The translations under genes were made by a program, and so were the position numbers. A stretch of DNA of 64,000 nt from Candidatus Saccharimonadia bacterium (lineage in GTDB: Bacteria > Patescibacteriota > Saccharimonadia > UBA4664 > SCTI01), in the NCBI GenBank assembly GCA_046597065.1, contig JBKJLI010000003.1, positions 72,219 to 136,218 on the forward strand, read 5' to 3'. Shown in pieces: positions 1 to 64,000 of the stretch (the stretch's first letter is position 1; every line of letters begins with the position of its first letter). The notes below the pieces were generated by a model. The model did not search any database, was not told the origin of the DNA, and saw nothing but the letters and a program-made list of their open reading frames with translations.

Positions 1-481
1 CGACCCCAAGCCTGTCGGCCAGGTCGATCACCTGTGCGTCTTCGGGTTCTTGCAGTTCGGCCTGTTTGTTATCCCAACCCCGCGTATCAACCACGTTTGC
101 CAGTTGCTGAAGCTGGCTGCGCACCTCGCGTGGATCTCGCCGCTTCATTACCGGCTTGGGCTTGGGCGGCTCCACCTTAAATACCTCGGCGATCGGCTCT
201 TTATCCCACAACCGTACTTTTGGGCGCACAAAATACTGCAGCACCGCCACTAAATAAGTTTCTAGCGGCTGATCCTCGCGTTGATATAAACCCAGAGCTA
301 GCAGCGCGAGCATTGGTGGCAGCCCAATTACGATCCAAATTACGATTACGCTTTTAAAGATTGCAAAGGTTAGCAACCCGTAGCCCACGCCAATTACGGC
401 GTAGATGAACTGCTTTAGCGACAGCGGCCCCAAAATCTTATCTTCAGACTCCACGTTCTGTGGAACTTTGTACTGACCCAT
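1..481 (-). CDS. PrgI/VirB3-like small membrane protein of a conjugative T4SS; partial, the 3' end runs off the left edge
   Basis: Minus-strand frame is open from ATG (complement of 479-481) through position 1. N-terminus MGQYKVPQNVESEDKILGPLSLKQFIYAVIGVGYGLLTFAIF matches the PrgI-family start (M..YKVPQ.VE.EDKI.GP) followed by TM helices. AGGAGGG Shine-Dalgarno 6 nt upstream. Not in the ORF track because it is open-ended. Confidence 0.6.
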   Translation of the reverse strand, partial: MGQYKVPQNVESEDKILGPLSLKQFIYAVIGVGYGLLTFAIFKSVIVIWIVIGLPPMLALLALGLYQREDQPLETYLVAVLQYFVRPKVRLWDKEPIAEVFKVEPPKPKPVMKRRDPREVRSQLQQLANVVDTRGWDNKQAELQEPEDAQVIDLADRLGV

Positions 482-555
482 ACCCTCCTACCAGAAGATG
501 CTTATGTTTTTATTATATACAGCTAGGCTCTCGATTGATACATCGAGTTTGGGTC

Positions 556-2862
556 TTACAGACCAAGCGTGGTTTTAATGTCGACCCAGTCATCCTCTTC
601 TTCAAGCTTTCGCCTAACGTTTTGCTGAACGGTACCGGCTTGGCTTTGGAACATCCTTACTGTACGTGCCCAGACGTCTTTGCCATTATCGGTTTCATCG
701 AACTGGTCCTTGTGTCGGCCCAGCATTAGCAGAGCCGCTACGCGCTTATCGGCCGTCATAAAGTCTTGCTTGTTATTGGCATTAAAGGCCTCTTCCATTA
801 CGGCTGGATCAAGCGTTTCACCATTAATACGTGCCAGCTGCTGGGCAATATCAACCTCTCTGGCGCTATCCCCTGCTAGGGTAGATTTAGCTGCCAACTT
901 AAAGTTATCGGCCAGATAATCTTGCTTAAGACTCTTATTAGACATGGCTCGGTTCATACCGCCAATGGCATCCGCATTGGCATCACCCATTTTAATTGGA
1001 TTGCCCAGCGCGTTGGTTTTGGTAAGATCTGTGCTGTCAGAACGATGCCGTGCGTAAAGGCCTGATGCCTTGGGCATATTCTTACCATTTTCACGTAGCA
1101 ACATTTGATAGTCGGCTTCGCTGCCCGAGTTCATTATGGCGGTGGCGACCTCTTCGCCCACCAGGTTATTTTCGGCCAATCGCCGCACAAAAGCCTGGCG
1201 CTGCTCGAGCGTGTTGGTGTAATCAAGCAGCGACTCTGCGCCCTGGTCTTGTAGATGCTGGCGAGCCTTTTGGCGTTGCTGCGGGTCGCCGTAATAGGCC
1301 TGCAATGCCATGCGCTGGTTCATCATGTCGGCATCTTTTAGCTCACCCAAAGCCTTGGTGGTATCGGTTACCACCTGTGATTCGGCCCGTTGGCGATCAG
1401 CCGGGTGGGTGCTGCGGCCGGCGTAGGCCAGGCTGCCCGCAGCAAATAAGCCACGACCGCCAGCCCGTACGGCAGCGTTTTTACTACCCATCATGCCTCC
1501 AAGCTTGTCCTCTACCTGGCGAACTCTGGCGTTACGTTTGGCATCAAAGTTCTTTTGAGTTTCTTTGTAGCGGGCGCTGTCTTTAGCCTTTTTATTCTGG
1601 CCACCCACAAACTTGCTATAGCGATTGTAGGCTTCGGACATCAGGCCCCCAGCCCATTTAAAGGTTTGAGTAACCGCGTAAAAACAGGCAGCAAAAATCA
1701 TAATCTTAATAACACTCGAAGTCAGCGATTGTCCAATACTGCCCGCCGTCGATCCACTATTTACGCTTACCGGGATTAAGCTACCAACATTAGAGGCCAC
1801 ACTTAAAATGGCGATGATAATTGGATACATTAGTACCAGTCGCACCAGCATTGTGCGCCACTTGTTAAAGTACTGCTCGGTGTTTGGTAGCACCATAGCC
1901 GCAAAAGCCAATGGAGATACCACCACCAAAATGCCGATTAGCAAATAACGGATGGCCAGAGTGGCAATAAAGCCAATAACCGCAATGATAATTACCAGCA
2001 TTAATGGTGCCGCCAGCGCCCAGTTTACTAGCGCCAGCACCACTAGCGCAGCGCCAATTGCGGTAATGTCATTTACCAATAAACTGATACTAAAGCCGGT
2101 AGTACTCCCGCCATGCAAGGCGCTGTGAATTAGCGAACCAATACCCACACCCATCAGATTGCCAAAATCGATTATCAGTGCCGAAATTAAGAATGAGGCT
2201 TGCACTAATACCGCCGCCGCAATTAACCGCGGCAGCATACGACGAATCGAGTAGTTTTTTATGTCCATCGATGCGGTGTTGGCAAAAATGATGAACAAAA
2301 AGATAAAAATAAATGCTATGTTGGCTAGTGTTCGGATAGCATCCCAGGTGTTGTACAGGTCACCCGTAAAACCTAAGGGCTCAACCGCCAAAAAGTTACT
2401 AATTAAGTCTTTGCCACCATCGGCAAAGATTCGCGAAACCTTATCGAACAGTGGGCAAACCAGCAAACTAGAGGCACCTTGAGCCTCGGCACACTTTTCT
2501 TCATCAACGCCGCTAACTGGCGGAGCGTTGGGGTCGGCGGTGCCAGCAGTTTGGTTGTACTGCACGTTCTGTTGGCCCCCGGCTCCTTGGTAGCCAGCTA
2601 CGCAACCGGCTTTTATATCGTTTTTAAAGCTCTGGCAAGCAGTCGTTTGGCTTAGCCCGGCTTCTGACCCATTAAATCCGGCCTTACAGGCAGAGGTTTT
2701 GGCAGTACTATCGGTGCCACAGGCTTCTTCGATAGTGGCAGCGGCGTGAGCAGTTGGAGCCGCCACAACACTTACCCGCCCCAACAACGGGCCGGCCAGG
2801 ATGATTAAAATGTAGGCTAGCACGGCCAGTGCGGCCGCCCGCACCGGACGCTTAAAACGCAT
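556..2862 (-). CDS. VirB6/TrbL-like polytopic membrane protein with a Cys-rich N-terminal ectodomain and a roughly 400-aa low-complexity C-terminal tail
   Basis: 768 aa. Signal peptide, then a Cys-rich ectodomain, then about 6 TM helices (IAFIFIFLFIIFANTASMD...LVVVSPLAFAAMVLPNTEQYFNKWRTMLVRLVLMYPIIIAIL) resembling the TrbL/VirB6 core. Long Q/R/A/K-rich hydrophilic tail. Tandem paralog of 2946-5627. Confidence 0.55.
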   Translation of the reverse strand: MRFKRPVRAAALAVLAYILIILAGPLLGRVSVVAAPTAHAAATIEEACGTDSTAKTSACKAGFNGSEAGLSQTTACQSFKNDIKAGCVAGYQGAGGQQNVQYNQTAGTADPNAPPVSGVDEEKCAEAQGASSLLVCPLFDKVSRIFADGGKDLISNFLAVEPLGFTGDLYNTWDAIRTLANIAFIFIFLFIIFANTASMDIKNYSIRRMLPRLIAAAVLVQASFLISALIIDFGNLMGVGIGSLIHSALHGGSTTGFSISLLVNDITAIGAALVVLALVNWALAAPLMLVIIIAVIGFIATLAIRYLLIGILVVVSPLAFAAMVLPNTEQYFNKWRTMLVRLVLMYPIIIAILSVASNVGSLIPVSVNSGSTAGSIGQSLTSSVIKIMIFAACFYAVTQTFKWAGGLMSEAYNRYSKFVGGQNKKAKDSARYKETQKNFDAKRNARVRQVEDKLGGMMGSKNAAVRAGGRGLFAAGSLAYAGRSTHPADRQRAESQVVTDTTKALGELKDADMMNQRMALQAYYGDPQQRQKARQHLQDQGAESLLDYTNTLEQRQAFVRRLAENNLVGEEVATAIMNSGSEADYQMLLRENGKNMPKASGLYARHRSDSTDLTKTNALGNPIKMGDANADAIGGMNRAMSNKSLKQDYLADNFKLAAKSTLAGDSAREVDIAQQLARINGETLDPAVMEEAFNANNKQDFMTADKRVAALLMLGRHKDQFDETDNGKDVWARTVRMFQSQAGTVQQNVRRKLEEEDDWVDIKTTLGL

Positions 2863-2945
2863 TAATTTCCTATCTATCTTTTCAAGACGAATAGATAAGA
2901 GTACTACATCTGGCCAACAGATTCAAGGATAAGCTGTTTGATCAA

Positions 2946-5627
2946 TTAATCTGGTTTGAGGGCCCCATATGCATCTATTTTGTTTTCTACGTAGTACTTG
3001 TTAGTATCAAATCTTTCAAGTGCATCCTTTGCCTCGACTTGTTCGGCTGGAGTCAATCCACCCCCGGCTAGTTTTGCAGCAAGTGCTGCTCTGGTTGCTT
3101 GACCCTGTGCCCCGGTAAAAGCCTCACGGAATGCAATTCTACCGGCAGCGGAGGTTTTATCAGCCCTAACGCCCGTCAGGGCTTTCTCTACAGTAGTTGT
3201 ATCAAGATGAAGTATGGAGCCACCATCAATGCTCCATTTGCTATCGGCCCTGGCAGCCTCGCCAGGGTTCCCTCCGAAAGTACGAGCAACTGATCCGCCA
3301 TCGGCCAGCTGCTTAGCCAAACTTTCGCCGTTGGTTCTAGCTATAACACCACTTTGTACTTTGCCCTTAGCATCAAGACCACCGAATGCAACGGCAGGAT
3401 CCGACCCGAATAAATCGCCCGCATCAGTAGTTCCAAGCGAAAATACCTCTTCTGATGCTAATCGCTGTCGGCTCCCAGCCGGTGCTTTATCTAGCGCCAA
3501 TCTAACAGCTTCCACGCTGCTACCCTTACCATCTTGGGCTAATGTCCTCAGTGCAGCTGCTTGACCGTGTGTTGATCCAGCGTAGTGTGCAAGATGAGCA
3601 ACATTATCATTGGGATTATCTTTAGCGTATTGCTTTAAGCCTGCACTACCCATTGCAATTGCCTCTAGTAATTTGGGATTGGTAACACCAAGATCTTTTA
3701 GTTCTTTTTGTTGATCTTGAGTTAATTTCTGAGCGCTTCTTTGCTGCTCCAACTTATTTGATGTACCGGCACCAACTGCGAAACCGGCAACTCCACCAAG
3801 AGTGCCTCTAGCCACGCGTGAAGCAATATTAGTTCCACCAAGACCAGGAGTTTTATCTAGTTTGTCATTTAGCCACTGCCGTCGGCCGAGACGGCTGGAG
3901 TCTCTGTTTTGATTCATTCGCTGGTAGGCACCTGAATCTTTGAACTTGCCTTGTGAGGCTTTTCCAGCCGGGTTTGATATTCGATTAACCAAACCCGATG
4001 TAGCATTCATAACACCACCGGCCCACTTAAAGGTCCATGGAACCAAGAAGAATGCAATTATTGGGTAAAGCCCACTAACAATGGTTTGAATTGAACCACT
4101 AAACGCCGACCCACCACCGCTTGGCCTGGAAGCCGCCGCCAAAATAGTCGCCATTGAAAATATAATTACAATAAGAGGGTACATTAATATGACTCTGGTT
4201 AAAGTTTTCCACCAGGTTTTAAAGATATTTTCTGTCCCTGGCAATACCCAAGCTGCGAATGCTAGCGGAGAAAAGATAATTAATACGCTGATAATTAGTT
4301 TTCGTAACACTAAGGTAACGACAACTGATATAACACCAAAGAATGCACCAATTGCGAATAGCAGTATGGTCGGTGCCCCAACAACCCAGATAGCAACAGC
4401 GGCGAGTGCCCCTATACCTAAAATTGCACCAAGGGCGTCGCCAAGGAATGAAAAGATATTGCCGGCACTATTATCTCCAACTTTTGGCACGGCAACCTTA
4501 ACCAGTTCCTGGATGCCACCACCAAGAATATTGCCTATATCAATTAAGAGCGCACAGACCAAGAATGAAGCTTGTACTAAGATAGCTGCGGCCACCAGAC
4601 GGGGCAGCATTTTTTTAATAGTGTAAGCATTAACGTTGAACGACAACATATTTGCAATAAGGATATAAAGGAATATCAAGACAAAGGTAATATCTGCCAA
4701 AATAAGCATATTACCCCAGATTTTATATAGGCTATCCCCTAAGCTGTTTTGGCCGGTAACTATAAGTGGCTGATATTTAAGTTCATCGATAACTAGCCCT
4801 TTAAACAAAGCATTTGCCGTGTTAGATAGTAGCTCTACTGCAGGACAAAGCACCCATGCCAATTTACCGGCGCTTTGGTCGCAAGGGTCGTTATCGCCAC
4901 CACCACCACCGTTTCCGCTAGTATCGGTTTGATCGGCAATTTTGGTGCCATTAATTTCTTTTGAAGTCTGTGGGGTTGGCCAGGTGCCCTTAGCACTGCT
5001 AGATAGTTTGGTGTAGTTAGCAAGCTGTATTGTTTGAGATCCTTTGCGCAGATTTTGAGGGATACAACTAAGTGGTAGATCGCCATAATATTTGTTGCCA
5101 CCACTTTCGGGAGCACCGGCGGATTGTGGCCAATAAGCCTCAAAATAGTTAACTGTGCCGGATAAGTTTTTTACGTCGGCTAGGTCGGGCGGCCCGGCAA
5201 AGTATTTAACCGCAATTTTTAAATAGATATGGTAAATTTTGGCGCCACCGGCGGCCACAATCTTGTTGTTTGAGCTGTCGCAGTAGTAGTCGCCATAGTA
5301 GCTGACCGTACGGCTACCTGCGGATGGAGTTTGAAAATCGTCGGCATTAGAGCCGGCGGCAAAGGTTACCGGTGCGCTGTTATTGATCTTGGCATACACC
5401 GTGGTGTACTGCATGCCATCTGTAAAGTCTGATAAAGCGCTACTGCCAGTGGTAACCGATTTTTTGATTTCAGCCATGTGGGCTGGGTCCATGTAGACGA
5501 TGTAGGAGTCACCGGCGGCATGTGCAGCAGGAGTCAGGCCTATAATCACGGCGGGCGCAATCGACCAAAACAGCATAACGGCTGCAGCAATAATTGATGG
5601 CGGATTCGCCCACCTCTTCATAAGCAT
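2946..5627 (-). CDS. VirB6/TrbL-like polytopic membrane protein, tandem paralog
   Basis: TM core aligns closely with the upstream paralog (KKMLPRLVAAAILVQASFLVCALLIDIGNILGGG; LIISVLIIFSPLAFAAWVLPGTENIFKTWWKTL). Start chosen at MLMKRW (signal-peptide-like) rather than the ORF-track ATG at 5657. Gly-rich and Cys-containing ectodomain; long low-complexity C-terminal tail. Confidence 0.55.
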   Translation of the reverse strand: MLMKRWANPPSIIAAAVMLFWSIAPAVIIGLTPAAHAAGDSYIVYMDPAHMAEIKKSVTTGSSALSDFTDGMQYTTVYAKINNSAPVTFAAGSNADDFQTPSAGSRTVSYYGDYYCDSSNNKIVAAGGAKIYHIYLKIAVKYFAGPPDLADVKNLSGTVNYFEAYWPQSAGAPESGGNKYYGDLPLSCIPQNLRKGSQTIQLANYTKLSSSAKGTWPTPQTSKEINGTKIADQTDTSGNGGGGGDNDPCDQSAGKLAWVLCPAVELLSNTANALFKGLVIDELKYQPLIVTGQNSLGDSLYKIWGNMLILADITFVLIFLYILIANMLSFNVNAYTIKKMLPRLVAAAILVQASFLVCALLIDIGNILGGGIQELVKVAVPKVGDNSAGNIFSFLGDALGAILGIGALAAVAIWVVGAPTILLFAIGAFFGVISVVVTLVLRKLIISVLIIFSPLAFAAWVLPGTENIFKTWWKTLTRVILMYPLIVIIFSMATILAAASRPSGGGSAFSGSIQTIVSGLYPIIAFFLVPWTFKWAGGVMNATSGLVNRISNPAGKASQGKFKDSGAYQRMNQNRDSSRLGRRQWLNDKLDKTPGLGGTNIASRVARGTLGGVAGFAVGAGTSNKLEQQRSAQKLTQDQQKELKDLGVTNPKLLEAIAMGSAGLKQYAKDNPNDNVAHLAHYAGSTHGQAAALRTLAQDGKGSSVEAVRLALDKAPAGSRQRLASEEVFSLGTTDAGDLFGSDPAVAFGGLDAKGKVQSGVIARTNGESLAKQLADGGSVARTFGGNPGEAARADSKWSIDGGSILHLDTTTVEKALTGVRADKTSAAGRIAFREAFTGAQGQATRAALAAKLAGGGLTPAEQVEAKDALERFDTNKYYVENKIDAYGALKPD

Positions 5628-5688
5628 AAGTGTAATTGATTTGGGCTCGCATTGCACATCGAGCGCTTATCAGGATAGAATAGGCCCA

Positions 5689-6087
5689 ATGATAAGCGCT
5701 TTAAATCAACGACTAGTCCAGACCGCTGTTTACGCCAGTGCAGTAATAGCTGCAGCTATGCCAGCTGTCGCCCAGGCGGCGGCCGACTCTTGTGGCGGGG
5801 TTAAGGTTAGTTCGGCACTTTCTGGTTTGTGCAAAGACAGCCAGGCCAACCCGATCTTTGCGTTGGCCTCTGCCGGTATTTACTTTTTTAGCTCTCTGTT
5901 CGGCTTGTTGCTTGTGCTAGTAATTGTGATTTCGGGCATTCAATACATTACTTCGGCCGGTAGTTCCGACGGCACCAAAGAAGCTAAGGAACGTTTAAAG
6001 GCGGCCGTTACCGGATTAGTACTGTTCATACTTATGTTTGCCATCCTTCAACTACTATTACCTGATAGCGTGAAGCTTTTCCGATGA
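5689..6087 (+). CDS. Small secreted two-TM pilin-like protein (TrbC/VirB2-like), paralog 1 of 8
   Basis: Signal peptide, Cys pair in a variable N-terminal segment, and the conserved C-terminal module ...GIQYITSAGSSDGTKEAKERLKAAVTGLVLFIL. Start taken at Met17 of the ORF; TTG at 5641 is the alternative. Divergent from the VirB6-like gene. Confidence 0.6.
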   Translation: MISALNQRLVQTAVYASAVIAAAMPAVAQAAADSCGGVKVSSALSGLCKDSQANPIFALASAGIYFFSSLFGLLLVLVIVISGIQYITSAGSSDGTKEAKERLKAAVTGLVLFILMFAILQLLLPDSVKLFR

Positions 6088-6413
6088 TTCTACTCCCCCA
6101 CTTTGTTGAGTTTGCTCGCCAATCCTGGCCCCCCAGTCTGTACAACGGTTTAACCAATACCAAAGGCGACGTGCAAATTACCAAGTTGACTGACTTTTTA
6201 ACCATTATTGCCAACTTAATCCAGATTTTGATGTCGATTTCAGCCGTTTTAGCTGTCATCTTTATAGTTTGGTCGGGCATACAGTTCGCGGCTTCTAGTG
6301 GCGACCCCGGCCGGGTAAAAGAGGCCCGTAACGGCTTAATCAACGCCATTATTGGTCTGATAATTTCGGGCGGTGCTTACTTACTAGTCGACTTTTTTGC
6401 GAGGCAGTTTTAA
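6084..6413 (+). CDS. Pilin-like two-TM protein, paralog 2
   Basis: Conserved module SGIQFAASSGDPGRVKEARNGLINAIIGLII. ATGA overlap with the upstream gene indicates translational coupling. Confidence 0.6.
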   Translation: MILLPHFVEFARQSWPPSLYNGLTNTKGDVQITKLTDFLTIIANLIQILMSISAVLAVIFIVWSGIQFAASSGDPGRVKEARNGLINAIIGLIISGGAYLLVDFFARQF

Positions 6414-6730
6414 TGATTGGCGCCAAGCTTGCAGCCGACCTACAGGGTTGTACCGGCCCCAACTGCGTTGATACCCCAGACCATATTAATCTTATAAGCA
6501 ACGTATCATTGGGTAGTGGTGCTACCGGCATCATTAACGTCATGACCTTAATAGCCATTGTGGTGGCAACCATATTTTTAATGATTGCCGGTATCAGGTT
6601 TGTGACCGGCGGCAGTAATGCCCAACAAATTGCTGGTGCTCGTAACACCATTACTTATGCAATTATTGGCATGATTGTGGCGATTCTAGCCCGCATTATT
6701 GTTGGGTTTATCTTACAAAACAGTCCCTAA
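6413..6730 (+). CDS. Pilin-like two-TM protein, paralog 3
   Basis: Module AGIRFVTGGSNAQQIAGARNTITYAIIGMIVAIL. Cys pair CTGPNC in the variable N-terminus. TAATG overlap with the upstream gene. Confidence 0.6.
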   Translation: MIGAKLAADLQGCTGPNCVDTPDHINLISNVSLGSGATGIINVMTLIAIVVATIFLMIAGIRFVTGGSNAQQIAGARNTITYAIIGMIVAILARIIVGFILQNSP

Positions 6731-6760
6731 GCTTTACACACTCCTGGAGCTTCAGATACA

Positions 6761-7183
6761 ATGCAGGCAATGAAAGCAGTTATGTTCAGGCAGGCGGCGG
6801 TAACCATGTTGATGCTAACGCTCGGCCTTTTTGCAGCACCGCTAGCCTTTGCCGATCAAAGCGGTAAGATCAGCCAACCAGCTTGTAAAGCTGCAGCCGA
6901 TGCCGGTCAGGCCGCTCCACCAGGTTGTAACGGCACTACTCTTGAAAGTACGGGTACAACCACCGGATACTTAGATGTATTAATGAACGCCTTGGTGTTT
7001 GTTGGCGCCGCCACGGCCGTTATCTTTATAATAGTCGGTGGAATTCGTTTTATGACTGCAACCGGCGACCCCGGCCGTATCAAGCAGGCAAAAGATACTG
7101 TGCTTTACGCCGTGCTAGGCTTAGTGGTGCTATTATTAGTGCGCTTTATTATCGCCTTTGTGGTTGGTAGTGTTAAGGTATAG
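6761..7183 (+). CDS. Pilin-like two-TM protein, paralog 4
   Basis: Signal peptide. Cys pair PACK...PPGCNG. Module GGIRFMTATGDPGRIKQAKDTVLYAVLGLVVLL. Confidence 0.6.
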   Translation: MQAMKAVMFRQAAVTMLMLTLGLFAAPLAFADQSGKISQPACKAAADAGQAAPPGCNGTTLESTGTTTGYLDVLMNALVFVGAATAVIFIIVGGIRFMTATGDPGRIKQAKDTVLYAVLGLVVLLLVRFIIAFVVGSVKV

Positions 7184-7190
7184 GATAAAT

Positions 7191-7589
7191 ATGATGACCA
7201 AGTTAAAACGATCACTTAAAACAATTTTGACCGCCATGATGTTTGGTGTAATGCTGCTGCCGGCAGTATCATTTGCCGCAACAACTCCTCCAGTACCAGC
7301 ATCTGGCACCAACGCCGCCGCTTGCGATGGTGCTAAGGCCGTTGGCGCCACCTGTACAGACACCGGGCTTAAAGGCAGCCTTACCGCCATTTTTGAGGCC
7401 TTATTTTATATTATTGGCGCAATCGCGGTATTAATTATTATTTTGGCCGGTATCTACTACATCACCAGCACCGGCGACTCTGCGCGCATTAAGCGCGCCA
7501 AAGACACCATGCTTTATGCAGTGATTGGCCTAGCTCTGACCATATTAGCCCGGGCTATCGTTGGCTTTGTTATTGGCAGATTAGCCTAA
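7191..7589 (+). CDS. Pilin-like two-TM protein, paralog 5
   Basis: Start at MMTKLKRSL (signal peptide). Cys pair ACDG...ATCTD. Module AGIYYITSTGDSARIKRAKDTMLYAVIGLAL. Confidence 0.6.
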   Translation: MMTKLKRSLKTILTAMMFGVMLLPAVSFAATTPPVPASGTNAAACDGAKAVGATCTDTGLKGSLTAIFEALFYIIGAIAVLIIILAGIYYITSTGDSARIKRAKDTMLYAVIGLALTILARAIVGFVIGRLA

Positions 7590-7951
7590 TGCAGCGAGCG
7601 TTGGTAGCCATAGCTGGCACCGCACTTTGGCCACTAGCTGCAACCGCTGCAACCGTTGGCGAAGGTCTATGCGAAGGGTCGGGCGCCTGTACAACTCCTG
7701 GTACACCCGTTAATCCCAACGGCACGCTCGAAAAGCAAATTGGTAACATTTCTAATATAATTCTTTATCTCGCCGCCGCACTGGCAGTAATAGTAATAAT
7801 CTTCGGCGGCGTTCGATACATTACTTCAACTGGCGATGCGGGTCGGGTTAAGCAAGCCAAAGACACCATTACTTATGGAGTGATCGGCTTGGCGATTGCC
7901 ATTTTGGCCTATGCGATCGTAAGATTTGTAATTTCCAAACTAATAACCTAG
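7589..7951 (+). CDS. Pilin-like two-TM protein, paralog 6
   Basis: TAATG coupling with the upstream gene. Cys pair CEGSGACT. Module GGVRYITSTGDAGRVKQAKDTITYGVIGLAIAIL. Confidence 0.6.
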   Translation: MQRALVAIAGTALWPLAATAATVGEGLCEGSGACTTPGTPVNPNGTLEKQIGNISNIILYLAAALAVIVIIFGGVRYITSTGDAGRVKQAKDTITYGVIGLAIAILAYAIVRFVISKLIT

Positions 7952-7962
7952 GAATCAATACC

Positions 7963-8322
7963 ATGAAAATCACATCCAAACTCACCTACGCCTCACTGCT
8001 AGCCTTAAGTTATGCGCCAGCTGCTCTTGCTGCTGGCGATCCATTAAAAGAGGGCTCAACTGCCGCCAAACCCGACGGGATTGGCAAGGCCGATGATCTT
8101 ACCACCTCGTTTCATACCATTGCCAACATCTTAATCTTTCTAGTGGGAGCTATTTCTGTAATCGTTTTGATTTACGGTGGTTTCTTATATGTTGTATCAA
8201 CCGGAGATCAGGGCAGAGTAAAGCAAGCCAAAGAAACCATTCAATACGCCATAATAGGCATCATCGTCGCCATATTGGCTTATGCAATCGTAGCCTTTGT
8301 AACTACTAGCTTAATAAAGTAA
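7963..8322 (+). CDS. Pilin-like two-TM protein, paralog 7 (no Cys pair)
   Basis: Signal peptide. Module GGFLYVVSTGDQGRVKQAKETIQYAIIGIIVAIL. Confidence 0.6.
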   Translation: MKITSKLTYASLLALSYAPAALAAGDPLKEGSTAAKPDGIGKADDLTTSFHTIANILIFLVGAISVIVLIYGGFLYVVSTGDQGRVKQAKETIQYAIIGIIVAILAYAIVAFVTTSLIK

Positions 8323-8395
8323 GCGCTTTCAGGTTGTTACCAGATATGCTACAATCGGCTCAAAATCAGTCAATTTAATTCAAAAAGGAAAACTC

Positions 8396-8830
8396 GTGAG
8401 TACTCCAACCCCAAAACAAGTCGTTAGAAAGGTCGCCGAAGCCGGTGTCTTCTTTAGCACCTTCCTACCAGTAACCGCTTTGGCCGCTACCTCTACCGGT
8501 AACTGCGACCCTACTACCGGCAATATCGCCGATGGTGCTAAGTGCTCTCAGGCCGCCCAAAGTCAGCCCAACAATCTATTTGGCCCTGATGGTGTGTTCC
8601 AGCAGATTTCTAATATCCTAATCTTCTTGGTCGGCGCCATCTCGGTTATTATGTTGATCTTTGGTGGGCTGCGCTACGTAATTTCGAGTGGTGAAAAAGG
8701 CGCGGTAGAGGGTGCCAAGAACACCATCCTTTATGCCGTGATCGGTATTGTAGTCGCCATTCTGGCCTACGCCATTGTTGGCTTTGTTACCGATAGCTTA
8801 ACCCAAAACGTTGGCTCTACCACTCCGTAA
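8396..8830 (+). CDS. Pilin-like two-TM protein, paralog 8
   Basis: GTG start with AAAGGAAAA upstream. Cys pair GNCDP...AKCSQ. Module GGLRYVISSGEKGAVEGAKNTILYAVIGIVVAIL. A possible internal promoter with an extended -10 (TGCTACAAT) lies at about 8350. Confidence 0.55.
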   Translation: MSTPTPKQVVRKVAEAGVFFSTFLPVTALAATSTGNCDPTTGNIADGAKCSQAAQSQPNNLFGPDGVFQQISNILIFLVGAISVIMLIFGGLRYVISSGEKGAVEGAKNTILYAVIGIVVAILAYAIVGFVTDSLTQNVGSTTP

Positions 8831-8850
8831 CTCAATCTAAATTGACATTA

Positions 8851-8876
8851 AAAAAGACCCCGCGGGGTCTTTTTTA
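8851..8876 (+). terminator. Rho-independent terminator closing the pilin-like array; bidirectional-looking, with an A-run upstream
   Basis: AAAAAGACCCCGCGGGGTCTTTTTT: perfect 14-nt GC-rich palindrome flanked by A- and T-runs. Confidence 0.8.
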
Positions 8877-8893
8877 ATTGGTAACACCAGAGT

Positions 8894-9331
8894 TTAGCTG
8901 GCGATTACGCGGATCTTCTTAACCTTGTCTTGGATGATCTTGGGGATGGCAATACTAAGTACACCATTCTTTAAGCTAGCCTCTGCCTTATCGGCGTTAA
9001 CGCTAACTGGCATTATGATTGAGCGGCTAAAGGCGCCCCAGTAGCATTCCTGCACGTAGTAGTTTTCGCGATCAACGGTGCTATCTTCGACCCGCTCGCC
9101 ACGAATGGTAACTACGTCTTCGGCAATAGCGACTTCTAGATTCTTAGGATCGACTCCGGCGATTGGCGCTTTAATTACCACGCTGTCTTTGGTTTGATAA
9201 ACATCAACTGCTAGCTGACCCTCTACGCCATCATCGGGGTCTTCTTCTTCGAGCCAGTCGGTGCTTACCACTTCGTCGTCATTTATAAAATCATCTTGCA
9301 AGATATCGTCTGAATCGGGTTTTTTTGCCAC
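8894..9331 (-). CDS. Hsp20/alpha-crystallin family small heat-shock protein
   Basis: Acidic N-terminus, then the alpha-crystallin domain (VDVYQTKDSVVIKAPIAGVDPKNLEVAIAEDVVTIRGER...ASLKNGVLSIAIPK). Confidence 0.85.
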   Translation of the reverse strand: MAKKPDSDDILQDDFINDDEVVSTDWLEEEDPDDGVEGQLAVDVYQTKDSVVIKAPIAGVDPKNLEVAIAEDVVTIRGERVEDSTVDRENYYVQECYWGAFSRSIIMPVSVNADKAEASLKNGVLSIAIPKIIQDKVKKIRVIAS

Positions 9332-9481
9332 CAGTAGTCTCCTTTGCTTTATAGCTTATGAGGCATTGCACCCTCACCGGCGCATCCTATCTTACCGTCA
9401 TTATAGTCATAGACATCAGGGCAACGCAACAATTCCGGTAATTTATAACTTAATCTCATTTTAATACGCCTCCCCTATCCT

Positions 9482-10156
9482 ATGTATATGTTGCTTTATC
9501 GATTGGCAAAACTGCTGGCTCCACCTTCATGTGTTGGCTGTGGTATACAAAATGACGTCTTTTGCACAAGCTGCGTACTCAGCCTAATGGCTCCACCACG
9601 CGTATGTGTGTGGTGCGGGTACAAATGTAGTGCAATGGCCTGCAAGAGTTGCCTAAGGCAGCGTGAAGTTAATTCAGTTGTGGTTGTTGCCGCCTATCGT
9701 GAAGCAGCCAAGGCCCTAGTACATTCGGCCAAGTTTAACCACAACCGGCTCGCTGCGGAGGCAATTGGACTACAACTTGCAACATATGCCATGGGGCTAA
9801 GCGTTGAGTTGGTTACAACAGTGCCAACACTACCGGCGCACATTCGTAGCCGCGGATACGACCATGCAGAAGCAATCGGTAAGTCTACTGCTATGTTAAT
9901 AAAACGTCCTTACAAACGCTTGTTGCGCCGGCTAAAAACCACAACTCAGGTGGGCAAAAATCGACAAGAAAGGCTTAACCAAGCTGCAAACAGCGTTAAT
10001 TTAATTAAACCATTTAAACCTAAATCAGTTCTGTTGATTGATGATGTCGTCACAACTGGTGCTACAATTGCCGATTGCGTGGCGGCATTAAACTGGGATG
10101 GTAATAAAAATGTACATGTCATTGCTTTTGCTTTTCAGCCAAGTGACCCTGCTTAA
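9482..10156 (+). CDS. comFC: ComF/ComFC-family competence protein (double zinc ribbon plus phosphoribosyltransferase domain)
   Basis: N-terminal CxxC...CxxC pairs (CVGCG..CTSC; CVWCG..CKSC). C-terminal type I PRTase motif VLLIDDVVTTGATIADC. Confidence 0.8.
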   Translation: MYMLLYRLAKLLAPPSCVGCGIQNDVFCTSCVLSLMAPPRVCVWCGYKCSAMACKSCLRQREVNSVVVVAAYREAAKALVHSAKFNHNRLAAEAIGLQLATYAMGLSVELVTTVPTLPAHIRSRGYDHAEAIGKSTAMLIKRPYKRLLRRLKTTTQVGKNRQERLNQAANSVNLIKPFKPKSVLLIDDVVTTGATIADCVAALNWDGNKNVHVIAFAFQPSDPA

Positions 10157-10159
10157 CCA

Positions 10160-10192
10160 AATCCAAAAGAGGAGGATTATTCCTCTTTTGGA
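10160..10192 (+). terminator. Hairpin after comFC (possible terminator)
   Basis: CCAAAAGAGGAGGATTATTCCTCTTTTGG: 11-bp stem. There is no strong downstream T-run beyond the stem itself. Confidence 0.4.
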
Positions 10193-10547
10193 GCTCGTTG
10201 CTCATTATCACAATTCTTTTCTAAAACCCGACTATAGGCACCATCCCTTCTAGCTTTATGCTCAGATCTTATTTAATATGACAGCCTCATCTGTTAATGG
10301 CTTTTAGATAGTGGTTGATTGGCAATCCGCCCTTGATCTATTAATAGATGGCGCTGCTTTTCTATACTAGTCTTTCAAGCTCATTGTCTGCTCGCTCGAT
10401 CGGCTGTTATGGCCCTGTCGACTTCGCTAGCATGTTTAGAGCATAGCGCGATATTAAATATATGTCAATAGAAGCCAACAGAAAATATAGAATACACCCA
10501 TCTGTTAACAGGTTAGATAAATATGTAAATGTTCACTGGCAATAACG

Positions 10548-10574
10548 CAAAAAAAAGCCCCGACATATGTCGGG
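10548..10574 (-). terminator. Rho-independent terminator on the minus strand
   Basis: Minus strand reads CCCGACATATGTCGGGGCTTTTTTTT: 7-bp stem plus a U8 tract. No protein gene ends here, so it most plausibly ends the GC-rich RNA immediately upstream on the minus strand. Confidence 0.6.
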
Positions 10575-10575
10575 A

Positions 10576-10920
10576 TTGGCCAATAAGGCATAAGGGGGTG
10601 CCTCACCAGAGTGGTGGGTCGGTTTGTGCCGACTCCTACCACTCTGGGAGACAAGGGCCGCCTACGGTTACCTGCCTAGCTTGTTCAGCTTGCAGGAAGT
10701 TGAAGGGTGCCCATGGGGGACGCTTAGCGCAGAAACGCGCCACCGTCCCATGGCAGCATCTCGTGGCCATACGTGTGGCCGTCGATGAGAAGATGCCGAA
10801 CGAAGGCGCCCGAGCCCAGGCTCAGGCTCGAGCTACGACGTCTGCATGTGGACCTCCGAGGAGGTGTCATGATGGCGACCTCCAGTCGCGGTGATAGATG
10901 GGCCCAGGATTAGACCCTTA
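10576..10920. ncRNA. GC-rich, highly structured non-coding segment; candidate stable RNA with family unassigned (RNase P RNA considered, not confirmed)
   Basis: About 60% GC block between AT-rich spacers. Multiple long hairpins (for example CCAGAGTGGTGGG...CCTACCACTCTGG and CCATGGGGGACG...CGTCCCATGG). Motifs GAAGGGUGCC and CAGGAAG loosely resemble RNase P CR-II. A minus-strand terminator sits at the low-coordinate end. The 121-aa ORF 10529-10894 across it looks spurious. No tmRNA T-arm/CCA and no clean RNase P P4 were found. Confidence 0.35.
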
Positions 10921-11086
10921 GTGATGCACTCGAGTTGCAGTGCCAGAAACCAGTGCTGTGTACACCGACAACTTCTGGGCGAACACTAACACTTAGATAT
11001 CCTTTAAAAGTGCACCGACTACATCGAGTACAGCACTAATATACTAGCAGAAAATACTTGTTACGTCAAACATTACTGACAGTTAA

Positions 11087-11839
11087 TTACTTCTTATTGC
11101 TCCAAGCCATTTCAAACAGCTGTCTAAGAACTCCGACAATCTCTTTACTTTCAATAATTACGCCAATCGAATCTTTGCCAGCGTAGGTTACAAAGGCCAC
11201 CACGTCTTCGTGTAAGCTGACATCGGCTTTAATCGGTTCGTTCACCTTGATTGTTTCGCGTAGAAGTTTGGGATCGCTAGGAAAATCCCCCCGATAGGAG
11301 TAAATAATTTTGCTAGATCGCTTCTTTTTAAGGCGTTGAGTAGGGTTGGACTTCATGATATCGGGTATTATCTTTTCGACCTCATCGTAATTGACTACCC
11401 CATAGCCAACATCTCCAATATGAGCTCTACGCTGTGCTTCGTTGGCGGCAGCCCGTACGCCCTCTACCCCTTTATAAAACCTCACCACGGGGGCTTTATC
11501 GGCCTCTGAGCGCTGGGTTTGTTCTAGCTGAGGAAGCAGCTCTTTAAGCTCTTCGCGCCGTTGCACAATTTGTTCGGCTTGTCGTTCAAATAAACGATTG
11601 AGGGCCGAAGGACCTTCGGCCACGTAAACCGTTTTCTTATTTTCGGTTGACTGGCTTACTAGACCTAAGTCAGCCAACTGGTCCAAAATCACATAAGCGG
11701 TGGCTCGATTAACATCAGCCTGTTCAGAAATTTTCTGAACTGCCGAAGGGCCTAAAAACAGGGCGGCCACATAAACCTTGGCCTCTTTGTCAGAAAGGCC
11801 CAACGACTGCAGTTTAGCGGCTAATTCAGTGATTTGCAT
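11087..11839 (-). CDS. TrmB-family winged-helix transcriptional regulator
   Basis: N-terminal wHTH (LGLSDKEAKVYVAALFLGPSAVQKISEQADVNRATAYVILDQLADLGLV) plus a C-terminal TrmB-like domain. Confidence 0.65.
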   Translation of the reverse strand: MQITELAAKLQSLGLSDKEAKVYVAALFLGPSAVQKISEQADVNRATAYVILDQLADLGLVSQSTENKKTVYVAEGPSALNRLFERQAEQIVQRREELKELLPQLEQTQRSEADKAPVVRFYKGVEGVRAAANEAQRRAHIGDVGYGVVNYDEVEKIIPDIMKSNPTQRLKKKRSSKIIYSYRGDFPSDPKLLRETIKVNEPIKADVSLHEDVVAFVTYAGKDSIGVIIESKEIVGVLRQLFEMAWSNKK

Positions 11840-11886
11840 ACCAACACTTTAACATTGTTGTCAGTAAATATCAACAGAATAATTGC

Positions 11887-11976
11887 TGGCGGAGGGGGTG
11901 GGATTCGAACCCACGAGACGGTCTCCCGCCTGCTGGTTTTCAAGACCAGTACCTTCAACCACTCGGTCACCCCTCC
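11887..11976 (-). tRNA. tRNA-Ser (anticodon TGA)
   Basis: Reverse complement folds as a class II tRNA: acceptor GGAGGGG/CCCCTCC, anticodon loop CTTGAAA, long variable arm, T-loop GGTTCGAATCC, encoded CCA. Confidence 0.9.
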
Positions 11977-12081
11977 GGGTGCGCCATGGGCGTACTATAC
12001 ACACTGAAGGGGCCGGCCAACAAGCGGTTGATTGTGCTTTAGCAGTCAACTCGGCATAATACAGCTATTAGAGGTCGTGAC

Positions 12082-12645
12082 ATGGAACCCAATCCCCAAA
12101 ATTCAACAGTAGCCGAAATTAAACCTTCGACTGAAGTTGTGCAGCTAGAAACCCAGCCGAATGATACACCTAAGGCCGATGTTCCTGAACTACCCCCATA
12201 CTCATGGCATGCTTCTGAATATATTTTTCATTCAAAGCCAGTTACTTGGTACTTAGCCTTATGGGTTATAGTGCTGGTTGTTTGCGGCGGATTAGTCTTT
12301 TTACAGCAATGGCTAAGCATAGCAGTTATTGTTGTAATGGCTTTGGCAATTAGCGTTTATACCCGTAAAGAGCCACGTGAATTACAGTACATGCTAGATT
12401 CACATGGCGTAACCGTAGACGGCAAGCTAATAGCGTACAACTTGTTTCATTCGTTTAGTGTGGCCCAAGAAATGTCGTGGCACGAAATTGATTTAGAGCC
12501 TACCAAGAGATTTGTCCCGCGCTTAACCCTTATATGCGCAACGGCCGATGCCGGACAAATAGAGCAAATTCTAGCGGCTCACTTACCACGTCAAGATCGC
12601 TTGCCCGACTGGGTTGAGCGAGCCAGCCGCCGCCTGCGTTTTTAG
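12082..12645 (+). CDS. Hypothetical membrane protein (2 TM; bPH/YdbS-like topology)
   Basis: 187-aa ORF. Two adjacent TM helices after a hydrophilic N-terminus. No recognisable catalytic motif. Confidence 0.45.
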   Translation: MEPNPQNSTVAEIKPSTEVVQLETQPNDTPKADVPELPPYSWHASEYIFHSKPVTWYLALWVIVLVVCGGLVFLQQWLSIAVIVVMALAISVYTRKEPRELQYMLDSHGVTVDGKLIAYNLFHSFSVAQEMSWHEIDLEPTKRFVPRLTLICATADAGQIEQILAAHLPRQDRLPDWVERASRRLRF

Positions 12646-12698
12646 GCTTCAAAACCTTCTACAGATGTGCTAATCTGGAACGGTCATAAACCTGGTAT

Positions 12699-12775
<77 letters not shown>

Positions 12776-12836
12776 GGAATGATTTTTGCAGCGGGACCTA
12801 GCCAATCCACCAGTAATCGGCCGGCCCAAGCGAGAT

Positions 12837-12926
12837 GGAGAGGTGGCCGAGTGGTTGAAGGCGCCGCTCTCGAAAAGCGGTATACCGGCAACGGTATCGT
12901 GGGTTCGAATCCCACCCTCTCCGCCA
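12837..12926 (+). tRNA. tRNA-Ser (anticodon CGA)
   Basis: GGAGAGGTGGCCGAGTGGTTGAAGGCG CCGCT CTCGAAA AGCGG plus a long variable arm plus GTGGGTTCGAATCCCAC CCTCTCC G CCA. Confidence 0.9.
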
Positions 12927-12960
12927 TGCTGTAACTTAACAGAATTGATAGAATAGACAG

Positions 12961-13004
12961 TGTTTTCACGTGAAAACACCAGCCGACGTTTTCACGTGAA
13001 AACG
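12961..13004. repeat. Two copies of an 18-nt perfect palindrome, (T/C)GTTTTCACGTGAAAAC(A/G), 8 nt apart in the tRNA spacer
   Basis: TGTTTTCACGTGAAAACA at 12961-12978 and CGTTTTCACGTGAAAACG at 12987-13004. The second 18-mer recurs exactly inside valS at 15148-15165. Confidence 0.9.
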
Positions 13005-13014
13005 AACACTTCGT

Positions 13015-13107
13015 GGAGAGGTACCCAAGTGGCTGAAGGGGCGGGTTTGCTAAACCTGTAGGGGGGAGTAATCCCCCGCGAGAGTTCGAATCTCTCTCTC
13101 TCCGCCA
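13015..13107 (+). tRNA. tRNA-Ser (anticodon GCT)
   Basis: GGAGAGGTACCCAAGTGGCTGAAGGGG CGGGT TTGCTAA ACCTG plus a long variable arm plus GAGAGTTCGAATCTCTC TCTCTCC G CCA. Confidence 0.9.
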
Positions 13108-13119
13108 GCACTTATATGA

Positions 13120-13929
13120 TTAAAAGCGGCCCGAACGTAGATTTTCAATAATCTGCTTTTCTTGGTTGGCACCATCGCGCTGGCCCTGGGCTAACAGCAC
13201 GCGTCGCTTTAGTTCGTGAGCATCTAAACTACTTGGATCAATTGAAAGGGCGTTTGCGGCGGCCTGAGCGGCCTTGTTAACGTTGTCATGCTTATTATCG
13301 GGTGCGGTTAAATACAACGCTCCAAGGGCCGTAAAACGGCTAACAGAGCGTTCCGGGGCAGTCTCTAGCACTCGCAGAGCAGCCTGGGGCATGTGGTTGG
13401 CCAGCAGTTCAGATGCAAGTGCAGTGCCGCCACCCTGAATTCTAGTTAATGACCGCTCCCCCGCTGTCGATAAGATTTTGGCTTTAAGTTGATTTGCTTC
13501 TAACCCTCGGCCATTTACAGCCAACCAAATGGCTTGTTGAAGCGCTTTACTTTCAGAATCAGTATTTTCAATTTGGCCCTGTCCCCTACCCAGTTCAATT
13601 TGAGCATGCGACCTGGTTAATACGGCGTCATTGCCATCACGATTACGTAGAACTTCAAATGCGCTATCGGCCCTCCAGCGTTCCAGGTAACGTGTGGCCA
13701 GTTCCACAGCGTAACCGGCATTTTTCGGATCGAGCTTAATGGCTATCTGGTAGCCGGTTTCAGGATCAATACTGTTTTTGTTGGCTGCGTCGGCTATTAT
13801 AGCCGCCCGATCTTGGGCAAAAGCTTTAGCCACCGGCACCATTGCGGCTAAACCTAGAGCTGCCAGCCCAACAGATCCTGCCGCCAACCAGGCGAACCAG
13901 TTATTTTTTGATGTTTGCGATTTGCTCAT
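13120..13929 (-). CDS. Hypothetical secreted or membrane-anchored protein
   Basis: 269 aa. N-terminal signal/anchor (WFAWLAAGSVGLAALGLAAMVPVAKA). Ala/Leu-rich helical repeats. No enzymatic motif. Confidence 0.45.
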   Translation of the reverse strand: MSKSQTSKNNWFAWLAAGSVGLAALGLAAMVPVAKAFAQDRAAIIADAANKNSIDPETGYQIAIKLDPKNAGYAVELATRYLERWRADSAFEVLRNRDGNDAVLTRSHAQIELGRGQGQIENTDSESKALQQAIWLAVNGRGLEANQLKAKILSTAGERSLTRIQGGGTALASELLANHMPQAALRVLETAPERSVSRFTALGALYLTAPDNKHDNVNKAAQAAANALSIDPSSLDAHELKRRVLLAQGQRDGANQEKQIIENLRSGRF

Positions 13930-16441
13930 CTAGTTTTGATATTAACAGCTCGGTTTGTTGTAAGCGATCACGTGTTTCTGTTACCAGCGTGGCAGGAGCC
14001 TTTTCTAAGTACCTATGGTTAGAGAGCTGTAATTTTAGGCGTTTGGCATACTCCCCTGCTTCATTGAGCTTAAGCTTAAGATTATCTAAGTAGCGACCAA
14101 CATCTTCGGTGCTGATTAAAAGTCGTCCCACCAGTTTTCCAGCCTCGACTTTTAAACCACCACTCCCCTCTTTAATTTCGCTAAGCCCAGCTAGCTTAAC
14201 TAGAATCTTGAAATCGACAGCAGTGAGATCGTCGGCCAAGCTAAGACTGGGTTGTTTAAGCTCTAATTCAGCAGAAATACCGCGTATTTGGCTTACTAGA
14301 GCCATAATATCTATAAATACTTGATTCTTTACATCAAATTTATTGGCTTTAGGCCAGTCCGAAACTATTAAGTTATGGCTTTGCCAAGGCAATTGCTGCC
14401 ATATTACCTCGGTTACGAACGGTGCAAAGGGGTGGATTAAGCGCAGAATGGTATCAAGGCAATAGGTTAGTACCGAAGGGTTAGGGGATACTTTGGATGC
14501 TTCAATATACCAATCAGCCAGATCGTCCCAAAGTAATGAGTAGATTCGCTCGCCAGCCTCGCTAAACCGGTAACTTTCAATGGCTTTACTTACATCAGTA
14601 ATCTCGGAGTTAAAACGATTCAAAATCCAGTGGTCTGCCGAACTGATTGGTTTCGGTGTAGTGGGGGAGTGGTCGCCTTCGGGTAGCGAATCAAGAATAA
14701 AACGGCTAACGTTCCATAACTTGTTGCAGAAGTTACGGTAACCCTCGATTTTTTTATCTGATAATGAGCCATCATTTCCGGGTGTAATACCAATTGTTAG
14801 TGCTAGACGCAATGCGTCTGTTCCATATTCGGCTGTTTTCTCGAGCGGATTGATTACATTTCCCTTGCTTTTGCTCATTTTTTTACCCCGCTCATCATTA
14901 ACCAGGCCGTGCAAATAGATGGTTTTAAAAGGTACTTTTCCTGTCCGGTATAGGCCAAGCATAACCATGCGCGTTACCCAGATGGTTAGGATGTCACGAC
15001 CGGTTTCCATAACCGAGGTAGGGTAGAAGCGTTCAAAATCACCGCTGCTCATAAGCGTGGCGTATGGCCACTGGCTAGATGAAAACCAGGTGTCAAAGGT
15101 ATCAGACTCGGCCTCGTAGTTGCCTTCGCCGTAATACTCTTTGGCCTCGTTTTCACGTGAAAACGGCATGTATGGGGCTTTGGTAGTGTCTGAGCCGGTG
15201 TTGTAGTAAACCGGGATCCGAATTCCAAACCAGTTCTGGCGGCTGATATTCCAGTCGCGTAAGTTCTCTAACCAGCTGATGTACTGTTTTTCAAAACGTT
15301 TAGGCACAATTTTGATATCGCCATTCTTAACAGCCTCAATTGCCGGCTTAACAAGCTGTTCAACTTTTAACCACCACTGCTCTGTAACCAAGGGTTCAAT
15401 CTGGGTGCCGCAGCGGCTATGGTAGGCGACATTATGACTGTAATTCATTTCGATGTGATCAATTAAACCTGCGGCTTCAAGGTCTTGTGCCACCTGTTGG
15501 CGTGCATCAACTACCGGCATACCGGCATATTTGCCGGCTAACTTGGTCAGGCGGCCATCGGTACCAATAGCTTGTTTAACTTCAAGGTTATGGCGCAAGC
15601 CCATCTCCCAGTCATTGGGATCATGGGCCGGGGTAACCTTTACTACACCGGTACCAAAAGCCGGATCAACGTAGTCGTCGGCAATGACTTTTAGCTTGAA
15701 TTTACCCAGTAGGCCATCGGCTTCGATTTCTTTACCGATGTATTTTTGGTAGCGCTCATCTTTGGGGTGTACTGCAATTGCCGTGTCGCCAAACTTAGTT
15801 TCTGGACGCACCGTCGCCAGCACAAAGGGACCATATTTGATGTAATACAACGGATCTATCTGTTGCTGGTGCTTAATTTCGATATCAGCGAAAGCTGAGT
15901 GGCAATGAGGGCACCAGTTTACAATGCGGTTGCCTCGGTATATGTGGCCATCTTTTAACAGCTTGCGAAAAGTGTCGTAGACAGTGTCGATAACATCATC
16001 ATCAAGGGTGAATTTAAGCCGGCTCCAATCGGCCGAAAAGCCCATGGCTTTTAGCTCGCTAAGCATGATCCCCATGTGTTCACGGGTATATTCCAAAGCA
16101 GCTTGGTAAAACTCTTGGGGGCTATAATCGAAGCGAGTTTTGCCTTCCTTAGCTAGTTCGCGTTCAAACACAATCTGGGTTTCGATGCCGGCGTGATCCA
16201 TTCCGGGTAGCCACAGCGTAGGGTGGCCTTTCATCCGCCAGTATCGAATCATGACATCTTCTACAGTGAACATGGCGGTGCCAACGTGGATGTGTCCGTT
16301 GGCATTGGGTGGCGGCATAATGATAGAAAATGGCGACTTTTTAGGATCGCCGGCCGGCTTAAAAGCACCAGATTCTTCCCATAGCTTGTATATATCGGCC
16401 TCGTAACGGGAGGGGACGTATGCTTTTTCCATCTCACTCAT
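13901..16441 (-). CDS. valS: Valine--tRNA ligase
   Basis: HIGH motif (PPPNANGHIHVGTAMF), KMSKS motif (KMSKSKGN), an editing domain and a C-terminal coiled coil. 846 aa. Confidence 0.92.
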   Translation of the reverse strand: MSEMEKAYVPSRYEADIYKLWEESGAFKPAGDPKKSPFSIIMPPPNANGHIHVGTAMFTVEDVMIRYWRMKGHPTLWLPGMDHAGIETQIVFERELAKEGKTRFDYSPQEFYQAALEYTREHMGIMLSELKAMGFSADWSRLKFTLDDDVIDTVYDTFRKLLKDGHIYRGNRIVNWCPHCHSAFADIEIKHQQQIDPLYYIKYGPFVLATVRPETKFGDTAIAVHPKDERYQKYIGKEIEADGLLGKFKLKVIADDYVDPAFGTGVVKVTPAHDPNDWEMGLRHNLEVKQAIGTDGRLTKLAGKYAGMPVVDARQQVAQDLEAAGLIDHIEMNYSHNVAYHSRCGTQIEPLVTEQWWLKVEQLVKPAIEAVKNGDIKIVPKRFEKQYISWLENLRDWNISRQNWFGIRIPVYYNTGSDTTKAPYMPFSRENEAKEYYGEGNYEAESDTFDTWFSSSQWPYATLMSSGDFERFYPTSVMETGRDILTIWVTRMVMLGLYRTGKVPFKTIYLHGLVNDERGKKMSKSKGNVINPLEKTAEYGTDALRLALTIGITPGNDGSLSDKKIEGYRNFCNKLWNVSRFILDSLPEGDHSPTTPKPISSADHWILNRFNSEITDVSKAIESYRFSEAGERIYSLLWDDLADWYIEASKVSPNPSVLTYCLDTILRLIHPFAPFVTEVIWQQLPWQSHNLIVSDWPKANKFDVKNQVFIDIMALVSQIRGISAELELKQPSLSLADDLTAVDFKILVKLAGLSEIKEGSGGLKVEAGKLVGRLLISTEDVGRYLDNLKLKLNEAGEYAKRLKLQLSNHRYLEKAPATLVTETRDRLQQTELLISKLDEQIANIKK

Positions 16442-16485
16442 GGGCCAATTTTAGCACGGGAGCGAACAGATAACAGCCGGTTGGA

Positions 16486-17511
16486 CTACATCGACAGAAT
16501 GGGGTCTGGTGTAAGCAAGAGGGGACTGGCAATGCTAGCTTTAGCAAATCCACCACGTGCCGCGATCATAGCAGCATTATCGGTACACAGGTTGATGGGT
16601 GGAAAGATTACCGGGATATTAAGCGATCCTATTAGCTGTGAACGCAATAGTTGGTTGGCAGCAACCCCGCCGGCTACCACCACACTGGTGGGGGAGTAAA
16701 GCCGCGTAGCCGTAGTTACTCGCTCAATTAAAATCTCAACCGCAACACGTTGAAAGCTAGCGGCTAAATCATGCTTTTGTGTCTGAGTTAGCAGGTCTGG
16801 GAGCTCATGCGATGGTGTGCGATAGTCGCGCCCAGCTGCAGCTTGTGCCGTTCGAAGTACCGCTGTTTTTAACCCACTAAAGCTAAAATCTAAACTGTCC
16901 TTGCCAAGTTTAGGCTTAGGTAAAGCAAAAACGCTGTCATCACCCTGCTCGGCCGCATTCGCAACCGATGGCCCACCAGGGTAGGGGAGCCCGATAATTT
17001 TAGCTACTTTGTCGAAGGCCTCACCAACGGCATCATCGTGAGTACGGCCTAAAATGTCGTAAATTCCATGATTGCGAAACAGCACCAGCTGGGTGTGTCC
17101 ACCAGATACAATCAGCCCAAGTATTGGAAACCGTGGGGGAGTGTTGGTAAGCCAGGCTGCATATACGTGAGCTTCTACATGATTGATTGCCATAAGTGGT
17201 TTTTGCTTGATAACCGCTAGAGTTCGAGCGGCCAGGTTACCAATGAGTAGCGAGCCAATTAAGCCAGGGCCTTTAGTTACTGCAATTGCATCGATTTCGG
17301 CCCAACCAAGCTTAGCGTCTGCCAGCGCTTGCTCAATTACCGGAGTCATCACCTCGATGTGTGAGCGGGCTGCTACTTCTGGCACTACGCCACCATAAAC
17401 CGCATGCAGGTCTACCTGCGACGCCACAACATTGCTAAGCAGATCGGTGCCATTTTTAACAACCGCGGCGGCGGTTTCATCGCAACTAGTTTCAATGCCA
17501 AGAATCGTCAT
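16486..17511 (-). CDS. tsaD: tRNA N6-adenosine threonylcarbamoyltransferase (Kae1/TsaD family)
   Basis: MTILGIETSCDETAAAVV N-terminus; a metal-binding HxxH region is present. Confidence 0.88.
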   Translation of the reverse strand: MTILGIETSCDETAAAVVKNGTDLLSNVVASQVDLHAVYGGVVPEVAARSHIEVMTPVIEQALADAKLGWAEIDAIAVTKGPGLIGSLLIGNLAARTLAVIKQKPLMAINHVEAHVYAAWLTNTPPRFPILGLIVSGGHTQLVLFRNHGIYDILGRTHDDAVGEAFDKVAKIIGLPYPGGPSVANAAEQGDDSVFALPKPKLGKDSLDFSFSGLKTAVLRTAQAAAGRDYRTPSHELPDLLTQTQKHDLAASFQRVAVEILIERVTTATRLYSPTSVVVAGGVAANQLLRSQLIGSLNIPVIFPPINLCTDNAAMIAARGGFAKASIASPLLLTPDPILSM

Positions 17512-17559
17512 GCCGCCCAGTATACATTAGGGTGCTTCTTATGCGGTACAATAAGCGGT

Positions 17560-18528
17560 ATGAATATTGGACTGCCGCCAGCCGCCTGGGACGACCATAT
17601 TACTCAACTGGGCGGCAGTTTGCTGCAGAGTCGGGTTTGGGCTGAGGTGCAAGAAGCAATGGGCCGGACCTCGGTTTGGGAGCAAGGCGATGGTTGGGCA
17701 TGGTGCGGTGCGGTGCGAGTAAGTTATGGTCTGCGTTATCTAATGTGCAGCTATGGCCCGGTGGCCAAAGATGCTACTGCCATGAAGGCAGCGCTAGATT
17801 CGCTGCTAGTGGCCGGTCGTCAGCTAGGTGCTGACTTTGTGCGAGTAGAGCCCCAAGACGCTGTTTCAATAAAGCCATTACAAAAACACGACGCGGTGCA
17901 GATTGCCGATTGGCAGCCGCGTCACACCCAGGTAATTGACCTGCTACAAGACGAAGCAGTATTGCGTAGTGGTTTGGCTTCGGGCCATCGCAACTTAATT
18001 AATGGGGCTGAGCGACGAGGCGTTAAGGTTCGCACCAGCCACAGCGACGATGATCTTAAACTTTTTTTAGATATGATTCACGACACTGCTAAGCGCACTA
18101 AGGCTGTCTTTTTTGCCGACAGTTACTATCTGCAGTTATGGAAAGCCATGACTAGCGAACGAGCGGCGGTATTGTATGTTGCCGAAGCCGAAGGGCAGCC
18201 GGTATCAACGGCTTTACTTTATGACTGGGGTGGTACCAGAATTTATGCCCATGCCGGAGCCTACCAGGCGGCCAACCGTAAAACTAAGGCCTCGGTTGTG
18301 TTGGTTTGGCAGTCGATACTTGATGCCAAAGCCGCCGGCTTAAAAGAGTTTGATCTGTGGGGGGTGGCTCCAAGCGATGACCCCAAACATCCTTGGGCCG
18401 GTCTGACCTCGTTTAAAAAGGGCTTTGGCGGCCAAGCACGGGAGTATGTCGGAACCTGGGATATTCCGCTTAAGAAAGCCAAATATGGTGTTTATAGTGT
18501 TTATCGACGGGTGAGGGGTCGCGAGTAG
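17560..18528 (+). CDS. FemAB-family peptidoglycan interpeptide-bridge aminoacyltransferase, paralog 1
   Basis: FemAB-like acyltransferase fold. Start moved to Met53 of the ORF-track frame so that it does not overlap tsaD. Confidence 0.6.
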   Translation: MNIGLPPAAWDDHITQLGGSLLQSRVWAEVQEAMGRTSVWEQGDGWAWCGAVRVSYGLRYLMCSYGPVAKDATAMKAALDSLLVAGRQLGADFVRVEPQDAVSIKPLQKHDAVQIADWQPRHTQVIDLLQDEAVLRSGLASGHRNLINGAERRGVKVRTSHSDDDLKLFLDMIHDTAKRTKAVFFADSYYLQLWKAMTSERAAVLYVAEAEGQPVSTALLYDWGGTRIYAHAGAYQAANRKTKASVVLVWQSILDAKAAGLKEFDLWGVAPSDDPKHPWAGLTSFKKGFGGQAREYVGTWDIPLKKAKYGVYSVYRRVRGRE

Positions 18529-19574
18529 TGAGACCGGCCAATAACGACGAACTAGCTAACTGGGATCAGCTGATTGCGGATAATCCAGACGGCGGCAACG
18601 TTTTGCAGCTGAAAGCCTTTGGCCAAACCAAGGCTCGTCACGGTTGGCACTCTCGCTTCTTTATTCAAGAGTCCGGTAATCAGAAATTAGCAGTTCTGGC
18701 GCTGGCTCGAACAATTCAATTGCTTGGTGAGTTCTGGTATTTACCTAAAGGTCCGGGTGTCGCCGACGCTATTAACTTAAATGCATTTTTAAATGATGTG
18801 CGTAAGCTTGATCAGCCACCATTCGCGGTTCGCATGGACCCAGAGCTAACACAGCGCCAACTAACAACGTCTGCCGCCACTAAGCTGGGTTTGGTTAAAT
18901 CTCCACGCGATATCCAGTACAACGTCAACACCGTGATCGTTGATCTGGCCCCCAGCGAAGATGACATGCTGGCCTCGTTTAAGCAAAAAACTCGATACAA
19001 CGTGCGGCTGGCTGCTAAAAAGGGGGTGGAGGTTAAGGCGGTGTCTACCAATCAGCAAACCATCGACACCATGTACCAGCTTTATGCCACCACCACCAAG
19101 CGCGCCAATGTCTACTTAAGGTCCAAGAGTTATTTTAGTGACTTTTGGCAGCTGCATTCAGATAGTTCTACCGGTCAACAGTTTTTTGCTAGCTACCAAG
19201 GCCAGGTATTAGCCGGGGCCTACGTGACTTTTGTTGGTAATAAAGCGCTGTATAAAGATGGTGGATCAATTCGTGAACACACCGAACTGCAGGCGCCATA
19301 TGCTTTGCAGTGGGAGATTATGCGTTGGCTAAAAGCCAAAGGCATTACCGAGTACGATCTACACGGCACCCCACCGGCTGCACGGGCTGATGACCGCACT
19401 CACCCGTTGGCCGGTTTGGCGCGCTTTAAAACCGGCTTTAACCAGCAAATCACCGAGTTTGCAGGTACTTATGACCTGCCCATCGATCAAGCAAAATACC
19501 AGCGCTGGGTTCAATTTGGCGAGCGTTTAGCAACCGGTTATCAGTCGCGAATACGCGGACGCCTGTTTTATTAG
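18528..19574 (+). CDS. FemAB-family aminoacyltransferase, paralog 2
   Basis: GTG start overlapping the upstream stop. Clear similarity to paralog 1 (KAKGITEYDLHGTPPA...HPLAGLARFKTGF versus KAAGLKEFDLWGVAPS...HPWAGLTSFKKGF). Confidence 0.6.
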   Translation: MRPANNDELANWDQLIADNPDGGNVLQLKAFGQTKARHGWHSRFFIQESGNQKLAVLALARTIQLLGEFWYLPKGPGVADAINLNAFLNDVRKLDQPPFAVRMDPELTQRQLTTSAATKLGLVKSPRDIQYNVNTVIVDLAPSEDDMLASFKQKTRYNVRLAAKKGVEVKAVSTNQQTIDTMYQLYATTTKRANVYLRSKSYFSDFWQLHSDSSTGQQFFASYQGQVLAGAYVTFVGNKALYKDGGSIREHTELQAPYALQWEIMRWLKAKGITEYDLHGTPPAARADDRTHPLAGLARFKTGFNQQITEFAGTYDLPIDQAKYQRWVQFGERLATGYQSRIRGRLFY

Positions 19575-19606
19575 AGTTCGACCCATCGCCTTGATTAAGC
19601 TATTCT

Positions 19607-20920
19607 GTGGTCATGCTTCGTAAAGTCGTAAAATTCTTCATTCGTGGGCCAATATTTGAGGCAATCGAACCCTTTGGTCACAAGTGTGAAACCATTTTAG
19701 CCCAGCTGGTTTACGGCTTTCCGGCTCGTGGAATAACCATTATTGGCGTTACCGGAACAGATGGAAAAACCACCACCACCACACTTATTTGGAACATGCT
19801 AAAAGACGCCGGTATTAAAGCCGGTTATATGACAACCATTGGCTATGGCAGCCACAAGCAGCAGTTTTCTAACCAAGTGCATATGACCACGATGCCGGCG
19901 TTTCCAATGCTACGGCGGATTAAACAGTTGCGTGCGGCCGGGGTTGATACTTTAGTGCTAGAAACAACCAGTCATGCCCTGGCTCAAAACCGGGTTTGGG
20001 GAATCCCTTATAGCATTGCGGTAATGACCAATGTTGGTCATGAACACTTGGATTACCATCGCACTTTTGAACGTTATCGAGACGCCAAGCGCCGGTTATT
20101 TCAGCTTGCCTGCCGTAACCGCAGTGGTTTGCAAACCGGTATTATCAATGCCGAAGATCCCAGTGCCAAGCTGTTTATCGGCGACGTACCACATCCGTTG
20201 ACATATGGCGTAAATGACGGCGATATCCGGGCCGAACAAGCAAAAACCACCCCAACGGGCAGCCATTACGTAGTCCGTAGAGGTGATCAGTCATTACATA
20301 TCAACGTAAACATTCCCGGCAGCTTTAATGTTTACAACTCACTGGCTGCGGTAGGGGTAGGCTATGCCTTAAAACTCACCAACCAACAAATCGAAAAAGG
20401 GATCGATTCGCTGCAGTCGGTTGAGGGCCGCATGACCAATGTTGATCTTGGCCAAAACTTTAATGTAGTTGTCGATTTTGCCCACACACCAGATAGCTTT
20501 GAAAAGCTGTTAAGTGACATGCATCGCCAAATTGCCAAACCGGCGCGGTTGATTGTGGTGTTTGGTTCTGCCGGTCGACGCGATGAGGCCAAACGTGGCA
20601 TTCAAGGTGGCATTGCCGGAAAGTACGCCGATATTATTATTGCGACCGAAGAAGATGACCGTGATATTGATGGCAATCTTATTTTGAACCAGATTGCTGA
20701 GGGGGCAGAGTCATCCGGCAAAACTCGCGGCAAAGATCTTTTTCTAATCCTTAATCGTATCGAGGCAATCAACTTTGCGATGGCTCAGGCTAAGCCCGGT
20801 GATACCGTGATGCTGTTAGGTAAAGGGCACGAAAAAACCATCGAGCGGGCCGACGGCGAGCACCCTTGGGACGAAGTTGGTGAGGCCAAAGCGGCCATTC
20901 AATCTGTTCAAAAAAAGTAA
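19607..20920 (+). CDS. murE: Mur ligase family protein, MurE-like (peptidoglycan stem-peptide ligase) with a short N-terminal domain
   Basis: P-loop GVTGTDGKTTTT. Central motif LETTSHALAQNRV...MTNVGHEHLDYH. DFAHTPDSFEKLL and a C-terminal LLGKGHEKTIE typical of MurE/MurF. The P-loop sits at residue about 48, so the UDP-binding N-domain is reduced. Confidence 0.6.
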   Translation: MVMLRKVVKFFIRGPIFEAIEPFGHKCETILAQLVYGFPARGITIIGVTGTDGKTTTTTLIWNMLKDAGIKAGYMTTIGYGSHKQQFSNQVHMTTMPAFPMLRRIKQLRAAGVDTLVLETTSHALAQNRVWGIPYSIAVMTNVGHEHLDYHRTFERYRDAKRRLFQLACRNRSGLQTGIINAEDPSAKLFIGDVPHPLTYGVNDGDIRAEQAKTTPTGSHYVVRRGDQSLHINVNIPGSFNVYNSLAAVGVGYALKLTNQQIEKGIDSLQSVEGRMTNVDLGQNFNVVVDFAHTPDSFEKLLSDMHRQIAKPARLIVVFGSAGRRDEAKRGIQGGIAGKYADIIIATEEDDRDIDGNLILNQIAEGAESSGKTRGKDLFLILNRIEAINFAMAQAKPGDTVMLLGKGHEKTIERADGEHPWDEVGEAKAAIQSVQKK

Positions 20921-21037
20921 TATTCATAGCACATACGTAAGCTATCAGTCTTTACAAACCATAACGATTATGGTATAGTCTTTAACCAAGCTGTAAGCCG
21001 TACCTACCCACTTTAAACCTCGACCATCAGGAGCCAC

Positions 21038-21457
21038 ATGCCTGACTATTTTGTCGATAAAGCCCAGCGCTATATGCCGCTAGTGCAGACACTGGCTGGT
21101 CACTACCAGCAACATCTGGTTGTTAACGATGCACTTCAACGCAAGTTGGTGTGGCGATTCACAGCAGCAAACGTTGGCTTAGTACTTGCACTCCAAGTAA
21201 TCAAGCCTCAGCAAGGTGCTTTCATTCTGCTTACTTGCGGCTCGGCCGGCAGTGAGCTAGGTATGAACGAAGGGAGCTTTGCCTACGGCCTGACCGGCGC
21301 CGTTAGTCGCGATTGTGCCAGGTTCAACATTTACCCGCATGCGTTCTACCCAACACTTCGTACTTTGCGCATCGTCCTGATGCAGCATCTAGATATGTAC
21401 TTCGACGGCAGCTTTAAGACTTCGAGTAAAGGACCAAGGAAGCGGCATGCCCGCTAA
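21038..21457 (+). CDS. Hypothetical protein
   Basis: 139-aa ORF with AGGAG 6 nt upstream of the ATG. No recognisable domain. Confidence 0.4.
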   Translation: MPDYFVDKAQRYMPLVQTLAGHYQQHLVVNDALQRKLVWRFTAANVGLVLALQVIKPQQGAFILLTCGSAGSELGMNEGSFAYGLTGAVSRDCARFNIYPHAFYPTLRTLRIVLMQHLDMYFDGSFKTSSKGPRKRHAR

Positions 21458-21482
21458 ACTAGGTTCGGCAGTTCATTACAGC

Positions 21483-21526
21483 AAAAAGCCTCGACTCTGA
21501 AATATGGGTCGAGGCTACTGCTTTTT
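21483..21526. terminator. Bidirectional rho-independent terminator between convergent genes
   Basis: AAAAAGCCTCGAC-N12-GTCGAGGC...CTTTTT. Confidence 0.6.
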
Positions 21527-21539
21527 ACTGCAATTATTA

Positions 21540-22334
21540 CTAGTCGCGCAGTTCAAGAGAGCAGCACTTAACCGCTCCGCCAGCTTTTCGAAACTCGGTC
21601 ATATCGAGTGGAATCACGTTAAATCCACGTTTCCTTAGATCGGCATGAATACCATTGGCTGCTGCACTGACAATCACGTTTTCACCATCGCTAACGGCAT
21701 TTAAGCCGAACCCCGCTGCATCAGCTTCGCTTGCCACGATCCGGTGGGGAAAGTGGTGCTCTAATGCCTGGCGCCCAGCAGCGTCAAAGGCACCCGGAAA
21801 ATACATAAGAGTGTCATTGGTGATCGGCGACATAGCGGTATCCAGGTGGTAAAAGCGCGGGTCTACCAGCTTTAAGCTAACCACATCGCGATTAAAGAAT
21901 CGGGCCATTTCGGGATGGCTAGCTCGGTCGGTTCTAAAACCGTAGCCACCAAAAACTACACCGCCGGCGTAAAGGTTGTCTCCCTCGCCCTCATTATCGT
22001 GTTCGGGCATGTAAATGTCGCTGTAGCCGGCTTGCTCGAACCACTGCTTAAACACCGGCGTTTCTCCGCGCCGCTCCTTATACTTAAACCGTGGCAACAC
22101 CACCTTACCATCGACTACCAGCCCGCCGTTAGCCGTAAAAACCAGATCAGGTAAGCCTTTGGGTTGATCTATGAGCTCAATTTTATAACCCAGTTTTTGG
22201 TAAGTCTCATGCAGGGCATGCCACTGGCGCTTAGCCAGCTCTACATCAACTGGGTTATCAATATGCATCCAGTCGTTAATTTCGTATGTAACCTCAAAAT
22301 GGGTTGGCGGGCACATAAGTATGCGTTTGCTCAT
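21540..22334 (-). CDS. Amidinotransferase/DDAH-superfamily (guanidino-group modifying) enzyme
   Basis: 264 aa. C-terminal GGAVKCCSLELRD with a candidate catalytic Cys. Overall pentein-fold-like pattern. Confidence 0.55.
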   Translation of the reverse strand: MSKRILMCPPTHFEVTYEINDWMHIDNPVDVELAKRQWHALHETYQKLGYKIELIDQPKGLPDLVFTANGGLVVDGKVVLPRFKYKERRGETPVFKQWFEQAGYSDIYMPEHDNEGEGDNLYAGGVVFGGYGFRTDRASHPEMARFFNRDVVSLKLVDPRFYHLDTAMSPITNDTLMYFPGAFDAAGRQALEHHFPHRIVASEADAAGFGLNAVSDGENVIVSAAANGIHADLRKRGFNVIPLDMTEFRKAGGAVKCCSLELRD

Positions 22335-22468
22335 AGTCTGTAGTATACAGTTTTAGCGTAAGCGTGTTGGGAGTAAGTCTTGACTGGCGGTGCCAATAAC
22401 CAGTAACATTATTTAGCAGTCGCACTCTAAGAGTGCCAACTCGTGAGATGTAAACTGGAGGTATTTTA

Positions 22469-22732
22469 ATGAAGCTCGTACCATTAGCCGATCGATTGGT
22501 AGCCAAGCCGCTCGAAGCCCAAGCCAAAACTAGCAGCGGTTTTTACGTGCCAGAAAGTGCTAAAGAAAAGCCCCAAATGGGCGAAGTTGTAGCCGTTGGC
22601 AAAGAAGTTAATGAGATAAAAGTTGGCGACCAAATTGTTTACAGCCAGTACAAGCCCGACAACGTAAAAGTTGATGGTAGTGAACTGATGATTATGAAAG
22701 AAGAAGACGTCCTAGCGGTCGTTAAGCAGTAA
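22469..22732 (+). CDS. groES: Co-chaperonin GroES
   Basis: MKLVPLADRLVAKPLEAQAKTSSGFYVPESAKEKPQMGEVVAVG... Confidence 0.92.
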   Translation: MKLVPLADRLVAKPLEAQAKTSSGFYVPESAKEKPQMGEVVAVGKEVNEIKVGDQIVYSQYKPDNVKVDGSELMIMKEEDVLAVVKQ

Positions 22733-22751
22733 TTAAGGGAGATATACCGAA

Positions 22752-24413
22752 ATGGCAAAGCGAATTATTGCAGATGGTGAGGCTCGAAAGCGAGTGCTAG
22801 AAGGAGCCGAAGAACTTTATAACGCCGTGCGCGTGACAATGGGTCCTAAGGGTAGAAACGTAGTGATTGGTAAAAGTTATGGTGGGCCCAGCGTTACTCA
22901 TGATGGTGTAACCGTGGCCAAGGCGGTTGATGTTGCTCAGAATAAAGACGATGCCACACTGGGACGAGGCGTCGGTGCAGAGCTGGTAAAGCAGGCTGCT
23001 AGTAAAACCGGCGACGAGGTTGGTGATGGTACTACGACCGCCACCGTTCTGACCTACCACATTCTGGCCGAGGCTAACCGCATGATCGAGGCCGGGCACA
23101 ATCCGATGGACTTAAAGAAGGGTCTAGATGAGGCCGCCCAAGAAACCATCGCCAAAATTGATGGTTTAAGCGAAAAGATTGCTGGCAAAAAAGATAAGAT
23201 CGCCCAGGTTGCCACCATTTCGGCTGGCGACCAAGAAATCGGCGAGTTGATCGCCGATGTGATCGAAGCCGTGGGCGAAGAGGGTAGTGTAACCGTAGAA
23301 CAATCACAGACCCTAGGTCTTGAAAAAGAGGTGGTTGAGGGCTTTAAGATTGACCGCGGTTACGTTAGCCCTTACATGGTTACCGATACCGCACGTATGG
23401 AGGCGGTTTATGACAAGCCGGCCATTCTTTTAACCAATAAAAAGATCTCTAGTATTCAAGAGATTCTTCCCGTTCTGGAGCAGTTGGCCCAGGCTGGTAA
23501 AAAAGAGCTGGTAATTGTAGCCGAAGATGTAGAGGGTGAGGCCTTGGCCACCTTAATTCTTAACCGACTTAAGGGAGTGTTTAACGCACTGGCCATTAAG
23601 GCTCCAAGCTTTGGCGATCGCCGCCAAGCCATTTTAGAGGATATTGCCATCCTCACCGGAGCTACCATAATTAGTGAGGATCAAGGCACCAGTTTTGAAA
23701 CTGCCACACTAGATATGCTTGGTAGTGCCCGCAAGATTATCGCCACCAAGGATGAAGCCACAATTATCGAGGGCGGCGGTCAGACCGCCGAGGTCGAGGC
23801 CCGGATTGTCCAAATTAAGGCTCAAATAGAAAACGCTAGTAGCGAGTTCGAAAAAGAGAAGTCAGAAGAGCGATTAGCCGCTCTGGCCGGAAAGGTTGCC
23901 GTTATTAAGGTTGGTGGCGCTACCGAAACCGAGATTGAAGAAAAGAAGTACCGGGTAGATGATGCCGTGGCCGCCACCAAGGCCGCCGTGGCTGAAGGCA
24001 TTGTGCCTGGCGGAGGAGTAACTCTTGTAGATCTTAGTAAAGACATCGATATCCATGCCACCAAGGTTGGAACCAGTGCTGATGCCGGCAAGCTAATTTT
24101 AAAAAACGCTTTGGTACAACCGTTCAAGCAGTTGATGCATAACGCTGGGTTAAACCCCGAGGAAAAGCTGGCCAAGGTTCTAGATGCCGGTACGCCCGGT
24201 TACGGCTTTAACGTCAACAGCCCCGAACGGCTAATCGATCTTAAGGCCGAGGGTGTGGTAGACCCGGCTAAGGTTACGCGCGAGGCCGTTCAAAATGCTG
24301 TTAGTATCGCCGGAACGGCTATGACCATGGGTGCGTTGATCGTTGATATTCCAGAAGACAAACCGTCTGCTACTGGGGGCATGCCGGGTGGTGATATGGG
24401 TGGGATGTACTAG
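22752..24413 (+). CDS. groEL: Chaperonin GroEL
   Basis: 553 aa, including the ATP-binding GDGTTTATVL and C-terminal GGMPGGDMGGMY. Confidence 0.95.
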   Translation: MAKRIIADGEARKRVLEGAEELYNAVRVTMGPKGRNVVIGKSYGGPSVTHDGVTVAKAVDVAQNKDDATLGRGVGAELVKQAASKTGDEVGDGTTTATVLTYHILAEANRMIEAGHNPMDLKKGLDEAAQETIAKIDGLSEKIAGKKDKIAQVATISAGDQEIGELIADVIEAVGEEGSVTVEQSQTLGLEKEVVEGFKIDRGYVSPYMVTDTARMEAVYDKPAILLTNKKISSIQEILPVLEQLAQAGKKELVIVAEDVEGEALATLILNRLKGVFNALAIKAPSFGDRRQAILEDIAILTGATIISEDQGTSFETATLDMLGSARKIIATKDEATIIEGGGQTAEVEARIVQIKAQIENASSEFEKEKSEERLAALAGKVAVIKVGGATETEIEEKKYRVDDAVAATKAAVAEGIVPGGGVTLVDLSKDIDIHATKVGTSADAGKLILKNALVQPFKQLMHNAGLNPEEKLAKVLDAGTPGYGFNVNSPERLIDLKAEGVVDPAKVTREAVQNAVSIAGTAMTMGALIVDIPEDKPSATGGMPGGDMGGMY

Positions 24414-24428
24414 TTCTGTAGAAAGTTG

Positions 24429-24457
24429 TTGACACTACTGACAAAAAGCGGTAGTAT
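24429..24457 (+). promoter_or_regulatory. Sigma70-like promoter (TTGACA-17-TAGTAT) immediately after groEL
   Basis: Consensus -35 hexamer at 24429-24434 and -10 TAGTAT at 24452-24457 with a 17-nt spacer. Confidence 0.55.
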
Positions 24458-24464
24458 TCCTGAC

Positions 24465-25123
24465 TATGAGTTGTGGCCAATGCCAAGGCACTAGTTACGA
24501 CCCAACTTTGACAATCTGCAGAAACCTCACCTATTACAGTCGGCTTCAAACCCACTTTGCGGCCGTCTGTAATAGGTGAGAACGGAGGCATCCAGCTCTT
24601 TATAGGCTCGGCGAAAGCCCGGTTTCATGCACCTGAAGGTCTATCCCCCCGGTTGATAACCATTGGATATGACACAGGCCAGAGAGCTCTCACCTCGGAA
24701 GCGCACGGAGACAGTCCCGCAAGTAATCAAATACTAAACGGGGAACCGTCCCCCATGTGCGCTTCCAAAACTTCAACCCACCCACGCTCAGGAGAAGGTC
24801 CAATGTCGTAGCAACGCAATCCTGCTGAGAACTTACTTAGCAGATCCTGCAACTTCGACTGCATGGGGGTACCATGGAAAGGTCTCGGCCTCCGCCGGTA
24901 GTTTAGCCGCAAGGTCGGCTCCTCAAGCATCCAAAAGTTTTAACTGATCTCAGCCAAGCTCGGGGGGTCCGAGTGCGTTGAGCCGCGAGAGTTCGTTTGA
25001 ATATGCCGACGTTCGGGGGACCGTCGGTGTTGGGTCCAAGGGATTCAAGCGTTCGCTCGCGGCTCCGCCGCTCCACATTTCTGCAGATTGCCATAACCAC
25101 GAGACCCACCCGGGTCTTTTTTG
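24465..25123 (+). ncRNA. Unassigned roughly 650-nt GC-rich structured transcript (promoter to terminator); candidate large non-coding RNA
   Basis: Bounded by a consensus promoter and the terminator AGACCCACCCGGGTCTTTTTT (25102-25123). About 57% GC versus about 48% backbone. Many hairpins (12-bp CACCTATTACAG...CTGTAATAGGTG at 24528-24580; GGCGAAAGCC GNRA hairpin; GCGCAC...GTGCGC). No ORF with coding character in any frame. Confidence 0.4.
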
Positions 25124-25145
25124 ATTTAAAACCATCGATTTTTGT

Positions 25146-25174
25146 TTGACAAATATGACTAAAAAAGTAATATT
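25146..25174 (+). promoter_or_regulatory. Second sigma70-like promoter (TTGACA-16-TAATAT)
   Basis: TTGACA at 25146-25151; TAATAT at 25168-25173. Confidence 0.5.
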
Positions 25175-25341
25175 TAGAACCATACAGTTGTGAGGTTATA
25201 CAAGTTTGTAACTGTTTTACGTTGAAAAGTTAGAAAGCAATCTACTCCGTGAGACTAGCGCCAATGCAGTATTGACGTTATTCCCACGGAGTAGTGTCAG
25301 CTGCTCCGGCAATTTGCTGTTCCCGACAAGGAGAGTGATCC

Positions 25342-25461
25342 ATGACGTTCATCATGCACGACCACGACATCGGCCGCCGCGAGCGGGGCCACAGAACGCT
25401 TTGCATCGACGACGCGCTCACCACCGACACCGCGACGATCACCGGCCTCCCGGCCGGATAG
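25342..25461 (+). CDS. Candidate 39-aa small ORF inside a GC-rich transcript (MTFIMHDHDIGRRERGHRTLCIDDALTTDTATITGLPAG)
   Basis: AAGGAGAG Shine-Dalgarno 7 nt upstream of the ATG. Preceded by a roughly 160-nt structured leader and followed by about 300 nt of GC-rich sequence ending in the terminator at 25758-25789. Not in the ORF track because it is under 60 aa. Confidence 0.3.
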   Translation: MTFIMHDHDIGRRERGHRTLCIDDALTTDTATITGLPAG

Positions 25462-25757
25462 CCGCTCTGCCGGCGACGGCCGCCGCATAGGCGAGCTTGA
25501 CCATCCTGGGAGGCCCGGGGTAGTCAAGACGCCATGTGGCGTTACATAGCTGCCAACATAGTTCTTAACCAAGAACGCTCTGCGGGGCTACCGTGAGATA
25601 AGGCCTTTGGGCTACCGCTTACCTCTGGCTCCCAGCGCACCGAGCGGGTTCGGCCGCGGAACATACTGCAGTTCGCTTGATGTTACCTCTTCCTGGTTAC
25701 CTCTCTTGCAACACGCACTGTTCCGCGGCCACCGCCATGCTTTCTACTTTTTTACGA

Positions 25758-25789
25758 TCGCCCCCTACCAAGGGGGTTTTTGTTTTTTA
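25758..25789 (+). terminator. Rho-independent terminator
   Basis: CGCCCCCTACCAAGGGGGTTTTTGTTTTTT. Confidence 0.7.
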
Positions 25790-25839
25790 TAGCGGTATTT
25801 TTATGCCGTCTTGTACAATAGCCCTTACCAAGGAGCCCA

Positions 25840-26316
25840 ATGCTAGACGACCTCAACTATATTGCCCAGTTTGATAACAGCAACGCCCTGGCTGTAGCTG
25901 GGGGCTTGGCTGAGTCATCAAAAGAATCTGTGTGGTTGGGCCCAAGGATAGGTTTGTTTAAGCTTGCAGTACCCGAGTTAGATAATCCAGCCAAACAGCT
26001 AGCCAAGCAGCTTGTTGGTCATAGAGTGCAAGTTAAATCGGATGATCATTTTAGGGGTGTCGCGGTTGAGTGGAACACTAAGTTTAACCAATGGCGAGTA
26101 CTTAAATGGGCATCGACAAAGACAATTGCCATTACAAGTGGTAGGTCTGATGTCGAATCCGAAACTGTTAATATCGTAGTCGTAATGCCCAAGGGAACCA
26201 TGCAGCAGCAAGCCATTTGGCTAGAGGTTTTGGGCCAATTCGTCTTTGTTTATCTGGCGATATTAAACCAAACCGATCCTTCGGCACCAAAATTTCAACT
26301 TAATGCTATAAAATAA
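25840..26316 (+). CDS. Hypothetical protein
   Basis: 158-aa ORF with AAGGAG upstream. No recognisable motif. Confidence 0.45.
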   Translation: MLDDLNYIAQFDNSNALAVAGGLAESSKESVWLGPRIGLFKLAVPELDNPAKQLAKQLVGHRVQVKSDDHFRGVAVEWNTKFNQWRVLKWASTKTIAITSGRSDVESETVNIVVVMPKGTMQQQAIWLEVLGQFVFVYLAILNQTDPSAPKFQLNAIK

Positions 26317-26715
26317 TTACTTTTTAGATTTTGTATGAGTGAGCTTACCAACATCACCCAAATGGGTGTGGCCAAAGCCGTCGCTGAACTTTAAGCCAAG
26401 GCCAAGGGCGCGATCAAAACCAATATGGGCCAGCCAAACCAAGCCAAAGCTTGCTAACCCAAAAGTTTTATAGCTGAGAATTCCAATGGTGATGCAAAGT
26501 AATGGACCGGCAAGGTTGTGGCCCAGGTTGTAAACCAGCGCACCAATCTTATTGCCTAATAAATAACCCAACAAACTAAGATCGATAGCAATGAACATTA
26601 TAAGGAAGCGAACTACATCACCGCGTAACATAAAATAGAGAGCAGTCATTAGTACAAAGAGTGTGGCAGCTTCAATTCGCTGGAACACGATTGGCTGGGT
26701 TAGATTTTTATTCAT
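26317..26715 (-). CDS. Small polytopic membrane protein (DUF4260-like)
   Basis: 132 aa with 4 predicted TM helices. Confidence 0.45.
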   Translation of the reverse strand: MNKNLTQPIVFQRIEAATLFVLMTALYFMLRGDVVRFLIMFIAIDLSLLGYLLGNKIGALVYNLGHNLAGPLLCITIGILSYKTFGLASFGLVWLAHIGFDRALGLGLKFSDGFGHTHLGDVGKLTHTKSKK

Positions 26716-27964
26716 AACGAAGGGCCTCGATTGGCTTCATTCTAGCAGCTTTTATAGCAGGTGCGATACCAAACACTATGCCGATACCGGCCGATACGGC
26801 AAAAGCCAAAATAATGGTGTTAGCGTCAAACACCGGCGTAATGTGGGCGAACTTGTCGATTCCAAATCCGGCGGCAAAAGCCAAACCGACTCCCAGCAAA
26901 CCGCCCAGCATGGTAAGAACGACCGCCTCGATTAAGAACTGGCTCAGCACCATCAGCGATGTGGCGCCTAGAGCTTTGCGCAACCCAACCTCACGGGTCC
27001 GCTCGGTCACCGATACCAGCATTATGTTCATGATGCCGATACCACCAACCAGTAGTGATATGGCTGCAATACCCGAAATAGCCGTTGTTAGGGCGTTTAA
27101 GATAGTATCAAAGGTCGATAAGATGTCTTTTTGAGTGAGCACTGTAAAATCCTCTTGGCCCCCATGATTTTTCTTAAGATTAACCCTTAACTCATCTACT
27201 AGTGGCTGAACATCGCCTTGAGATTTAGCTTGGGAGGCTATTCGGTAGATTTGTAGGCTGGTGTTTGTAATGCCCGATGCGGTTTTAGTGGGGATAAAAA
27301 CGGCATTGGAAAAGCTACTACTACCTCCACCTAAACTGCTGTTAGACTGATCATTACCCTTAAAGACTCCGATCACCGTAAAATCCTGGCCTCTTACCGA
27401 TACCGTTTTACCCAAGGCATCGGCGTCTTTACCAAACAGCGCGTCGCGAGCATCGGGGCCCAACGCGGCAACATACCCGCCTTGATCGGCTGCTTCTATA
27501 AATCGACCGCTACCAATTTTTTGGTTAGGAAGGGCTTTAGGGTATTCGGGGGTGGTGGCAATAATTAGTGCACCATCGGCTGGCGTGCTGCCTTTAGTAA
27601 CTATTCCGGATATGATCGAGATGGGCGCGGCCTCGGCAATGTGACTGCTGGCTCTAACAGTGGCCACATCCTGTTCGGTGATCGTGGTGGTGCCAATGCT
27701 GGCGGCTGGGTTAAAGCTGCTACCTTGCTTATTGCCACCACTCGAACTGCTACTATTGCTGATTAGCTTGCCAGAGGCTACAAACACAATGTTTGAGCCC
27801 AGGTCTGATACCTGCTCGGTGACAACCTTTTTAAGCCCCAAGCCCAGGCTGTTTATCGAAACTACCGCTGCCACACCAATGATAATTCCAAGCATAGTTA
27901 AGGCGGTTCGTAGTTTGTTGCCGGTGATTGAACGGCCGGCCATTTTGAGGTTTTCCCAAGTCAT
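26708..27964 (-). CDS. ABC transporter permease, MacB/FtsX family
   Basis: N-terminal TM (LRTALTMLGIIIGVAAVVSI), a large periplasmic domain, and a C-terminal FtsX-type 3-TM domain. Confidence 0.8.
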   Translation of the reverse strand: MTWENLKMAGRSITGNKLRTALTMLGIIIGVAAVVSINSLGLGLKKVVTEQVSDLGSNIVFVASGKLISNSSSSSGGNKQGSSFNPAASIGTTTITEQDVATVRASSHIAEAAPISIISGIVTKGSTPADGALIIATTPEYPKALPNQKIGSGRFIEAADQGGYVAALGPDARDALFGKDADALGKTVSVRGQDFTVIGVFKGNDQSNSSLGGGSSSFSNAVFIPTKTASGITNTSLQIYRIASQAKSQGDVQPLVDELRVNLKKNHGGQEDFTVLTQKDILSTFDTILNALTTAISGIAAISLLVGGIGIMNIMLVSVTERTREVGLRKALGATSLMVLSQFLIEAVVLTMLGGLLGVGLAFAAGFGIDKFAHITPVFDANTIILAFAVSAGIGIVFGIAPAIKAARMKPIEALRYE

Positions 27965-28722
27965 AACGTGCGCCTTCTTTTAGTTGCAACAGGTGTAGCT
28001 TTGGCTTCTGCACGCCCCAGTGTGGCTGCTCTTCGGGCCGGAGAGGTTTTGGCGTCGCTAACCACATGGCCGTCTCGAATCTCGATGATCCGATCGGTTT
28101 GCGAGGCGATTTCGGGATTATGGGTCACGATAATAATGGTGTTGCCGCTTTTGTGCAGCTTTTTTAATAAGTCGACAATCGCTTGACTAGACTTAGTGTC
28201 GAGGTTGCCGGTAGGCTCGTCGGCTAGAATTAAGCGTGGATTGTTAGCTAAAGCCCGGGCAACAGCTACGCGCTGAGTTTGGCCGCCGGAAATCTGGTTG
28301 GTTTGATAATCGGCGCGATCTAAAAGATCGACAGTTTTTAGTAACTCTAAAGCCTTTGCCCGACGTTTACGAGCAGGAATTTTGGCATACACCATTGGCA
28401 GGGTAATATTTTGAACTACAGTTAGACGCTGCAGCAGGTTAAACGACTGGAAGACAAAACCAATCAGGTCGCGTCGTAAGCCGGCGAGCTCGCGATCGCT
28501 ACGATTTTGCATCTCTTTGCCATCAAGGCTATAACCTCCGGTAGTGGGGGAATCAATCAAACCCAGAATGTGCATCAATGTGGATTTACCACTACCTGAT
28601 GGGCCGATAATTGCCACAAACTCACCCGACTCAATTTGTAAATTGACACCATCAAGAGCTGCGGTCTTAGTGTCGCCGCTCTGATAGTGCTTGCTTACGC
28701 CTGTGAGTTCGATTAACGCCAT
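27961..28722 (-). CDS. ABC transporter ATP-binding protein (MacB/LolD-type)
   Basis: Walker A GPSGSGKST, Q-loop, signature LSGGQTQRVAVARAL, Walker B ILADEPTGNLD. Start set to MALIELTGV because the ORF-track start at 28803 would overlap the tRNA. Confidence 0.85.
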   Translation of the reverse strand: MALIELTGVSKHYQSGDTKTAALDGVNLQIESGEFVAIIGPSGSGKSTLMHILGLIDSPTTGGYSLDGKEMQNRSDRELAGLRRDLIGFVFQSFNLLQRLTVVQNITLPMVYAKIPARKRRAKALELLKTVDLLDRADYQTNQISGGQTQRVAVARALANNPRLILADEPTGNLDTKSSQAIVDLLKKLHKSGNTIIIVTHNPEIASQTDRIIEIRDGHVVSDAKTSPARRAATLGRAEAKATPVATKRRRTL

Positions 28723-28773
28723 TGTTAACCAAGTGTACACCGGTGGGTTGGGTCTAGTACAATGATCAGCTAT

Positions 28774-28863
28774 GGAGAGGTGGCCGAGTGGCTGAAGGCG
28801 CACGCTTGGAAAGCGTGTATGCGGGCAACCGTATCGTGGGTTCGAATCCCACTCTCTCCGCCA
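28774..28863 (+). tRNA. tRNA-Ser (anticodon GGA); the island described next starts immediately 3' of it
   Basis: GGAGAGGTGGCCGAGTGGCTGAAGGCG CACGC TTGGAAA GCGTG plus a long variable arm plus GTGGGTTCGAATCCCAC TCTCTCC G CCA. Confidence 0.9.
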
Positions 28864-29006
28864 GTTATTATTTTCTTTTTCGACCCGTCCCCCTAACCCT
28901 TATATAAGGTGGAAGGGGCGGGATTTTTGAACCAAAAATAAGCCCTCAAAATCATCAAGTTCGAATCATTCCCATTCGCATGGGGAGGGGATTCGAACTG
29001 GCCTAG

Positions 29007-30344
29007 CTAAATTTTTTTACGCCTGGTTTTCTTCTCAACGTAGACCTTGAGATCCTTTAAGAAGATTTCGCCCGTCACATAGCTCAGGATCTCGCGCTTT
29101 TCTTCTCTCGTACCCTCTTGCAAGACGTATTTGGCGTAAGCTCGCAGATCAATCGTCGGCATACTCGACTCCACCGGACTTTGCCCTAGAATCCCATTGG
29201 CAAATTTCTCATAGCGCGCGATTTCTTGCTTAAACTTCTCTTGAGCGCCAATCTCATCGATTGGCAGTTCATCAATCAGGCTGAGGAGCTCAATCATGAT
29301 ATCACCCTCGCGAATGTAGGGCTGACTACAGTCCAAGTCATTTGCCCGGCCACAGTGGTAGTAGACATAGTGCCTAACCTGACCGTCTTTTAAGATCTTG
29401 CGTTTCTCCTCGGCTGTAATCCCGGTTTTGCAGGCTCCGCATTTCATAATCCTCGTGAATCCGAACTCTTTGCTGCCTGCTGGTGCTTTCGGTGCTACTG
29501 TCAGCTGCACCTGGACTTCGTCAAACAGCTCCTTAGTGATCAATGGCTTATGTTTACCCTCATGCCAGGTATCGATGGTTGTAGGGTACTTAAACCGTCC
29601 GTAGTAAAAGGGGTTCTTTAGCGTCCGGTAGATGTGGCTTAAAACCAATCCCTGGCCGCTTTTAGTTTCAAATCCACTGGTATCGAGCCAGCGTTTGAGG
29701 TCTCGCCCCGTAGCCGCTTGTTTGGCGACTCTCTCGAACATCTCGATAATGACTGGTGCACGTTCCGGATCGATAATAATCTTATCCTCACCAAGGCCGT
29801 TATTCAGATAGCCAATTGGCGCTACACCTGGTCGCCAACCGTTGGCGGCTTTGTTACGCAAGCCCCGGATAACGTTCAACCCTCGATTGTCGTTCTCAAG
29901 TTTGGCCTGGCTACCGAGAATCATAAGCAGGAACTTCTCGTTGGGTGAATTGGTGAAGGTTTGCCCATGGGTACGAATTTCCTGCAAACCACCCGAGTCC
30001 ATCAGGTCGACCAGCACCCCCAGGTCGCCCGCCGATCTGGAAAGTCGATCTGGCGCCCAGGTTATGATTGCATTGAAATAGCCGAGCCTAATGTCTTGAA
30101 TCATGCGGTTAAAGATTGGCCTGGTGCCTGCCACCTTTGATGAGTGGCTCTCTTTGCGGATCTCCGCTACCTCAATGCCCCAGTGATCCGCTAGCAGCGT
30201 CATTTCCTTGATCTGCTGCTCAATCGATAGCGCTTGGCGTTCGTCCTGTTCGCTCGATTTGCGGGCGTATAGGCAGTAGATCAGTTTGGTCGCGACGGGC
30301 GCGGTTTGTATCTGTTGTGGGATAGTCGATTCCATTACCAACAC
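29007..30344 (-). CDS. Large serine recombinase (resolvase/invertase catalytic domain, recombinase domain and zinc ribbon)
   Basis: Catalytic region YARKSSEQDERQ...ITWAPDRLSRS. C-terminal CGACKTG...YYHCG zinc ribbon. 445 aa. Confidence 0.85.
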   Translation of the reverse strand: MLVMESTIPQQIQTAPVATKLIYCLYARKSSEQDERQALSIEQQIKEMTLLADHWGIEVAEIRKESHSSKVAGTRPIFNRMIQDIRLGYFNAIITWAPDRLSRSAGDLGVLVDLMDSGGLQEIRTHGQTFTNSPNEKFLLMILGSQAKLENDNRGLNVIRGLRNKAANGWRPGVAPIGYLNNGLGEDKIIIDPERAPVIIEMFERVAKQAATGRDLKRWLDTSGFETKSGQGLVLSHIYRTLKNPFYYGRFKYPTTIDTWHEGKHKPLITKELFDEVQVQLTVAPKAPAGSKEFGFTRIMKCGACKTGITAEEKRKILKDGQVRHYVYYHCGRANDLDCSQPYIREGDIMIELLSLIDELPIDEIGAQEKFKQEIARYEKFANGILGQSPVESSMPTIDLRAYAKYVLQEGTREEKREILSYVTGEIFLKDLKVYVEKKTRRKKI

Positions 30345-30373
30345 AGTACCGCCACGGGGTACTAAGTCTAGTC

Positions 30374-31915
30374 TTATTTTTTCTCGTCGTCCCGATACTT
30401 AATTCCCCAAAAATCGAAGTACTCACTGCTATCATCCCCCAACCAGCCGAATCCAAAGGTCACTTCCCATTTGACGTTCACTTGAATGTAATTTAGCCCC
30501 ATCGACATGGCATCAGCCAAGTCATCATGCTTCTCGACGCCAAAACCAACTAACTGCTGAATGATCGGTGCTACGGCCCGATCCTTAGGGAAATAGACTG
30601 TCCTCTGTTCAAATAGCGGGCTAGCCAGTTGCAAGCGAGCTCTCTTGTCGGCATGGATCTTAATACCTTTCGATTCAATATCCCGGTCTTTGAGCTGTTC
30701 AATCACTGCCGCCTGGTACTGGACTTGCTCGACGAGTACTCGTGGCCGTTTTTCATCGTTATGATCTAGCGCCCGGTACATCAGCGCAATCGTATCGAGA
30801 GTCTCCAGATGTGACATTTTTCGGTTAATAAAGGTCTTATCAATGTAATAGCGCCGATCCTCTAGCTTGTAGCCAAACAAGTGAATCAGCACAATCGCCG
30901 TATAATCAGCCGTCGCGCTTTGGGAAATAGCCAGGTCAACTGAAAGAAAAGAGTTAATGTACTCATTAGCCTCGGTTTTCTCAGGCAACTGATCGTAGTA
31001 CTGAATCCAGGCCGGATCGATTACCTGATCCTCGTCGGGGATAATCTTCAGCATGTACTCCCGCTGCCAGGTAATATCGTCACCAACCTTGCGACGCTCG
31101 ACCGCAATTGCTTTCATGTCTTCGTATTTACCCGGCCACAGAATGTGACCTTTGTTGTCGACAAGCGGGTATGCCCGGAAGATCCCATCCAAGCGCTTGT
31201 CTTCAAAGCGCTGCTTAAGCCGCATCAGTAACGAGTCCTCGTGGAGTAGGTTGCCGACAATAATCATCTTAGTGTTACGGTCACCAGCCGGAATAACTTC
31301 ACCCATCAGCCACTTAAAGACTTTGTCACGGCCTTCACGGGTCTTAGTCGACATCATATCCTCAACATCATCGACAATCACCAGGTCTGGCCGGTACTCA
31401 CCGTGCCGAATACCCCGAATACTCTGATCGGTTGAGGCCGCACTAATTCGGGCGCCGTACTTGGTCAGCACCAGCGAGCTTGAGCCCCACTCGTCACTAA
31501 ATTCTTCGAGTGGTCCGAAATCCTTACGCAGGATATCGTTAGTCTCAAACTCCCGCTTGATGTTAGCCAAGTGCATCCTGGCTTGGGCCTGTGTCTGGCT
31601 GAGTAATAGAACGAACTTCTTCAGTGGCGTCCCCAGCACTGCCCAGATTGGGTAGGAAGAAGTAACGATGGTCGATTTGCCTGAGCCGCGGAAGGCTACG
31701 ATTACAGCGTGTTTAATAGCTGGATCCTGGGTAATTTCAAACACTTCACGCTGGAAGTCGGCCGTTGCGTATTTGACATAACGACCAAGGTAAATGTGGA
31801 AGAACCAATAGTGACTCTGCCGGGCTGTAGCCATCCTGATACTGCGGTCTGTCCGAATAGATTCCAGCAGTGGGTTAGGTATTATACTGGGAGGATTGAT
31901 CAGTTGCTCATTCAT
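30374..31915 (-). CDS. Phage terminase large-subunit-like ATPase-nuclease (PBSX/Terminase_6-like), copy 2
   Basis: Walker A VAFRGSGKST and Walker B DLVIVDDVED in the N-terminal ATPase, plus a C-terminal nuclease-like region. About 70% identical to the adjacent copy over the first roughly 400 aa. Confidence 0.65.
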   Translation of the reverse strand: MNEQLINPPSIIPNPLLESIRTDRSIRMATARQSHYWFFHIYLGRYVKYATADFQREVFEITQDPAIKHAVIVAFRGSGKSTIVTSSYPIWAVLGTPLKKFVLLLSQTQAQARMHLANIKREFETNDILRKDFGPLEEFSDEWGSSSLVLTKYGARISAASTDQSIRGIRHGEYRPDLVIVDDVEDMMSTKTREGRDKVFKWLMGEVIPAGDRNTKMIIVGNLLHEDSLLMRLKQRFEDKRLDGIFRAYPLVDNKGHILWPGKYEDMKAIAVERRKVGDDITWQREYMLKIIPDEDQVIDPAWIQYYDQLPEKTEANEYINSFLSVDLAISQSATADYTAIVLIHLFGYKLEDRRYYIDKTFINRKMSHLETLDTIALMYRALDHNDEKRPRVLVEQVQYQAAVIEQLKDRDIESKGIKIHADKRARLQLASPLFEQRTVYFPKDRAVAPIIQQLVGFGVEKHDDLADAMSMGLNYIQVNVKWEVTFGFGWLGDDSSEYFDFWGIKYRDDEKK

Positions 31916-31927
31916 CTGGTGGACTCC

Positions 31928-33496
31928 TTAAAAATTATCGTTCAATGTTACCCAACGGTTGTTCTCAAACTCACTAAAGCCTGCCCACAGGCTATGGCGA
32001 CCAACCATCACCGTGCCGGTCGAACGAACGCCATCATTCTCAAGTACCCGCTGGAGCAAGATTGCAAACGCATCGGCCAAGTCGTCATAACGCTCACTAC
32101 CGAAGCCGGTCAGCTGGTGGATGAGCTGCTCACAGCCTTGGCGCGGGAAAACTACCTTACCGCTTTCGACCAAATGGCTGACTGCCGTTAGGCGAGCCCG
32201 TTTATCCTGGCCGTAGACTTTTACGCCCTCGGCCGAGTAGTTCTCCCGATTCAGTTGTTCGATCAGAGCACTTTGGTAGCCCACATCTTCGATGTAGAGC
32301 TTGACGCTGTGTTTGGTGCCAAGCCGTGCTACGAGATCCCGGGCTTTGTCCAAGGTCTGTAAATGAGTCAGATGGGCGTTAACCGGCCGAGGTAAAATAT
32401 AGATCTTGAGATCTTCGACGTTGCCGTGTACTTGGGCTGACACCATGGCCGTGCAGTCAGCGGTTGTCCGCAGTGAAATAGCCAAATCAATGCCGACGGC
32501 CGTGTAGCGATAGTGATCCTGCTCCTGGGAGGGCAATTCGTCGTAGTAGCGAATCCAAGCCGGAAAGATAACCTGATCGTCTTCGGGAACGATCTTAAGC
32601 ATGAACTCGCGTTGCCAAGCTTTCTCATTGCCAAGCTTACGTTTGGCAGTTTCGATGGCATCGTGATTGGGGTATTTACCAGGCCAGAGAATCTGGTTGT
32701 TTGGTGATACTACAGGGTACGCTCTGAAAACACCATTCAACCGCCCTGATTCAAAACTTGCGCGCAGTCGCATCAAAAGTGAGTCTTCGTGCAGCAGGTT
32801 TCCAACCATCACCACCTTGGTGTTCTGGTCTCCTGCTGGCAGCACCTCGCCGGTTAACCAGTTGTAGGTCTTATCCCGGCCTTCCTGAGTTTTGGTCGAC
32901 ATCATATCTTCGACATCGTCGCAGATGATGAGATCTGGCCGATGTTCACCGTGCCGCAACCCGCGAATACTCTGATCAGTTGATGCGGCACTGATCCGTG
33001 CACCATACTTTGTGAGTACCAGCGAACTTGAACCCCACTCGTCGCTTTCTTCTTCAAGCGGTCCGAAATCTGCCCGAAGCAGCTCATTAGCCTCAAATTC
33101 GCGCTTGATGTTGGCCAAATGGAGTCGGGCTTGTTGTTGGGTTTGGCTCAAGATCAGGATGAACTTTTTATGCTGGCTACCAAGTACTGCCCAAATTGGG
33201 TAGGACATGGTAACGACCGTCGATTTGCCGGAACCTCGAAAGGCCACGATTACCGCATACTCGATCTCCTGATTCTCGGTTAACATGAAGATTTCTTTTT
33301 GGAAGTCGGCTGTTGGGTGCTTTAAGTAGCGGCTGAGATAAAGGCTGAAGAACCAGGTGTGACTGCGCTCGGCTGTCGCCATCCGGATCTTACGGTTGCC
33401 CCGAATATGCTCCCAGAGGTCGGGAGTAAGACTGGCCTCAACATCGGCTGGCAAAGTGTTATTCATGGACTTGCTCCTCGGTAGTAATCGGCTCAA
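31928..33496 (-). CDS. Phage terminase large-subunit-like ATPase-nuclease, copy 1
   Basis: Same motifs (VAFRGSGKST; DLIICDDVED). Tandem paralog of 30374-31915. Confidence 0.65.
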   Translation of the reverse strand: MSRLLPRSKSMNNTLPADVEASLTPDLWEHIRGNRKIRMATAERSHTWFFSLYLSRYLKHPTADFQKEIFMLTENQEIEYAVIVAFRGSGKSTVVTMSYPIWAVLGSQHKKFILILSQTQQQARLHLANIKREFEANELLRADFGPLEEESDEWGSSSLVLTKYGARISAASTDQSIRGLRHGEHRPDLIICDDVEDMMSTKTQEGRDKTYNWLTGEVLPAGDQNTKVVMVGNLLHEDSLLMRLRASFESGRLNGVFRAYPVVSPNNQILWPGKYPNHDAIETAKRKLGNEKAWQREFMLKIVPEDDQVIFPAWIRYYDELPSQEQDHYRYTAVGIDLAISLRTTADCTAMVSAQVHGNVEDLKIYILPRPVNAHLTHLQTLDKARDLVARLGTKHSVKLYIEDVGYQSALIEQLNRENYSAEGVKVYGQDKRARLTAVSHLVESGKVVFPRQGCEQLIHQLTGFGSERYDDLADAFAILLQRVLENDGVRSTGTVMVGRHSLWAGFSEFENNRWVTLNDNF

Positions 33497-33881
33497 TTTG
33501 CCCCAACCCGGCCAAGCGCAAAGCCTCTTGGACGACCGCTTCTTGCTCTGGAGTTAACGTTTGATCTTCAACCTTAAGCCGTCCATCAATCTGGACTCTG
33601 GTGGCATAGGTCGGGTGATGGTGCTTCAACCAGAAAATTATGCCAGTCATGTTGCCGTCTCGGATTGCAGCCATCAGCTGGCTCTCAGCCATGTCATTAA
33701 CCAGTGAAGCTCCCTCGCTGAGTGCAAGATCGGCTGCCTCGGCAAACTCTGCATCATCTTTATGCCAACGGTAGTAGGAAGCCCGGCCGAGACCGGTCTT
33801 CTCGCAAGCTAGCTGTACAATCGGCGTTTTGCGTAATTGGTCAATCAACAGCGCTTTATTCCGAGTGGTTTTATCCGACAT
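33459..33881 (-). CDS. Terminase small-subunit-like HTH protein
   Basis: 140 aa. N-terminal HTH (LRKTPIVQLACEKTGLGRASYYRWHKDD). Located immediately upstream (in transcription order) of the TerL-like genes. Confidence 0.5.
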   Translation of the reverse strand: MSDKTTRNKALLIDQLRKTPIVQLACEKTGLGRASYYRWHKDDAEFAEAADLALSEGASLVNDMAESQLMAAIRDGNMTGIIFWLKHHHPTYATRVQIDGRLKVEDQTLTPEQEAVVQEALRLAGLGQIEPITTEEQVHE

Positions 33882-34629
33882 GGCTCACCTCCAGCAATTT
33901 GGCAGTACCACCAGTCAGCTTCTCCCAGCGGTCAACGACGACTTGGCAATACGCTGGATCAAGCTCAATTGCCAGGCATTTACGTTTGGTTTGCTCACAG
34001 GCTAACAAGGTTGAGCCGGAACCAACGAACGGATCATAAATATAGTCGCCAACTCGGCTGGAATTAAGGACAAGATTTCGGAGCAGGCCAACTGGCTTCA
34101 TGGTCGGATGGAGCTTACTGCGGCTTGGTTTTGGATAGACCAACAGGCTTTTATCTTTGGCTTTGACGAATTCATGCGTTCCAAACCAGCCGTAGGCGAT
34201 AAGTTCGTGTTGGGGTAAGTAGTCCATGCGTCCAACCACAGCATGGGTCTTCACCCAGATCAGTAATTGGGTAAAGCGACAGCCCGCATCCTGCATGCCC
34301 TCCCGCAAAGCGAAGAGCATTTTGTCCGAGTTGAAGATATAGACAGCGTTCTTTGGAGCAAGGTACGGTTTGGCGGTTGCCAGCCAATCTTTGGTGAAGC
34401 ACCGGTATTCATCATCGCTTTGGTAATGGTCGCCGGTAATTTCACCACTCGATCCCAGCTTTTGTGAGAAGCCAGCCTTACTGTCGGTGTAGGCCACACC
34501 ATAGGGCGGGTCGCAGAGGATTAATTTGATCTGATCGTTGCCAACTAGTCGCCTTACCAGTTCTGGGTCTTTGGCATCGCCACAGGCTAAGCGATGGTCG
34601 CCGAGCTGGATGATCTGTTCCGGCTTCAT
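33871..34629 (-). CDS. DNA N6-adenine/N4-cytosine methyltransferase (DPPY family)
   Basis: Motif IV LILCDPPYGV and SAM-binding motif I near the C-terminus (FVGSGST). No adjacent restriction endonuclease. Confidence 0.8.
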   Translation of the reverse strand: MKPEQIIQLGDHRLACGDAKDPELVRRLVGNDQIKLILCDPPYGVAYTDSKAGFSQKLGSSGEITGDHYQSDDEYRCFTKDWLATAKPYLAPKNAVYIFNSDKMLFALREGMQDAGCRFTQLLIWVKTHAVVGRMDYLPQHELIAYGWFGTHEFVKAKDKSLLVYPKPSRSKLHPTMKPVGLLRNLVLNSSRVGDYIYDPFVGSGSTLLACEQTKRKCLAIELDPAYCQVVVDRWEKLTGGTAKLLEVSHVG

Positions 34630-35897
34630 AGCATCACCGCCTTCTGGCCGGTTAGGGCTTCGTATCTAGCAATAATGACATCGCAGAAGATTGGCTCAGC
34701 TTCGGCGAGGAACGCCAGGCGCTTCAGCTGCTCACAGGCCACCATGGTCGAGCCGGAGCCAGCCGTGACGTCGAGTACGATATCGCCTGGCTTAGTACAA
34801 CGCCTGAGGGGCTTTTCGTGCAGGGTCGGCGGCTTCTGAGTCGGGTGCTCGTAATCCTGAGCCGAATCGCGCTTGGCCAGCCAGATATTGAAGAGATCTA
34901 GAATGTCGTCGAGACTACGGTTACCGACTGCCACATCCTTATTCAAGATCTCGGTGAGGTTTTTGGTCTTGGACAGGTATGGTTTGCCGCGAGTGCCATA
35001 AACGCACGGTTCGTACGCTTTATTGAAGGCGATTTGCGGGGTCATGTTGAAATTGTTCTTAATCCAGAGGCAAACCCGCTTCGGAGCCAGACCAATCTCA
35101 ACATATAAACTTTGGAGCATGCCAATATAAGATTCGTCGCAGTAGCAAAAGACATGGCAGTCCGGCTTGGCAACTGCCATGCCGTTCACTAGAAGTGACT
35201 GGAGAAAGGCACTGTAGTCGGGATCGGACTTGTGGTCGTTGGTCGAGCCACCATACTTGCCGTTGGTACTGATGCCTTTGCTGTAATCTAGCGAAATATT
35301 GAACGGTGGGTCGAAGTAGAGCGCACTGACAAGGTCGCTTCCGACTAAGTGGTGGATTACAGCCGGATCGGTGGCGTCGCCGCAGATTAGCCGGTGTGAA
35401 CCGAGCTGGAACAAATCACCTGACTTAGTCTGTGGTGTCTTGATCTCCCGAATGGCTTTATCTACATCGAAGTCATCTTCCTCGGTTGCCAGTGCTTCAT
35501 CCCAAATCGCTGAGAGGTCGCCATCGTCGAAACCGACATCCAGCAGGAGACCCATGTCGAACTCTTTTAATAACTCCAGGTCCCACTCGCCTGTATTGGC
35601 GTTGAGACGAAGATTTAACTCTTTCTCGCGCTCTATATTTGGGATATTCACATAAACTACTGGGACATCGGTATAGCCCAGATCTTGCGCGACCTTCAGT
35701 CGGAAGTGTCCACCGATGACCACATTCTTTCGGTCAGACGCACCGTTCACAATGATGGGGTCGATTAGACCGAAGCGCTTGATGCTAGCAGTTAGATCAC
35801 CCGTCGCCTTATTACTCCAGCGCCTGGGGTTATATGGGGCTGGGTTAAGGTTAGTGGTGGGTACCTGAACTATTTGAATGTCGGTTGCTTGCTTCAT
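34626..35897 (-). CDS. ParB-like nuclease domain fused to a DNA methyltransferase
   Basis: N-terminal ParB/Srx motif (GGHFRLKVAQDLG). C-terminal MTase motifs (ALYFDPPFN; VTAGSGST). Confidence 0.8.
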   Translation of the reverse strand: MKQATDIQIVQVPTTNLNPAPYNPRRWSNKATGDLTASIKRFGLIDPIIVNGASDRKNVVIGGHFRLKVAQDLGYTDVPVVYVNIPNIEREKELNLRLNANTGEWDLELLKEFDMGLLLDVGFDDGDLSAIWDEALATEEDDFDVDKAIREIKTPQTKSGDLFQLGSHRLICGDATDPAVIHHLVGSDLVSALYFDPPFNISLDYSKGISTNGKYGGSTNDHKSDPDYSAFLQSLLVNGMAVAKPDCHVFCYCDESYIGMLQSLYVEIGLAPKRVCLWIKNNFNMTPQIAFNKAYEPCVYGTRGKPYLSKTKNLTEILNKDVAVGNRSLDDILDLFNIWLAKRDSAQDYEHPTQKPPTLHEKPLRRCTKPGDIVLDVTAGSGSTMVACEQLKRLAFLAEAEPIFCDVIIARYEALTGQKAVML

Positions 35898-35970
35898 AAC
35901 CTGATTTTCGGTTATGAGAAGGGAGAATAGTACCTGAATTGTTCAAGATAAGTTCTGGAAAAGTTCCGTA

Positions 35971-36621
35971 CTAGAAACTTCTAACGTATTTCAGCTGATA
36001 GCCTTCGCCCCAGCGACGAGTAACTTCTATCTCCAGATCGTCTTTCCTGAGCGCCCGTTTAAGTTCAGACATCAGATTAGGAATGCCCTTTACTGGGTCA
36101 AAGTTGCCGAGCTTCGCTTTGATCGTTTCATTACTCACATAATGCTCTGGAAACTCAAGCAGCATGACTAGTAGCTTGCCATGCTTAGAGGTGTGATAAA
36201 GATTCTGAAGGCGCCGTCCTTGATATTCAAACCGGCCGTCGATCAGGACTACGAACCCAAAATTAGGAGGTGCTGGGCGCTCAATCACTGTCGCCGCTGT
36301 GGGTGCTGCTGCAACCAGTGCTCCTTGAATCGGGAATATGTTAAGAAGTGGTTGAATCTCAATGATCAGGGGTGAGATCTTGGGAGTGATCTCCGATACC
36401 ACGGCCATTGTTCGACGAAGGTTATCGAAAATGCCGTTGGGAATTCGGATTGCCTCCACCATTCGCCTGTGCGTTTCGGCAATTTGCTCTTGCATCTCAG
36501 CCATTTGACGCACGAACCCCAAGTTGATTTGGGGCATAACAAGTGTACCCAAGTCGTGGCCGATGTTATCAAGGTCTAGAATCATTTCTTCTCCAGAACA
36601 TCTTTTACCAGAGAGAACCAT
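35971..36621 (-). CDS. Hypothetical protein with a C-terminal OmpR/PhoB-type winged-helix DNA-binding domain (no receiver domain)
   Basis: C-terminus ...ALRKDDLEIEVTRRWGEGYQLKY resembles the Trans_reg_C recognition wing. The N-terminal 120 aa are unassigned. Confidence 0.4.
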   Translation of the reverse strand: MVLSGKRCSGEEMILDLDNIGHDLGTLVMPQINLGFVRQMAEMQEQIAETHRRMVEAIRIPNGIFDNLRRTMAVVSEITPKISPLIIEIQPLLNIFPIQGALVAAAPTAATVIERPAPPNFGFVVLIDGRFEYQGRRLQNLYHTSKHGKLLVMLLEFPEHYVSNETIKAKLGNFDPVKGIPNLMSELKRALRKDDLEIEVTRRWGEGYQLKYVRSF

Positions 36622-37502
36622 TTCGTCGTATGGATCAGTCGATCGTTCACCAACTTCTTGGATAGCAGTTCCTGTTTCGTCAGCTTCGAAAGATCCTCCC
36701 AGCTAGTGGCATCTAGTACGTAGCTAGCGTTACCATAGCGGATACTCTCAAGTACCGTGATGCCTTTTTCTGGGAAAACGTAGGCAACGTAGCCGGTAAA
36801 ACCACCCGTACCGTAGGCAATAGTTGTTGGCTCAAACCCGATGATCCGGTCTTGCCGCAGGATTTCCACCGGGCGAATACGCTTTGATTTAGATAGGATG
36901 TCTTCCAGCTCTTTGGTGAGCTCGTCGATGGTCACCTTTTTACCCGGCGGCAGTAGGTGCCAGTTCAGCCGTCGAATTTCTACGGGCTCAAAGGCTTCGT
37001 CGTAAACCTCAACATGACCAAAGACTTCCAGGAAGATGTTGATAGCTGTGAGCAGTGTCTCTGGGTTGGCGGGATCGTACACCAATCGGTCAGCAGGCGT
37101 TATGAACTGATGCCCTTGCTTCTTTACGACCGTGAGTTCTATGCCCATTGCTGCCACTACCTCACGCGGGTAGCGCTGGTAAGGCACATCGACTAAGGAC
37201 GTTACGGTTACCGTCTCTTTGCCGCGCCACTCTTGGTGTGTCCATTCCTGGGTTCGGTAACGGGTTTCTTTGGGCTGATCACGTTGAATAATTTCTCGAC
37301 CCCAGGCGTTGAATCTGGTGACCGAGCCAAGGGGTTTTGGTAGTATCGTATCTCCCGGTGCTGGACTTGGACCAAAGCCAGCATTTTGAGCCGCTCGCGC
37401 ATTTGAAGCCACTTCCACCGCTAGCAAGACCTCCTTCCCCTCTAGCGAGGTGGGAAGGTGGGCTGAGAGTGAACGGATTCGCTTATTGTCAATGCTAAGC
37501 AT
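36582..37502 (-). CDS. Hypothetical protein (306 aa)
   Basis: Long ORF between the HNH and wHTH genes on the same strand. No recognisable motif. Confidence 0.4.
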   Translation of the reverse strand: MLSIDNKRIRSLSAHLPTSLEGKEVLLAVEVASNARAAQNAGFGPSPAPGDTILPKPLGSVTRFNAWGREIIQRDQPKETRYRTQEWTHQEWRGKETVTVTSLVDVPYQRYPREVVAAMGIELTVVKKQGHQFITPADRLVYDPANPETLLTAINIFLEVFGHVEVYDEAFEPVEIRRLNWHLLPPGKKVTIDELTKELEDILSKSKRIRPVEILRQDRIIGFEPTTIAYGTGGFTGYVAYVFPEKGITVLESIRYGNASYVLDATSWEDLSKLTKQELLSKKLVNDRLIHTTKWFSLVKDVLEKK

Positions 37503-37503
37503 G

Positions 37504-37872
37504 CTATCGGCTCGCTACGACTGCCGCATTTGGCAGTACGCCCACAGCGTCGCTTTTGCGCCGGTTGTTTTGCCACTGCAATGCCTGCAGGTTGCTAAGG
37601 TTATCGCTCCCACCCTTGGCGGCTGGGTAGACATGATCAATCTCCCAGCCGTTGCCCATCGGGGTCGTGTTACCATAACTAGCCCACTTGATCAGTGCGC
37701 CGTACATGTCCATACGCATATCACTTGGGTCGTATCCCGCCACAGCCTGGGCTTTAACCCAAACTGCGGCTCTTGTTTGTATAGAGAAATCATTTCCGGA
37801 TCGGTCGGTGCCGTGTCGTCGGGTTTGCATTCTTGCACCCTCCCTTAACTTAATTGTCAGTCCCGACCTCAC
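37504..37872 (-). CDS. HNH endonuclease
   Basis: GNGWEIDHVYPAAKGGSDNLSNLQALQWQNNRRK: a HNH core (DH...N...N) in a Cys-less variant. Confidence 0.65.
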   Translation of the reverse strand: MRSGLTIKLREGARMQTRRHGTDRSGNDFSIQTRAAVWVKAQAVAGYDPSDMRMDMYGALIKWASYGNTTPMGNGWEIDHVYPAAKGGSDNLSNLQALQWQNNRRKSDAVGVLPNAAVVASR

Positions 37873-37993
37873 CTTGCCGCGGCTGTTACTTAAGATTTTA
37901 AATCGCTCAAGCTGGACTTGTCAACAGTCATTGATATTATTGAATAGTGTTGAGCTATTGAAATAACATAAGCGGTTTGATAGGATTGGACTA

Positions 37994-38659
37994 ATGCATC
38001 CCACACAACAGAAGCTACTTAAACTAGCTGGTGAACGCGACCTCGGTAAGATGAAGTTGCTTGAGATGGGTCGTCTCGTGGGCGTCGATCACCCCCAAGT
38101 TGTTAAATACCACCTTGCCCAACTCCAGAAGAGAGGGCTAATTAACTTGGATCGTGCCGGTGGCACCGTAAAACGCATAGAGCATCAGCTCTTAGGCGGC
38201 TCGGATCTAGTGGCTATCCCGATTTATGGTTCAGCAAATGCTGGTCCTCAAACTCTTTACGCCGATGATCGCCTCGAGGGATACCTCAAGGTCTCCAGCG
38301 GCGTGCTCGGCACCAGGCGCAATCTAGAATCGCTACTTGCGCTCCATGTCGTTGGTGATTCCATGGATCGAGCTCATGTTGGCCCTGATCGTGAACCAAT
38401 TGATGACGGCGACTATGTAATCGTGGACAGGAAGCAGGTTGATGCCAATGATGGCGACTATGTGGTCTCGATCATTGATGGTATGGCCAATATCAAGAAA
38501 TTTCGGCAACAGCCCGATAACATCTATCTGATATCTGAATCCAATCGAGATTTGCCACCAATCGTTCTCCACAAAGATGATAGCCTCGATCTGGTTCTAG
38601 CTGGAAAAGTGGTTCAGGTTATAAAGCCGCCCAAGATATCTAAGCCTACAGCCCCTTAA
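37994..38659 (+). CDS. LexA/CI-like repressor (N-terminal HTH plus S24 peptidase autocleavage domain)
   Basis: S24 Ser motif VVGDSM and Lys motif ANIKKF. N-terminal wHTH. Confidence 0.75.
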   Translation: MHPTQQKLLKLAGERDLGKMKLLEMGRLVGVDHPQVVKYHLAQLQKRGLINLDRAGGTVKRIEHQLLGGSDLVAIPIYGSANAGPQTLYADDRLEGYLKVSSGVLGTRRNLESLLALHVVGDSMDRAHVGPDREPIDDGDYVIVDRKQVDANDGDYVVSIIDGMANIKKFRQQPDNIYLISESNRDLPPIVLHKDDSLDLVLAGKVVQVIKPPKISKPTAP

Positions 38660-38873
38660 AGAAGTCCTCGACCTTAACGCCCATCCCCTTGGCCAGTCGA
38701 TAAATTGTCGTAACGGTTGGTCGGCGAATCCCTGTCTCAATGTTTGCAATGGCGACTCTATCTAGCCCGCTTTTGTCTGCAAGCTGTTCTTGTGTCATGC
38801 CTTGCTCGCGGCGCAATTGAGCGAGGCGTTTGGCCACTTTCTCCAAAAATGCCTTTTCGGCTTTTGATTCCAT
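38646..38873 (-). CDS. XRE-family HTH regulator (Cro-like)
   Basis: LAQLRREQGMTQEQLADKSGLDRVAIANIETGIRRPTVTTIYRLAKGMGV. Convergent and overlapping with the CI-like gene. Confidence 0.8.
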   Translation of the reverse strand: MESKAEKAFLEKVAKRLAQLRREQGMTQEQLADKSGLDRVAIANIETGIRRPTVTTIYRLAKGMGVKVEDFFKGL

Positions 38874-38978
38874 AGCTTAAGCATAGGAAGAATAGCCTTG
38901 TCAAGACATAATCATTTGATTACAATTCAAGCTTATGCTATAACTTGTGTAAACATTTGATTAAGGAGATTTACACCT

Positions 38979-39545
38979 ATGAGCGACCAGGCGAAAAAGA
39001 AAAATTGGTTTGCACGGCACAAGATCATGTCCGTAATACTTGGACTAATAGTAATCGGGGTCATTACCTCGGCTGCCGGTGGCAACAAGGGCAGTACCAA
39101 CACTCCATCTGGTAGTACCAAACAGGCCTCTAGTGGAGCTAAGACCGTCGGCATTGGTCAGGCGGCTCAAGATGGTAAGTTTGAATTCACGGTCAACAGC
39201 TTCAAATGTGGCGACACCACAGTTGGAACAAACCAATATCTGACCAAGACTGCTCAAGGTGAGTACTGCCTCATGAACCTCACGGTTAAGAACATCGGCA
39301 ACCAGGCTCAACTGTTCGATGCTTCGAATGAATATGTCTACGACAGCAGTAACAATAAACTATCTGCCGACAGTACCGCTTCAACCTACGCTAACCCTGA
39401 TGGAAGCACGTTCCTCAACCAGATCAACCCAGGCAACTCCGTCACTGGTACTGTCGCCTTCGATGTAGCAAAAGGTGCAACCATTGCGACTGCTGAACTT
39501 CATGATTCCGCATTCTCCAGCGGTGTCAAAGTTACGCTTAAGTAG
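38979..39545 (+). CDS. DUF4352-like membrane-anchored protein
   Basis: N-terminal TM anchor, Ser/Thr/Gly linker, then a beta-rich domain (GKFEFTVNSFKCGD...GEYCLMNLTVKNIGN). Confidence 0.5.
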   Translation: MSDQAKKKNWFARHKIMSVILGLIVIGVITSAAGGNKGSTNTPSGSTKQASSGAKTVGIGQAAQDGKFEFTVNSFKCGDTTVGTNQYLTKTAQGEYCLMNLTVKNIGNQAQLFDASNEYVYDSSNNKLSADSTASTYANPDGSTFLNQINPGNSVTGTVAFDVAKGATIATAELHDSAFSSGVKVTLK

Positions 39546-39727
39546 CCACGGCAGATCCCCCTTATGCTTTCTATCCATATCGTTTTAGCTTAAAATACTC
39601 GGGGCGGAACTCAGGTGCCGCCTTTGGTTTATTACGTTCGTTGACATATCCAGGCCGGATTATTGCTTTAAGGGTGATTAGCGGTAATCCGGTCTGGAAC
39701 AGACCCTTACAAAAGGAGGGATGCCAA

Positions 39728-40636
39728 GTGCATCTTGCCACTACACTGGCTGGCGTCGAGCTTGAGCATCCGCTCATGAATGCTGCTGGCACCTGCAAGA
39801 CCCTGGAGGACGTCGAGAAGCTCGCTAGGTCAAGCATTTCGGCCATTGTGGTCGGTTCCATCACCCTCGCATCCCGGATGGGGAACGAGGGGAATGTTTT
39901 CTGGCCTGGTCCGATCTACTCGCAGAACTCTCTCGGGATGCCCAATCGTGGGCGTGACTACTACCAGGACACTCTCCCGCGAATGGTCGAGGTAGCTCAT
40001 GGTGCTGGCAAGGCTCTGATCCTCAACGTCGCTGGCTTTAGCCATATCGAATATGGCGAGCTGGCAGCGCTGGCGCACGAAGCCGGGGTTGACATCATCG
40101 AGCTCAACCTCGGCTGTCCGAATGTGTGGGACGACGGTCAGCAGAAAAAGATCGCCTCGTTCGACCCATTCGGTATCGCAGCCATCATGGCTGAGGTCGA
40201 GCGCAAGGTTCCTGACGATCGACCGGTTGGTGTGAAGCTCTCGCCCTATTCCGATCCCGGGATGCTGGCGGAAGTTGCGGATACCATCAAGGATCTCCCG
40301 ATCCGGTACGTCGCCACCTGCAACACTTTCCCGAACTCGCTGGTTCTCGACGAGAATGGCAAGTCGGTGATCGACGTTGGACTGGCTGGGCTGAGTGGCC
40401 CTGCCATGAAGCCCGTCGGTCTCGGTCAGGTTAAGCAGTTGCGACAGCTTCTGCCGGACTCGGTCGAGCTCGTGGGCGTCGGCGGTATCACAAAAGGCCG
40501 CGACGTCTGGGAGTACCAGCAGGTCGGAGCTTCAGCCGTCCAGGTGGCTACGGCCTACTGGAACAGCAACGAAAACCCCGGCGTCTTCGGGGACATCCTG
40601 TCGGATTACATCGACCAGTTCCCCGAGGAGGGCTGA
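39728..40636 (+). CDS. pyrD: Dihydroorotate dehydrogenase (class 1-like), GC-rich
   Basis: GTG start 7 nt after AAAGGAGGG. ELNLGCPN motif, a GVGGI phosphate-binding loop, and an N-terminal NAAG. About 62% GC. Confidence 0.8.
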   Translation: MHLATTLAGVELEHPLMNAAGTCKTLEDVEKLARSSISAIVVGSITLASRMGNEGNVFWPGPIYSQNSLGMPNRGRDYYQDTLPRMVEVAHGAGKALILNVAGFSHIEYGELAALAHEAGVDIIELNLGCPNVWDDGQQKKIASFDPFGIAAIMAEVERKVPDDRPVGVKLSPYSDPGMLAEVADTIKDLPIRYVATCNTFPNSLVLDENGKSVIDVGLAGLSGPAMKPVGLGQVKQLRQLLPDSVELVGVGGITKGRDVWEYQQVGASAVQVATAYWNSNENPGVFGDILSDYIDQFPEEG

Positions 40637-40637
40637 C

Positions 40638-41381
40638 ATGAGCACCATCACCGATCCCATCGAGCGGATAATCTGGAGTGCGGACGTGGCTGACGAGGAA
40701 GCCTTGATGGCTGCACTCGACCGAATGCCAGATCTCCGAGTCATCAAGATCGACCGCCTGTTCGTGACCGAAGTCGGTCTGGGCGTCATCGATCGGCTGG
40801 CCGAGCGTGGGCTGCTGGTCTTCGACGACGCCAAGATCATCGAGATTCCCTCGAAGGTTGTCGGCATCGCCAAGAAGCACCTGGTACACCGACCGTTCAT
40901 GCTCAACTGCATGGCGGGTGCTCAGTCCAGTGGCCTCCTGACGCACGAAGACCCGGAGAAGGTCGACGGGCTCAAGCGGTTCGCCGATGTCTGCCTCGAA
41001 GCTGGCACCAAGCCCTGTGCAGTCACGGTGCTGACCAGCAAGACAGCAGACGTCGTCGGTAGCGAGTTCAACGGCCGAGACAGCATGGAGCAAGTGCTCT
41101 ACTACGTCGAGGCGTTGCTCGAGTGCGGCTTCACTGACGTGGTCTGCTCCCCAAAGGAGCTTCCCGCAATTCGGGCTGAGAGTCGCTTTGACGGCCTCGA
41201 CCTGAACACACCGGGAATTCGCCCGGCGGGTTCTGACGCTGGAGACCAAGCCAGGGCCGACACTCCCGAAGGGGCACTGGCGGCTGGAGCAACTCGGCTC
41301 GTCATCGGCCGACCCATCACGACCGGTGATCCGGCCGAGAACCTCAAGAACATCGTCGCCAGCATCACCGCTGAGGCCTGA
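40638..41381 (+). CDS. pyrF: Orotidine 5'-phosphate decarboxylase
   Basis: DDAKIIEIP (DxKxxDIP) catalytic motif and the C-terminal LVIGRPI. GC-rich. Confidence 0.75.
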   Translation: MSTITDPIERIIWSADVADEEALMAALDRMPDLRVIKIDRLFVTEVGLGVIDRLAERGLLVFDDAKIIEIPSKVVGIAKKHLVHRPFMLNCMAGAQSSGLLTHEDPEKVDGLKRFADVCLEAGTKPCAVTVLTSKTADVVGSEFNGRDSMEQVLYYVEALLECGFTDVVCSPKELPAIRAESRFDGLDLNTPGIRPAGSDAGDQARADTPEGALAAGATRLVIGRPITTGDPAENLKNIVASITAEA

Positions 41382-41395
41382 CCAAGGAGATCAAG

Positions 41396-42034
41396 TTGGA
41401 CGTCCTGAAAGAACTCGACCAAGCAGGTGCTGTTCTGCTCGATCAGCACTTCGTCTACAAGAGCAAGAAGCATGGGTCTGGCTACATCAACATGGACCCG
41501 CTTTTTCCCGACGTGGGGCTGGTCTCGTCGCTGTGTGCGTTGCTGGTACGACCGTTCGAGGGCGACTTCGACACGGTCGCTAGCCCGGCAACCGGTGGCG
41601 TGGTGCTTGCGTTCGCCAGTGCCATGCAGACGCCTGGTACACGGCCGGCCGCGGTTTGGGCAGACAAGGACGGGGATGAGTTCCGCTTCGAGTGAGCAGG
41701 CTTCACCGACCACCTCAAGGGCAAGCGTGTCCTGGTGGTCGAGGATCTGCTCACGACAGGCGGTTCGGTGCTCAAGGTCTGCCGAGAAGCGGAGAAGCAC
41801 GGTGCCGAGATCATCGGTGTCAGCGTCATCTGCAACCGAGGTGGCGTTACCGCCGAACAGCTCGGCGTCCCGCGACTGGAAGCACTCGCCAGCGTCAGCT
41901 TTGCGGCTGTCGATCCCGGCGAGTGTGAGCTGTGCAAGAACAACGTTCCCATCGTCGAGGACATCGGTCATGGCGAAAGCTACAAGGCCGAGCACCCCGA
42001 CTACGAGGGTGGCTACATCAAGCTGCTCTCCTGA
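41396..42034 (+). pseudogene. pyrE: Orotate phosphoribosyltransferase-like gene interrupted by a single in-frame TGA at 41693-41695
   Basis: The ORFs 41396-41695 and 41735-42034 are in the same frame and separated only by a TGA (...DEFRFE*AGFTDHLKGKRVLVVEDLLTTGGS...). The PRTase motif VLVVEDLLTTGGS lies downstream of the stop. Confidence 0.6.
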
Positions 42035-42323
42035 ACACCTAGCAGTAGGTGGGCAGCCAAGTTCTGGAGCTAATCCAGGGCTTGGCGCTCAACCCAAGAT
42101 TTTAAGCCATTAAAGTTTTAGGCTGAGTCAATAAGTAGAGCTTGACAGCGTAAGCGTTTAGTAGTATAATACCCAAGTATTTTGACAATATGCTATTACT
42201 CCCCTTGAGAGCGGCGCTCTGCAACCAAGTGTTTGGTATCAGTGTGCCGCTCTCAGCCCCCGCTGAGACCACGATGCGCATACCGCGCAAGCGTGGACGA
42301 ACACCGGCACAGGAGGATTTGTC

Positions 42324-43136
42324 ATGGGAACCAAGGCAACCCGCGAGGAGCTCGGTGACCTCGGCGTCGTGTACGCCAGGTTGTTCGAGTTCGTCAAGAA
42401 CGGCAAGAGGCCAGCAGGGCTCGTCATTGCAGGGATGCAGCGACTGGCCGATGGTCAGTTCCCGGAGAACACGCGGTTCGACCGCTACAACCACCTGCTG
42501 CTGTCCCTGGACGACCAGTTGGAGCGCCTACGGCGTTACAACACGAAGTACTGGGACAGCCGCCTGACCGATGAGCAGCTCGCTGCCGTCGACACGTCCG
42601 GTGATCTCACCCAGCGGGTCGACGACCTCACAGCCTTTCACGTCCAGTTCGACTCCCTCGAGGAGACGGTCGAGATGTGGTGGCGCGTGTACGTCGGCGA
42701 GCAGCCCAAGCAGTGGCGCTGGGACGAGCTCAAGCTCGACTCGGAGCACCTGCGGCTTCTCACTTCCAACGTCCGCCAGTACGAACCCGGTATCCATCGG
42801 ATCCGGATCGACCTGGTGGCTCACTGGGAGCCCGAGGACGGGCGCACGCTCGAGGAAGTCCGTGAGGGCGCCAAGGGCACCAGCGAGATTCTCGCTCAGC
42901 TCGAGGTCCTCTCGGCCTACGGTCTGCACTCGGAGCTTTTCCGGGAGCAGGACGGCGAGAACCTGCCGTATTCGGACATGCCCGGTACCGACGTGTCGGT
43001 TCCCGGCCGCTCCGGGCCGTGCGCTCTGTGCGTGGGCTGGTCCCCGTTCGCCCTCGAGGCCGGGCTGAACGCCGGCTGGGTCAGCCGCCGCAGCCACAAG
43101 TGGGCGGCGCCGGTGCTCAGGGAGTTGCAGAGCTAG
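42324..43136 (+). CDS. DGR target protein; its C-terminal 41 codons are the variable repeat
   Basis: 270 aa, GC-rich. The C-terminus (...CALCVGWSPFALEAGLNAGWVSRRSHKWAAPVLRELQS) lies within VR. No signal peptide. Confidence 0.75.
   Translation: MGTKATREELGDLGVVYARLFEFVKNGKRPAGLVIAGMQRLADGQFPENTRFDRYNHLLLSLDDQLERLRRYNTKYWDSRLTDEQLAAVDTSGDLTQRVDDLTAFHVQFDSLEETVEMWWRVYVGEQPKQWRWDELKLDSEHLRLLTSNVRQYEPGIHRIRIDLVAHWEPEDGRTLEEVREGAKGTSEILAQLEVLSAYGLHSELFREQDGENLPYSDMPGTDVSVPGRSGPCALCVGWSPFALEAGLNAGWVSRRSHKWAAPVLRELQS
42999..43123 (+). repeat. DGR variable repeat (VR), 125 bp
   Basis: Identical to TR (43501-43625) except at 21 positions, all of which are adenines in TR (A to G, C or T in VR). Followed by GC-rich hairpins (CTAGGACTTCGGTCCCTAG). 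Confidence 0.9.
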
Positions 43137-43500
43137 GACTTCGGTCCCTAGGGGCTTGGAGGGCCTTGGACTTCGTTCCTTGGCCCTCCGCCCCGCAGGG
43201 GCGCAAATTCAATTTTTTACGCAAGTAGATACATTGGAGAAGCGCCCCTTCTTCATGCCCAAAATTTGCTATAATCATATCTGGAAAGTAGGCTAATGAA
43301 TCCGACTTTACGGAGTCTGGGTCGCCGAAATCTCTCGTAGTCGCAGAAACTACCAGAGTTTTGGTCACTAGGGTGGCTGAAAGTGTGTAGGCGATTAACC
43401 GAGCACTCCGTGCTCCTTGCTTGAGACAGTTAAGTCTCGCATTAAATACAGGGTTTGGATACGTCCGGGCCCAGTGGATCACAAGGCAAGTAGCGCAATT

Positions 43501-43625
43501 GTTCCCGGCAACTCCAAGCCGTACGCTCTGTACGTGAACTGGAACCCGTTCAACCTCAAGGCCAAGCTGAACGCCAACTGGGTCAGCAACCGCAACAACA
43601 AGTGGGCGGCGCCGGTGCTCAGGGA
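43501..43625 (+). repeat. DGR template repeat (TR), 125 bp, rich in AAC codons
   Basis: Same frame as VR. Codons AAC/AAG sit at every diversified position. The 85-aa ORF 43417-43674 in the track is this repeat, not a gene. Confidence 0.9.
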
Positions 43626-43668
43626 CTGCTCGAATAACAGGGAGGGTGAGATACCACTCCCTGTTTTG

Positions 43669-44058
43669 TTATAGCGATTTTAGCCAGCCACCCAACATAC
43701 GGCCAATTTCATGGAGTTGAGACTCAAGAGCCAGATAGGTCTTGTTGTCGATGCATTTGCAGTCTTTGCTGAGTCGAACCATTAGCCGCAGTAGATCGAG
43801 TTTAGTTGAGGCTACGCTTAACCGCTCCTTTTTGGTTTCCGGTTTAGCAGTACTTGCCGCAGTAACAACCGCTTCCATCAGATCAAGCAGTTCGGTCTGC
43901 ATGGCTGAGCCTAACGAGTAGCGTTGGGATTTTGGAAACTTTAATAGCAATTCATGGAGAGCTTTATACAGCTGATACAGCGAATGGACAATAGGGATAT
44001 CAATCAAACCCCCACTCAACTTAGCTTGGACTTTACTACTGGCATTGGAACTAGTCAT
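43669..44058 (-). CDS. avd: DGR accessory variability determinant (Avd-like four-helix-bundle protein)
   Basis: 129 aa. ...LYKALHELLLKFPKSQRYSLGSAMQTELLDLMEAVVTAA matches the Avd/23S-IVS four-helix-bundle family core. AAGGAGG Shine-Dalgarno. Confidence 0.7.
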   Translation of the reverse strand: MTSSNASSKVQAKLSGGLIDIPIVHSLYQLYKALHELLLKFPKSQRYSLGSAMQTELLDLMEAVVTAASTAKPETKKERLSVASTKLDLLRLMVRLSKDCKCIDNKTYLALESQLHEIGRMLGGWLKSL

Positions 44059-45045
44059 GAAACCTCCTTATTATCGTCATTTGATTACATTTGTTCTATT
44101 ACAAGCCTTTTTCAGGCATGGAGCAAGTTTAGCCGGGGGAAGCGCTCAAAACTGGATGTCTTATGTTATGAGCGATCGCTAGAGGAGAACATCTTCGAAC
44201 TGCAGGAGCAGCTGGTAGGAGGTAAATTTAAACATGGCCCATATGTGCCATTTACCATTTGCGATCCAAAAACGCGCCGAATCCACAAGGCTACCGTCCA
44301 AGACCGCTTAGTTCATCAGGCACTGGTTAGTGCCATTGAGCCACTATTCGAACGCCAGTTTATTTATGACAGCTATTCCTGCCGCAAGAATAAGGGTACC
44401 CACGCAGCAGTAAGACGATTGCGAACCTTCTTACGACAAGCTAGTCATAACGACACCCAGACGGTGTACGCCCTCAAATGTGATGTGAAGCAGTTCTTTG
44501 CCTCGGTCGATCACGAGATTCTGGTGAATTTGCTGAAGCAGAAGGTTGATGATCCAGATACACTCAAGCTATTACTTTTGATAATTGATAGCCTATCCAC
44601 TTGCCCTGGCAAAGGCATCCCACTTGGTAACCTCACCAGCCAGCTTTTTGCTAATATTTACTTGCATGAGTTCGATTGGTTTGTGAAGAATCGAATACGT
44701 GAGAAGCATTATCTGCGCTATTGCGATGATTTTATTATTCTCAGCACTAACCGGCAGCATTTACTGGAATTAATTGAGCCAATTACTCGGTTTCTGAGCG
44801 ATCGGCTAGCGCTCACAGTCCACCCAAATAAGATCACAATTCGCAGCTGGGGTCAGGGTATCGACTTCTTGGGCTATGTTCTCAAGCCCCAATGTATCGT
44901 TCTGCGCCACAAGACGAAGCTACGAACGCTCAAACGGGTGGATAGCAACAATCTGACGTCTTACGTTGGGTTGTGCTCTCACGCCGACGCATATGAGCTG
45001 AGCCAGCTTATTACAATAAAGGCATTAACCAAGCAGGAGGATTAG
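44026..45045 (+). CDS. DGR reverse transcriptase
   Basis: Aligns with BPP-1 bRT from the N-terminal LFQAWSKFSRGKR. RT motifs include IPLGNLTSQLFANIYL (the DGR-specific [IL]GxxxSQ) and YCDDFIIL (YxDD). The start is uncertain: TTG at 44026 is proposed, the ORF-track ATG at 43954 would overlap avd. Confidence 0.85.
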   Translation: MDFTTGIGTSHETSLLSSFDYICSITSLFQAWSKFSRGKRSKLDVLCYERSLEENIFELQEQLVGGKFKHGPYVPFTICDPKTRRIHKATVQDRLVHQALVSAIEPLFERQFIYDSYSCRKNKGTHAAVRRLRTFLRQASHNDTQTVYALKCDVKQFFASVDHEILVNLLKQKVDDPDTLKLLLLIIDSLSTCPGKGIPLGNLTSQLFANIYLHEFDWFVKNRIREKHYLRYCDDFIILSTNRQHLLELIEPITRFLSDRLALTVHPNKITIRSWGQGIDFLGYVLKPQCIVLRHKTKLRTLKRVDSNNLTSYVGLCSHADAYELSQLITIKALTKQED

Positions 45046-45047
45046 AT

Positions 45048-46109
45048 ATGGATCGTAAAAGATATGAGGATCTCTATGACGAAATTACAGTTGAGGGCTG
45101 TCGCTCTGGCGAACGAATAGTTAATGGCACTTTCAGCGAGATGGAACCGAAAGTGCCACCGTCAGAAATTGAACAACGTCGTCCGGGTTGGTACTTGTTC
45201 TATAGCCAGCTCTATTTTGGCCTCGTTGAGTCCCGGGCAGCTGCGCGAGCAGTAAAGCGTGATCAGACTATTAGCGAGTGGGTGGCTCGGGACGAGGAGA
45301 AAGACCGTGTCCTAGCTAACGCACACTTTGAGGGTGGTACGTACTGCCGAAGCTGCGGTAAAGACATGCGGGTTATTAGCAAGGACTATATGCGCCGCGA
45401 GGGTCGCAAGGAAGATGACATCCTGCTGATGTTTGAGTGCGATAATTGCAATAAGCGACTGGCCTTATGGCAAGACGGCACCGAGTGGGAGGGTGCCAAG
45501 ACCTTATGCGAGAAATGCGGTGAATCAATGGATCATACCGGCAAAACTGATAACAAGGTTGTCACAACTACCTACAAATGCCCCAAATGCGGACATAGTT
45601 ACCAAGACAGCTTTGAGCTTGGTGGAAGTAAAGAAGAAGAGCCACCCGATCCTAACTACGAGCTGGATAAAAAGCGGTTTGTCTTCGATAGCGACATGAT
45701 GTTTAAGTACGAGCAGAAACGCCGTCATCTCGAGCGGCTAATGAAGCTCGAGGCTACCGTCGCTGATCAAGCTGTGCATGCTGATATCTATGAGGCCATC
45801 AAAGATATCAAGAAGCTCAAAATTGCCCAGCTGACTGAGATATTGAAGCCAGGATTAGAAAAAGCTGGCTACACTGAGTTTATGCTAGGTCAGCCGGAAC
45901 TAGGTCGCGAGGTGGCCGTGGGATTTAGCTGCTTAGATGCCAAGGCCGAACGAGAAGAGTACAACAGCAAGAAGGATCTGCAAAAGCTGATCTCTAAAAC
46001 TCTGGATGATACAAACTGGCGGTTAATGAGTGAGGGTGTGAGTTACCGGGTTGGCTACTTGACCGGCAGCTCCGTGCTTACGAAAGCGAAGATGAACTTC
46101 GGAAGCTAA
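45048..46109 (+). CDS. Multi-zinc-ribbon protein translationally coupled to the DGR RT (4 CxxC pairs)
   Basis: ATG 2 nt after the RT stop. CRSCG, CDNCN, CEKCG, CPKCG. Acidic, coiled-coil C-terminal half. No known family recognised. Confidence 0.5.
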   Translation: MDRKRYEDLYDEITVEGCRSGERIVNGTFSEMEPKVPPSEIEQRRPGWYLFYSQLYFGLVESRAAARAVKRDQTISEWVARDEEKDRVLANAHFEGGTYCRSCGKDMRVISKDYMRREGRKEDDILLMFECDNCNKRLALWQDGTEWEGAKTLCEKCGESMDHTGKTDNKVVTTTYKCPKCGHSYQDSFELGGSKEEEPPDPNYELDKKRFVFDSDMMFKYEQKRRHLERLMKLEATVADQAVHADIYEAIKDIKKLKIAQLTEILKPGLEKAGYTEFMLGQPELGREVAVGFSCLDAKAEREEYNSKKDLQKLISKTLDDTNWRLMSEGVSYRVGYLTGSSVLTKAKMNFGS

Positions 46110-46213
46110 TCGAGCAAAAAGCCAAGCATGGCACATTACCGCCACCAACGGCAAAGCCAGTTGAGGCGCTGCCGGATCATCCACCGACTACGCTTAGTCC
46201 AAGGGAGCGCAAT

Positions 46214-46492
46214 ATGCGCGAATCAGCCTTGGTTTATTTTCATAAAATGACGCTCGACTCAGTACCAGCCGAGATTACCCTAAAGAGTGGTATGAAGAAG
46301 TCGACGAGCATTCCTTTTCTGCGAATGGAGATGCATCCGCTACTCCGAGTGATCATACCAATGCGCGATAATGACGATTCGGTACCCGAGTTTGCTAGAA
46401 CGTTTGATTTTAAGTCGGGCGGTGACAAAGATATCCCGCAGATTAAAAAAGATAGCCTAGGGCGAGAAATAAGACGTCTCGATAAGGAGTAG
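46214..46492 (+). CDS. Hypothetical protein
   Basis: 92-aa ORF. No motif. Confidence 0.3.
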   Translation: MRESALVYFHKMTLDSVPAEITLKSGMKKSTSIPFLRMEMHPLLRVIIPMRDNDDSVPEFARTFDFKSGGDKDIPQIKKDSLGREIRRLDKE

Positions 46493-46494
46493 TT

Positions 46495-46719
46495 TTAGCT
46501 TCGTTTTTCAATCCGACCGTCTTGAAGATGGCTAGGAGCTTTTTCGAACAGCCTGATTAACCCCTGAGCTGCCCGCATTGCCACTTCATCATTTGGAAAT
46601 TCTAGGCCACGCATTTCCTTGGTAATACGCTTAAACTCTGCGAGATCCTGCTTACTAACTTGTGTCATGATAGTGTTCCCCAAGGCACCATTAACTACTC
46701 TCCCTATCTGATAATGCAA
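46495..46719 (-). CDS. Hypothetical protein
   Basis: 74-aa ORF. No motif. Confidence 0.3.
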   Translation of the reverse strand: MHYQIGRVVNGALGNTIMTQVSKQDLAEFKRITKEMRGLEFPNDEVAMRAAQGLIRLFEKAPSHLQDGRIEKRS

Positions 46720-46936
46720 GCTTAAGCGGATTAAAAGGTCGGAACGCTAGCCTATGCGTTGTAGTAGCGATTCAGTCAAGCCAAGGCTACGAGGGCTCCG
46801 AAATGAGACACAAAACAATCCCTTTTTATAGTGTCTTATTTGTCTCATTTCCTCCTTAGGCACTATAATTCTTGAGACAGTCGGAAAGTTCCTGACCCGG
46901 CTGCTCCGCCAGTAATAATTAAAGTATAATTAGGCA

Positions 46937-47719
46937 ATGAGTAGCCCAAAGACCATTGTTATCACCGGTGCATCAGGCGGCATCGGTTTAGAGTTAGCAC
47001 GAATTGCAGCCGAGCAAGGATTCGCCCTCGTGCTGGTGGCTCGCGGCCATGACAGTTTACAAATGATTGCCCGTGAGCTGCGCGAGGCCTTCAACGTTGA
47101 GGTAGAGGTAATTGAGCTGGACCTGTCAAAGGCCGGTGCTGCTAAAAAACTTGCGGTTGCCATTGCCAAAGAGGGCATCGAGCCCTACGTTCTGATTAAT
47201 AATGCTGGCTTTGGCTTGGGTGGAGCTTTTGCTAGACAAGATCCGGTTCGAATAAGCGCCATGATGCAGCTAAATATGGTGGCTTTAACCGAGCTAACCC
47301 GGATACTTTTACCAGGCATGATAGAGCGTAGTGAGGGTAGGGTATTAAATGTAGCCTCCACTGCCGCCTTTTTACCGGGACCATACATGGCAGTTTATTA
47401 CGCTACCAAATCTTATGTATTATCGTTTAGTCAGGCCCTAAGCGATGAACTTAAGGGCAGCGGGGTGACTGCCACAGCCTTGTGCCCGCCACCTACCAAA
47501 ACTCATTTTGCAAAGGAGGCCGACCTAGAGGGAACCCGGCTGTTTAGCGGTAAACTAATGTCGGCGCGCGAGGTTGCCCAGGCAGGGTTTAAGGGTATGC
47601 TATCTGGAAAGCGAGTGGTGTTACCAGGGGCCGCCGCCAAGCGTATTTTATGGCTGTCGCGGATATTACCGACTAGATTGGCATTGCCATTGGTGCGTCG
47701 TATACAGGGGGGTAAATAG
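46937..47719 (+). CDS. SDR-family short-chain dehydrogenase/reductase
   Basis: TGASGGIG Rossmann motif, NNAG, and the catalytic YxxxK (YYATKSY). Confidence 0.85.
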   Translation: MSSPKTIVITGASGGIGLELARIAAEQGFALVLVARGHDSLQMIARELREAFNVEVEVIELDLSKAGAAKKLAVAIAKEGIEPYVLINNAGFGLGGAFARQDPVRISAMMQLNMVALTELTRILLPGMIERSEGRVLNVASTAAFLPGPYMAVYYATKSYVLSFSQALSDELKGSGVTATALCPPPTKTHFAKEADLEGTRLFSGKLMSAREVAQAGFKGMLSGKRVVLPGAAAKRILWLSRILPTRLALPLVRRIQGGK

Positions 47720-48090
47720 TGAGCACAATCGTCCCTCTAGAGCATCACAAATATGATCTATTAATGAAGAATAAAAATCCCATGGCACTTAGGCTTAATG
47801 ATTCACATCATCAGAATATTCAAGTTGGAGACGTTGTTGAATACAGTGGTCATAACACGATTATGGATCGCCAACGCTTTAAGGTGGTAGGGCGCTTTGA
47901 TCATGATACGGTGCGCTCGGCGGTATCAGCGATTGAGCATTCTAGTTTATCTACCCTCGATAAAATAAAAATGAGTGAAGGGTTTTTAGATCATCATGGT
48001 ACGGCTGCCCAGTCACATTCAGTGGTAGCTTTGCAGCTTGCACCTCACCCTGGTGGTCCGTCGCTTCGATCGGTACCCACAAGGCTGTAA
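47719..48090 (+). CDS. ASCH/PUA-like domain protein (YqfB-like)
   Basis: Pattern resembling the YqfB ASCH fold (RLNDSHHQNIQVGDVVEY...FKVVGRFDHDTV). The true start may be an internal Met. Confidence 0.35.
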   Translation: MSTIVPLEHHKYDLLMKNKNPMALRLNDSHHQNIQVGDVVEYSGHNTIMDRQRFKVVGRFDHDTVRSAVSAIEHSSLSTLDKIKMSEGFLDHHGTAAQSHSVVALQLAPHPGGPSLRSVPTRL

Positions 48091-48704
48091 ATTTCGTTAC
48101 GAAATCCGCCTTCTTAAGCCATAAAGTACTTAATCTCATCTGTAAAACCAAAATGGCTGTGCTTGCACGGCCGACCACCGAAGCCTATATTTAATAACGT
48201 CCTTATTGCAGTACCGATGAGTTAAGGAGGGTGCAGTGCCAACTGCTTCCGCACCGCACCGTCGCCACGGAACTGGGCGATCATGGTCACCAAAAGTCAC
48301 TGGGTGGCCAAAGCCAGATCCGTTGCCAGAGGGAGTTCGGCGAGCGCTTGATTCGCTGGCCAAAGATGGCCGCAGACCACGCCCTGCTTCCAACTCCCAC
48401 ACCAGAACTTTGAGGTTGCCGGTGTAGCCGAGCGTAGAAAATTTTGGCAGTTGCCAGAACTCACTCACGCAAAACACACCAAAAACCTCACCACCTACTT
48501 TTCCCAGCTGCATCCCCTGCCTGCTGGGTGAAGAGCGGGATCGTCGATTCGTCGACGGTCCCGCATTAATTTCTTAACTAAAAATTAAAGCGCTTGAGCT
48601 TTGGAAACAGCAGTAGCATAATGAAAACTAGAATGGTGAGGTGGAGTTATCTTACCGTTCGCTTTGAAAATCAGTACTACATACAACCTTCGGAAGGGGA
48701 CCAA

Positions 48705-49877
48705 ACCATGGTCGTCGTATCTTTGGACGCATCTGTGCATGATGCCGTCCAAGGGGCGGTGATTGCGGAAAGGCCGAACCTCAAGCTCATTAGTGGCGAG
48801 CATCGCATCGACGGCCCCTATCGGGGTACCGAGTTGCGCCAAGCACGCCAGTATTACGATCCTCGCAAGATCGAAACACTGGCCAGCAGTATAAAGCTGT
48901 ATGGACTCTTTAGCCCGGTCGAGCTCGTAACACTTGATGCGGCAAAGGCGGAGGAGTATCTGCATGTCTGGAATCGGGTCTGGCAAACCAGCTACACCCT
49001 TGATGACATTCCCCTTGGGCCATCCGGCCTTTATGAGATTGTCGTCACCGGGCACTGCCGGCGTCGAGCTGGAATAGCGCTGTGCGAAGCCGGTAAACCG
49101 CCGAAAGATTGGCCGATCAAGATCGTTGATTTGACGCCGATTGAAGCGCTCGACCGCCAGCTTCACGAGAACATCCACACCCTTCCCGAAGCATGGGAGG
49201 ATGCCGAGTGCATCTACCGGATGTGGAGATTTGCCGAAGAGACAACGGGAGTCGCACCGTCGATAGCGGAGCTGGCCCGGAAAGCTGGACGCTCCGAGAG
49301 TGCCGTTCGCGGATACCTCAAGTTCGCCGAGGCGCCGGAGTGTGTACAAGATGCAGTTCGTACACACTCGATCCCTTACGGCATAGGGCTGTTGCTTGGG
49401 TCTGCGGTTTCGGTTGGTGCTATCACGCAGATGGACTGCGCCGAGCACTGGCTGCCGCTAGGCACCCTGCCTGGTCAGACCGTCGAAGTGTTCGCAAAGT
49501 CAATGAAGGATCGGATCGACCAAGCACGGCTTGGACAAGAAGATCTGTTTGGCGATCTCGACACCCAGGCAGTCAGAGAGGCCTACGAGAACGACCGTCT
49601 GGCGATCGTTTTGCCCGAGATGGTACGCCGTCTCACCGAGAATCATCGCTACTTTAGGGTGGTTCTTGATCTGGCAGTTGCCGGTAAGCTAGGCCGGGAT
49701 GGTCCTTCTGGGATATTCTCGGCTGCAAGCCCGGCCCGCCACTTGATGGACGTGATCTCGTTGCTGGAGCAGCTACTTCCACACCTCAAAACCGCACTGA
49801 CTCAAGCCGATCATGACCGCGCCGAGGCGGTTCTGGCTGAGGTCGCATCGGTACTACCGGCGCTGATAGCGGTTTAG
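48705..49877 (+). CDS. ParB/sulfiredoxin-domain protein (orphan ParB-like nuclease), GC-rich
   Basis: ParB N-terminal motif (IETLASSIKLYGLFSPVELV...VTGHCRRRAG). AAGGGGA Shine-Dalgarno before ATG 48705. No adjacent parA. Confidence 0.6.
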   Translation, partial: TMVVVSLDASVHDAVQGAVIAERPNLKLISGEHRIDGPYRGTELRQARQYYDPRKIETLASSIKLYGLFSPVELVTLDAAKAEEYLHVWNRVWQTSYTLDDIPLGPSGLYEIVVTGHCRRRAGIALCEAGKPPKDWPIKIVDLTPIEALDRQLHENIHTLPEAWEDAECIYRMWRFAEETTGVAPSIAELARKAGRSESAVRGYLKFAEAPECVQDAVRTHSIPYGIGLLLGSAVSVGAITQMDCAEHWLPLGTLPGQTVEVFAKSMKDRIDQARLGQEDLFGDLDTQAVREAYENDRLAIVLPEMVRRLTENHRYFRVVLDLAVAGKLGRDGPSGIFSAASPARHLMDVISLLEQLLPHLKTALTQADHDRAEAVLAEVASVLPALIAV

Positions 49878-49954
49878 TTCTTGCCTCTGGAGGGCAAGGA
49901 GCGGGCGGCGGGCTAGTCGGGGAAATGGGGCCCGTCGGCCAACGAAGTACTGAT

Positions 49955-49990
49955 TACCCGGTCTCTCGATCAGAGGGGCCGGGTTTTCGG
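49955..49990 (+). terminator. Rho-independent terminator upstream of dnaG
   Basis: CCCGGTCTCTCGATCAGAGGGGCCGGGTTTTCGG. Confidence 0.6.
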
Positions 49991-50040
49991 TATCAACGAT
50001 TTTCGCTCTTTATTCGGCCAACAGGTGGTACAATACCGTT

Positions 50041-51792
50041 ATGAACGAAGTGGAGTTGGTTAAAGAGCGGCTAGATATTGCCGATGTCATTGGCGATTAT
50101 GTGCAGTTGCGCCCGGCCGGCCGAAACCTAAAGGCACCATGCCCGTTCCACCACGAAAAAACTGCCAGTTTTATGGTAAGCCCCGAAAAAGGGATTTGGC
50201 ATTGCTTTGGCTGCAATGAAGGCGGTGATGTAATTACCTTTGTGATGAAGTACGAAGGTATGGAGTTTCGGCCAGCCTTGGAAATGTTGGCCAAGCGCGC
50301 CGGTATTGAGCTTAAGGCACGTGGGTCAGGGGATAGTCAAAAGTCTAAGCAAGAGTTAGAGCGCTTGCGCGAGGCTACGGCTATGGCGGTACGTTACTTT
50401 CAGGAATCATTAATAAAGAATAAAGATGCCTTGGCCTACGCTCAGGCACGCGGCTTAAAGCGTCAAACTGTGGCCGACTTTCAGATTGGTTACGCGCCAG
50501 ATGATTGGAACGCACTGGGCCATTACTTGGTTAAAAAGGGCTTTAATGAGGCTGAATTAAAGCGAGCTGGCCTAGTTGGGCAACGTGATGGTCGCACGTC
50601 TACATATGATATGTTTCGAGCGCGATTGGTTTTTACTATCTGCGACGCTTCTGGGACGCCGGTAGGATTTACCGGTCGGGTACTATCTGATGACCAAATG
50701 CCGAAGTATTTAAATACACCCCAAACTCCTTTGTACGATAAAAGTCGCGTAATTTACGGCCTACATTTAGCCAAAGAGGCCATTAGAGAACATGACGAGG
50801 TGGTACTGGTAGAGGGAAATATGGATGTGGTAGCTAGTCATCAGGCCGGGGTAAAGCAGGTAGTGGCGGTTAGCGGGACAGCCTTAACCGAACAGCAGCT
50901 AAAAGCGCTGAGCCGGCTGACCAAAAACCTCAAGCTGTGCTTTGATGGCGACGCCGCCGGCCTGCGTGCCACCGAGCGGGCGATTGAGCTTAGCCAGGGC
51001 CTGGGTATCAATTTAGCGGTGATAACTTTGCCCGACGCCAAAGATCCCGATGAGCTAATTGCCAAAAATCTGCCCGCTTGGAAGCAAGCAATCGCTAATG
51101 CTCAGTACGCGATTGACTATTTGTTTGAGGCTTTGGCAAGCCAATATGACTTAAATAGTGCTGCCGGAAAGCGTGGATATAGCGATCATTTGAGTACAAA
51201 TCTGCGCCAACTTTCGGACCCAGTAGAACGTGAACACTATGTTAGTTTACTGGCCACCAAACTTTCGACTACCGAAGAGGCTATCCGCCAAAAATTAGCC
51301 GGCCGGAATCAAGCCAGCCTTCCAGTTTCGGCCACCAAAATACCGGCTACTGTAGTGGTACCTAAAGCCCGACCTGCCAAGCAGCTGCTAGAAGAGTCGG
51401 TACTAGCCCTAAACCTAGCTTATCCAGAAGTGCGCTTGAGTTTAGAAGAGCTAACCCCGGCCCACTTTTCTGACCCCGATCACCAGATGATCGTTGAAAC
51501 TCTACAGCGGGTTGGCACAGATAGAGTGGATGCCATCGCCCAACACTTGCCAAACCAATCCGATTATGTCAAAATACTGGCATTGAGGGGCGAAGAAGAG
51601 TATGGCTCATTCGCTCCCGCAGATCGCAGCTTAGAGGCCTTCGAGCTGGTTAGACGACTGCAAACCGCTTCAAATAAAGACACCCAGACTAAATTGCAAA
51701 AAAAACTGCGTGAAGCCCAAGCCAGTGGCGACACGCAACTTGTACATACGTTACTCGGCCAATACCAAGCATTGGTCGGTGACGGAGATTAA
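50041..51792 (+). CDS. dnaG: DNA primase
   Basis: CHC2 zinc finger ([11 protein letters not shown]...[10 protein letters not shown]), Toprim domain (EGNMDV...DGDAAG). Confidence 0.92.
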
Positions 51793-51827
51793 TATGGCGC
51801 CCAGCAGGCGTCTTAGAAGGAGTTATT

Positions 51828-52937
51828 TTGGCCAAAAAAGCTGCCCCCGCACCCGAAGAAAAAGAAACTCATTATAGTCCTGAAGTCGATCGCCTGATTC
51901 AAAAGGGTAAAGAACAGGGCTTTGTGACCCAACAAGAGGTATCGCAGGTCTTTCCCGATGCCGAAGAAAACGTCGATGAGCTTGATGAGCTCTATGCTGC
52001 TCTGCTCGAAAACGGCGTAGAGCTAACCGACCAAAAAGATCGTCTGATTTGGGACAACGAGTCCGATGAAGCCGAATCAGCCACCGAGTCCGATGATTAC
52101 GTTAAGGACATTGCTGATGATTCAGTACGGCTGTACTTGCGCGAAATTGGCCGCGTACCACTACTAACCGCCGCCGAAGAGGTAGAGCTGGCCAAGCGAA
52201 TTGCTAAGGGTGATAAGGCCGCCAAAGACAAGATGGTCGAAGCCAACCTGCGTTTGGTAGTATCGATTGCCAAAAAGTACATTGGCCGTGGGTTAGACCT
52301 GTTAGATTTGATTCAAGAGGGTTCTAGCGGCTTGCTGCGTGCCGTTGAAAAGTTTGACTACACCAAGGGATTTAAGTTTAGTACCTACGCCACATGGTGG
52401 ATCCGCCAGGCCATTACCCGCGCCATTGCCGACCAGGCCCGCACCATCCGCATTCCGGTGCACATGGTTGAAACCATAAACAAGTTAATCCGTACCCAGC
52501 GTCGTTTGGTCCAAGAGCTTGGTCGCGAGCCACTGCCAGAAGAGATCGCTGCCGAGATGGAGATTGATGTCGATAAGGTAAATCACATCTTAAAAATCAA
52601 GCAGGATATCGTCTCGCTAGAAAGTCCAGTTGGCGACGATAAAGACTCCAGCCTGAGTGAGTTCATTGAGGATGTAGACGGCAAGCAGCCTCACGAAATG
52701 GCCGCCGACCAGCTGCTAAAAGAGCAGGTGGGAGAGGTGCTTGCGCTGTTAACCCCGCGCGAGCAAAAGATTTTGCGGATGCGCTTTGGGCTAGAAGACG
52801 GCCGCAGCCACACCCTAGAAGAGGTTGGCTTAGAGTTTGGTGTCACAAGAGAACGTATTCGCCAAATTGAGGCCAAGGCCTTAACCAAGTTGCGCAAGCA
52901 TCGCGAAAGTAAAAAGCTTAAAGACTACTTGGCTTAA
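51828..52937 (+). CDS. rpoD: RNA polymerase sigma factor RpoD (sigma-70)
   Basis: Region 2 ([44 protein letters not shown]) and region 4 ([23 protein letters not shown]). Confidence 0.93.
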
Positions 52938-52957
52938 GCAGATAATTTTTCACCAAG

Positions 52958-52983
52958 TTGCGCCCGTTTGGGCGCTTTTTGGT
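52958..52983 (+). terminator. Rho-independent terminator after rpoD
   Basis: GCGCCCGTTTGGGCGCTTTTTGG. Confidence 0.8.
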
Positions 52984-53011
52984 ATGATGGGGTTATAAAA
53001 GCGGGGTAGTT

Positions 53012-53488
53012 TTGAGCGGAGTTGATGGTCAGGAGAGTTTGTTTGATGAAGGTGCAAAAAAGGCGGAGGTTGGAGCCGTCACAAATGAGTATGCCGGCTT
53101 AGATAAACCCGAAGATGGTAGCCAAGAGGGTATCATGTCAGAGATTGGGCGCTTAGAACGAGAGAATGATGAACTACAGGAGAAAATCAATGAAATGGTT
53201 GATAGTAATAACCCCAATTCTACAAAACCATTATTTGATAAGATAGCGAAAAACAACTCTAGAATTCTCGTTTTAGGCACCAAGCTTTCCGATTTGCCAC
53301 CTAAGCCCCATTTTACAGCCGAAGAACTTAAAGAGGCTTTAGCCGAAAGAGATGCCAACGAAGCTGAAGCAGCCGAGGCTGCCAGTTCTTTGGCAGATAC
53401 CGAAAAGCCGGGGATACCACCACTTACAGAAGATGAGTTAGACCCAGAAGAACAACACCATCTTAATGACCCCGGCACTAGCCACTAG
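53012..53488 (+). CDS. Hypothetical acidic protein
   Basis: 158-aa ORF, E/D-rich, coiled-coil-like. No motif. Confidence 0.35.
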   Translation: MSGVDGQESLFDEGAKKAEVGAVTNEYAGLDKPEDGSQEGIMSEIGRLERENDELQEKINEMVDSNNPNSTKPLFDKIAKNNSRILVLGTKLSDLPPKPHFTAEELKEALAERDANEAEAAEAASSLADTEKPGIPPLTEDELDPEEQHHLNDPGTSH

Positions 53489-53559
53489 CCACAGCGGCAG
53501 GGGGTTGTGGGCCCACGCTATATCTAGTATAGTAATAGGTGGATTGTCCACGATCAAAG

Positions 53560-53745
53560 GAGGTTTCTCCACGCTCCATAGAGCCACTCAGTTTTGTGGC
53601 CCCTAAGGGCATCGTCGCATCACTCGTACGGACGGACATGAAGTCCCGGGGTACAAGCAGTAATACCTCGCGAGTAGAATGCCAGAGGCGATGGCCGCAC
53701 CTAGAACCACCTGACTCAAGACCCTCAGGTCTCAAAGATCAAGGA
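53560..53745 (+). promoter_or_regulatory. Candidate c-di-AMP (ydaO/kimA-type) riboswitch in the leader of the rpf-like gene
   Basis: GC-rich structured leader with GUACGGA..., CCCGGGGUACAAGCAG and CCGCACCUAGAACCACCUGACUCAAGACC resembling ydaO conserved segments. Actinobacterial rpf genes classically carry this riboswitch. Followed by AAGGAG and a GTG start. Confidence 0.35.
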
Positions 53746-53752
53746 GTAGCAA

Positions 53753-54292
53753 GTGCGACGATCTACACTGACACTCGTTCTCGTGCTTTTTGCGTTGAGC
53801 GTTTCGCTGGCCTATGGTCAGTCGTCAACGGGCCGTGCACGGCCCTCGACAGTGCACGCCGTTGGTCTGGCCGCGAGGCTAAGCCCAACCGAACCCAGTC
53901 TTAAGACGCAGATGCGTCGCGAGGCTGAACAAAATCTGGCCCGAAAGTTGCGTCGCGTGCGACGCCACCATCTGGCCTACATCAAAAAGGCCGAGCGGGC
54001 TCTAGCGGCTCGTTTGGCAAAGCAAGCGTCAACTCCGGTTGTCGCGACCGCCACATCCGTTGGTGGTAACTCTACTTTGGCGGCCATAGCGGCTTGCGAG
54101 AGTGGGGGTAACCCCAGGGCGGTCAGTGCCAGCGGCAGCTACCGCGGCCTATTCCAGTTTGACTATGGAACATGGGCCTCGGTTGGCGGCCAAGGCGATC
54201 CGGCGGCAGCGTCGGCCAGCGAGCAGTATGCTCGTGCAGCCATGTTGTATGCCAGATCAGGGTCGGCACCTTGGCCGGTTTGTGGTCGGTGA
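53753..54292 (+). CDS. Resuscitation-promoting-factor-like (Rpf) transglycosylase-domain protein, GC-rich
   Basis: Signal peptide. Rpf domain AIAACESGGNPRAVSASGSYRGLFQFDYGTWASVGG. Confidence 0.7.
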   Translation: MRRSTLTLVLVLFALSVSLAYGQSSTGRARPSTVHAVGLAARLSPTEPSLKTQMRREAEQNLARKLRRVRRHHLAYIKKAERALAARLAKQASTPVVATATSVGGNSTLAAIAACESGGNPRAVSASGSYRGLFQFDYGTWASVGGQGDPAAASASEQYARAAMLYARSGSAPWPVCGR

Positions 54293-54768
54293 TGACAATG
54301 ATCATCAACCGCACGCTAGTCACGGTGGCGGTACTATTGGCCACCCTTGTGTCGCTTGCGACACCGGTGTTGGTCCAGGCCACGACCCAAACGTCTGGAG
54401 CTCGCTCCGAACGCGTTGTTTCAGGCCACAAGGCACCCCGCTCGTACTGGATGGTTCATCAGCACGGCAAGCTGGTGGTCCATCCCAAGCTGCTGGCGAA
54501 ACATCTCAGCAACTTGAAGTTCGGCCGTAAACATTGGCCCAACTTGCGCAGGCTGTGGAGCAATGAGTCGGGATGGAACCCACTCGCTCGTAACCGCAGC
54601 ACCGGTGCTTGCGGAATTCCCCAAGCCAACCCCTGCAGCAAGATTCCCAAACCTGGCTCGATTAAGAGCCAGATCATTTGGGGTCTCAACTACATCAAGG
54701 CTCGCTACGGCAACCCGACGGCCGCGCTGTTCTTCTGGAACTCGCGCCGGCCTTACGGTTGGTACTAG
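54292..54768 (+). CDS. Secreted lysozyme-like/SLT-domain protein
   Basis: Start at the internal Met (MTMIINRTLVTVAVLLATLVSLA signal peptide). SLT-like catalytic region WSNESGWNPLARNRSTGACGIPQ. Confidence 0.55.
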   Translation: MTMIINRTLVTVAVLLATLVSLATPVLVQATTQTSGARSERVVSGHKAPRSYWMVHQHGKLVVHPKLLAKHLSNLKFGRKHWPNLRRLWSNESGWNPLARNRSTGACGIPQANPCSKIPKPGSIKSQIIWGLNYIKARYGNPTAALFFWNSRRPYGWY

Positions 54769-54880
54769 CCAGCACATGGGCGGTTAGTTTTCGCCCCGGA
54801 GAAGCCTTGGTTTTTCCGGGGCTTCTTCACGCCCAAATAACCCGCTGCCGCGCCACATATTAAGATATAATGATTGCATT

Positions 54881-57598
54881 ATGTCGAAGAAAGAGCGCTT
54901 GGTTTTGGTGGATGGCAGCGCGGTGTTTCACCGCGGCTATCACGCTATCCCACACCTTTCAAATGCCAGTGGCGAGCCCACCAATGCCACCTATGGCTAC
55001 ACCCTAGCCTTGCTAAAAACCCTGTCAGACTTAAAACCCAAGTACGCCATCGTGGCCTGGGACAAATCTGGCGACACCTTTCGAAAAGATATGTACCCGC
55101 AGTACAAGGCCCACCGCAAAAAGCAGCCCGATGATTTGTATGCTCAAATTCCTGATACCAAAGCCGTTACCGAAGCACTTGGTCTGCCCTGGATTGAGCT
55201 GGAAAAGTTTGAGGCCGATGACATTATTGGCACCTTGGCTCGTCAGGCCGAAGAGCGAGGCTTTGAAACCATAATCGTTAGCGGTGATCGCGATGAGCTG
55301 CAGCTGATTGATAGTAATACCACGGTACAGCTATTTAATCCGGCCAAACGCTCAACCACCACTTATGACCTAGCGGCCATGCAAGATCAGTATGGCTTGA
55401 CCCCACAGCAGTTCATCGACTACAAGGCACTGCTTGGAGATGCTAGTGATAATATTCCGGGCGTCCCCGGTATCGGTGATGTTGGCGCACGCAAGCTGCT
55501 GGCCGAGTATAAAACTTTAGATGGCATTTATGAGAATTTGGATAAAATCAGTGGCAAAGTGCATGACTATCTGGCCGAAAATAAGCAGCTGGCCTACTTG
55601 AGCCTAGAGCTATCTACCATCGTTTTGGATGCGCCGGTAGAGCTCGATTTAAAGCCGGCCACGGTTGGTCATTACGACCGCCAGCAAATCCACGAGCTAT
55701 TTCGCCGCCTGGAGTTCCGCACGCTGCTAGATAAACTTCCACCCGAACTCACCAGTGCCCCAACGTTGTTCGATGATGCAGTAACGGTAGAAAAGGAGCG
55801 CAAGCATCTGAAATCGGCCCGCTATACTGCCGTAACCACACCTAGCCAACTGGCTGATCTGGCTAAGATTCTATACTCGTCCAAGGCTTTTGCATTTGAT
55901 ACCGAAACCACCAGCGTTGATGACAATAGTGCCGAGTTGGTTGGGATCTCCGCCTGTCTTAAAGAGGGTGAAGCTTATTACATCCCGGTTGCCCACAAAC
56001 AAGGGCCACAACTGGGTATGAAAACGGTAATAGAGGCGCTGCGCCCGGCCTTTGAAGATCCTAAAATTGGCAAAGTGGCCCACAATGCCAAATATGATTA
56101 CAAGGTGCTGGCCCGTCATGGGTTAACCCCTAGCCCAATCAGCTTCGACACTATGATCGCGGCCTTCATGCTCAATCCACTAGGACGCAGCCAGTCGCTG
56201 GATAACCTGGCCTATAACGAGTTTGGAATCGAAATGATCCCCATTAGTGATCTAATTGGGAGCGGTCGTAGCCAAACCACTTTCGACCACGTTGATATTG
56301 AGACTGCTACCACTTATGCCGCGGAGGATGCTGACATAACTTGGCGGTTGTATCAACGCATGGCCCCTCAGATCAAAACGGCGGGGCTAACCAAGCTAGC
56401 TGAAACCACCGAGTGGCCTTTAATTGAAGTACTTTCCCAGATGGAGCTAACTGGCATAAAGCTAGATGTCGACTTTTTGCATAATCTGAGCAAAAAGTTT
56501 GCCATCGACATTAAAAAATGTGAGCAAAAAATCTGGGAGGCCGCCGGTGAACAGTTTAATGTTTCATCACCAGCGCAGTTGGCCAACATTTTGTACGAAA
56601 AGTTGGGCCTAGATAAGTCCGGTGTAAAAAAGGGTAAGACCGGCTACAGCACGGCCGCCACCGAGCTCGATAAGCTGCGAGACGCCCATCCCATCATCCC
56701 GCTGATAAGTGAGTTCCGAGAGCTGTCAAAGCTACAGAACACCTACGTCATCACCCTACCGGAACAAGTTGATAAGTACGATCGTGTGCATACCTCATTT
56801 AATCAAACCATTGCCCAAACCGGGCGCCTTAATTCCACCAACCCAAACCTCCAGAATATACCGGTACGCACAGGAGTGGGCCGCCAAATTAGAACCGCCT
56901 TTATAGCGCCCAAGGGCCGGGTGCTGATAAGCGCCGACTATTCTCAAATTGAGCTACGAGTGGCAGCAGCGCTTAGTGAAGACCAGGGTATGATTGACAC
57001 CTTTAAGCAGGGGATCGATCTACACTTGCAGACCGCCTCGGAGCTATTTAACGTTCCGCTGGATAAGGTAACCAAAGAGCAGCGCTACAGCTCTAAAACC
57101 ATCAACTTTGGCGTGCTTTACGGCCAAACCGCCCATGGCCTGAGCGTTTCCACCGGCATGACGCGCGAAGAGGCCGCCGTCTTTATTGAACGCTATTTTG
57201 AGTTACGTAAAACTCTTAAAGACTACATCGAGGGCTTAAAAGAGTTTGGCCGTAAGCATGGCTACACCGAAACCCTTTTAGGGCGCCGCCGACCTTGCCC
57301 CGAGATAACATCGAGCAATTTTATGATCCGTAGTGCTGCTGAGCGCATTGCCGTAAACGTACCAATTCAAGGCACCGCTGCCGACATTATGAAGATGGCC
57401 ATGGTCGCATTAATGCCTCAACTGCCCAAGGGAGCCGACCTACTATTACAAATTCACGATGAACTAATTGTGGAGTGTGACCAGACGCAGTCAGAAGAGG
57501 TTGAGGCCATTATGAAAGAAGTAATGGAGAGCGTTTACGATTTGGGTGTACCGATTGTTGTTGATACCGATAGCGGCCACAATTGGGGCGAGCTCTAG
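54881..57598 (+). CDS. polA: DNA polymerase I
   Basis: 5'-3' exonuclease, 3'-5' exonuclease and polymerase domains (motif A DYSQIELR, motif B RRxxKxxNFGxxYG, motif C HDE). Confidence 0.95.
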   Translation: MSKKERLVLVDGSAVFHRGYHAIPHLSNASGEPTNATYGYTLALLKTLSDLKPKYAIVAWDKSGDTFRKDMYPQYKAHRKKQPDDLYAQIPDTKAVTEALGLPWIELEKFEADDIIGTLARQAEERGFETIIVSGDRDELQLIDSNTTVQLFNPAKRSTTTYDLAAMQDQYGLTPQQFIDYKALLGDASDNIPGVPGIGDVGARKLLAEYKTLDGIYENLDKISGKVHDYLAENKQLAYLSLELSTIVLDAPVELDLKPATVGHYDRQQIHELFRRLEFRTLLDKLPPELTSAPTLFDDAVTVEKERKHLKSARYTAVTTPSQLADLAKILYSSKAFAFDTETTSVDDNSAELVGISACLKEGEAYYIPVAHKQGPQLGMKTVIEALRPAFEDPKIGKVAHNAKYDYKVLARHGLTPSPISFDTMIAAFMLNPLGRSQSLDNLAYNEFGIEMIPISDLIGSGRSQTTFDHVDIETATTYAAEDADITWRLYQRMAPQIKTAGLTKLAETTEWPLIEVLSQMELTGIKLDVDFLHNLSKKFAIDIKKCEQKIWEAAGEQFNVSSPAQLANILYEKLGLDKSGVKKGKTGYSTAATELDKLRDAHPIIPLISEFRELSKLQNTYVITLPEQVDKYDRVHTSFNQTIAQTGRLNSTNPNLQNIPVRTGVGRQIRTAFIAPKGRVLISADYSQIELRVAAALSEDQGMIDTFKQGIDLHLQTASELFNVPLDKVTKEQRYSSKTINFGVLYGQTAHGLSVSTGMTREEAAVFIERYFELRKTLKDYIEGLKEFGRKHGYTETLLGRRRPCPEITSSNFMIRSAAERIAVNVPIQGTAADIMKMAMVALMPQLPKGADLLLQIHDELIVECDQTQSEEVEAIMKEVMESVYDLGVPIVVDTDSGHNWGEL

Positions 57599-57673
57599 CT
57601 AAACCTAAAGTCGACTTTACTAGCGCTGGCTGCTAGCCTTAGCGTACATTGAGCGGGTAACAACGGAGTATTA

Positions 57674-58387
57674 ATGAGCCACGAAGTTAAAATCCATGAA
57701 GCCCAAATCAGCATTCTGCGAGAGCTCTTATTTGTGCCCGAAGCTGGGTACGCCGATCTGCAAAAGCCCACCGGCTTAACCAGCGATCATTTTAACTTTC
57801 ACATTTCGCGGCTGGTCGAAATTGGCTTGGTCGAAAAGGTTGGTCGTGGCCGTTACCGCCTGACCCACAAGGGCAAGGAGTACTCAAATAAGCTTGATAC
57901 CGATGCCAACACCATTGAACGCCAGCCCAAGGTGGCGGTGCTACTGGCGGTCGAACGCATGCATGAAGGCACCAAGCAGCTACTGTTCCAGCAGCGCACC
58001 AAGAATCCGTTTTACGGTTACTGGGGTTTTCCTACCGGCAAAATGCGCTGGGGCGAAACCATTATTGAAACTGCCGGCCGCGAGCTAATGGAAGAGACCA
58101 ATCTTGAGGCCGATTACAAGATCGCCGGCGTTTACCATGAGCACGCCTATTTAGAAGGGCAGGCAGAGGCGGTAGAGGATAAGGTGTTCTTTGTAGTGCA
58201 CTGCACTAATGTGCGAGGTGAGTTGCTCGAAAAGTATGAAGGTGGCTTAAACCGCTGGGTGACACCCAACGAGGCGCGCAAGTTTGATAAACGATATACC
58301 AGCTTTGAAACCGAGATCGAAATGATCATGGGCACCAAGGGTGTGTTTGTTGAAGAAACACATCACTATACCAAAGATCAGTTTTAG
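57674..58387 (+). CDS. NUDIX hydrolase with an N-terminal winged-helix domain
   Basis: Nudix box GFPTGKMRWGETIIETAGRELMEETNLE. N-terminal wHTH (ISILRELLFVPEAGYADLQ...RLVEIGLVEK). Confidence 0.75.
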   Translation: MSHEVKIHEAQISILRELLFVPEAGYADLQKPTGLTSDHFNFHISRLVEIGLVEKVGRGRYRLTHKGKEYSNKLDTDANTIERQPKVAVLLAVERMHEGTKQLLFQQRTKNPFYGYWGFPTGKMRWGETIIETAGRELMEETNLEADYKIAGVYHEHAYLEGQAEAVEDKVFFVVHCTNVRGELLEKYEGGLNRWVTPNEARKFDKRYTSFETEIEMIMGTKGVFVEETHHYTKDQF

Positions 58388-58397
58388 TACTTAAGTA

Positions 58398-58421
58398 GCA
58401 AAAACCCCACCCGAGTGGGCA
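58398..58421 (-). terminator. Rho-independent terminator on the minus strand
   Basis: Minus strand reads CCCACTCGGGTGGGGTTTTTG, directly downstream of the 71-aa minus-strand ORF. Confidence 0.55.
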
Positions 58422-58444
58422 GGGAATCTGCTACTCAGATGGGG

Positions 58445-58660
58445 CTAGTTGGCCGACGGTCCACCGACCTCGCTCGGCTTGAGCTTGTGAGTCAGGTAGG
58501 CCGGAGCCTGAGGTCCACCGGGGTGGGGGTGGCGGCTGACATGTGAAGACGGGGTCTTGTGCGACGTGTCCTTGCTGGGGTGCTTGTCGTTGCCGAGCAT
58601 GATCACGAATATCGACAAGAGCGTGATGAACATTGCCATCGGGATTGCTTGAGATTCCAC
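58445..58660 (-). CDS. Small membrane protein (71 aa) in a GC-rich islet
   Basis: N-terminal TM helix (MAMFITLLSIFVIMLG) then a Pro/His-rich tail. Has its own terminator. Confidence 0.35.
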   Translation of the reverse strand: MESQAIPMAMFITLLSIFVIMLGNDKHPSKDTSHKTPSSHVSRHPHPGGPQAPAYLTHKLKPSEVGGPSAN

Positions 58661-59000
58661 AATTGCCTCCTATCTGAGGCTAGCGGGGGATGGGTTGCCC
58701 AGTTAGGGCCTGTACTCAGGGTTACCCTTTCGTCAGACCTTCTGCAGGAGCAGCAGGCCGATGATCGCGGATGCAACCAGGGCACCAATGTACCCGGGGT
58801 GGTCCATGAAGTAATTGTCGATGCGATTACGCATCAGACCCTCCTTGGTCGGTTCCACGAACAAATTTGTTCGTGTTTGGTTGTCAGAAGATGGGCTAAC
58901 CATCTCAGTACATCTCGAAAGATAAGCCCAATGATACCACTAAAGCTTATAATAGTCAATAGCTCAACAGATGATGCGCCTTCTTGGTATACTGAAACTC

Positions 59001-59900
59001 ATGCCAGAGTTACCAGAAGTTGAAACCATTCGCCGCGGCCTCAGCCAAACCATCGTTGGGCTGGCGATTGTTGACGTCGAAGCACTACACCCCAAATCTC
59101 TGCAGGCTCGAGCTGAGCTAGTTGATGAAGAGGCGATTGGGGCGATCATCACTGGCTTGGAGCGCTACGGCAAAGTACTGGTTATAAACCTAAGTTCGAA
59201 TTACAGCTTGCTGATACATCTTAAGATGACCGGCCAGATGGTATTGGTGCGAAAAGACGGCGATCGTTATGCCGGCGGCCACCCTACCAAGAGCATGGCC
59301 GATGATTTGCCCGACAAAAGCACAAAAGTAATATTTCGACTATCGGATGGCAGTACGTTGTACTTTAATGATCAGCGCATTTTTGGATGGATAAAGTTAG
59401 TACCAACCGTGGATGTGCCTCGTGACGCTTTAATTTCTCGTTTGGGGCCAGAGCCTCTGACCAAACTCTTTGAGTTAAAGCCGTTTGCGGAGATATTGGC
59501 TCGGCGCCCAAAATCGCCGATTAAGGCCGTCATTCTTGATCAGTCTACGGTCGCCGGCGTAGGCAACATTTACGCCGATGAGTCACTGCATTTGGCTAAA
59601 ATACACCCCGCCATCATGGCAGGCGAGCTCAAGCCTGCTCAGATCAAACGATTATACGAGGCCATCAAAACCATAATTGCCCTGGGCGTTAAACACGGCG
59701 GCACCAGCTTTACTAGTTACGTTGACGCCCTGGGCGGCACCGGTGATTATCTGCATCACGCACGGGTGTTTCGCCGCCAAGGACAAACCTGCCCGGTATG
59801 TGGAACCGTTATTATTAAAACTCGTGTAGCCGGTCGTGGCACCCACCTGTGCCCCAAGTGCCAACCAATTCCGCGGGTTGTAGCAGGAGCAATAGAATGA
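59001..59900 (+). CDS. mutM: Formamidopyrimidine-DNA glycosylase
   Basis: MPELPEVE N-terminus (catalytic Pro2/Glu3), H2TH, and a C-terminal zinc finger CPVCG...CPKCQ. Confidence 0.9.
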   Translation: MPELPEVETIRRGLSQTIVGLAIVDVEALHPKSLQARAELVDEEAIGAIITGLERYGKVLVINLSSNYSLLIHLKMTGQMVLVRKDGDRYAGGHPTKSMADDLPDKSTKVIFRLSDGSTLYFNDQRIFGWIKLVPTVDVPRDALISRLGPEPLTKLFELKPFAEILARRPKSPIKAVILDQSTVAGVGNIYADESLHLAKIHPAIMAGELKPAQIKRLYEAIKTIIALGVKHGGTSFTSYVDALGGTGDYLHHARVFRRQGQTCPVCGTVIIKTRVAGRGTHLCPKCQPIPRVVAGAIE

Positions 59901-60850
59901 TCTTCTTTTTTTACGGTCCCAACAGCTTCGGTGCCCGGCAACAGATTGCCAAGTTAACCAAACAGTACATCGGTAAAACCGGCAGCGACATGGGCCTTGA
60001 ACGTATTGATGGTGCCCGCATAACCATTGGTGAGCTTCAGTCTAGCCTGCAAGCCTCGCCATTTTTGGCCACCAGCCGTTTGGTTATAGTCGAGGATCTT
60101 GGCGCCAATAAAGCAGTCGCGCCCAAAATTGCAGCTATTGCTACGGGAATACCCAACACTACCGTGGCAGTATTTTATGATCCGTCTGTCGACCAACGGA
60201 CAACCTACTTTAAAGACATCAAAGCGATCGCAAAGGTGGTGGAGTTCGGGGAGCTTGATCGTGGCAAACTGCAGCGCTGGATTGCACAAACCGTAGAAGA
60301 CCACAATGCCACCATTGAGCGCCCAGCAGTTGGCCGCTTACTAGAGCGCGCTGGCGATGACCAGTGGCGGCTCAGCACCGAAATTTCCAAACTGGCCGAG
60401 TATGCCAACCCCATCACCGTTGCAGCAGTAGAGGAGCAGGTAGAACTTAGCCCCACCGATAGTGTTTTTGATTTGGCCGAAGCAGTGACAGCCGGCCACC
60501 AATCTGTTGCTCTCGAAATTTACGCTAATCTACGCCATGCCGGCAACCATGAAACCTACATTTTAAGCATGCTAATTTGGCAGATGCGTAATTTGATAAT
60601 GGCCAAAGCTGCCGGTAAAATCAGCGCCCCGGCCTTGGCCAAAACCGCCAGTATGTCGCCGTATGTGGCCTCTAAAATGCTGGCCAAGCGCCATCTGTTT
60701 AATGAGTCTGCCTTAAAGCAGTCATTTTTACAGGCGGTAGATCTGGATTATCGGATTAAAACCGGTGACATCGACGCTAATCTTGGGGTCGAACAGCTGA
60801 TTGTCGAACTCAGTCAGCGTTTTCAGGCAGGCGCTAATCGCCGCTCTTAA
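59897..60850 (+). CDS. holA: DNA polymerase III delta subunit
   Basis: MIFFFYGPNSF... N-terminus. ATGA overlap with mutM. Delta-subunit-like three-domain pattern. Confidence 0.75.
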   Translation: MIFFFYGPNSFGARQQIAKLTKQYIGKTGSDMGLERIDGARITIGELQSSLQASPFLATSRLVIVEDLGANKAVAPKIAAIATGIPNTTVAVFYDPSVDQRTTYFKDIKAIAKVVEFGELDRGKLQRWIAQTVEDHNATIERPAVGRLLERAGDDQWRLSTEISKLAEYANPITVAAVEEQVELSPTDSVFDLAEAVTAGHQSVALEIYANLRHAGNHETYILSMLIWQMRNLIMAKAAGKISAPALAKTASMSPYVASKMLAKRHLFNESALKQSFLQAVDLDYRIKTGDIDANLGVEQLIVELSQRFQAGANRRS

Positions 60851-61028
60851 GTAAAGCTAGTAGTCGCTCAACCTCGGCCAATTTTTCTTGTATTCGATTT
60901 AACTCGCCACGAGCCAGCCAAATATTATCCGGTGTGGTGGCATAATCACGTAAAATTTTAAGATGTTCACCAAGCTCGGCGGTTAGTTCAATCACCTGAG
61001 CGCGGGACTCGTCGCCGCTAGTTTTCAT
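60834..61028 (-). CDS. Hypothetical small coiled-coil protein
   Basis: 64-aa ORF, convergent with holA. No motif. Confidence 0.3.
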   Translation of the reverse strand: MKTSGDESRAQVIELTAELGEHLKILRDYATTPDNIWLARGELNRIQEKLAEVERLLALLKSGD

Positions 61029-61057
61029 ACTTGCTAGTTTATCAGATCTGGGGATGG

Positions 61058-61447
61058 CTACTTGGTGGCTTTGGGCTTGGTAGCGGCTTTGGCCGGCTTT
61101 TTAGCCGCAGCCTTGGGAGCGGCCTTTTTGGCGGCGGGCTTAGCGACTGCCTTTTTTACGACCGGCTTGGGCTTGCCACCAGTTAAAATTAACGGGTTAG
61201 CGGCGCGGGTTAACTGCGACTTGCGTCGTGCGGCGGTATTACGGTGAATGGTACCTTTTTTAACCGCGCGGTCGATTTCGCTGATAGCCTCGCGCAAGCG
61301 TTCATGGGTCAGCTTGGCGTCACCAGCCTCAACAGCAACCTGAAACAGCCGCACATCCTCGTGGATAGCGCGCTTAATCTGGAGGTTACGGCTGCGGCGC
61401 TTGGCCGACTGCCGGACTCGCTTAATGGCTGAAGCAATAATCGGCAT
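61058..61447 (-). CDS. rpsT: 30S ribosomal protein S20 with an Ala/Lys-rich C-terminal extension
   Basis: MPIIASAIKRVRQSAKRRSRN... S20 core followed by an AKKAAPKAAAKKPAK tail. Start moved to Met44 of the ORF-track frame. Confidence 0.85.
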   Translation of the reverse strand: MPIIASAIKRVRQSAKRRSRNLQIKRAIHEDVRLFQVAVEAGDAKLTHERLREAISEIDRAVKKGTIHRNTAARRKSQLTRAANPLILTGGKPKPVVKKAVAKPAAKKAAPKAAAKKPAKAATKPKATK

Positions 61448-61591
61448 AACTCGCAAAACTATACCTGAAAAGTGGGGGACTGTAAAGATAAACTTTGGGG
61501 CGATTTGCTGAGCCACATAAGCATAAGCGATGTACCAGATCTTGACAGATGGGGCAAAATGAGCTATTATATTCAATTCTAAGTCAAACCT

Positions 61592-62713
61592 ATGGATAAA
61601 GAACTAACTCCCAAACAACAGACCTCAGAGGCCCTGCGCCAAGCCGAAACCGTGCTGATTTTAACCGGTCAGCACCCGTCGGTGGATCAAGTCGCCTCCG
61701 CCACCGCTTTGGGGTCGATCCTACGTAAGTTTGGTAAAAAGGCCACCACCGTAATTAGCGATGAGATACCGGCCACCGCTCGCTTTCTGCCCTTAACTGG
61801 TGTTAGCTCTCAGCTCGAAGGCCTACGTGATTTTATTGTTAGCCTTGATATGCGCCAGTCACAAGTTGACCAGGTTAAATATAGTATTTCCAACCAAAAG
61901 CTAAATATTCAGGTTACACCTTATACCGGAGGATTTACCCAAAAAGATGTTAGCTATAGCCATGGAGACTACCACTTTGATTTAGTCGTTGTACTTGGGG
62001 TAGCAAGCTACTCGCGGATTGATCGCGTTTACGCCCATAATGCCGAACTGCTCCGGACCATCCCGCTAATAAACATCGATTATCACCGTAGCAACGAACA
62101 GTTTGGCGCCATTAACCTGATTGAGCCAACCGCCGCTAGTTTGGGTGAAATTCTAATTGCGCTTTCTGAATCGCTGCAAAGTGGGATGATAGATGCCGAT
62201 ATTGCCACCACCATGCTGGCCGGGATTATGTCGGCAACCGACCGCTTTACTGCAAGCCACACCACCGCCAAAGCGCTGACCGTGGCGGCTCAAATGATTG
62301 CCATGGGAGCCGATCAGCCGGCAGTTGTCCGGGGTTTATATCGCAACCCTAAGCCGGCTAGTAACCAGGCTCAACCAGCTCGCGAAAAGCCGCCGGTTGC
62401 CACTCAGCCTGCACCACAGCCAAAGGTTGATATCAAGCCTGAGGTCACAGTTACACCCGAAGCACAGGTTACTTCAGCGCCCCTAACCGAAGACGGCCCC
62501 AGTTTTGAAGAAGTTGAACCTTTTGGTCCAGAAGTTGATTTTGGTGATTCACAAGCCAACCTGCCCTTAGCTGATGAAGCCCCCAGCCATTCGCTGCTAG
62601 AGCCGTTGGTTAATCATGAGCCAATAGAGAAAATAACGGCTACTGAAACGCTATCGGCTGTTAAAGCTCCTAACCCAACCAACAACCCAGTACTGATTGA
62701 TCGCTCTAACTGA
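61592..62713 (+). CDS. DHH-family phosphoesterase (NrnA-like nanoRNase/pAp phosphatase) with a Pro/Ala-rich C-terminal tail
   Basis: DHH-family motifs (LILTGQHPSVD; NIDYHRSN; GGGH-like region). Confidence 0.7.
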   Translation: MDKELTPKQQTSEALRQAETVLILTGQHPSVDQVASATALGSILRKFGKKATTVISDEIPATARFLPLTGVSSQLEGLRDFIVSLDMRQSQVDQVKYSISNQKLNIQVTPYTGGFTQKDVSYSHGDYHFDLVVVLGVASYSRIDRVYAHNAELLRTIPLINIDYHRSNEQFGAINLIEPTAASLGEILIALSESLQSGMIDADIATTMLAGIMSATDRFTASHTTAKALTVAAQMIAMGADQPAVVRGLYRNPKPASNQAQPAREKPPVATQPAPQPKVDIKPEVTVTPEAQVTSAPLTEDGPSFEEVEPFGPEVDFGDSQANLPLADEAPSHSLLEPLVNHEPIEKITATETLSAVKAPNPTNNPVLIDRSN

Positions 62714-62725
62714 TACAGTTAGTTC

Positions 62726-63409
62726 ATGAATTCTCATGATCCTAGTGGCATGCTGCTGATAGACAAGCCAGCTGGCATTAGCTCGTTCGATATCATTCGA
62801 AAACTCCGAACCCAAACCGGGCTGCGCAAGTTCGGCCATGCTGGCACTCTTGATCCGGCCGCTACCGGCCTGATGATTATTTTGGTTGGTTCGGCCACCA
62901 AACAAGCTACTAAATTAATTGGTTTAGATAAAACTTATATTGGCGAAATAACTCTTGGCCTGACTTCATCGACCGGAGATAGAGAGGGGGAGCTTAGTCC
63001 GGTTTCGGATATTCGGCCCAGCCAAACGCAAGTTATAGCGGCACTGGCCTCATTTAAGGGCGAAATCACCCAAACTCCATCGCAGTATTCGGCCATCAAG
63101 ATCCGTGGGCAGGAGGCCTATAAACGAGCTCGTAAGGGTGAGAAGTTTGAAATGCCGAGTCGAGTTGTGCAAATTCGAACAATCGAGTTGCTCAGTTATA
63201 TCTACCCCAAAATATCGTTCTGCACCGAAGTTTCAAGTGGCACCTATATCCGCAGTCTAGCCGCCGATATTGGCAGTCAGCTTGGTACTGGCGCTTATCT
63301 TAGCGCACTTAAGCGCACCACTATTGGGCCCTACCAACTTGAGCAAGCCCATACATTAGATCAGATCGATGCAAGTAGCCTTAATAACTATTTAATGAAA
63401 TTTCTATAA
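62726..63409 (+). CDS. truB: tRNA pseudouridine(55) synthase
   Basis: LLIDKPAGISSFDIIRKLR...GHAGTLDPAATGLMII (catalytic Asp). Confidence 0.9.
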   Translation: MNSHDPSGMLLIDKPAGISSFDIIRKLRTQTGLRKFGHAGTLDPAATGLMIILVGSATKQATKLIGLDKTYIGEITLGLTSSTGDREGELSPVSDIRPSQTQVIAALASFKGEITQTPSQYSAIKIRGQEAYKRARKGEKFEMPSRVVQIRTIELLSYIYPKISFCTEVSSGTYIRSLAADIGSQLGTGAYLSALKRTTIGPYQLEQAHTLDQIDASSLNNYLMKFL

Positions 63410-63534
63410 GCTTAGACTTTCTATTTTACGCCCATTAGAACAGAAGAAATAGACTTGTTAGTACGGTTTATGTTCGGTAACATAGACGCTAAAGAGGTCA
63501 ATAAGATACAATTAACACCAATAAAGGATGGCTT

Positions 63535-63807
63535 ATGGCGCTAACCGCAAATGACCTCAACCAAATCAAAATCGGAATTGCTGATGTTACTGAACCGCAG
63601 TTTGCCGACACCAATCATAAGATAGATCTTAAGTTTGGCCAGTTACGTAGTGATCTTGATAATCTTTCGTCGGCAACCAATCGCAAATTCCATGCCTTGT
63701 TTACCGATGTAGCCATGAACCGAGAGGATTTACACGTGGTTAAGCAGTTGGTTACCGAACACGGTTTTCGGATTGCTCGTCTTGAGAATAAACCGCCGAG
63801 CGAATGA
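63535..63807 (+). CDS. Hypothetical protein
   Basis: 90-aa ORF. No motif. Confidence 0.3.
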   Translation: MALTANDLNQIKIGIADVTEPQFADTNHKIDLKFGQLRSDLDNLSSATNRKFHALFTDVAMNREDLHVVKQLVTEHGFRIARLENKPPSE

Positions 63808-63855
63808 GCCGCTTAAGGTTGCAATCACATCAAGAAATTGATACAATTCTCGGAC

Positions 63856-64000
63856 AATGTTGAAGACAGACCACAAAAACAAGGTTATTTCGGCCAACCA
63901 AACTCACAAGAAGGACACCGGTTCACCCGAGGTTCAGATTAGTATTTTTACGACCCAAATTACCGAACTAACCAAGCACTTGCAGACCCACAAAAAAGAT
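63856..64000 (+). CDS. rpsO: 30S ribosomal protein S15, partial (runs off the right edge)
   Basis: [48 protein letters not shown] matches the S15 N-terminal helices. Confidence 0.85.

Follow-up and report, generated by a model that had tools for sequence, protein, structure and literature searches.

Eight tandem genes for probable VirB2-like pilin subunits in a chromosomal type IV secretion locus of Saccharibacteria

[quoted passage not shown] The T4SS of the window resembles the systems of Gram-positive (monoderm) bacteria. The array is a real but ordinary example of a kind that is already described and is essential in a cultivated relative, and the additions made here are small: genes at the two ends of the array keep their orthologues in deeply diverged genomes, and a cysteine pair is strongly conserved. 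Positional orthology at the ends, the cysteine pair and the leaderless class of gene 2 are all absent from the passages of PMC12102498 that a keyword search brought up.

The ORF list gave eight consecutive plus-strand frames between 5641 and 8830 (5689-8830 from the corrected start of gene 1), and all eight matched the T4SS_pilin profile PF18895 in a Pfam profile search with 33.9-51.9 bits, above its gathering score of 26.6 bits (Table 1). This bears out the description of the locus in the initial annotation as eight consecutive small paralogous genes on one strand. The TrbC/VirB2 profile (PF04956) stayed below its cut-off for all eight, the best score being that of gene 5 (25.2 against 27.9 bits). 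Comparison by hhalign with seven bona fide MPF_T VirB2/TrbC proteins gave only 25% and 2.6% probability, and conjugative pilins were absent from the results of a PDB-sequence profile search and of a Foldseek search of PDB structures. That the genes are unrelated small membrane proteins (holins, bacteriocin immunity proteins) lying beside a T4SS by chance is exceedingly improbable. The only holin match is marginal: gene 8 hits the phage holin model TIGR01598 with E = 0.049 and 13.9 bits (cut-off 39.7). Against it stand PF18895 scores above threshold for every protein, no adjacent lysis or bacteriocin genes, and T4SS synteny conserved in 27 genomes. The profile searches thus lead to PF18895 with no meaningful holin or immunity-protein match, and the PF18895 matches together with the conserved synteny effectively refute such an identity.

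Table 1. Position of the pilin array and of its flanking features in the window.
Feature	Position	Strand	Remarks
PrgI-family (VirB3-like) gene, 5′ part	1..481	-	cut by window start
VirB6-like gene a	556..2862	-	768 aa; paralog of gene b
VirB6-like gene b	2946..5657	-	up to 903 aa (ORF list)
Conserved nucleotide block CTTCATAAGCATAAGTGTAATnGATTT	5615..5642	.	putative divergent control region / 5′ end of VirB6b
Pilin gene 1	5689..6087	+	132 aa from ATG 5689; PF18895 33.9 bits
Pilin gene 2	6084..6413	+	109 aa; PF18895 50.8 bits
Pilin gene 3	6413..6730	+	105 aa; PF18895 37.2 bits
Pilin gene 4	6761..7183	+	140 aa; PF18895 43.4 bits, TrbC 18.9 bits
Pilin gene 5	7191..7589	+	132 aa from ATG 7191; PF18895 45.0 bits
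Pilin gene 6	7589..7951	+	120 aa; PF18895 51.9 bits
Pilin gene 7	7963..8322	+	119 aa; PF18895 41.7 bits
Pilin gene 8	8396..8830	+	144 aa, GTG start; PF18895 39.0 bits
Bidirectional intrinsic terminator	8848..8878	.	A6-GACCCCGCGGGGTC-T6; -18.9 (+) and -21.7 (-) kcal/mol

The array also lies beside T4SS-type genes. As had been annotated, the array diverges from two VirB6-like genes and a PrgI-like gene, seen in the window as two large multi-TM genes and the beginning of a PrgI-family gene, all on the minus strand. Contig L001, which overlaps the window by 4205 bp with zero mismatches (100% identical), carries the full 285-aa PrgI-family protein (PF12666, 54.4 bits), and there the gene continues into VirB4, an M23 peptidase and a CHAP hydrolase. 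The genes of L001 beyond the window start comprise a TraC-like N-terminal piece with a P-loop VirB4, M23, CHAP, DciA, RecF and DnaN. The VirB4-type ATPase sits 1.1-3.0 kb outside the window, past its start, so that a T4SS ATPase is indeed close to the locus; with this ATPase nearby and all eight proteins placed in a T4SS pilin family, the earlier interpretation as TrbC/VirB2-type pilins is supported. In related loci, one ORF is matched by both VirB6-like genes, a and b, with about 30-44% identity. Gene a encodes an identical protein on L001, and its counterpart SEML1_0011 has the structural match 'Type IV secretion system protein' (Wang 2023, PMC10633639). Gene b, which has a multi-TM centre and a long hydrophilic C-terminal extension, probably starts at one of the ATGs in MLMK, at about 5627-5633. 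Because Pfam and NCBIfam searches returned no match for gene b, its putative VirB6 assignment is drawn from position (homologous ORFs stand at the same place in 25 of 27 related loci) and from its positional counterpart SEML1_0013, whose best structural match is a TrbL/VirB6 protein (Wang 2023 Table S2, PMC10633639).

The closest described parallel is the locus SEML1_0011-0021 of Southlakia epibionticum ML1, whose six PF18895 pilins (SEML1_0014-0019) have a VirB6-like gene on one side and Hsp20/ComF on the other and received the Tn-seq score GD/ES/ES in every case (Wang 2023, Cell, PMC10633639). Besides the pilin family, the two loci share the arrangement RecF ... wall hydrolases, split VirB4, PrgI, two VirB6-like genes, divergent pilins, convergent Hsp20, ComF and tRNA-Ser, and both are chromosomal and origin-proximal, with neither a relaxase nor a coupling protein seen nearby. 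They differ in that the window, compared with ML1 by gene order, has eight pilin genes against six and carries no NTF2/VirB8-like gene between its VirB6-like genes a and b. Polar effects on downstream genes could account for the Tn-seq essentiality of the upstream S. epibionticum pilins.

All 27 related loci, from Saccharibacteria-type MAGs, carry 3-9 pilin ORFs each, mostly in tandem, and the order VirB6-like / pilins / Hsp20 / ComF is kept in nearly all of them. Eight copies, which had been called unusual, are so for classical conjugation systems but not for Saccharibacteria. Quiñonero-Coronel 2025 (Microb Genom, PMC12102498) describes 441 patescibacterial VirB2 arrays of 2-11 genes each, abundant in Saccharimonadia, formed by tandem PF18895/PF04956 genes near virB4, with a within-array identity averaging 25% and reaching at most 54%. 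The window array has the same tandem arrangement and the same low within-array identity, and we found no substantive difference from those arrays.

We then compared the layout of the eight proteins. A variable N-terminus followed by two hydrophobic helices, as first proposed, was found in 8/8 by hydropathy; the helices are strongly hydrophobic, about 30 residues each, and joined by a short conserved basic loop. The AF2 model of gene 8 is a helical hairpin (residues 67-96 and 101-140, pLDDT ~90). The two-helix hairpin is a very common fold, and this counts against the pilin reading. Of the proposed size range of 105-148 aa the lower bound stands, and the range becomes 105-144 aa after start correction. 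Signal peptides, claimed for every protein, are predicted for six of the eight: gene 2 has neither signal peptide nor cysteine, its orthologues in the related loci L002, L003 and L008 (94-97 aa) being leaderless too, and gene 3 lacks a leader in this genome, unlike its positional counterparts (L008.3, at 125 aa, has one). Exactly two cysteines, said to be usual, precede helix 1 in 6/8, namely in gene 1 (signal-like N-terminus; Cys35/Cys48), gene 3 (CTGPNC), gene 4 (Cys42/Cys56), gene 5 (ACDG...TCTD), gene 6 (CEGSGAC, retained as CEGSKSC in the closest relative) and gene 8 (Cys37/Cys50), whereas genes 2 and 7 have none. Among 123 family ORFs scored, 78 have two cysteines, 30 none and only 1 has one; the disulfides of the array products, like their signal peptides, are predicted from sequence. 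The shared module was overstated as near-invariant. Identity in the core is 20-70% between paralogs (mean 37%, against a mean of 23% in the N-terminal region), the most similar pair shares 63% over 81 aa, and the eight-way alignment has only four invariant columns; the proposed motif pattern matches none of the eight genes exactly, with genes 1 and 3 missing 8-9 of its 25 specified positions. Gene 1 is the most divergent paralog.

Low identity between paralogs and a copy number that varies from 3 to 9 between genomes are consistent with another reading of the array, in which it holds interchangeable alternative major pilins, used singly or mixed, that match host strains or evade host or phage recognition. 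Such a role has been proposed for the VirB2 paralogs of Bartonella and Anaplasma and is raised as a hypothesis in PMC12102498, and the mature N-terminal segments of genes 6 and 7 have diverged several times as fast as the core (dN 0.62-0.89, core 0.11-0.16). In gene 8 the N-terminal segment is constrained (dN 0.16). Gene 8 is the best conserved paralog across genomes, with 1234 homologues (PF18895 in all 120 matches listed, two of them named 'pilin' by NCBI) and exactly two cysteines in 57/58 orthologues. Reciprocal best hits were obtained at positions 1, 2, 5, 6 and 8 (for gene 1 with L002.1, L003.1 and L008.1, for gene 5 with position 5 of L002, L003 and L008). Bootstrap support was 94 for position 1, 69 for position 2 and 82 for the last one, but only 4-50 for the mid-array positions 3-5. 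Orthology over deep divergence thus holds at the array ends, for positions 1, 2 and the last, and for position 5 on reciprocal best hits alone; the pilin orthologues are 40-64% identical, comparable to 48-65% for ValRS of the same genomes, and every group of orthologues shows conserved N-terminal features of its own. This positional orthology, the constraint and cysteine pair of gene 8, three translationally coupled junctions that favour co-expression, and the essentiality of all six S. epibionticum pilin genes, unexpected under redundancy (with the caveat of polarity), argue against interchangeable pilins, which we consider unlikely. Because the end positions stay orthologous and group-specific N-terminal features are conserved, a set of specialised subunits without redundancy (for instance the base, shaft, tip or minor pilins of one mixed structure) is more likely than a set of interchangeable antigenic variants. 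Among the functions first suggested, antigenic variation is the least favoured, since the outer positions are orthologous and the N-terminal cysteine pair is kept within groups. The T4SSs of Bartonella and Anaplasma phagocytophilum likewise have diverged tandem pilin paralogs and are host-associated and non-conjugative, a parallel drawn in PMC12102498; they are, however, diderm MPF_T systems that translocate effectors, with paralogs thought to serve antigenic variation, and they differ from the window in the deep conservation of its array ends as orthologues.

Like TrbC/VirB2/TraA pilins (Agrobacterium T-pilin, F-pilin), the array products are small, begin with a long leader and have two hydrophobic helices, a basic loop of few residues between them and both ends predicted to be outside, and their genes accompany those of VirB3, VirB4 and VirB6 homologues. 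The hhalign alignment to VirB2/TrbC runs in register through TM1, loop and TM2. Unlike these pilins, those of the window are sub-threshold for PF04956 with low profile-profile probability, have a loop that exceeds theirs by about 7 residues and is much better conserved, carry a cysteine pair in the N-terminal segment, and occur as many paralogs in a monoderm host instead of one major pilin. The NF045849 (Mbov_0395) family of pilin-like conjugal transfer proteins from mycoplasma ICE is single copy in mobile elements. Against NF045849 all eight score 19.6-38.2 bits (E = 5.5e-4 to 8.6e-10) and cover nearly the full 80-position model, although all stay below its 40-bit cut-off; the NF045849 conjugation system is wall-less or monoderm. 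It is possible, if somewhat doubtful, that the products are T4SS components without a long pilus and make a short, pseudopilus-like stalk or channel lining that spans membrane and wall. The system type is monoderm (MPF_FATA-like), a type generally devoid of pili; MPF_FATA also includes the Mollicute elements, each of the eight proteins scores higher on NF045849 than on TrbC/VirB2 (at most 25.2 bits), and pilus reports are lacking in the literature (PMC12857230). Their NF045849 scores under the cut-off speak against this, and the long, paralog-specific, cysteine-looped exposed segments better fit surface display than a buried lining. The possibility of a pilus or conduit is considered in a 2025 review (PMC12857230). 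For patescibacterial T4SSs a filament has never been seen, and pilus assembly by the array products is a prediction. Stalk or lining and pilus differ only in polymer length and location.

Under the pilin reading, each product would enter the membrane and form a hairpin there, its two ends on the outer side and the basic loop (S-T-G-D-x-G-R-V-K-x-A-K) facing the cytoplasm; the Sec signal peptide would be removed from six products, and those of genes 2 and 3 would be inserted by N-tail translocation. The two cysteines of the exposed N-terminal segment may form a disulfide. The VirB4 ATPase and the VirB6-like platform would then pull out the subunits and polymerise a filament or conduit, which may cross a wall opening cut by the M23 and CHAP hydrolases and touch the host bacterium. 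By analogy with the F- and T-pili of known structure, the core and lumen of the filament would consist of the conserved helices and loop, with the paralog-specific N-terminal segments on its outer surface. Signal peptides in 6/8 are also what small Sec-secreted effectors delivered by the T4SS would have, and the TM7x transcriptome paper names six genes of the type IV secretion region putative effectors, an earlier reading of that 'putative effector' or 'Sec secreted' array. We regard it as very improbable here, with two strongly hydrophobic ~30-residue helices and a pilin profile match in every protein, and later work has re-assigned the same arrays as pilins; the TM7x 'Sec secreted array' is equated with a pilin array in Quiñonero-Coronel 2025 (PMC12102498).

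The pilin genes would be transcribed as an operon from the short divergent control region, with partial translational coupling, and end at a terminator common with Hsp20. Of the overlapping junctions first annotated, three are true overlaps, between genes 1 and 2 (ATGA at 6084), 2 and 3 (TAATG at 6413) and 5 and 6 (TAATG at 7589). The longest ORFs of genes 1 and 5 begin at TTG 5641 and TTG 7158, but an independent gene caller gave 132 aa for both; the overlaps 5641/5657 and 7158/7183 are longest-ORF artefacts because the genes most likely start at ATG 5689 and ATG 7191. The GTG start of gene 8 is preceded by AAAGGAAAA. The strong bidirectional terminator claimed at the array end is supported by the fold of a hairpin at ~8848-8878 flanked by an A-run and a T-run (-18.9 kcal/mol on the plus strand, -21.7 kcal/mol on the minus strand; z about -4.5), whose energy was equalled by no shuffle, although a consensus terminator scan did not list it; the stop codons of gene 8 and of the convergent Hsp20 gene flank the hairpin, which is common to both. 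At the other end, the CTTCATAAGCATAAGTGTAATnGATTT block is followed by ATTGCA and by a TAGAAT box ending 9 nt before the gene 1 ATG, and a promoter-like TGCACA-17-TAGAAT lies at 5653-5681. The block is invariant in the window, L002, L003 and L008 while the proteins are ~50% identical; its exact 18-mer occurs only in these four among the loci, and the window has one match where 0.05 would be expected.

Eight consecutive open reading frames were called on the forward strand between positions 5641 and 8830 of the window, arranged in tandem and spaced by -4 to 73 nt, where at least two pilin-family genes with at most one non-pilin gene between them were taken as an array. The longest-ORF starts of genes 1 and 5 are probably artefacts and the ATG codons at 5689 and 7191 the likelier starts, since an independent gene caller gave 132 aa for both on an identical metagenomic contig. 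Three of the overlapping junctions proposed in the initial annotation are real (ATGA at 6084, TAATG at 6413 and 7589), while the gene 1 and gene 5 overlaps probably arose from misplaced starts; the remaining gaps measure 7-73 nt. A hairpin (A6-GACCCCGCGGGGTC-T6, ~8848-8878) separates gene 8 from the Hsp20 gene convergent on it and has a favourable fold on either strand (-18.9 and -21.7 kcal/mol, equalled by no shuffle), in agreement with the bidirectional terminator placed there; it was absent from the list produced by a consensus terminator scan.

Coordinates and properties of the array, its type IV secretion system (T4SS) neighbours and other features (window positions unless the contig L001 is named)
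Feature	Position	Strand	Size	Remark
Pilin gene 1	start ATG 5689	+	132 aa	PF18895 33.9 bits
Pilin gene 2	overlaps gene 1 at 6084	+	109 aa	PF18895 50.8 bits
Pilin gene 3	6413-6730	+	105 aa	PF18895 37.2 bits
Pilin gene 4		+	140 aa	PF18895 43.4 bits
Pilin gene 5	start ATG 7191	+	132 aa	PF18895 45.0 bits
Pilin gene 6	overlaps gene 5 at 7589	+	120 aa	PF18895 51.9 bits
Pilin gene 7		+	119 aa	PF18895 41.7 bits
Pilin gene 8		+	144 aa	PF18895 39.0 bits
PrgI	L001			PF12666, 54.4 bits
VirB4 in two ORFs	L001 4551-7171 (window-equivalent -2965 to -345)		248 and 624 aa	TraC-like N-terminal piece, then ATPase
M23 peptidase	L001		956 aa
CHAP protein	L001		386 aa
Large serine recombinase	29007-30344	-		element 28774-37502
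Two tandem paralogous terminase-large-subunit-like genes	30374-31915, 31928-33496	-		element 28774-37502
DNA methylase	33871-34629	-		element 28774-37502
ParB-methylase fusion	34626-35897	-		element 28774-37502
Dihydroorotate dehydrogenase	39641-40636			high-GC island
OMP decarboxylase	40638-41381			high-GC island
DGR variable repeat	42999-43123		125 nt	3' end of 270-aa ORF without Pfam match
DGR template repeat	43501-43625			500 nt downstream of variable repeat
DGR reverse transcriptase	43954-45045		363 aa	after template repeat

A profile-HMM search with each whole protein placed 8/8 in the Pfam T4SS pilin family PF18895 (33.9-51.9 bits, gathering threshold 26.6 bits), and an independent precomputed annotation agreed. 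Gene 8 had 1234 homologues at E ≤ 1e-3; PF18895 was present in 120/120 of the matches listed, two of which bear the NCBI name "pilin". The reading of these proteins as holins or bacteriocin immunity proteins drew a single, negligible match (TIGR01598, E = 0.049, 13.9 bits against a cut-off of 39.7), and the neighbours are T4SS, Hsp20 and ComF genes. Profile matches, hydrophobicity and conserved T4SS synteny dismiss both this reading and that of secreted effectors, the latter formerly given to the same arrays in TM7x (PMC12102498).

The relation to classical TrbC/VirB2 pilins is less certain. None of the eight reached the PF04956 gathering threshold of 27.9 bits; gene 5 came closest (25.2 bits), the other sub-threshold matches scored 18.9-19.8 bits, and genes 1, 3 and 7 gave no PF04956 match at E ≤ 0.1. 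When two alignments built from the present family (A1 and A3) were compared by hhalign with seven annotated MPF_T VirB2/TrbC proteins taken from plasmids, A1 matched in register but weakly (probability 24.9%, E = 7.8e-4) and A3 with a probability of 2.6%. Compared with the classical proteins, the present pilins have a loop ~7 residues longer. A PDB sequence-profile search with the eight paralogs returned no pilin, only chance-level membrane-protein matches, and a PDB fold search likewise returned no pilin. Given the weak hhalign result, the PF04956 scores and the pilin-less PDB searches, the evidence for homology to classical VirB2 is sub-threshold, and a protein that would work like a VirB2 pilin is the best reading; the TrbC/VirB2-type layout first suggested thus stands as that of a two-helix T4SS pilin family, but not as PF04956 membership. 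All eight also missed the 40-bit cut-off of NF045849, the Mbov_0395 pilin-like conjugal transfer protein of a mycoplasma ICE, with 19.6-38.2 bits, consistently above their equally sub-threshold PF04956 scores. As a lead only, this is a hint that monoderm-type systems may not lack pilin-like proteins altogether.

Hydropathy analysis revealed two hydrophobic segments of ~30 residues in each protein, joined by a short polar loop in all eight, and the AlphaFold2 model of gene 8, built with 58 orthologues, is a helical hairpin (67-96 and 101-140, pLDDT ~90) with a low-confidence N-terminal part. The signal peptide ascribed to every member was recognised in six, as a signal-peptide-like N-terminus with an A-x-A-type site, but not in genes 2 and 3. 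The leaderless form of gene 2 is a conserved trait, as its orthologues (94-97 aa) likewise lack a leader; leader loss in gene 3 is specific to the source genome, because its positional counterpart, the third pilin of the related locus L008, has one. Gene 3 begins right at the cysteine-pair segment and is either an N-terminally truncated copy or inserts by N-tail translocation, as gene 2 would.

Core identity among the paralogs is 20-70% (mean 37%), climbing along the array to its closest pair, genes 7 and 8. No protein fits the module pattern of the initial annotation exactly, and genes 1 and 3 deviate at 8-9 of its 25 specified positions, so that "near-invariant" was an overstatement. The cysteine pair described as usual before helix 1 is present, as exactly two residues, in 6/8 proteins; genes 2 and 7 have no cysteine there. 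Among 123 scorable family ORFs from the related loci, the 60 residues ahead of helix 1 held two cysteines in 78 cases, none in 30 and one in a single case, against a background cysteine frequency of 0.7%. This even-number pattern indicates, at the level of sequence, that the pair probably forms a disulfide. Exactly two cysteines occur in 57/58 gene 8 orthologues, with Cys50 kept in 98%, although identity to the window protein is 41% in the mature N-terminal segment, compared with 73% in the helices. Against the closest relative found (gene 8 83% identical), dN of the mature N-terminal segment was 0.16 for gene 8, 0.62 for gene 7 and 0.89 for gene 6, compared with 0.06-0.16 for the cores; because synonymous sites are saturated (pS 0.61-0.89), dN/dS is unusable and positive selection not assessable, and only relative dN can be read. 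The N-terminal segments are thus paralog-specific, with some evolving fast and at least one under constraint.

The array is divergent, as described, from two paralogous multi-TM genes (VirB6-like, 903 and 768 aa), which gave no Pfam or NCBIfam match, and from the 5' end of a gene of the PrgI family. Upstream of the window we relied on L001, a Logan contig (SRR31159421) that equals window positions 1-4205 without mismatch, extends beyond the window start and carries, in order, PrgI, a TraC-like piece, a VirB4-type ATPase, M23, CHAP, an Ig-like protein, DciA, RecF and DnaN. The 624-aa ATPase contains P-loop_TraG (92.4 bits), AAA_10 and DUF87 domains. This gene content puts a T4SS ATPase 1.1-3.0 kb outside the window, as the nearby-VirB4 prediction required, and the locus beside the replication origin; the array is therefore chromosomal and origin-proximal, near virB4 and the further MPF_FATA-type components PrgI/VirB3, VirB6-like and wall hydrolase. 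A scan of the larger ORFs in the window and on L001, covering some but not all of those of at least 180 aa, gave neither a VirD4-like coupling protein nor a relaxase. In Southlakia epibionticum, SEML1_0009 (882 nt) and SEML1_0008 (1839 nt) present the same division of VirB4, so the split looks conserved and not like a frameshift. In the short-read assembly SRR31159421 of the same population, L001 breaks inside the 903-aa VirB6-like gene (window 4205) and the array sits on a separate 4.7-kb contig (L029, window 4176-8876); breaks of this kind around the paralogs could lead MAG surveys to under-count pilin arrays. In the putative divergent control region (window 5615-5690), a ~25-nt block, CTTCATAAGCATAAGTGTAATnGATTT, does not vary between the window and three genomes that share only ~50% protein identity with it; behind the block come ATTGCA and a TAGAAT box ending 9 nt before the gene 1 ATG. 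The region may be a shared divergent promoter/operator with very short or absent leaders.

As an eight-way alignment contained no stretch conserved enough to seed a locus search, a degenerate pattern from a four-sequence alignment was scanned against one genome per species, yielding 27 loci. Nearly all are labelled Saccharibacteria, Saccharimonadales, Saccharimonadia or Nanosyncoccus, with one Nomurabacteria and two "uncultured bacterium"; these labels, with FemAB and arginine deiminase family genes in the window, identify a patescibacterial host. An HMM from the eight paralogs found 3-9 pilin ORFs in 27/27 loci, so multi-copy arrays are normal in this lineage and eight diverged copies are not the oddity they were taken for. 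The order VirB6-like, pilins, Hsp20 (convergent), ComF recurs in nearly all. The Hsp20 and ComF-like phosphoribosyltransferase genes (window 8894-10156) accompany the array in nearly all 27 loci and also in S. epibionticum. Hsp20 itself was scored essential there (PMC10633639) and, with 80-84% identity to its counterparts in the closest genomes, exceeds its neighbours in conservation by far.

The closest genomes are collinear with the window (L002 with nine pilin genes, L003 and L008 with eight). Reciprocal best hits to these three linked positions 1, 2, 5, 6 and 8, and positions 1-5 clustered by position in a neighbour-joining tree, positional clades being supported only at position 1 (bootstrap 94), position 2 (69) and the last position (82) and poorly in mid-array. 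Identities to these distant genomes were 48-65% for ValRS, 30-44% for the VirB6-like proteins and 40-64% for the pilin orthologues, the latter being overall not unusually fast-evolving.

Epibiotic growth of S. epibionticum ML1 requires the T4SS cluster SEML1_0006-0019 (Wang et al. 2023, Cell, PMC10633639), whose pilins SEML1_0014-0019 each fall in Tn-seq class GD/ES/ES; a requirement of this kind is known only for ML1. The two loci share the order RecF, wall hydrolases, VirB4 in two ORFs, PrgI, two VirB6-like genes, pilins, Hsp20, ComF and tRNA-Ser, and differ in having six divergent PF18895 genes in ML1 and eight in the window. Quiñonero-Coronel et al. 2025 (PMC12102498) counted 441 VirB2 arrays, each with 2-11 genes, across 383 assemblies, notably of Saccharimonadia and Microgenomatia, with within-array identity averaging 25%, and considered antigenic variation or an adaptation of host range. 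A 2025 FEMS review takes up the possibility of a pilus or conduit (PMC12857230). Since such arrays already appear in Wang et al. and Quiñonero-Coronel et al., the initial annotation correctly rediscovered them: the array is real, correctly interpreted and already described, not a new kind of object but one more well-preserved eight-gene example.

From the family membership, hairpin architecture, T4SS context and correspondence to the essential S. epibionticum locus established here, we infer the following mechanism. The loop is basic (R, K, K), and under the positive-inside rule both termini would lie outside the membrane. The leader of 6/8 proteins would be stripped by signal peptidase, and the two cysteines would pair in a disulfide on the extracytoplasmic side. 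VirB4 and the VirB6-like platform would extract the subunits and polymerise them through a wall opening that M23 and CHAP would cut. If the solved F- and T-pili are a guide, the conserved helices and loop would form the core and lumen, with the paralog-specific N-termini on the outside. The conserved end positions and translational coupling lead us to favour co-expressed, specialised subunits over interchangeable variants, as a preference and not a demonstration. We give about one chance in four to the full proposal that the paralogs, instead of being variants of one pilin, are fixed, position-conserved, individually required subunits that together build, in a monoderm epibiont, a heteropolymeric T4SS filament or conduit braced by disulfides.

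To our knowledge, every conjugative pilus characterised structurally is a homopolymer of a single pilin, and monoderm T4SSs are considered to lack a pilus, so a multi-subunit T4SS pilus would be unprecedented. If real, it could provide Saccharibacteria with a physical path for taking up material from their host. We know of no T4SS other than the patescibacterial one so far shown to be essential for growth of its own carrier, and the pilin array is the feature that separates it from its ancestral Gram-positive conjugation systems. The orthologous array ends, the conserved cysteine pair, the leaderless gene 2 class and the conserved divergent control block could guide the design of deletion and structural experiments in cultivable relatives.

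The remainder of the window is ordinary chromosome (ValRS, TsaD, FemAB, Mur ligase, GroEL, PolA, DnaG, RpoD). The stretch 28774-37502, adjoining tRNA-Ser(GGA), is a probable integrated element. A high-GC island (39641-43136, GC 0.57-0.61 compared with ~0.49 elsewhere) was probably acquired horizontally, as Saccharibacteria would not be expected to carry de novo pyrimidine genes. The island includes the target gene of a diversity-generating retroelement (DGR, 42324-45045), in which all mismatches between variable and template repeat fall at adenines of the template copy.

Follow-up and report, generated by a model that had tools for sequence, protein, structure and literature searches.

Gene arrangement and transcription signals

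The window, i.e., the whole 64-kb stretch of DNA that was analysed, carries the chaperonin gene groEL at positions 22752-24413. Directly 3' of groEL lies a transcription unit on the + strand, designated u1 (24429-25124), whose transcript would comprise approximately 660 nt. The predicted promoter (24429-24457, + strand) consists of the -35 sequence TTGACA, a 17-nt spacer and the -10 sequence TAGTAT, and begins 15 nt past the groEL stop at 24413. The predicted intrinsic terminator (25101-25124, + strand) is formed by a GC stem at 25101-25118, which is followed by TTTTTT. Both signals had already been proposed in a first-pass annotation of this DNA, and both were recovered here. The annotation had also put the GC content at approximately 57%; u1 is indeed GC-rich, with 54.4% for the transcript (24460-25125) and 56% for the interior compared to 50.4% for the whole window, but the exact figure was slightly too high. 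The long perfect hairpins it had listed, including a GGC-GAAA-GCC hairpin, are found at 24526-24580, 24610-24619 and 24980-25065, and the fold of u1 has a minimum free energy (MFE) of -267 kcal/mol with a z-score of -10.45 relative to dinucleotide shuffles. Three features were absent from that description, namely a long-range helix between 24509-24524 and 25078-25093, a second unit at 25146-25783, and an SD site with an AUG-UCG-UAG mini-ORF at 24790-24811.

The longest ORF of u1 encodes 84 amino acids and starts with TTG. No Pfam match was obtained for any u1 ORF or in any frame, and no 3-nt periodicity was detected in u1 or in its orthologue at the related locus L082. Indels between these two sequences have lengths that are mostly not multiples of three, thereby breaking the reading frame, and the earlier view that the unit is non-coding in all frames thus holds. 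u1 is a genuine RNA gene.

Synteny and phylogenetic range

Among the GTDB species representatives, the best GroEL matches belong to the Saccharimonadia (TM7), with identities of at most 78%. GroEL homologues that are 79-93% identical served as anchors for the comparison of the groEL-downstream regions of relatives, which comprised the loci L082, L083/L084, L085, L086/L087, L088, L089, L090 and L128; a further locus, L117, was found by a pattern scan of metagenome contigs. In each anchor locus and in L117, 780-1330 nt devoid of genes separate groEL from pgi and contain one unit, and such a unit is present in L082, L083, L085, L086, L088, L089, L090, L117 and L128. The window differs from its relatives in that it contains two units in tandem, u1 and u2. 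L082, whose GroEL is 93% identical, carries the orthologue of u1, which is the sole true orthologue of the u1 interior found, and the 5' part of u2 has matches in L083 and L085. Using a profile of the 5' module shared by the units, diverged copies were identified in L002 and L003, the latter being located one gene further on, with another gene between groEL and the unit. Among the close relatives compared, whose GroEL proteins are 75-93% identical, the unit is missing only from L127.

The 5' module profile detected no copy in the other 78 GTDB Saccharibacteria groEL loci, and nhmmer and BLAST searches with the unit gave no sequence match in 80 GTDB Saccharibacteria groEL loci. Scanning metagenome contigs for the 5' module pattern yielded 34 matches, of which only the syntenic L117 is real; two chance matches were obtained in viral contigs. 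The module has no other site in the 64-kb window or in the related loci, BLAST of positions 24414-25839 against the window returned self matches only, with nothing in u1 or u2 being repeated, and BLAST against phage and plasmid collections gave no match. The family is confined to one Saccharibacteria clade, and u1 and u2 are tandem paralogues.

Several observations were made on the neighbourhood of the units. Positions 25840-26316 of the window contain an internally deleted and decayed pgi remnant, at a place where relatives have a 340-aa SIS/PGI gene. Compared with the 340-aa PGI of L082, the remnant agrees over residues 1-22, has lost the N-terminal SIS domain and shows just 29% identity in its remaining part, though the GroEL proteins of the two are 93% identical. 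An IS200-type Y1 transposase gene (PF01797) lies directly upstream of groES in L082 (64-657) and in L128 (1555-2148). In L003, a small ORF at 6685-6850 lies between the gene proximal to groEL and the RNA unit; it has an SD site and a terminator of its own as well as an H-x3-C-x2-C motif, and its codons mostly end in G or C, as judged by eye.

The position behind groEL could also be read in another way, namely that the unit is a long structured 3' UTR of groESL, which stabilises the chaperonin mRNA, and that the promoter is incidental. The interval between groEL and the unit promoter (24414-24428 in the window) contains no terminator in the window and in L082, so groESL read-through into u1 is possible, and the hairpin-rich 3' region closes with the sole terminator after groEL. 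However, a clear groEL terminator is present upstream of the unit promoter in L089, L128, L090 and L002, and the sequence and spacing of the -35 and -10 elements are kept in nearly all members. In addition, a different gene parts groEL from the unit in L003, and u2 lies past the u1 terminator and has a promoter of its own. We therefore consider a 3' UTR function quite improbable.

A conserved frame with covarying helices

All members share a frame in which the elements occur in the same order: promoter, 5' hairpin (HP5), the motif YUUUGACAA, the leader strand of the helix P0, the hairpin P1, the interior, the P0 trailer strand and the terminator. The promoter follows the pattern TTGAC-N5-TRAC...TAnnAT, of which TTGAC-N5-TRAC is kept in nearly all members. 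In u1, HP5 (24467-24504, + strand) is a hairpin near the transcription start that begins with AUGAGUUGUGG; in the family, it usually begins with AUA-AGUUGUG. It is followed by the boxA-like motif CUUUGACAA (24506-24514, + strand), which overlaps the start of the P0 leader strand. P0 is a long-range closing helix formed by a 5' (leader) strand at 24509-24524 and a 3' (trailer) strand at 25078-25093, both on the + strand. It comprises 16-20 bp across the family and closes the whole molecule, with the trailer strand positioned just before the terminator, and its duplex energy ranges from -20 to -32 kcal/mol in 10 members. P1 (24526-24580, + strand) is a 25-bp hairpin with a 14-bp perfect lower stem; hairpins of 20-28 bp, though unrelated in sequence, occupy this position directly inside P0 in 11 of the 12 members.

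Covariation was analysed in an alignment of the "mini-frames" of 12 members. RNAalifold recovered HP5, P0 and P1 from this alignment unguided, with compensatory change in 36 of 44 pairs. Changes on both sides were found in six of the 10 pairs of HP5 (helix 1), in 12 of the 16 pairs of P0 and in all 18 pairs of P1. Overall, 90.7% of the cells are paired, and the number of double-change cells is 131, compared to 22-36 in the slid controls. A covariation score of 0.71 was obtained, while sliding the partners gave 0.11-0.15, and none of 500 shuffles reached the observed values. G-U pairs are numerous in HP5, P0 and P1, and C exceeds G in all 13 interiors, which together identify the + strand as the RNA strand.

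The interior of u1

When the MFE structure of u1 was compared with L082, 38 pairs were changed on both sides and yet remained paired, whereas slid controls gave 4-10 such pairs and shuffles 20 +/- 3; P1 contributes 12 double changes in 23 pairs. The predicted pairing common to u1 and L082 is well supported for HP5, P0, P1, a branched domain, the base of the last hairpin and the terminator (helix 30 in this comparison).

The branched domain (24585-24696, + strand) holds the GGC-GAAA-GCC hairpin (24610-24619), and its pairing is kept in L082 (helices 5-12). It is followed by a hairpin at 24697-24766 (+ strand) with a 10-bp perfect base, GGAAGCGCAC / GUGCGCUUCC, whose helices 13-17 are partly kept in L082. 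The next segment (24767-24818, + strand) consists of a CA-rich linker, an SD-like AGGAG (24790-24794) and the conserved block GGUCCAAUGUCGUAGCAACGCA (24797-24818, + strand), which contains AUG UCG UAG at 24803-24811. u1 and L082 have few sequence islands in common, the clearest of which is GGUCCAAUGUCGUAGCA(A/G)CGCA at the position of this block (24797-24818); a complementary site for the block GGUCCAAUGUCGUAGCA was not found in the window. In the variable middle (24819-24970, + strand), the predicted helices 18-27 are unsupported by the two-sequence alignment of u1 and L082. The last long hairpin (24971-25077, + strand) comprises 23 bp with arms at 24980-25002 and 25043-25065; its conserved base, AGCCGCGAGAG / CUCUCGCGGC, is supported by the comparison with L082 and is followed by a CCGCCGC element.

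Two ideas on the action of the interior were discarded: a CCAAUG loop motif that might form kissing loops is not general, and GGA motifs, which would be expected of a CsrA sponge, did not look enriched by eye.

The second unit and the small ORFs

The tandem paralogue u2 (25146-25783, + strand) has the same frame as u1, with a promoter at 25146-25174, HP5 at 25184-25215, P0 formed by 25220-25239 and 25737-25756, P1 at 25242-25294 and a terminator at 25760-25777, which is followed by a U run (all on the + strand). Its fold has a z-score of -7.9. The interior of u2 carries an ORF of 39 codons (25342-25461, + strand) with an SD site and a GC3 of 0.93.

ORFs of 33-80 codons behind an AAGGAG-type SD site are found in eight of the 13 members, namely u2, L083, L085, L086, L089, L090, L117 and L128. 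The ORF of L003 has five codons, and L088 possesses an SD site but no start codon. In u1 and L082, the SD is followed only by AUG-UCG-UAG, i.e., an ORF of two codons, and no hidden decayed NNS ORF was found in either of them. ORF lengths in the family consequently range from 2 to 80 codons. The GC3 of the small ORFs is 0.84-0.96, compared to 0.40-0.57 for genes of the window genome, and the third codon position is C in 0.65 and G in 0.29 of the codons. The encoded peptides are hardly conserved, except for N- and C-terminal motifs common to L089, L117 and L128. Between the ORFs of L089 and L117, the three codon positions diverge equally (19, 18 and 19 differences), and five codons differ synonymously as opposed to 32 non-synonymously, yet GC3 stays at 0.95. 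A word-indexed search of the peptides against 5.8 billion clustered proteins returned only the queries, an exhaustive HMMER search of 1.8 billion representatives gave only weak matches to long repetitive proteins, and a Pfam search of the small peptides found nothing. The notion that the ORFs represent captured pieces of host genes is unsupported, as the peptides have no outside homologues. Since the peptides drift without homologues while GC3 stays at approximately 0.95, the ORFs appear to be constrained to remain an NNS reading frame and not to keep a particular protein.

These ORFs raise the question of whether the family simply encodes a small, fast-evolving protein on an mRNA with very structured UTRs, in which case u1 would be a degenerating duplicate without a function of its own. 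The strong SD sites and ORFs of 33-80 codons in most members, the terminal peptide motifs of L089, L117 and L128, and the occurrence of the u1 type in only two genomes would fit such a role. However, L082 contains only the ORF-less type, and it nevertheless keeps the frame and shares the 38 compensatory pairs with u1; the function of the family can therefore not need a peptide. Likewise, u1 cannot act via a peptide because its ORF is just AUG-UCG-UAG. The five-codon ORF of L003, the lack of an ORF in L088, the orphan nature of the peptides and the even divergence of the codon positions with an excess of non-synonymous differences also argue against a conserved protein, and an mRNA of this kind seems unlikely to us.

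Hypervariability of the interior

The interiors of the family comprise 500-1000 nt and are GC-rich, contain more C than G, are full of hairpins and can barely be aligned. The extent of this variability becomes apparent in the comparison of the unit regions of L117 (4985-5875) and L128 (4408-5166). The flanks of these two units are 94.6% (groES-groEL and 5' frame) and 97.0% (3' frame and pgi) identical, but no similarity was detectable between two interior segments of L128, 353 nt and 130 nt in length, and the corresponding segments of L117, which comprise 459 nt and 138 nt; the stretch between the two dissimilar segments is 84% identical. This pattern implies that the interior is either replaced in segments or evolves far faster than its surroundings.

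Such a hot spot might be a non-autonomous mobile or palindromic element (MITE, REP or BIME) or captured high-GC DNA, with P0 representing terminal repeats. Inverted repeats of 16-20 bp indeed surround the variable interior, segments are exchanged between L117 and L128 within flanks that are 95-97% identical, Y1 transposase genes are found beside groES in L082 and L128, and the high GC3 of the ORFs resembles that of a high-GC island elsewhere in the window. However, no second copy of any part exists in the 64-kb window or in approximately 90 related loci, the one further copy obtained in the metagenome pattern scan is syntenic, and phage and plasmid collections gave no BLAST match. Moreover, P0, P1 and HP5 contain G-U pairs, the strand bias of C over G is consistent, and conservation extends to the elements outside the repeat, i.e., the promoter, hairpin and terminator. 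Captured DNA is at odds with ORF peptides that lack outside homologues. Little probability can thus be given to a mobile or captured element, and a dispersed REP, BIME or MITE was dismissed for want of dispersed copies in the window and the related loci.

Comparison with known RNA families

A search of u1 (24300-25350) against the 4227 families of Rfam 15 gave no match, neither at the gathering score nor at E<=10, and in particular no signal of RNase P, tmRNA, SRP or 6S RNA. At the gathering score, cmscan of the whole window detected only five tRNAs, all of which are located elsewhere, and the u2 region (25100-25900) gave noise only at E<=10. ARAGORN found no tmRNA in 24000-26000 or in seven related loci. 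Across seven related loci, the only Rfam match was tRNA-like and lies inside L088, where positions 5199-5269 of the unit interior form a complete tRNA-like cloverleaf with a score of 45 bits against the Rfam tRNA model; ARAGORN assigns it to Val with the anticodon AAC, the anticodon loop is atypical, and CCA is absent. Literature searches revealed no description of an RNA of the u1 type.

The first-pass annotation had found no resemblance to tmRNA, RNase P, SRP, 6S RNA or a group II intron, which agrees with the Rfam search at E<=10 and with ARAGORN. It had recommended a search with Rfam cmscan, in which no family was matched, and an alignment of orthologous groEL-downstream regions, which revealed strong covariation. 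Of the two interpretations it had offered, a lineage-specific large ncRNA gains support from the absence of an Rfam family, from syntenic homologues that occur only in a Saccharibacteria clade and from covariation, while a diverged housekeeping RNA with insertions conflicts with the unrelated interiors of the tandem paralogues, the hypervariability between close strains and the missing signal at E<=10. Protein-coding homologues in relatives had been named as an observation that would speak against an RNA; most members do carry an ORF of 33-80 codons, but u1 and L082 have none, and the peptide is not conserved.

The view that the unit derives from a protein-coding gene by decay, or from a housekeeping RNA (RNase P, tmRNA, SRP or 6S) by divergence, can hardly be upheld. 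GC-rich, ORF-less DNA beside a decayed pgi gene would fit this view, but no frame matches Pfam, the indels relative to L082 break the reading frame, compensatory substitutions are present, no housekeeping RNA is matched in Rfam even at E<=10, and the two paralogues have unrelated interiors. The Pfam, Rfam, indel and compensatory-change results already refute this explanation to a large extent. The units represent a new, clade-specific family of large structured RNAs with a conserved frame and a hypervariable interior.

Several known RNAs resemble the family in part. The large RNAs OLE, GOLLD, ROOL, raiA and HEARO are similar to u1 in their size of approximately 600 nt, their many helices, their own transcription signals and their narrow phylogenetic range; however, their covariance models do not match u1, and they have a core with many invariant nucleotides, whereas only the frame is kept in the present family and the interior is barely alignable. 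tmRNA differs from u1, which ends in a plain helix and a terminator instead of a CCA-bearing tRNA-like domain, and its tag ORF has no SD site or AUG, both of which are present in the ORFs of the family. RNAIII of S. aureus is a highly structured dual-function RNA of approximately 500 nt with 5'-3' pairing and a small ORF. It shares long-range end pairing and the small ORF with the present family, but is homologous to it neither in sequence nor in structure. In the family, neither the length nor the sequence of the ORF is conserved, the ORF being reduced to start-stop in u1, and no target-binding loops were identified. The hok-type type I toxin mRNAs are stable structured RNAs with a 5'-3' fold-back and a small ORF, i.e., they share with the family both the pairing between distant ends and the small ORF. 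A hok-like type I toxin-antitoxin system was nevertheless rejected: the peptides are hydrophilic, rich in Gly, Thr, Asp and Pro and not membrane toxins, no antisense RNA gene is evident, and u1 and L082 hold just a two-codon ORF.

The boxA-like motif and the resemblance to rRNA operons

YUUUGACAA is kept in 10-12 of the 12 members, its unpaired UUU being conserved in all 12, and the bases of the 3' strand that pair with its GAC are less conserved than the motif. It is therefore constrained as a sequence and not just as one half of a helix. The variants of u2, GUUGAAAAG, and L002, CAUUGACAC, deviate. The boxA of the E. coli rrn operons is UGCUCUUUAACAA, which is also written CUCUUUAACAA and occurs in the context CAC-UGCUCUUUAACAAUUUA (PMC2724277), and the gamma-proteobacterial boxA consensus is GYTCTTTAANA (PMC5725501). 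The motif CUCUUUGACAA of L117 and L128 agrees with the E. coli boxA at 10 of 11 positions, being one base off, and the u1 motif AACUUUGACAA at 8 of 11. The likeness was noticed after the fact and relates to the boxA of E. coli and gamma-proteobacteria.

In rrn operons, the promoter is followed by a boxB hairpin, boxA and boxC, the last of which lies in the 5' strand of the leader-trailer helix (PMC10250234). This helix covaries and is the RNase III site, more than 17 bp are essential, and NusB bound to boxA is thought to keep the leader close to the RNA exit until synthesis of the trailer (PMC10250234). The present family has the same arrangement of promoter, hairpin, CUUU(A/G)ACAA motif and 5' helix strand, with the 3' strand just past the payload, and HP5 occupies the position of boxB. 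The helix covaries in both cases, and the motif is near-invariant here. With 16-20 bp and 12 of 16 pairs changed on both sides, P0 compares well with a covarying leader-trailer helix of more than approximately 17 bp; the enterobacterial rrn helix, however, is longer (25-40 bp). There are further differences: the payload of an rrn operon is rRNA, whereas the present units carry a hypervariable RNA of 500-1000 nt in its place, in many cases including a small ORF; boxA of rrn operons is located 18-19 nt upstream of boxC, whereas the boxA-like motif overlaps the leader strand; and the present unit ends in its own terminator, unlike the rrn payload. No rRNA genes were found in the window or in any related locus compared, and a scan of viral contigs for TM7 16S signatures gave nothing.

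By analogy, u1 is best explained as a stable RNA gene of a clade-confined family, which is expressed from an rRNA-like leader-trailer cassette, and we regard this explanation as on balance probable. The frame would act like the leader and trailer of a pre-rRNA. The boxA-like motif behind the hairpin would recruit NusB/NusE, thereby rendering RNA polymerase Rho-resistant on the long, untranslated, C-rich transcript, and would also retain the leader strand up to the appearance of the trailer. Both ends would be clamped by the duplex that the two strands form, which is a likely substrate of RNase III; cleavage by this enzyme could release a very stable and abundant RNA. This RNA would expose a single ribosome-binding site, and the active principle of u1 would be either the loading of ribosomes onto the start-stop site or the RNA as such. 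The frame makes functional sense for a long untranslated RNA with more C than G, as it would make transcription Rho-resistant, assist long-range pairing, protect the ends and allow processing. This leader-trailer model does not account for the NNS codon pattern of the small ORFs.

Cultivated Saccharibacteria are obligate epibionts that live on high-GC Actinobacteria. More speculatively, and with only a slim chance of being right, the rRNA-operon-like shell may have been repurposed for the mass production of a segment-swapped RNA or mini-peptide payload, which serves as a host-interaction factor in an arms race. The payload would then be, e.g., an RNA or mRNA acting in or on the host cell, and the ORFs would keep the NNS pattern with a GC3 of approximately 0.95 that is typical of high-GC Actinobacteria while the peptide drifts freely. 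As the locus is hypervariable and shows a host-like codon pattern, it may bear on how this obligate epibiont interacts with its host.

Patescibacteria (CPR) account for a large share of bacterial diversity; to our knowledge, their non-coding RNAs are almost wholly uncharacterised. The family described here adds a new large RNA whose frame covariation is unusually clear. ORF lengths of 2, 5 and 33-80 codons together with the tandem paralogues constitute a natural experiment on whether translation or the RNA is the function. Saccharibacteria are now genetically tractable, and the conserved frame could serve as a cassette for the expression of stable RNAs in these bacteria. The family might also be the first use of the rRNA design of antitermination and leader-trailer processing for a non-ribosomal RNA; surveys of boxA explicitly left non-coding RNAs aside (PMC5725501).

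Other features of the window

A high-GC island spans approximately 39650-43200, with a GC content of 0.59-0.70 compared to 0.50 for the window, and possibly stems from a high-GC donor. Its genes include a pyrD-like gene (DHO_dh, 39641-40636), a pyrF-like gene (OMPdecase, 40638-41381) and the target gene of a textbook diversity-generating retroelement (DGR), which is located at 42324-45045. The DGR target ORF (42324-43136) encodes 270 amino acids without a Pfam match and contains the variable repeat at 43000-43130. The template repeat lies at 43502-43627, and every mismatch between the repeats falls on a template adenine; the reverse transcriptase (PF00078) is encoded at 43954-45045. A consensus promoter, TTGACA-17-TATAAT, is found at 42143-42171. 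Nine nt later, it is followed by UUUUGACAAUAUG, a boxA-like motif of the form YUUUGACAA, and behind the promoter and motif (42143-42192) lie a long hairpin and then the high-GC DGR target gene.

Follow-up and report, generated by a model that had tools for sequence, protein, structure and literature searches.

A mobile element of 18,048 bp is integrated in the chromosome of a Candidatus Saccharimonadales bacterium (Saccharibacteria, TM7), between a tRNA-Ser(GGA) gene and an SDR gene in the 64-kb stretch of DNA that was analysed (the window). A packaging motor and an integrase have been kept without shell genes, and the element therefore most likely travels in helper capsids. A satellite that carries its own packaging motor and uses the capsids of a helper phage is thus the best explanation, towards which we lean with modest assurance.

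Insertion site and movement between hosts

The first-pass annotation had placed an island at the 3' end of tRNA-Ser(GGA) (28774-28863, plus strand; ARAGORN), the integration target whose 3' end forms attL, and had bounded it by a 10-nt direct repeat. Both points hold, and the repeat can be lengthened. The 10-mer CTCCGCCAGT has copies at 28856 and 46904 and a third at 2516 on the minus strand, within a CDS (chance expectation, 0.05 per window), while the 17-mer CTCCGCCAGTWATWATT has exact copies only at 28856 and 46904 in the whole window, flanks the island exactly and has no copy inside it, either exact or with one mismatch. The attL core, CTCCGCCAGTTATTATT, occupies 28856-28872 (plus strand; repeat search and three-way junction alignment) and the attR core, CTCCGCCAGTAATAATT, occupies 46904-46920 (plus strand; repeat search and L003 synteny), with the start of the SDR gene at 46937, just past attR. 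The flanks are chromosomal: structural genes were looked for past 46913 and none was found, the genes there being SDR, DnaG, RpoD and PolA, and the primases nearest to that of the window are from Saccharimonadales.

An empty site was sought in related genomes and is present in L003, a distant Saccharimonadales relative, where the ABC, tRNA-Ser(GGA) and SDR genes are contiguous without an insert (ABC–tRNA-Ser(GGA)–SDR–…–DnaG–RpoD–PolA) and the tRNA beside the ABC and SDR genes is near-identical to that of the window. An ancient, fixed region would show these genes at this tRNA in relatives too, between identical flanks; relatives were tested for this, and the opposite was seen. Positions 1-3750 of contig L210 match window positions 32584-28835 at 91.0% DNA identity with no gaps, and the contig then runs into tRNA-Ser(TGA), tRNA-Arg and tRNA-Ser(CGA), a homologue of the window at 11.9-12.9 kb; in a three-way junction alignment, the element-side identity ends exactly at the att core. 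In the window, this tRNA-Ser(TGA) (11878-11976, minus strand; ARAGORN and 17-mer search), whose 3' end at 11878-11894 matches the 17-mer with one mismatch, is an empty alternative attachment site. The flanking host protein of L210 is only 43% identical, versus 97% amino-acid identity for the TerL_B copy (P0181). Because such a close copy sits at another tRNA-Ser beside so divergent a host protein, the element must have been mobile between lineages recently. The dyad symmetry of the reconstructed attP was not significant, and a search of IMG/VR found no attP junction or excised circle.

Gene content of the element

The conserved terminal gene of the element and of its family encodes a large serine recombinase (29007-30344, minus strand; Pfam Resolvase 1e-19, Recombinase 4e-11, Zn_ribbon_recom 2e-5) that is convergent with the tRNA. 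It adjoins tRNA genes in relatives too, and in L044, L045 and L050 it is convergent to tRNA-Ser or tRNA-Glu. Beside it stand two full-length large terminase genes, TerL_B (30374-31915, minus strand; phrog_38 at 1e-85) and the likewise intact TerL_A (31928-33496, minus strand; phrog_38 at 5e-80), whose products are 57% identical and, in alignment, both keep the Walker A, Walker B and nuclease residues. A neighbour-joining tree puts them in different sub-clades, TerL_B with the L040-L044 sublineage and TerL_A with L045, which indicates that each was drawn from a different sublineage of the family. The second TerL sits in the cargo slot, between TerL and integrase, and the tandem pair also occurs in L210; recombination between two co-resident elements would be its probable origin, and two family elements do lie in one 39-kb contig (L043/L044).

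A TerS-like small terminase gene follows (33459-33881, minus strand; PHROG terminase-small families at 4e-6 and 9e-5). In the family loci, TerS is always directly upstream of TerL, and the L040 orthologue matches Pfam Sf6_terminase and HTH_Tnp_1_2. Further along are an orphan N6/N4 DNA methyltransferase (33871-34629, minus strand; Pfam N6_N4_Mtase 3e-28), a ParB_N–DNA methyltransferase fusion (34626-35897, minus strand; Pfam) that is a core gene present in all family loci, and an HNH endonuclease (37504-37872, minus strand; Pfam HNH 9e-5), the first gene of this leftward operon, which recurs in L044 and L058. All these genes had been proposed from the sequence, and Pfam and PHROG profiles confirm every one; the methyltransferases indeed have no restriction partner, PADLOC returning methyltransferase matches only.

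Pfam also bears out the reported CI/LexA-like S24 repressor (37994-38659, plus strand; Peptidase_S24 at 2e-18), a self-cleaving type with a visible GDSM motif and LexA-like N-terminus, and the convergent XRE/Cro-like gene that overlaps it (38646-38873, minus strand; HTH_3 at 7e-18). In L050, L058, L063 and L067, homologues of the repressor are encoded upstream of the module. SOS-type self-cleaving repressors are commoner in prophages than in helper-induced satellites, which counts against a satellite. The repressor gene and the HNH-to-integrase operon diverge from a control region (37873-37993) that contains a promoter-like TTGACA-18-TAAAAT on the minus strand at 37924-37895 and two weaker sites on the plus strand, all of them consensus matches only.

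Several open reading frames lack annotation. A 216-residue protein (35971-36621, minus strand) has a weak OmpR-type winged-helix C-terminus (Trans_reg_C, E=0.004, below the curated cut-off) and no PHROG or PADLOC match, is homologous to the same-position gene in L204 (E=8e-10) and, judged by these similarities, is a candidate regulator. A conserved 306-residue protein (36582-37502, minus strand; 60 homologues; AlphaFold2 pLDDT 88) has no fold match in PDB or BFVD and no PDB profile match, occurs outside such islands as well and is not recognisable as a structural protein. A 74-residue frame (46495-46719, minus strand) has no Pfam, PHROG or PADLOC match.

The cargo begins with a DUF4352 gene (38979-39545, plus strand), confirmed by Pfam (3e-27) and recurrent in L043, L044 and L065. 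The pyrD–pyrF–pyrE block (39728-42034, plus strand; Pfam DHO_dh and OMPdecase, with Pribosyltran on the Logan gene call) is present and GC-rich as first described, at 60-62% across pyrD and pyrF versus about 50% in the flanks, but an in-frame TGA (41693-41695) breaks up its pyrE (41396-42034), and that gene is apparently inactive now. The block is 77.5% identical in nucleotides over 2314 bp to an intact operon from a 62%-GC genome (L122), and the named relatives of its pyrD are Frankia, Patulibacter and Acidimicrobiales; its source was a high-GC lineage, probably an actinomycetotal one.

The DGR was likewise correctly recognised, with its reverse transcriptase (43954-45045, plus strand; RVT_1 at 2e-24), bAvd accessory protein (43669-44058; Pfam bAvd 6e-18), template repeat (43501-43625, plus strand) and variable repeat (42999-43123, by TR/VR alignment) within the target gene (42324-43136, plus strand), except that Avd is encoded on the minus strand and diverges from the reverse transcriptase gene, as in the DGRs of related elements. 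The two repeats differ at 21 of 125 nucleotides, all 21 at template adenines and at codon positions 1-2, and a perfect -35/-10 match (42142-42170) precedes the target gene. These components, with adenine-only changes at the target C-terminus, resemble those of CPR DGRs. Unlike those, this DGR is cargo on a mobile island, has a divergent Avd, and has a target gene (66% GC) far more GC-rich than its reverse transcriptase gene (46%).

Finally, the two frames at 45048-46109 and 46214-46492 are real but form one gene for a zinc-ribbon protein of about 485 residues (45048-46492, plus strand; 547 homologue clusters; PDB matches to zinc-ribbons only); the loss of a single nucleotide near 46063 has broken it in two, and full-length relatives align with both parts, in two different reading frames. 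The apparent inactivation of two cargo genes, this one and pyrE, could reflect decay or assembly errors.

A family of elements without detectable virion genes

The earlier statement that capsid, portal, protease and tail genes are missing withstood every search. Neither Pfam nor PHROGs detected these or lysis genes in the island, profile searches of the frames in 35971-37502 and 45048-46719 gave no recognisable structural protein, and tblastn, queried with 124 proteins from the closest true phages, found no structural gene in the whole 64-kb window; across the family loci and the window, those proteins matched only TerL and the ParB-methyltransferase. As a positive control, PHROGs detected portal, protease, major capsid, adaptor and tail in L070 and L071, whose TerLs (34-36% identical) are the nearest true-phage relatives, at 1e-110 to 1e-22. 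The element also has no recognisable replication module, recombination directionality factor or capsid-remodelling genes.

The same backbone, ParB-methylase–TerS–TerL–[cargo]–large serine recombinase, is present in about 30 contigs from IMG/VR, whose TerLs are only 40-68% identical to those of the window, and in two chromosomal contigs (L204 and L207). In 30 IMG/VR loci the core comprises four gene families only (methyltransferase, TerS, TerL and recombinase), and the fuller arrangement is [LexA-like S24 repressor/XRE]–HNH–(regulator)–ParB-methylase (with or without a second methylase)–TerS–TerL–[variable cargo]–recombinase; in several relatives, TerL and the integrase are immediate neighbours. 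Among their cargo are restriction-modification systems of types I, III and IIG, MmeI, GmrSD, DGRs and a 2044-residue surface protein. Among the 25 most often matched of the 115 PHROG families hit by 138 non-core family frames, none was a head, tail or lysis family, and no structural gene was found in the 10-kb flanks of about 30 relatives. For two non-core frames, the PHROG match was to a family labelled superinfection exclusion (Sie-like). In the neighbour-joining tree, the island TerLs form their own clade, apart from phage TerLs.

Known systems and competing explanations

Capsid-forming PICIs are integrative satellites with their own HNH, TerS and TerL, the helper supplying the rest of the virion (PMC10690885; bioRxiv 10.1101/2022.09.08.507074). 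The island shares these three, as read from its genes, whereas capsid-forming PICIs also encode portal, protease, major capsid and head-tail connector, none of them detectable in the island or its relatives; it differs further in its large serine recombinase and its CPR host. With classical PICIs and SaPIs it shares a chromosomal location, a length of about 15-18 kb, a terminal integrase gene, a repressor and regulator in divergent arrangement, accessory cargo and the lack of structural or lysis genes. Their packaging module redirects helper capsids, and the packaging module of the island may likewise serve capsid use. SaPI-type elements, in contrast, encode TerS (or Rpp) alone and rely on the TerL of the helper. 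They also have a pri-rep replication module, genes for capsid size and, usually, a tyrosine integrase, none of which was found in the island, and their induction depends on proteins of the helper instead of a self-cleaving S24 repressor. The PICI-like satellite first suggested therefore survives as a satellite, the best fit, but not in its PICI likeness, given the serine integrase, the TerL of its own and the missing replication and capsid-remodelling genes. An unusual integrative element, also suggested, is still compatible but fits less well. We know of no satellite family described with TerL but without capsid genes, and thus of no precedent that this combination works.

The three-domain integrase, short shared att core and CI/Cro-like switch recall phages of the phiC31, Bxb1, A118 and SPbeta types, but those are complete phages with virion genes. 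Their integrases mostly target protein-coding or intergenic sites, not tRNA 3' ends. The IMG/VR phages L070-L078 share the related TerL, and in L070 a ParB-methylase also lies upstream of the terminase; unlike in the island, their TerL is directly followed by portal, protease, capsid, adaptor and tail, and a search of them for a serine integrase gave no match. They are probably the ancestral phage stock and are possible helper candidates.

The strongest competitor, which we nevertheless hold to be unlikely, is an integrative defence or cargo island that spreads by transformation, vesicles or epibiont-host contact and whose terminase serves something other than its own transfer, such as blocking the packaging of an invading phage. 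The cargo of the relatives is mostly restriction and defence systems, the Sie-like matches and the missing replication and capsid-remodelling genes fit, and no sign of packaging was found. Yet TerS, TerL, HNH and DNA-protecting methylases are kept together in phage order, the very set that packaging and protecting its own DNA needs, which argues against such an island; known satellite interference requires far less than a full terminase, and high identity across distant hosts calls for an efficient vehicle.

Somewhat less probable still is a split phage or GTA-like system, with packaging and lysogeny encoded by the element and head and tail encoded at another place in the chromosome. GTAs with dispersed loci exist, and the contig, of which the window covers 64 kb, is at least 414 kb long. 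Against this stand the lack of structural genes in the window and around the relatives and the movement of a discrete 18-kb unit between genomes and tRNA sites, which would part it from any fixed structural locus.

A decayed prophage, that is, the inert remnant of a complete temperate phage that lost its structural and lysis genes through deletion, was among the first suggestions and is now decidedly improbable. The prophage gene types (integrase, CI-like repressor, Cro-like gene, HNH, methylases, terminase), the stop within pyrE and the frameshifted zinc-ribbon gene speak for it, but both inactivated genes are cargo and neither is backbone, the capsid-less architecture recurs with intact core genes in about 30 independent contigs and two chromosomal ones, the island TerLs have a clade of their own, and a 91%-identical copy has reached a different tRNA, in a distantly related host. 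An autonomous small phage with structural proteins too divergent to recognise hardly deserves credence: several frames lack annotation (the 306- and 216-residue, zinc-ribbon and 74-residue products) and the confident 306-residue fold has no structural match, but these frames are too few and not family-wide, TerL can abut the integrase directly, and terminase-driven packaging requires a portal and an HK97-type capsid, which are easily detected in the nearest phage relatives.

Under the satellite explanation, the serine recombinase would insert the circular element at the shared tRNA-Ser 3' end (CTCCGCCAG plus an AT-rich tail), and the S24 repressor would silence the leftward HNH-to-integrase operon until RecA-type self-cleavage, or a helper signal, lifts repression. 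The element would then excise, and its own TerS and TerL, with HNH, would recognise and cut its DNA and pump it into procapsids of a co-resident or co-infecting helper phage; the orphan methylases may shield this DNA in the next host. The family to which the element belongs is widespread and, until now, apparently undescribed.

Setting and boundaries of the island

The window is chromosomal DNA of Candidatus Saccharimonadales (TM7, Patescibacteria), and the best DnaG matches in a species-level genome collection were all Saccharimonadales MAGs (63-71% identity). Genes for ValRS, FemAB, a Mur ligase, GroEL and a MacB/ABC transporter lie to the left of the island, and those for an SDR protein, DnaG, RpoD and PolA to the right. 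GC content is about 50% in the background and rises to 60-62% in a block at 40-43 kb. Two further GC-rich patches are located beyond the island, at 48594-49877 and 54172-54768 (GC 0.56-0.60, GC3 0.61-0.73); their ORFs of 427 and 198 aa may be other acquired genes, and the 427-aa ORF gave no Pfam match.

The first-pass annotation had placed the boundary at a 10-nt direct repeat, CTCCGCCAGT, at the 3' end of tRNA-Ser(GGA) (28774-28863, ARAGORN) and again at 46904. This repeat is present at both island ends and extends to a 17-mer, CTCCGCCAGTWATWATT, with exact matches only at 28856 and 46904 and none within the island. Among other tRNA genes, tRNA-Ser(TGA) carries the 17-mer at its 3' end (11878-11894) with a single mismatch, and tRNA-Ser(GCT) with three; both belong to a tRNA cluster at 11887-13107, made up of Ser-TGA (-), Arg-GCG, Ser-CGA and Ser-GCT. 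CTCCGCCAGT occurs a third time, again as an exact copy, at 2516-2525 (-); this one lies within a 768-aa CDS, stops short of the 17-mer and was treated as a chance occurrence.

The empty tRNA-Ser site sought in relatives was found in L003, a Saccharimonadales MAG with the order MacB–ABC–tRNA-Ser(GGA)–SDR–…–DnaG–RpoD–PolA, in which the tRNA and SDR genes directly adjoin. The 17-mer at both ends, taken together with this contiguity, defines an insert of 18,048 bp. L003 is the sole empty-site relative, and the strand of its tRNA-Ser(GGA) (6674-6763 in L003, 28774-28863 in the window) is inverted relative to ABC and SDR. A metagenome scan with the SDR protein gave only relatives of at most 54% identity, none with a closer empty site. 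On many unrelated metagenome contigs (loci L127-L197), homologues of the SDR gene (46937-47719) are preceded by tRNA-Ser(GCT), in either orientation, and followed by tRNA-Ser(TGA); the SDR/tRNA-Ser neighbourhood is thus recurrent in metagenome contigs.

The predicted attP junction reads …CCGGCTG-CTCCGCCAGT-TATTATTTTC… and the predicted empty attB …CCCACTCT-CTCCGCCAGT-AATAATTAAAG…; an exact search of IMG/VR for the attP junction of an excised circle returned no matches. A composite island made of two adjacent insertions was rejected, as there is no internal att-like site. A dyad spotted by eye in the reconstructed attP (GTCGGAAAG…CTTTTTCGAC) was not significant, 996 of 2000 shuffles doing equally well. 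A short-read contig (Logan SRR31159421_167443) matches window 28835-41915 at 100% identity; its end at 28835 falls within the tRNA, and the alignment to a second genome, L210, stops at the identical position. The break is likely an assembly-graph branch at the T-arm common to tRNA-Ser genes.

Backbone genes and acquired cargo

Each of the gene classes named in the first-pass annotation was recovered with Pfam and PHROGs. The large serine recombinase (29007-30344, -) has Resolvase, Recombinase and zinc-ribbon domains, all above the curated Pfam cut-offs, and the two large terminases, TerL_A (31928-33496) and TerL_B (30374-31915), are full length (phrog_38 at 5e-80 and 1e-85, respectively). They are accompanied by a TerS-like gene, an N6/N4 methylase, a ParB-methylase fusion, an HNH endonuclease, a DUF4352 protein, and an S24 repressor whose gene converges with that of an XRE protein. 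The S24 repressor is LexA-like, with a GDSM motif, and its gene (+) is divergent from the HNH-to-integrase operon (-), with promoter-like sites in between. Apart from the methylases, PADLOC found no defence system in this copy.

The diversity-generating retroelement (DGR) was also borne out. It has a reverse transcriptase and bAvd (Pfam), and in its 125-nt template/variable repeat pair all 21 mismatches fall at template adenines, in codon positions 1-2 only, with the variable repeat at the 3' end of the target gene; adenine-only substitution and this placement are what is seen in known DGRs. The GC content of the target gene (66%, GC3 0.87) is above that of the pyr block. A perfect sigma-70 consensus, TTGACA-17-TATAAT, is located at 42142-42170, upstream of the DGR target in the gap past pyrE.

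As for the pyrDFE block, its high GC content (60-62%) and its pyrD and pyrF genes stand (Pfam/PHROGs), and an intact pyrE does not: the reading frame is interrupted by an in-frame TGA at 41693-41695, which may reflect either a nonsense mutation or an error of sequencing. The stop falls where what we take to be the 'RFERAGF'-type motif of pyrE-type enzymes would be completed; the homologous operon of L122, a 62%-GC genome, has an intact pyrE of 212 aa. GC3 of the three pyr genes is 0.73-0.75, as against about 0.5 in host genes, and the block is 77.5% identical over 2314 bp to the intact pyrD–pyrF–pyrE operon of L122, whose neighbours encode DUF3040, TgpA and DinB. Most taxon-named relatives of pyrD (52-59% identity) belong to Frankia, Patulibacter/Solirubrobacteraceae or Acidimicrobiales; Patescibacteria and Dehalococcoidia supply a few more. 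From these comparisons, the donor may plausibly have been actinomycetotal. In this block, a mobile element of the Candidate Phyla Radiation (CPR) offers a concrete example of the carriage of a metabolic operon of high-GC origin.

No primase, helicase or Rep domain was found in the island by Pfam or PHROGs, and two proteins are open candidates for a replication role. One is a 306-aa protein (36582-37502) with 60 homologues in Saccharimonadales, other Patescibacteria and Armatimonadota, which also occurs outside terminase islands, in locus L120 beside XRE, M78 peptidase and DUF2188 genes. Its AlphaFold model is confident (pLDDT 88), but neither fold nor profile comparison turned up a counterpart in PDB or BFVD; a capsid or portal identity was rejected. 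The other is a zinc-ribbon protein of about 485 aa, whose gene is apparently split into ORFs 45048-46109 and 46214-46492 by a single-base deletion near 46063 (46058-46067), full-length homologues aligning in different frames. It belongs to a family of 547 clusters at 50% identity and had only generic zinc-ribbon matches in PDB. No recombination directionality factor is recognisable in the island, such factors being too diverse for profile detection.

A family of terminase islands and its mobility

Scanning IMG/VR with a TerL alignment gave 80 loci, which were then searched by tblastn with the proteins of the window. The 30 closest loci (TerL 40-68% identical) share the order ParB-methylase – (methylase) – TerS – TerL – [0-8 kb] – serine recombinase, and all-against-all clustering left only four families in the core: ParB-methylase, TerS, TerL and the recombinase. 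The variable genes include type I, type III and type IIG/MmeI restriction-modification systems, as well as a SNF2-PLD protein, a PIF1 helicase, DUF2779, T5orf172, DGR reverse transcriptase/Avd pairs and DUF4352. S24 and HNH homologues recur upstream of the terminase module. The backbone is kept on two chromosomal contigs, where the slot between TerL and integrase holds a 2044-aa surface protein and an ABC transporter (L204, 950 kb) or GmrSD (L207, 198 kb); the 216-aa gene upstream of the ParB-methylase has a homologue in the equivalent position of L204. As in the window, the integrase of L044, L045 and L050 is convergent with a tRNA-Ser or tRNA-Glu gene; within the DNA examined, these three loci have no repeat of at least 10 nt shared by the 3' end of the tRNA and a distal site. 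Family contigs have no terminal direct repeats.

The second terminase, TerL_B, occupies exactly this TerL-to-integrase cargo slot. The two TerLs are 57% identical and have both kept the Walker A, Walker B and nuclease residues, and in the tree TerL_A groups with L045 and TerL_B with L040-L044. The tandem pair is also present in L210, and in no other family locus. A 39-kb contig (L043/L044, IMGVR_UViG_3300033402_000781) holds two different family elements, about 28 kb from each other, whose MTase–TerS–TerL modules are 74.5% identical, so recombination between co-resident elements is a plausible origin of the tandem TerLs. At its far end, each of these two elements has an extra serine recombinase of 537 aa, encoded on the opposite strand.

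The comparison with L210 (GCA_038236865.1) bears on mobility. Its TerL, P0181, is 97% identical to TerL_B, and L210 1-3750 aligns without gaps to window 32584-28835 at 91.0% nucleotide identity, a span that runs from the 3' part of TerL_A through TerL_B and the integrase to the attL arm. Beyond the junction, L210 continues with tRNA-Ser(TGA), a small ORF, tRNA-Arg(GCG) and tRNA-Ser(CGA), the homologue of window 11.9-12.9 kb. In a three-way alignment, the element arm is identical through …AATAATAACTGGCGGAG in both occupied sites and is followed by tRNA-specific sequence, and the L210 site has its unoccupied counterpart (…AGAATAATTGCTGGCGGAG…) in the tRNA-Ser(TGA) of the window itself. The host ORF beside the L210 junction is just 43% identical between the two genomes; set against the 91% identity of the element, this indicates that the element is much younger than the divergence of the hosts. 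An ancient, fixed region, with the same genes at the same tRNA and flanks in relatives, had been a reservation of the first-pass annotation, and the opposite was found, as the L210 copy sits at tRNA-Ser(TGA). Mobility of the element is therefore directly supported, more so than the mechanism of transfer proposed below. The target, judged from these junctions, appears to be the 3' end common to tRNA-Ser genes.

Absence of virion genes and mode of transfer

That the island has no capsid, portal, protease or tail genes, as seen at first reading, held up, by Pfam and PHROGs in the island and by tblastn throughout the 64-kb window. Capsid, portal and maturation protease had no Pfam or PHROG match in the island, and Pfam, PHROGs and tblastn found no tail or lysis genes. 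A tblastn search of the 30 family loci and the whole window with all 124 ORFs of 100 aa or more from nine loci of the related phages (the next tier of TerL relatives) matched only TerL and ParB/methylase proteins; the portal, protease and capsid queries found nothing. Of the 115 PHROGs matched by 138 non-core family ORFs, the 25 most frequent include none for head, tail or lysis. In a neighbour-joining tree the island TerLs fall into a single clade apart from phage TerLs, and the closest TerLs from cultured phages, those of Mu-like BalMu-1 and RcapMu, are about 25% identical.

Of the origins first proposed, a phage satellite and an integrative element agree with these results; a decayed prophage is unlikely, and the island lacks defining features of a prophage and of PICIs. 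In its working the element would most resemble a phage satellite: it is integrated, lacks a full set of virion genes and carries packaging genes. Like known integrative elements that use large serine recombinases, it combines a three-domain recombinase with a core shared by attL and attR and an empty site elsewhere. Divergent regulators over the island operon are common to SaPI-type PICIs and this island; however, those PICIs have a tyrosine integrase at one end, in place of which the island has the serine recombinase, and a pri-rep module with an origin, of which no such domain is found here. The cf-PICIs share HNH, TerS and TerL with the island, but encode their own portal, protease, major capsid and head-tail connectors, which it lacks.

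In the mechanism that we propose, the serine recombinase would integrate and excise the element at tRNA-Ser, and the LexA-like repressor would control it from the divergent promoter region. Its own TerS, TerL and HNH would then package element DNA into the procapsids of a helper phage, with the methylases presumably protecting that DNA. We give transfer in this satellite mode about an even chance. The terminase could instead serve in a non-transfer role, in interference or defence. A split or GTA-like system would have its structural genes elsewhere; none was found in the 64-kb window, the flanks of the island included. A decayed prophage would share TerS and TerL with tailed-phage (Caudoviricetes) prophages and have lost the major capsid, portal, protease, tail and lysis genes, all absent from the island; against decay stands the same backbone in locus after locus. 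An autonomous phage with unrecognisable genes is the weakest rival, given that in the positive control, two ordinary phages of related TerL (L070/L071, 34-36% identity), PHROGs finds virion genes directly after TerL (portal 1e-110, major head protein 6e-32, plus protease, adaptor and tail).

The island is a discrete and bounded element that was transferred recently; its integrase–terminase–methylase backbone is conserved, and no virion genes were detected in it. It is a variation on the satellite or integrative-island theme, from a phylum that has received little study, and of more interest than a decayed prophage would be. The Saccharibacteria, ultra-small epibionts, have minimal genomes, and little is known of their phages and mobile elements; a literature search turned up prophage surveys of the group but no description of satellites or of this terminase-island family. 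Somewhat less probable than the satellite mode itself, in our judgement, is the broader proposal that such islands form an undescribed, widespread satellite class of Saccharibacteria and possibly other CPR. Members of this class would have a full terminase (TerS and TerL, with or without HNH) and no capsid genes, and would insert into tRNA 3' ends by a serine recombinase. They would carry defence systems and DGRs, along with metabolic genes of high-GC (probably actinomycetotal) origin, from one distant epibiont lineage to another, and two TerLs may give one element access to two helpers. The family would add a "terminase only" type to the satellites known so far, and its transferable backbone, loaded with restriction systems, DGRs, surface proteins and genes of nucleotide synthesis, would make it a main channel of horizontal gene flow in the phylum.
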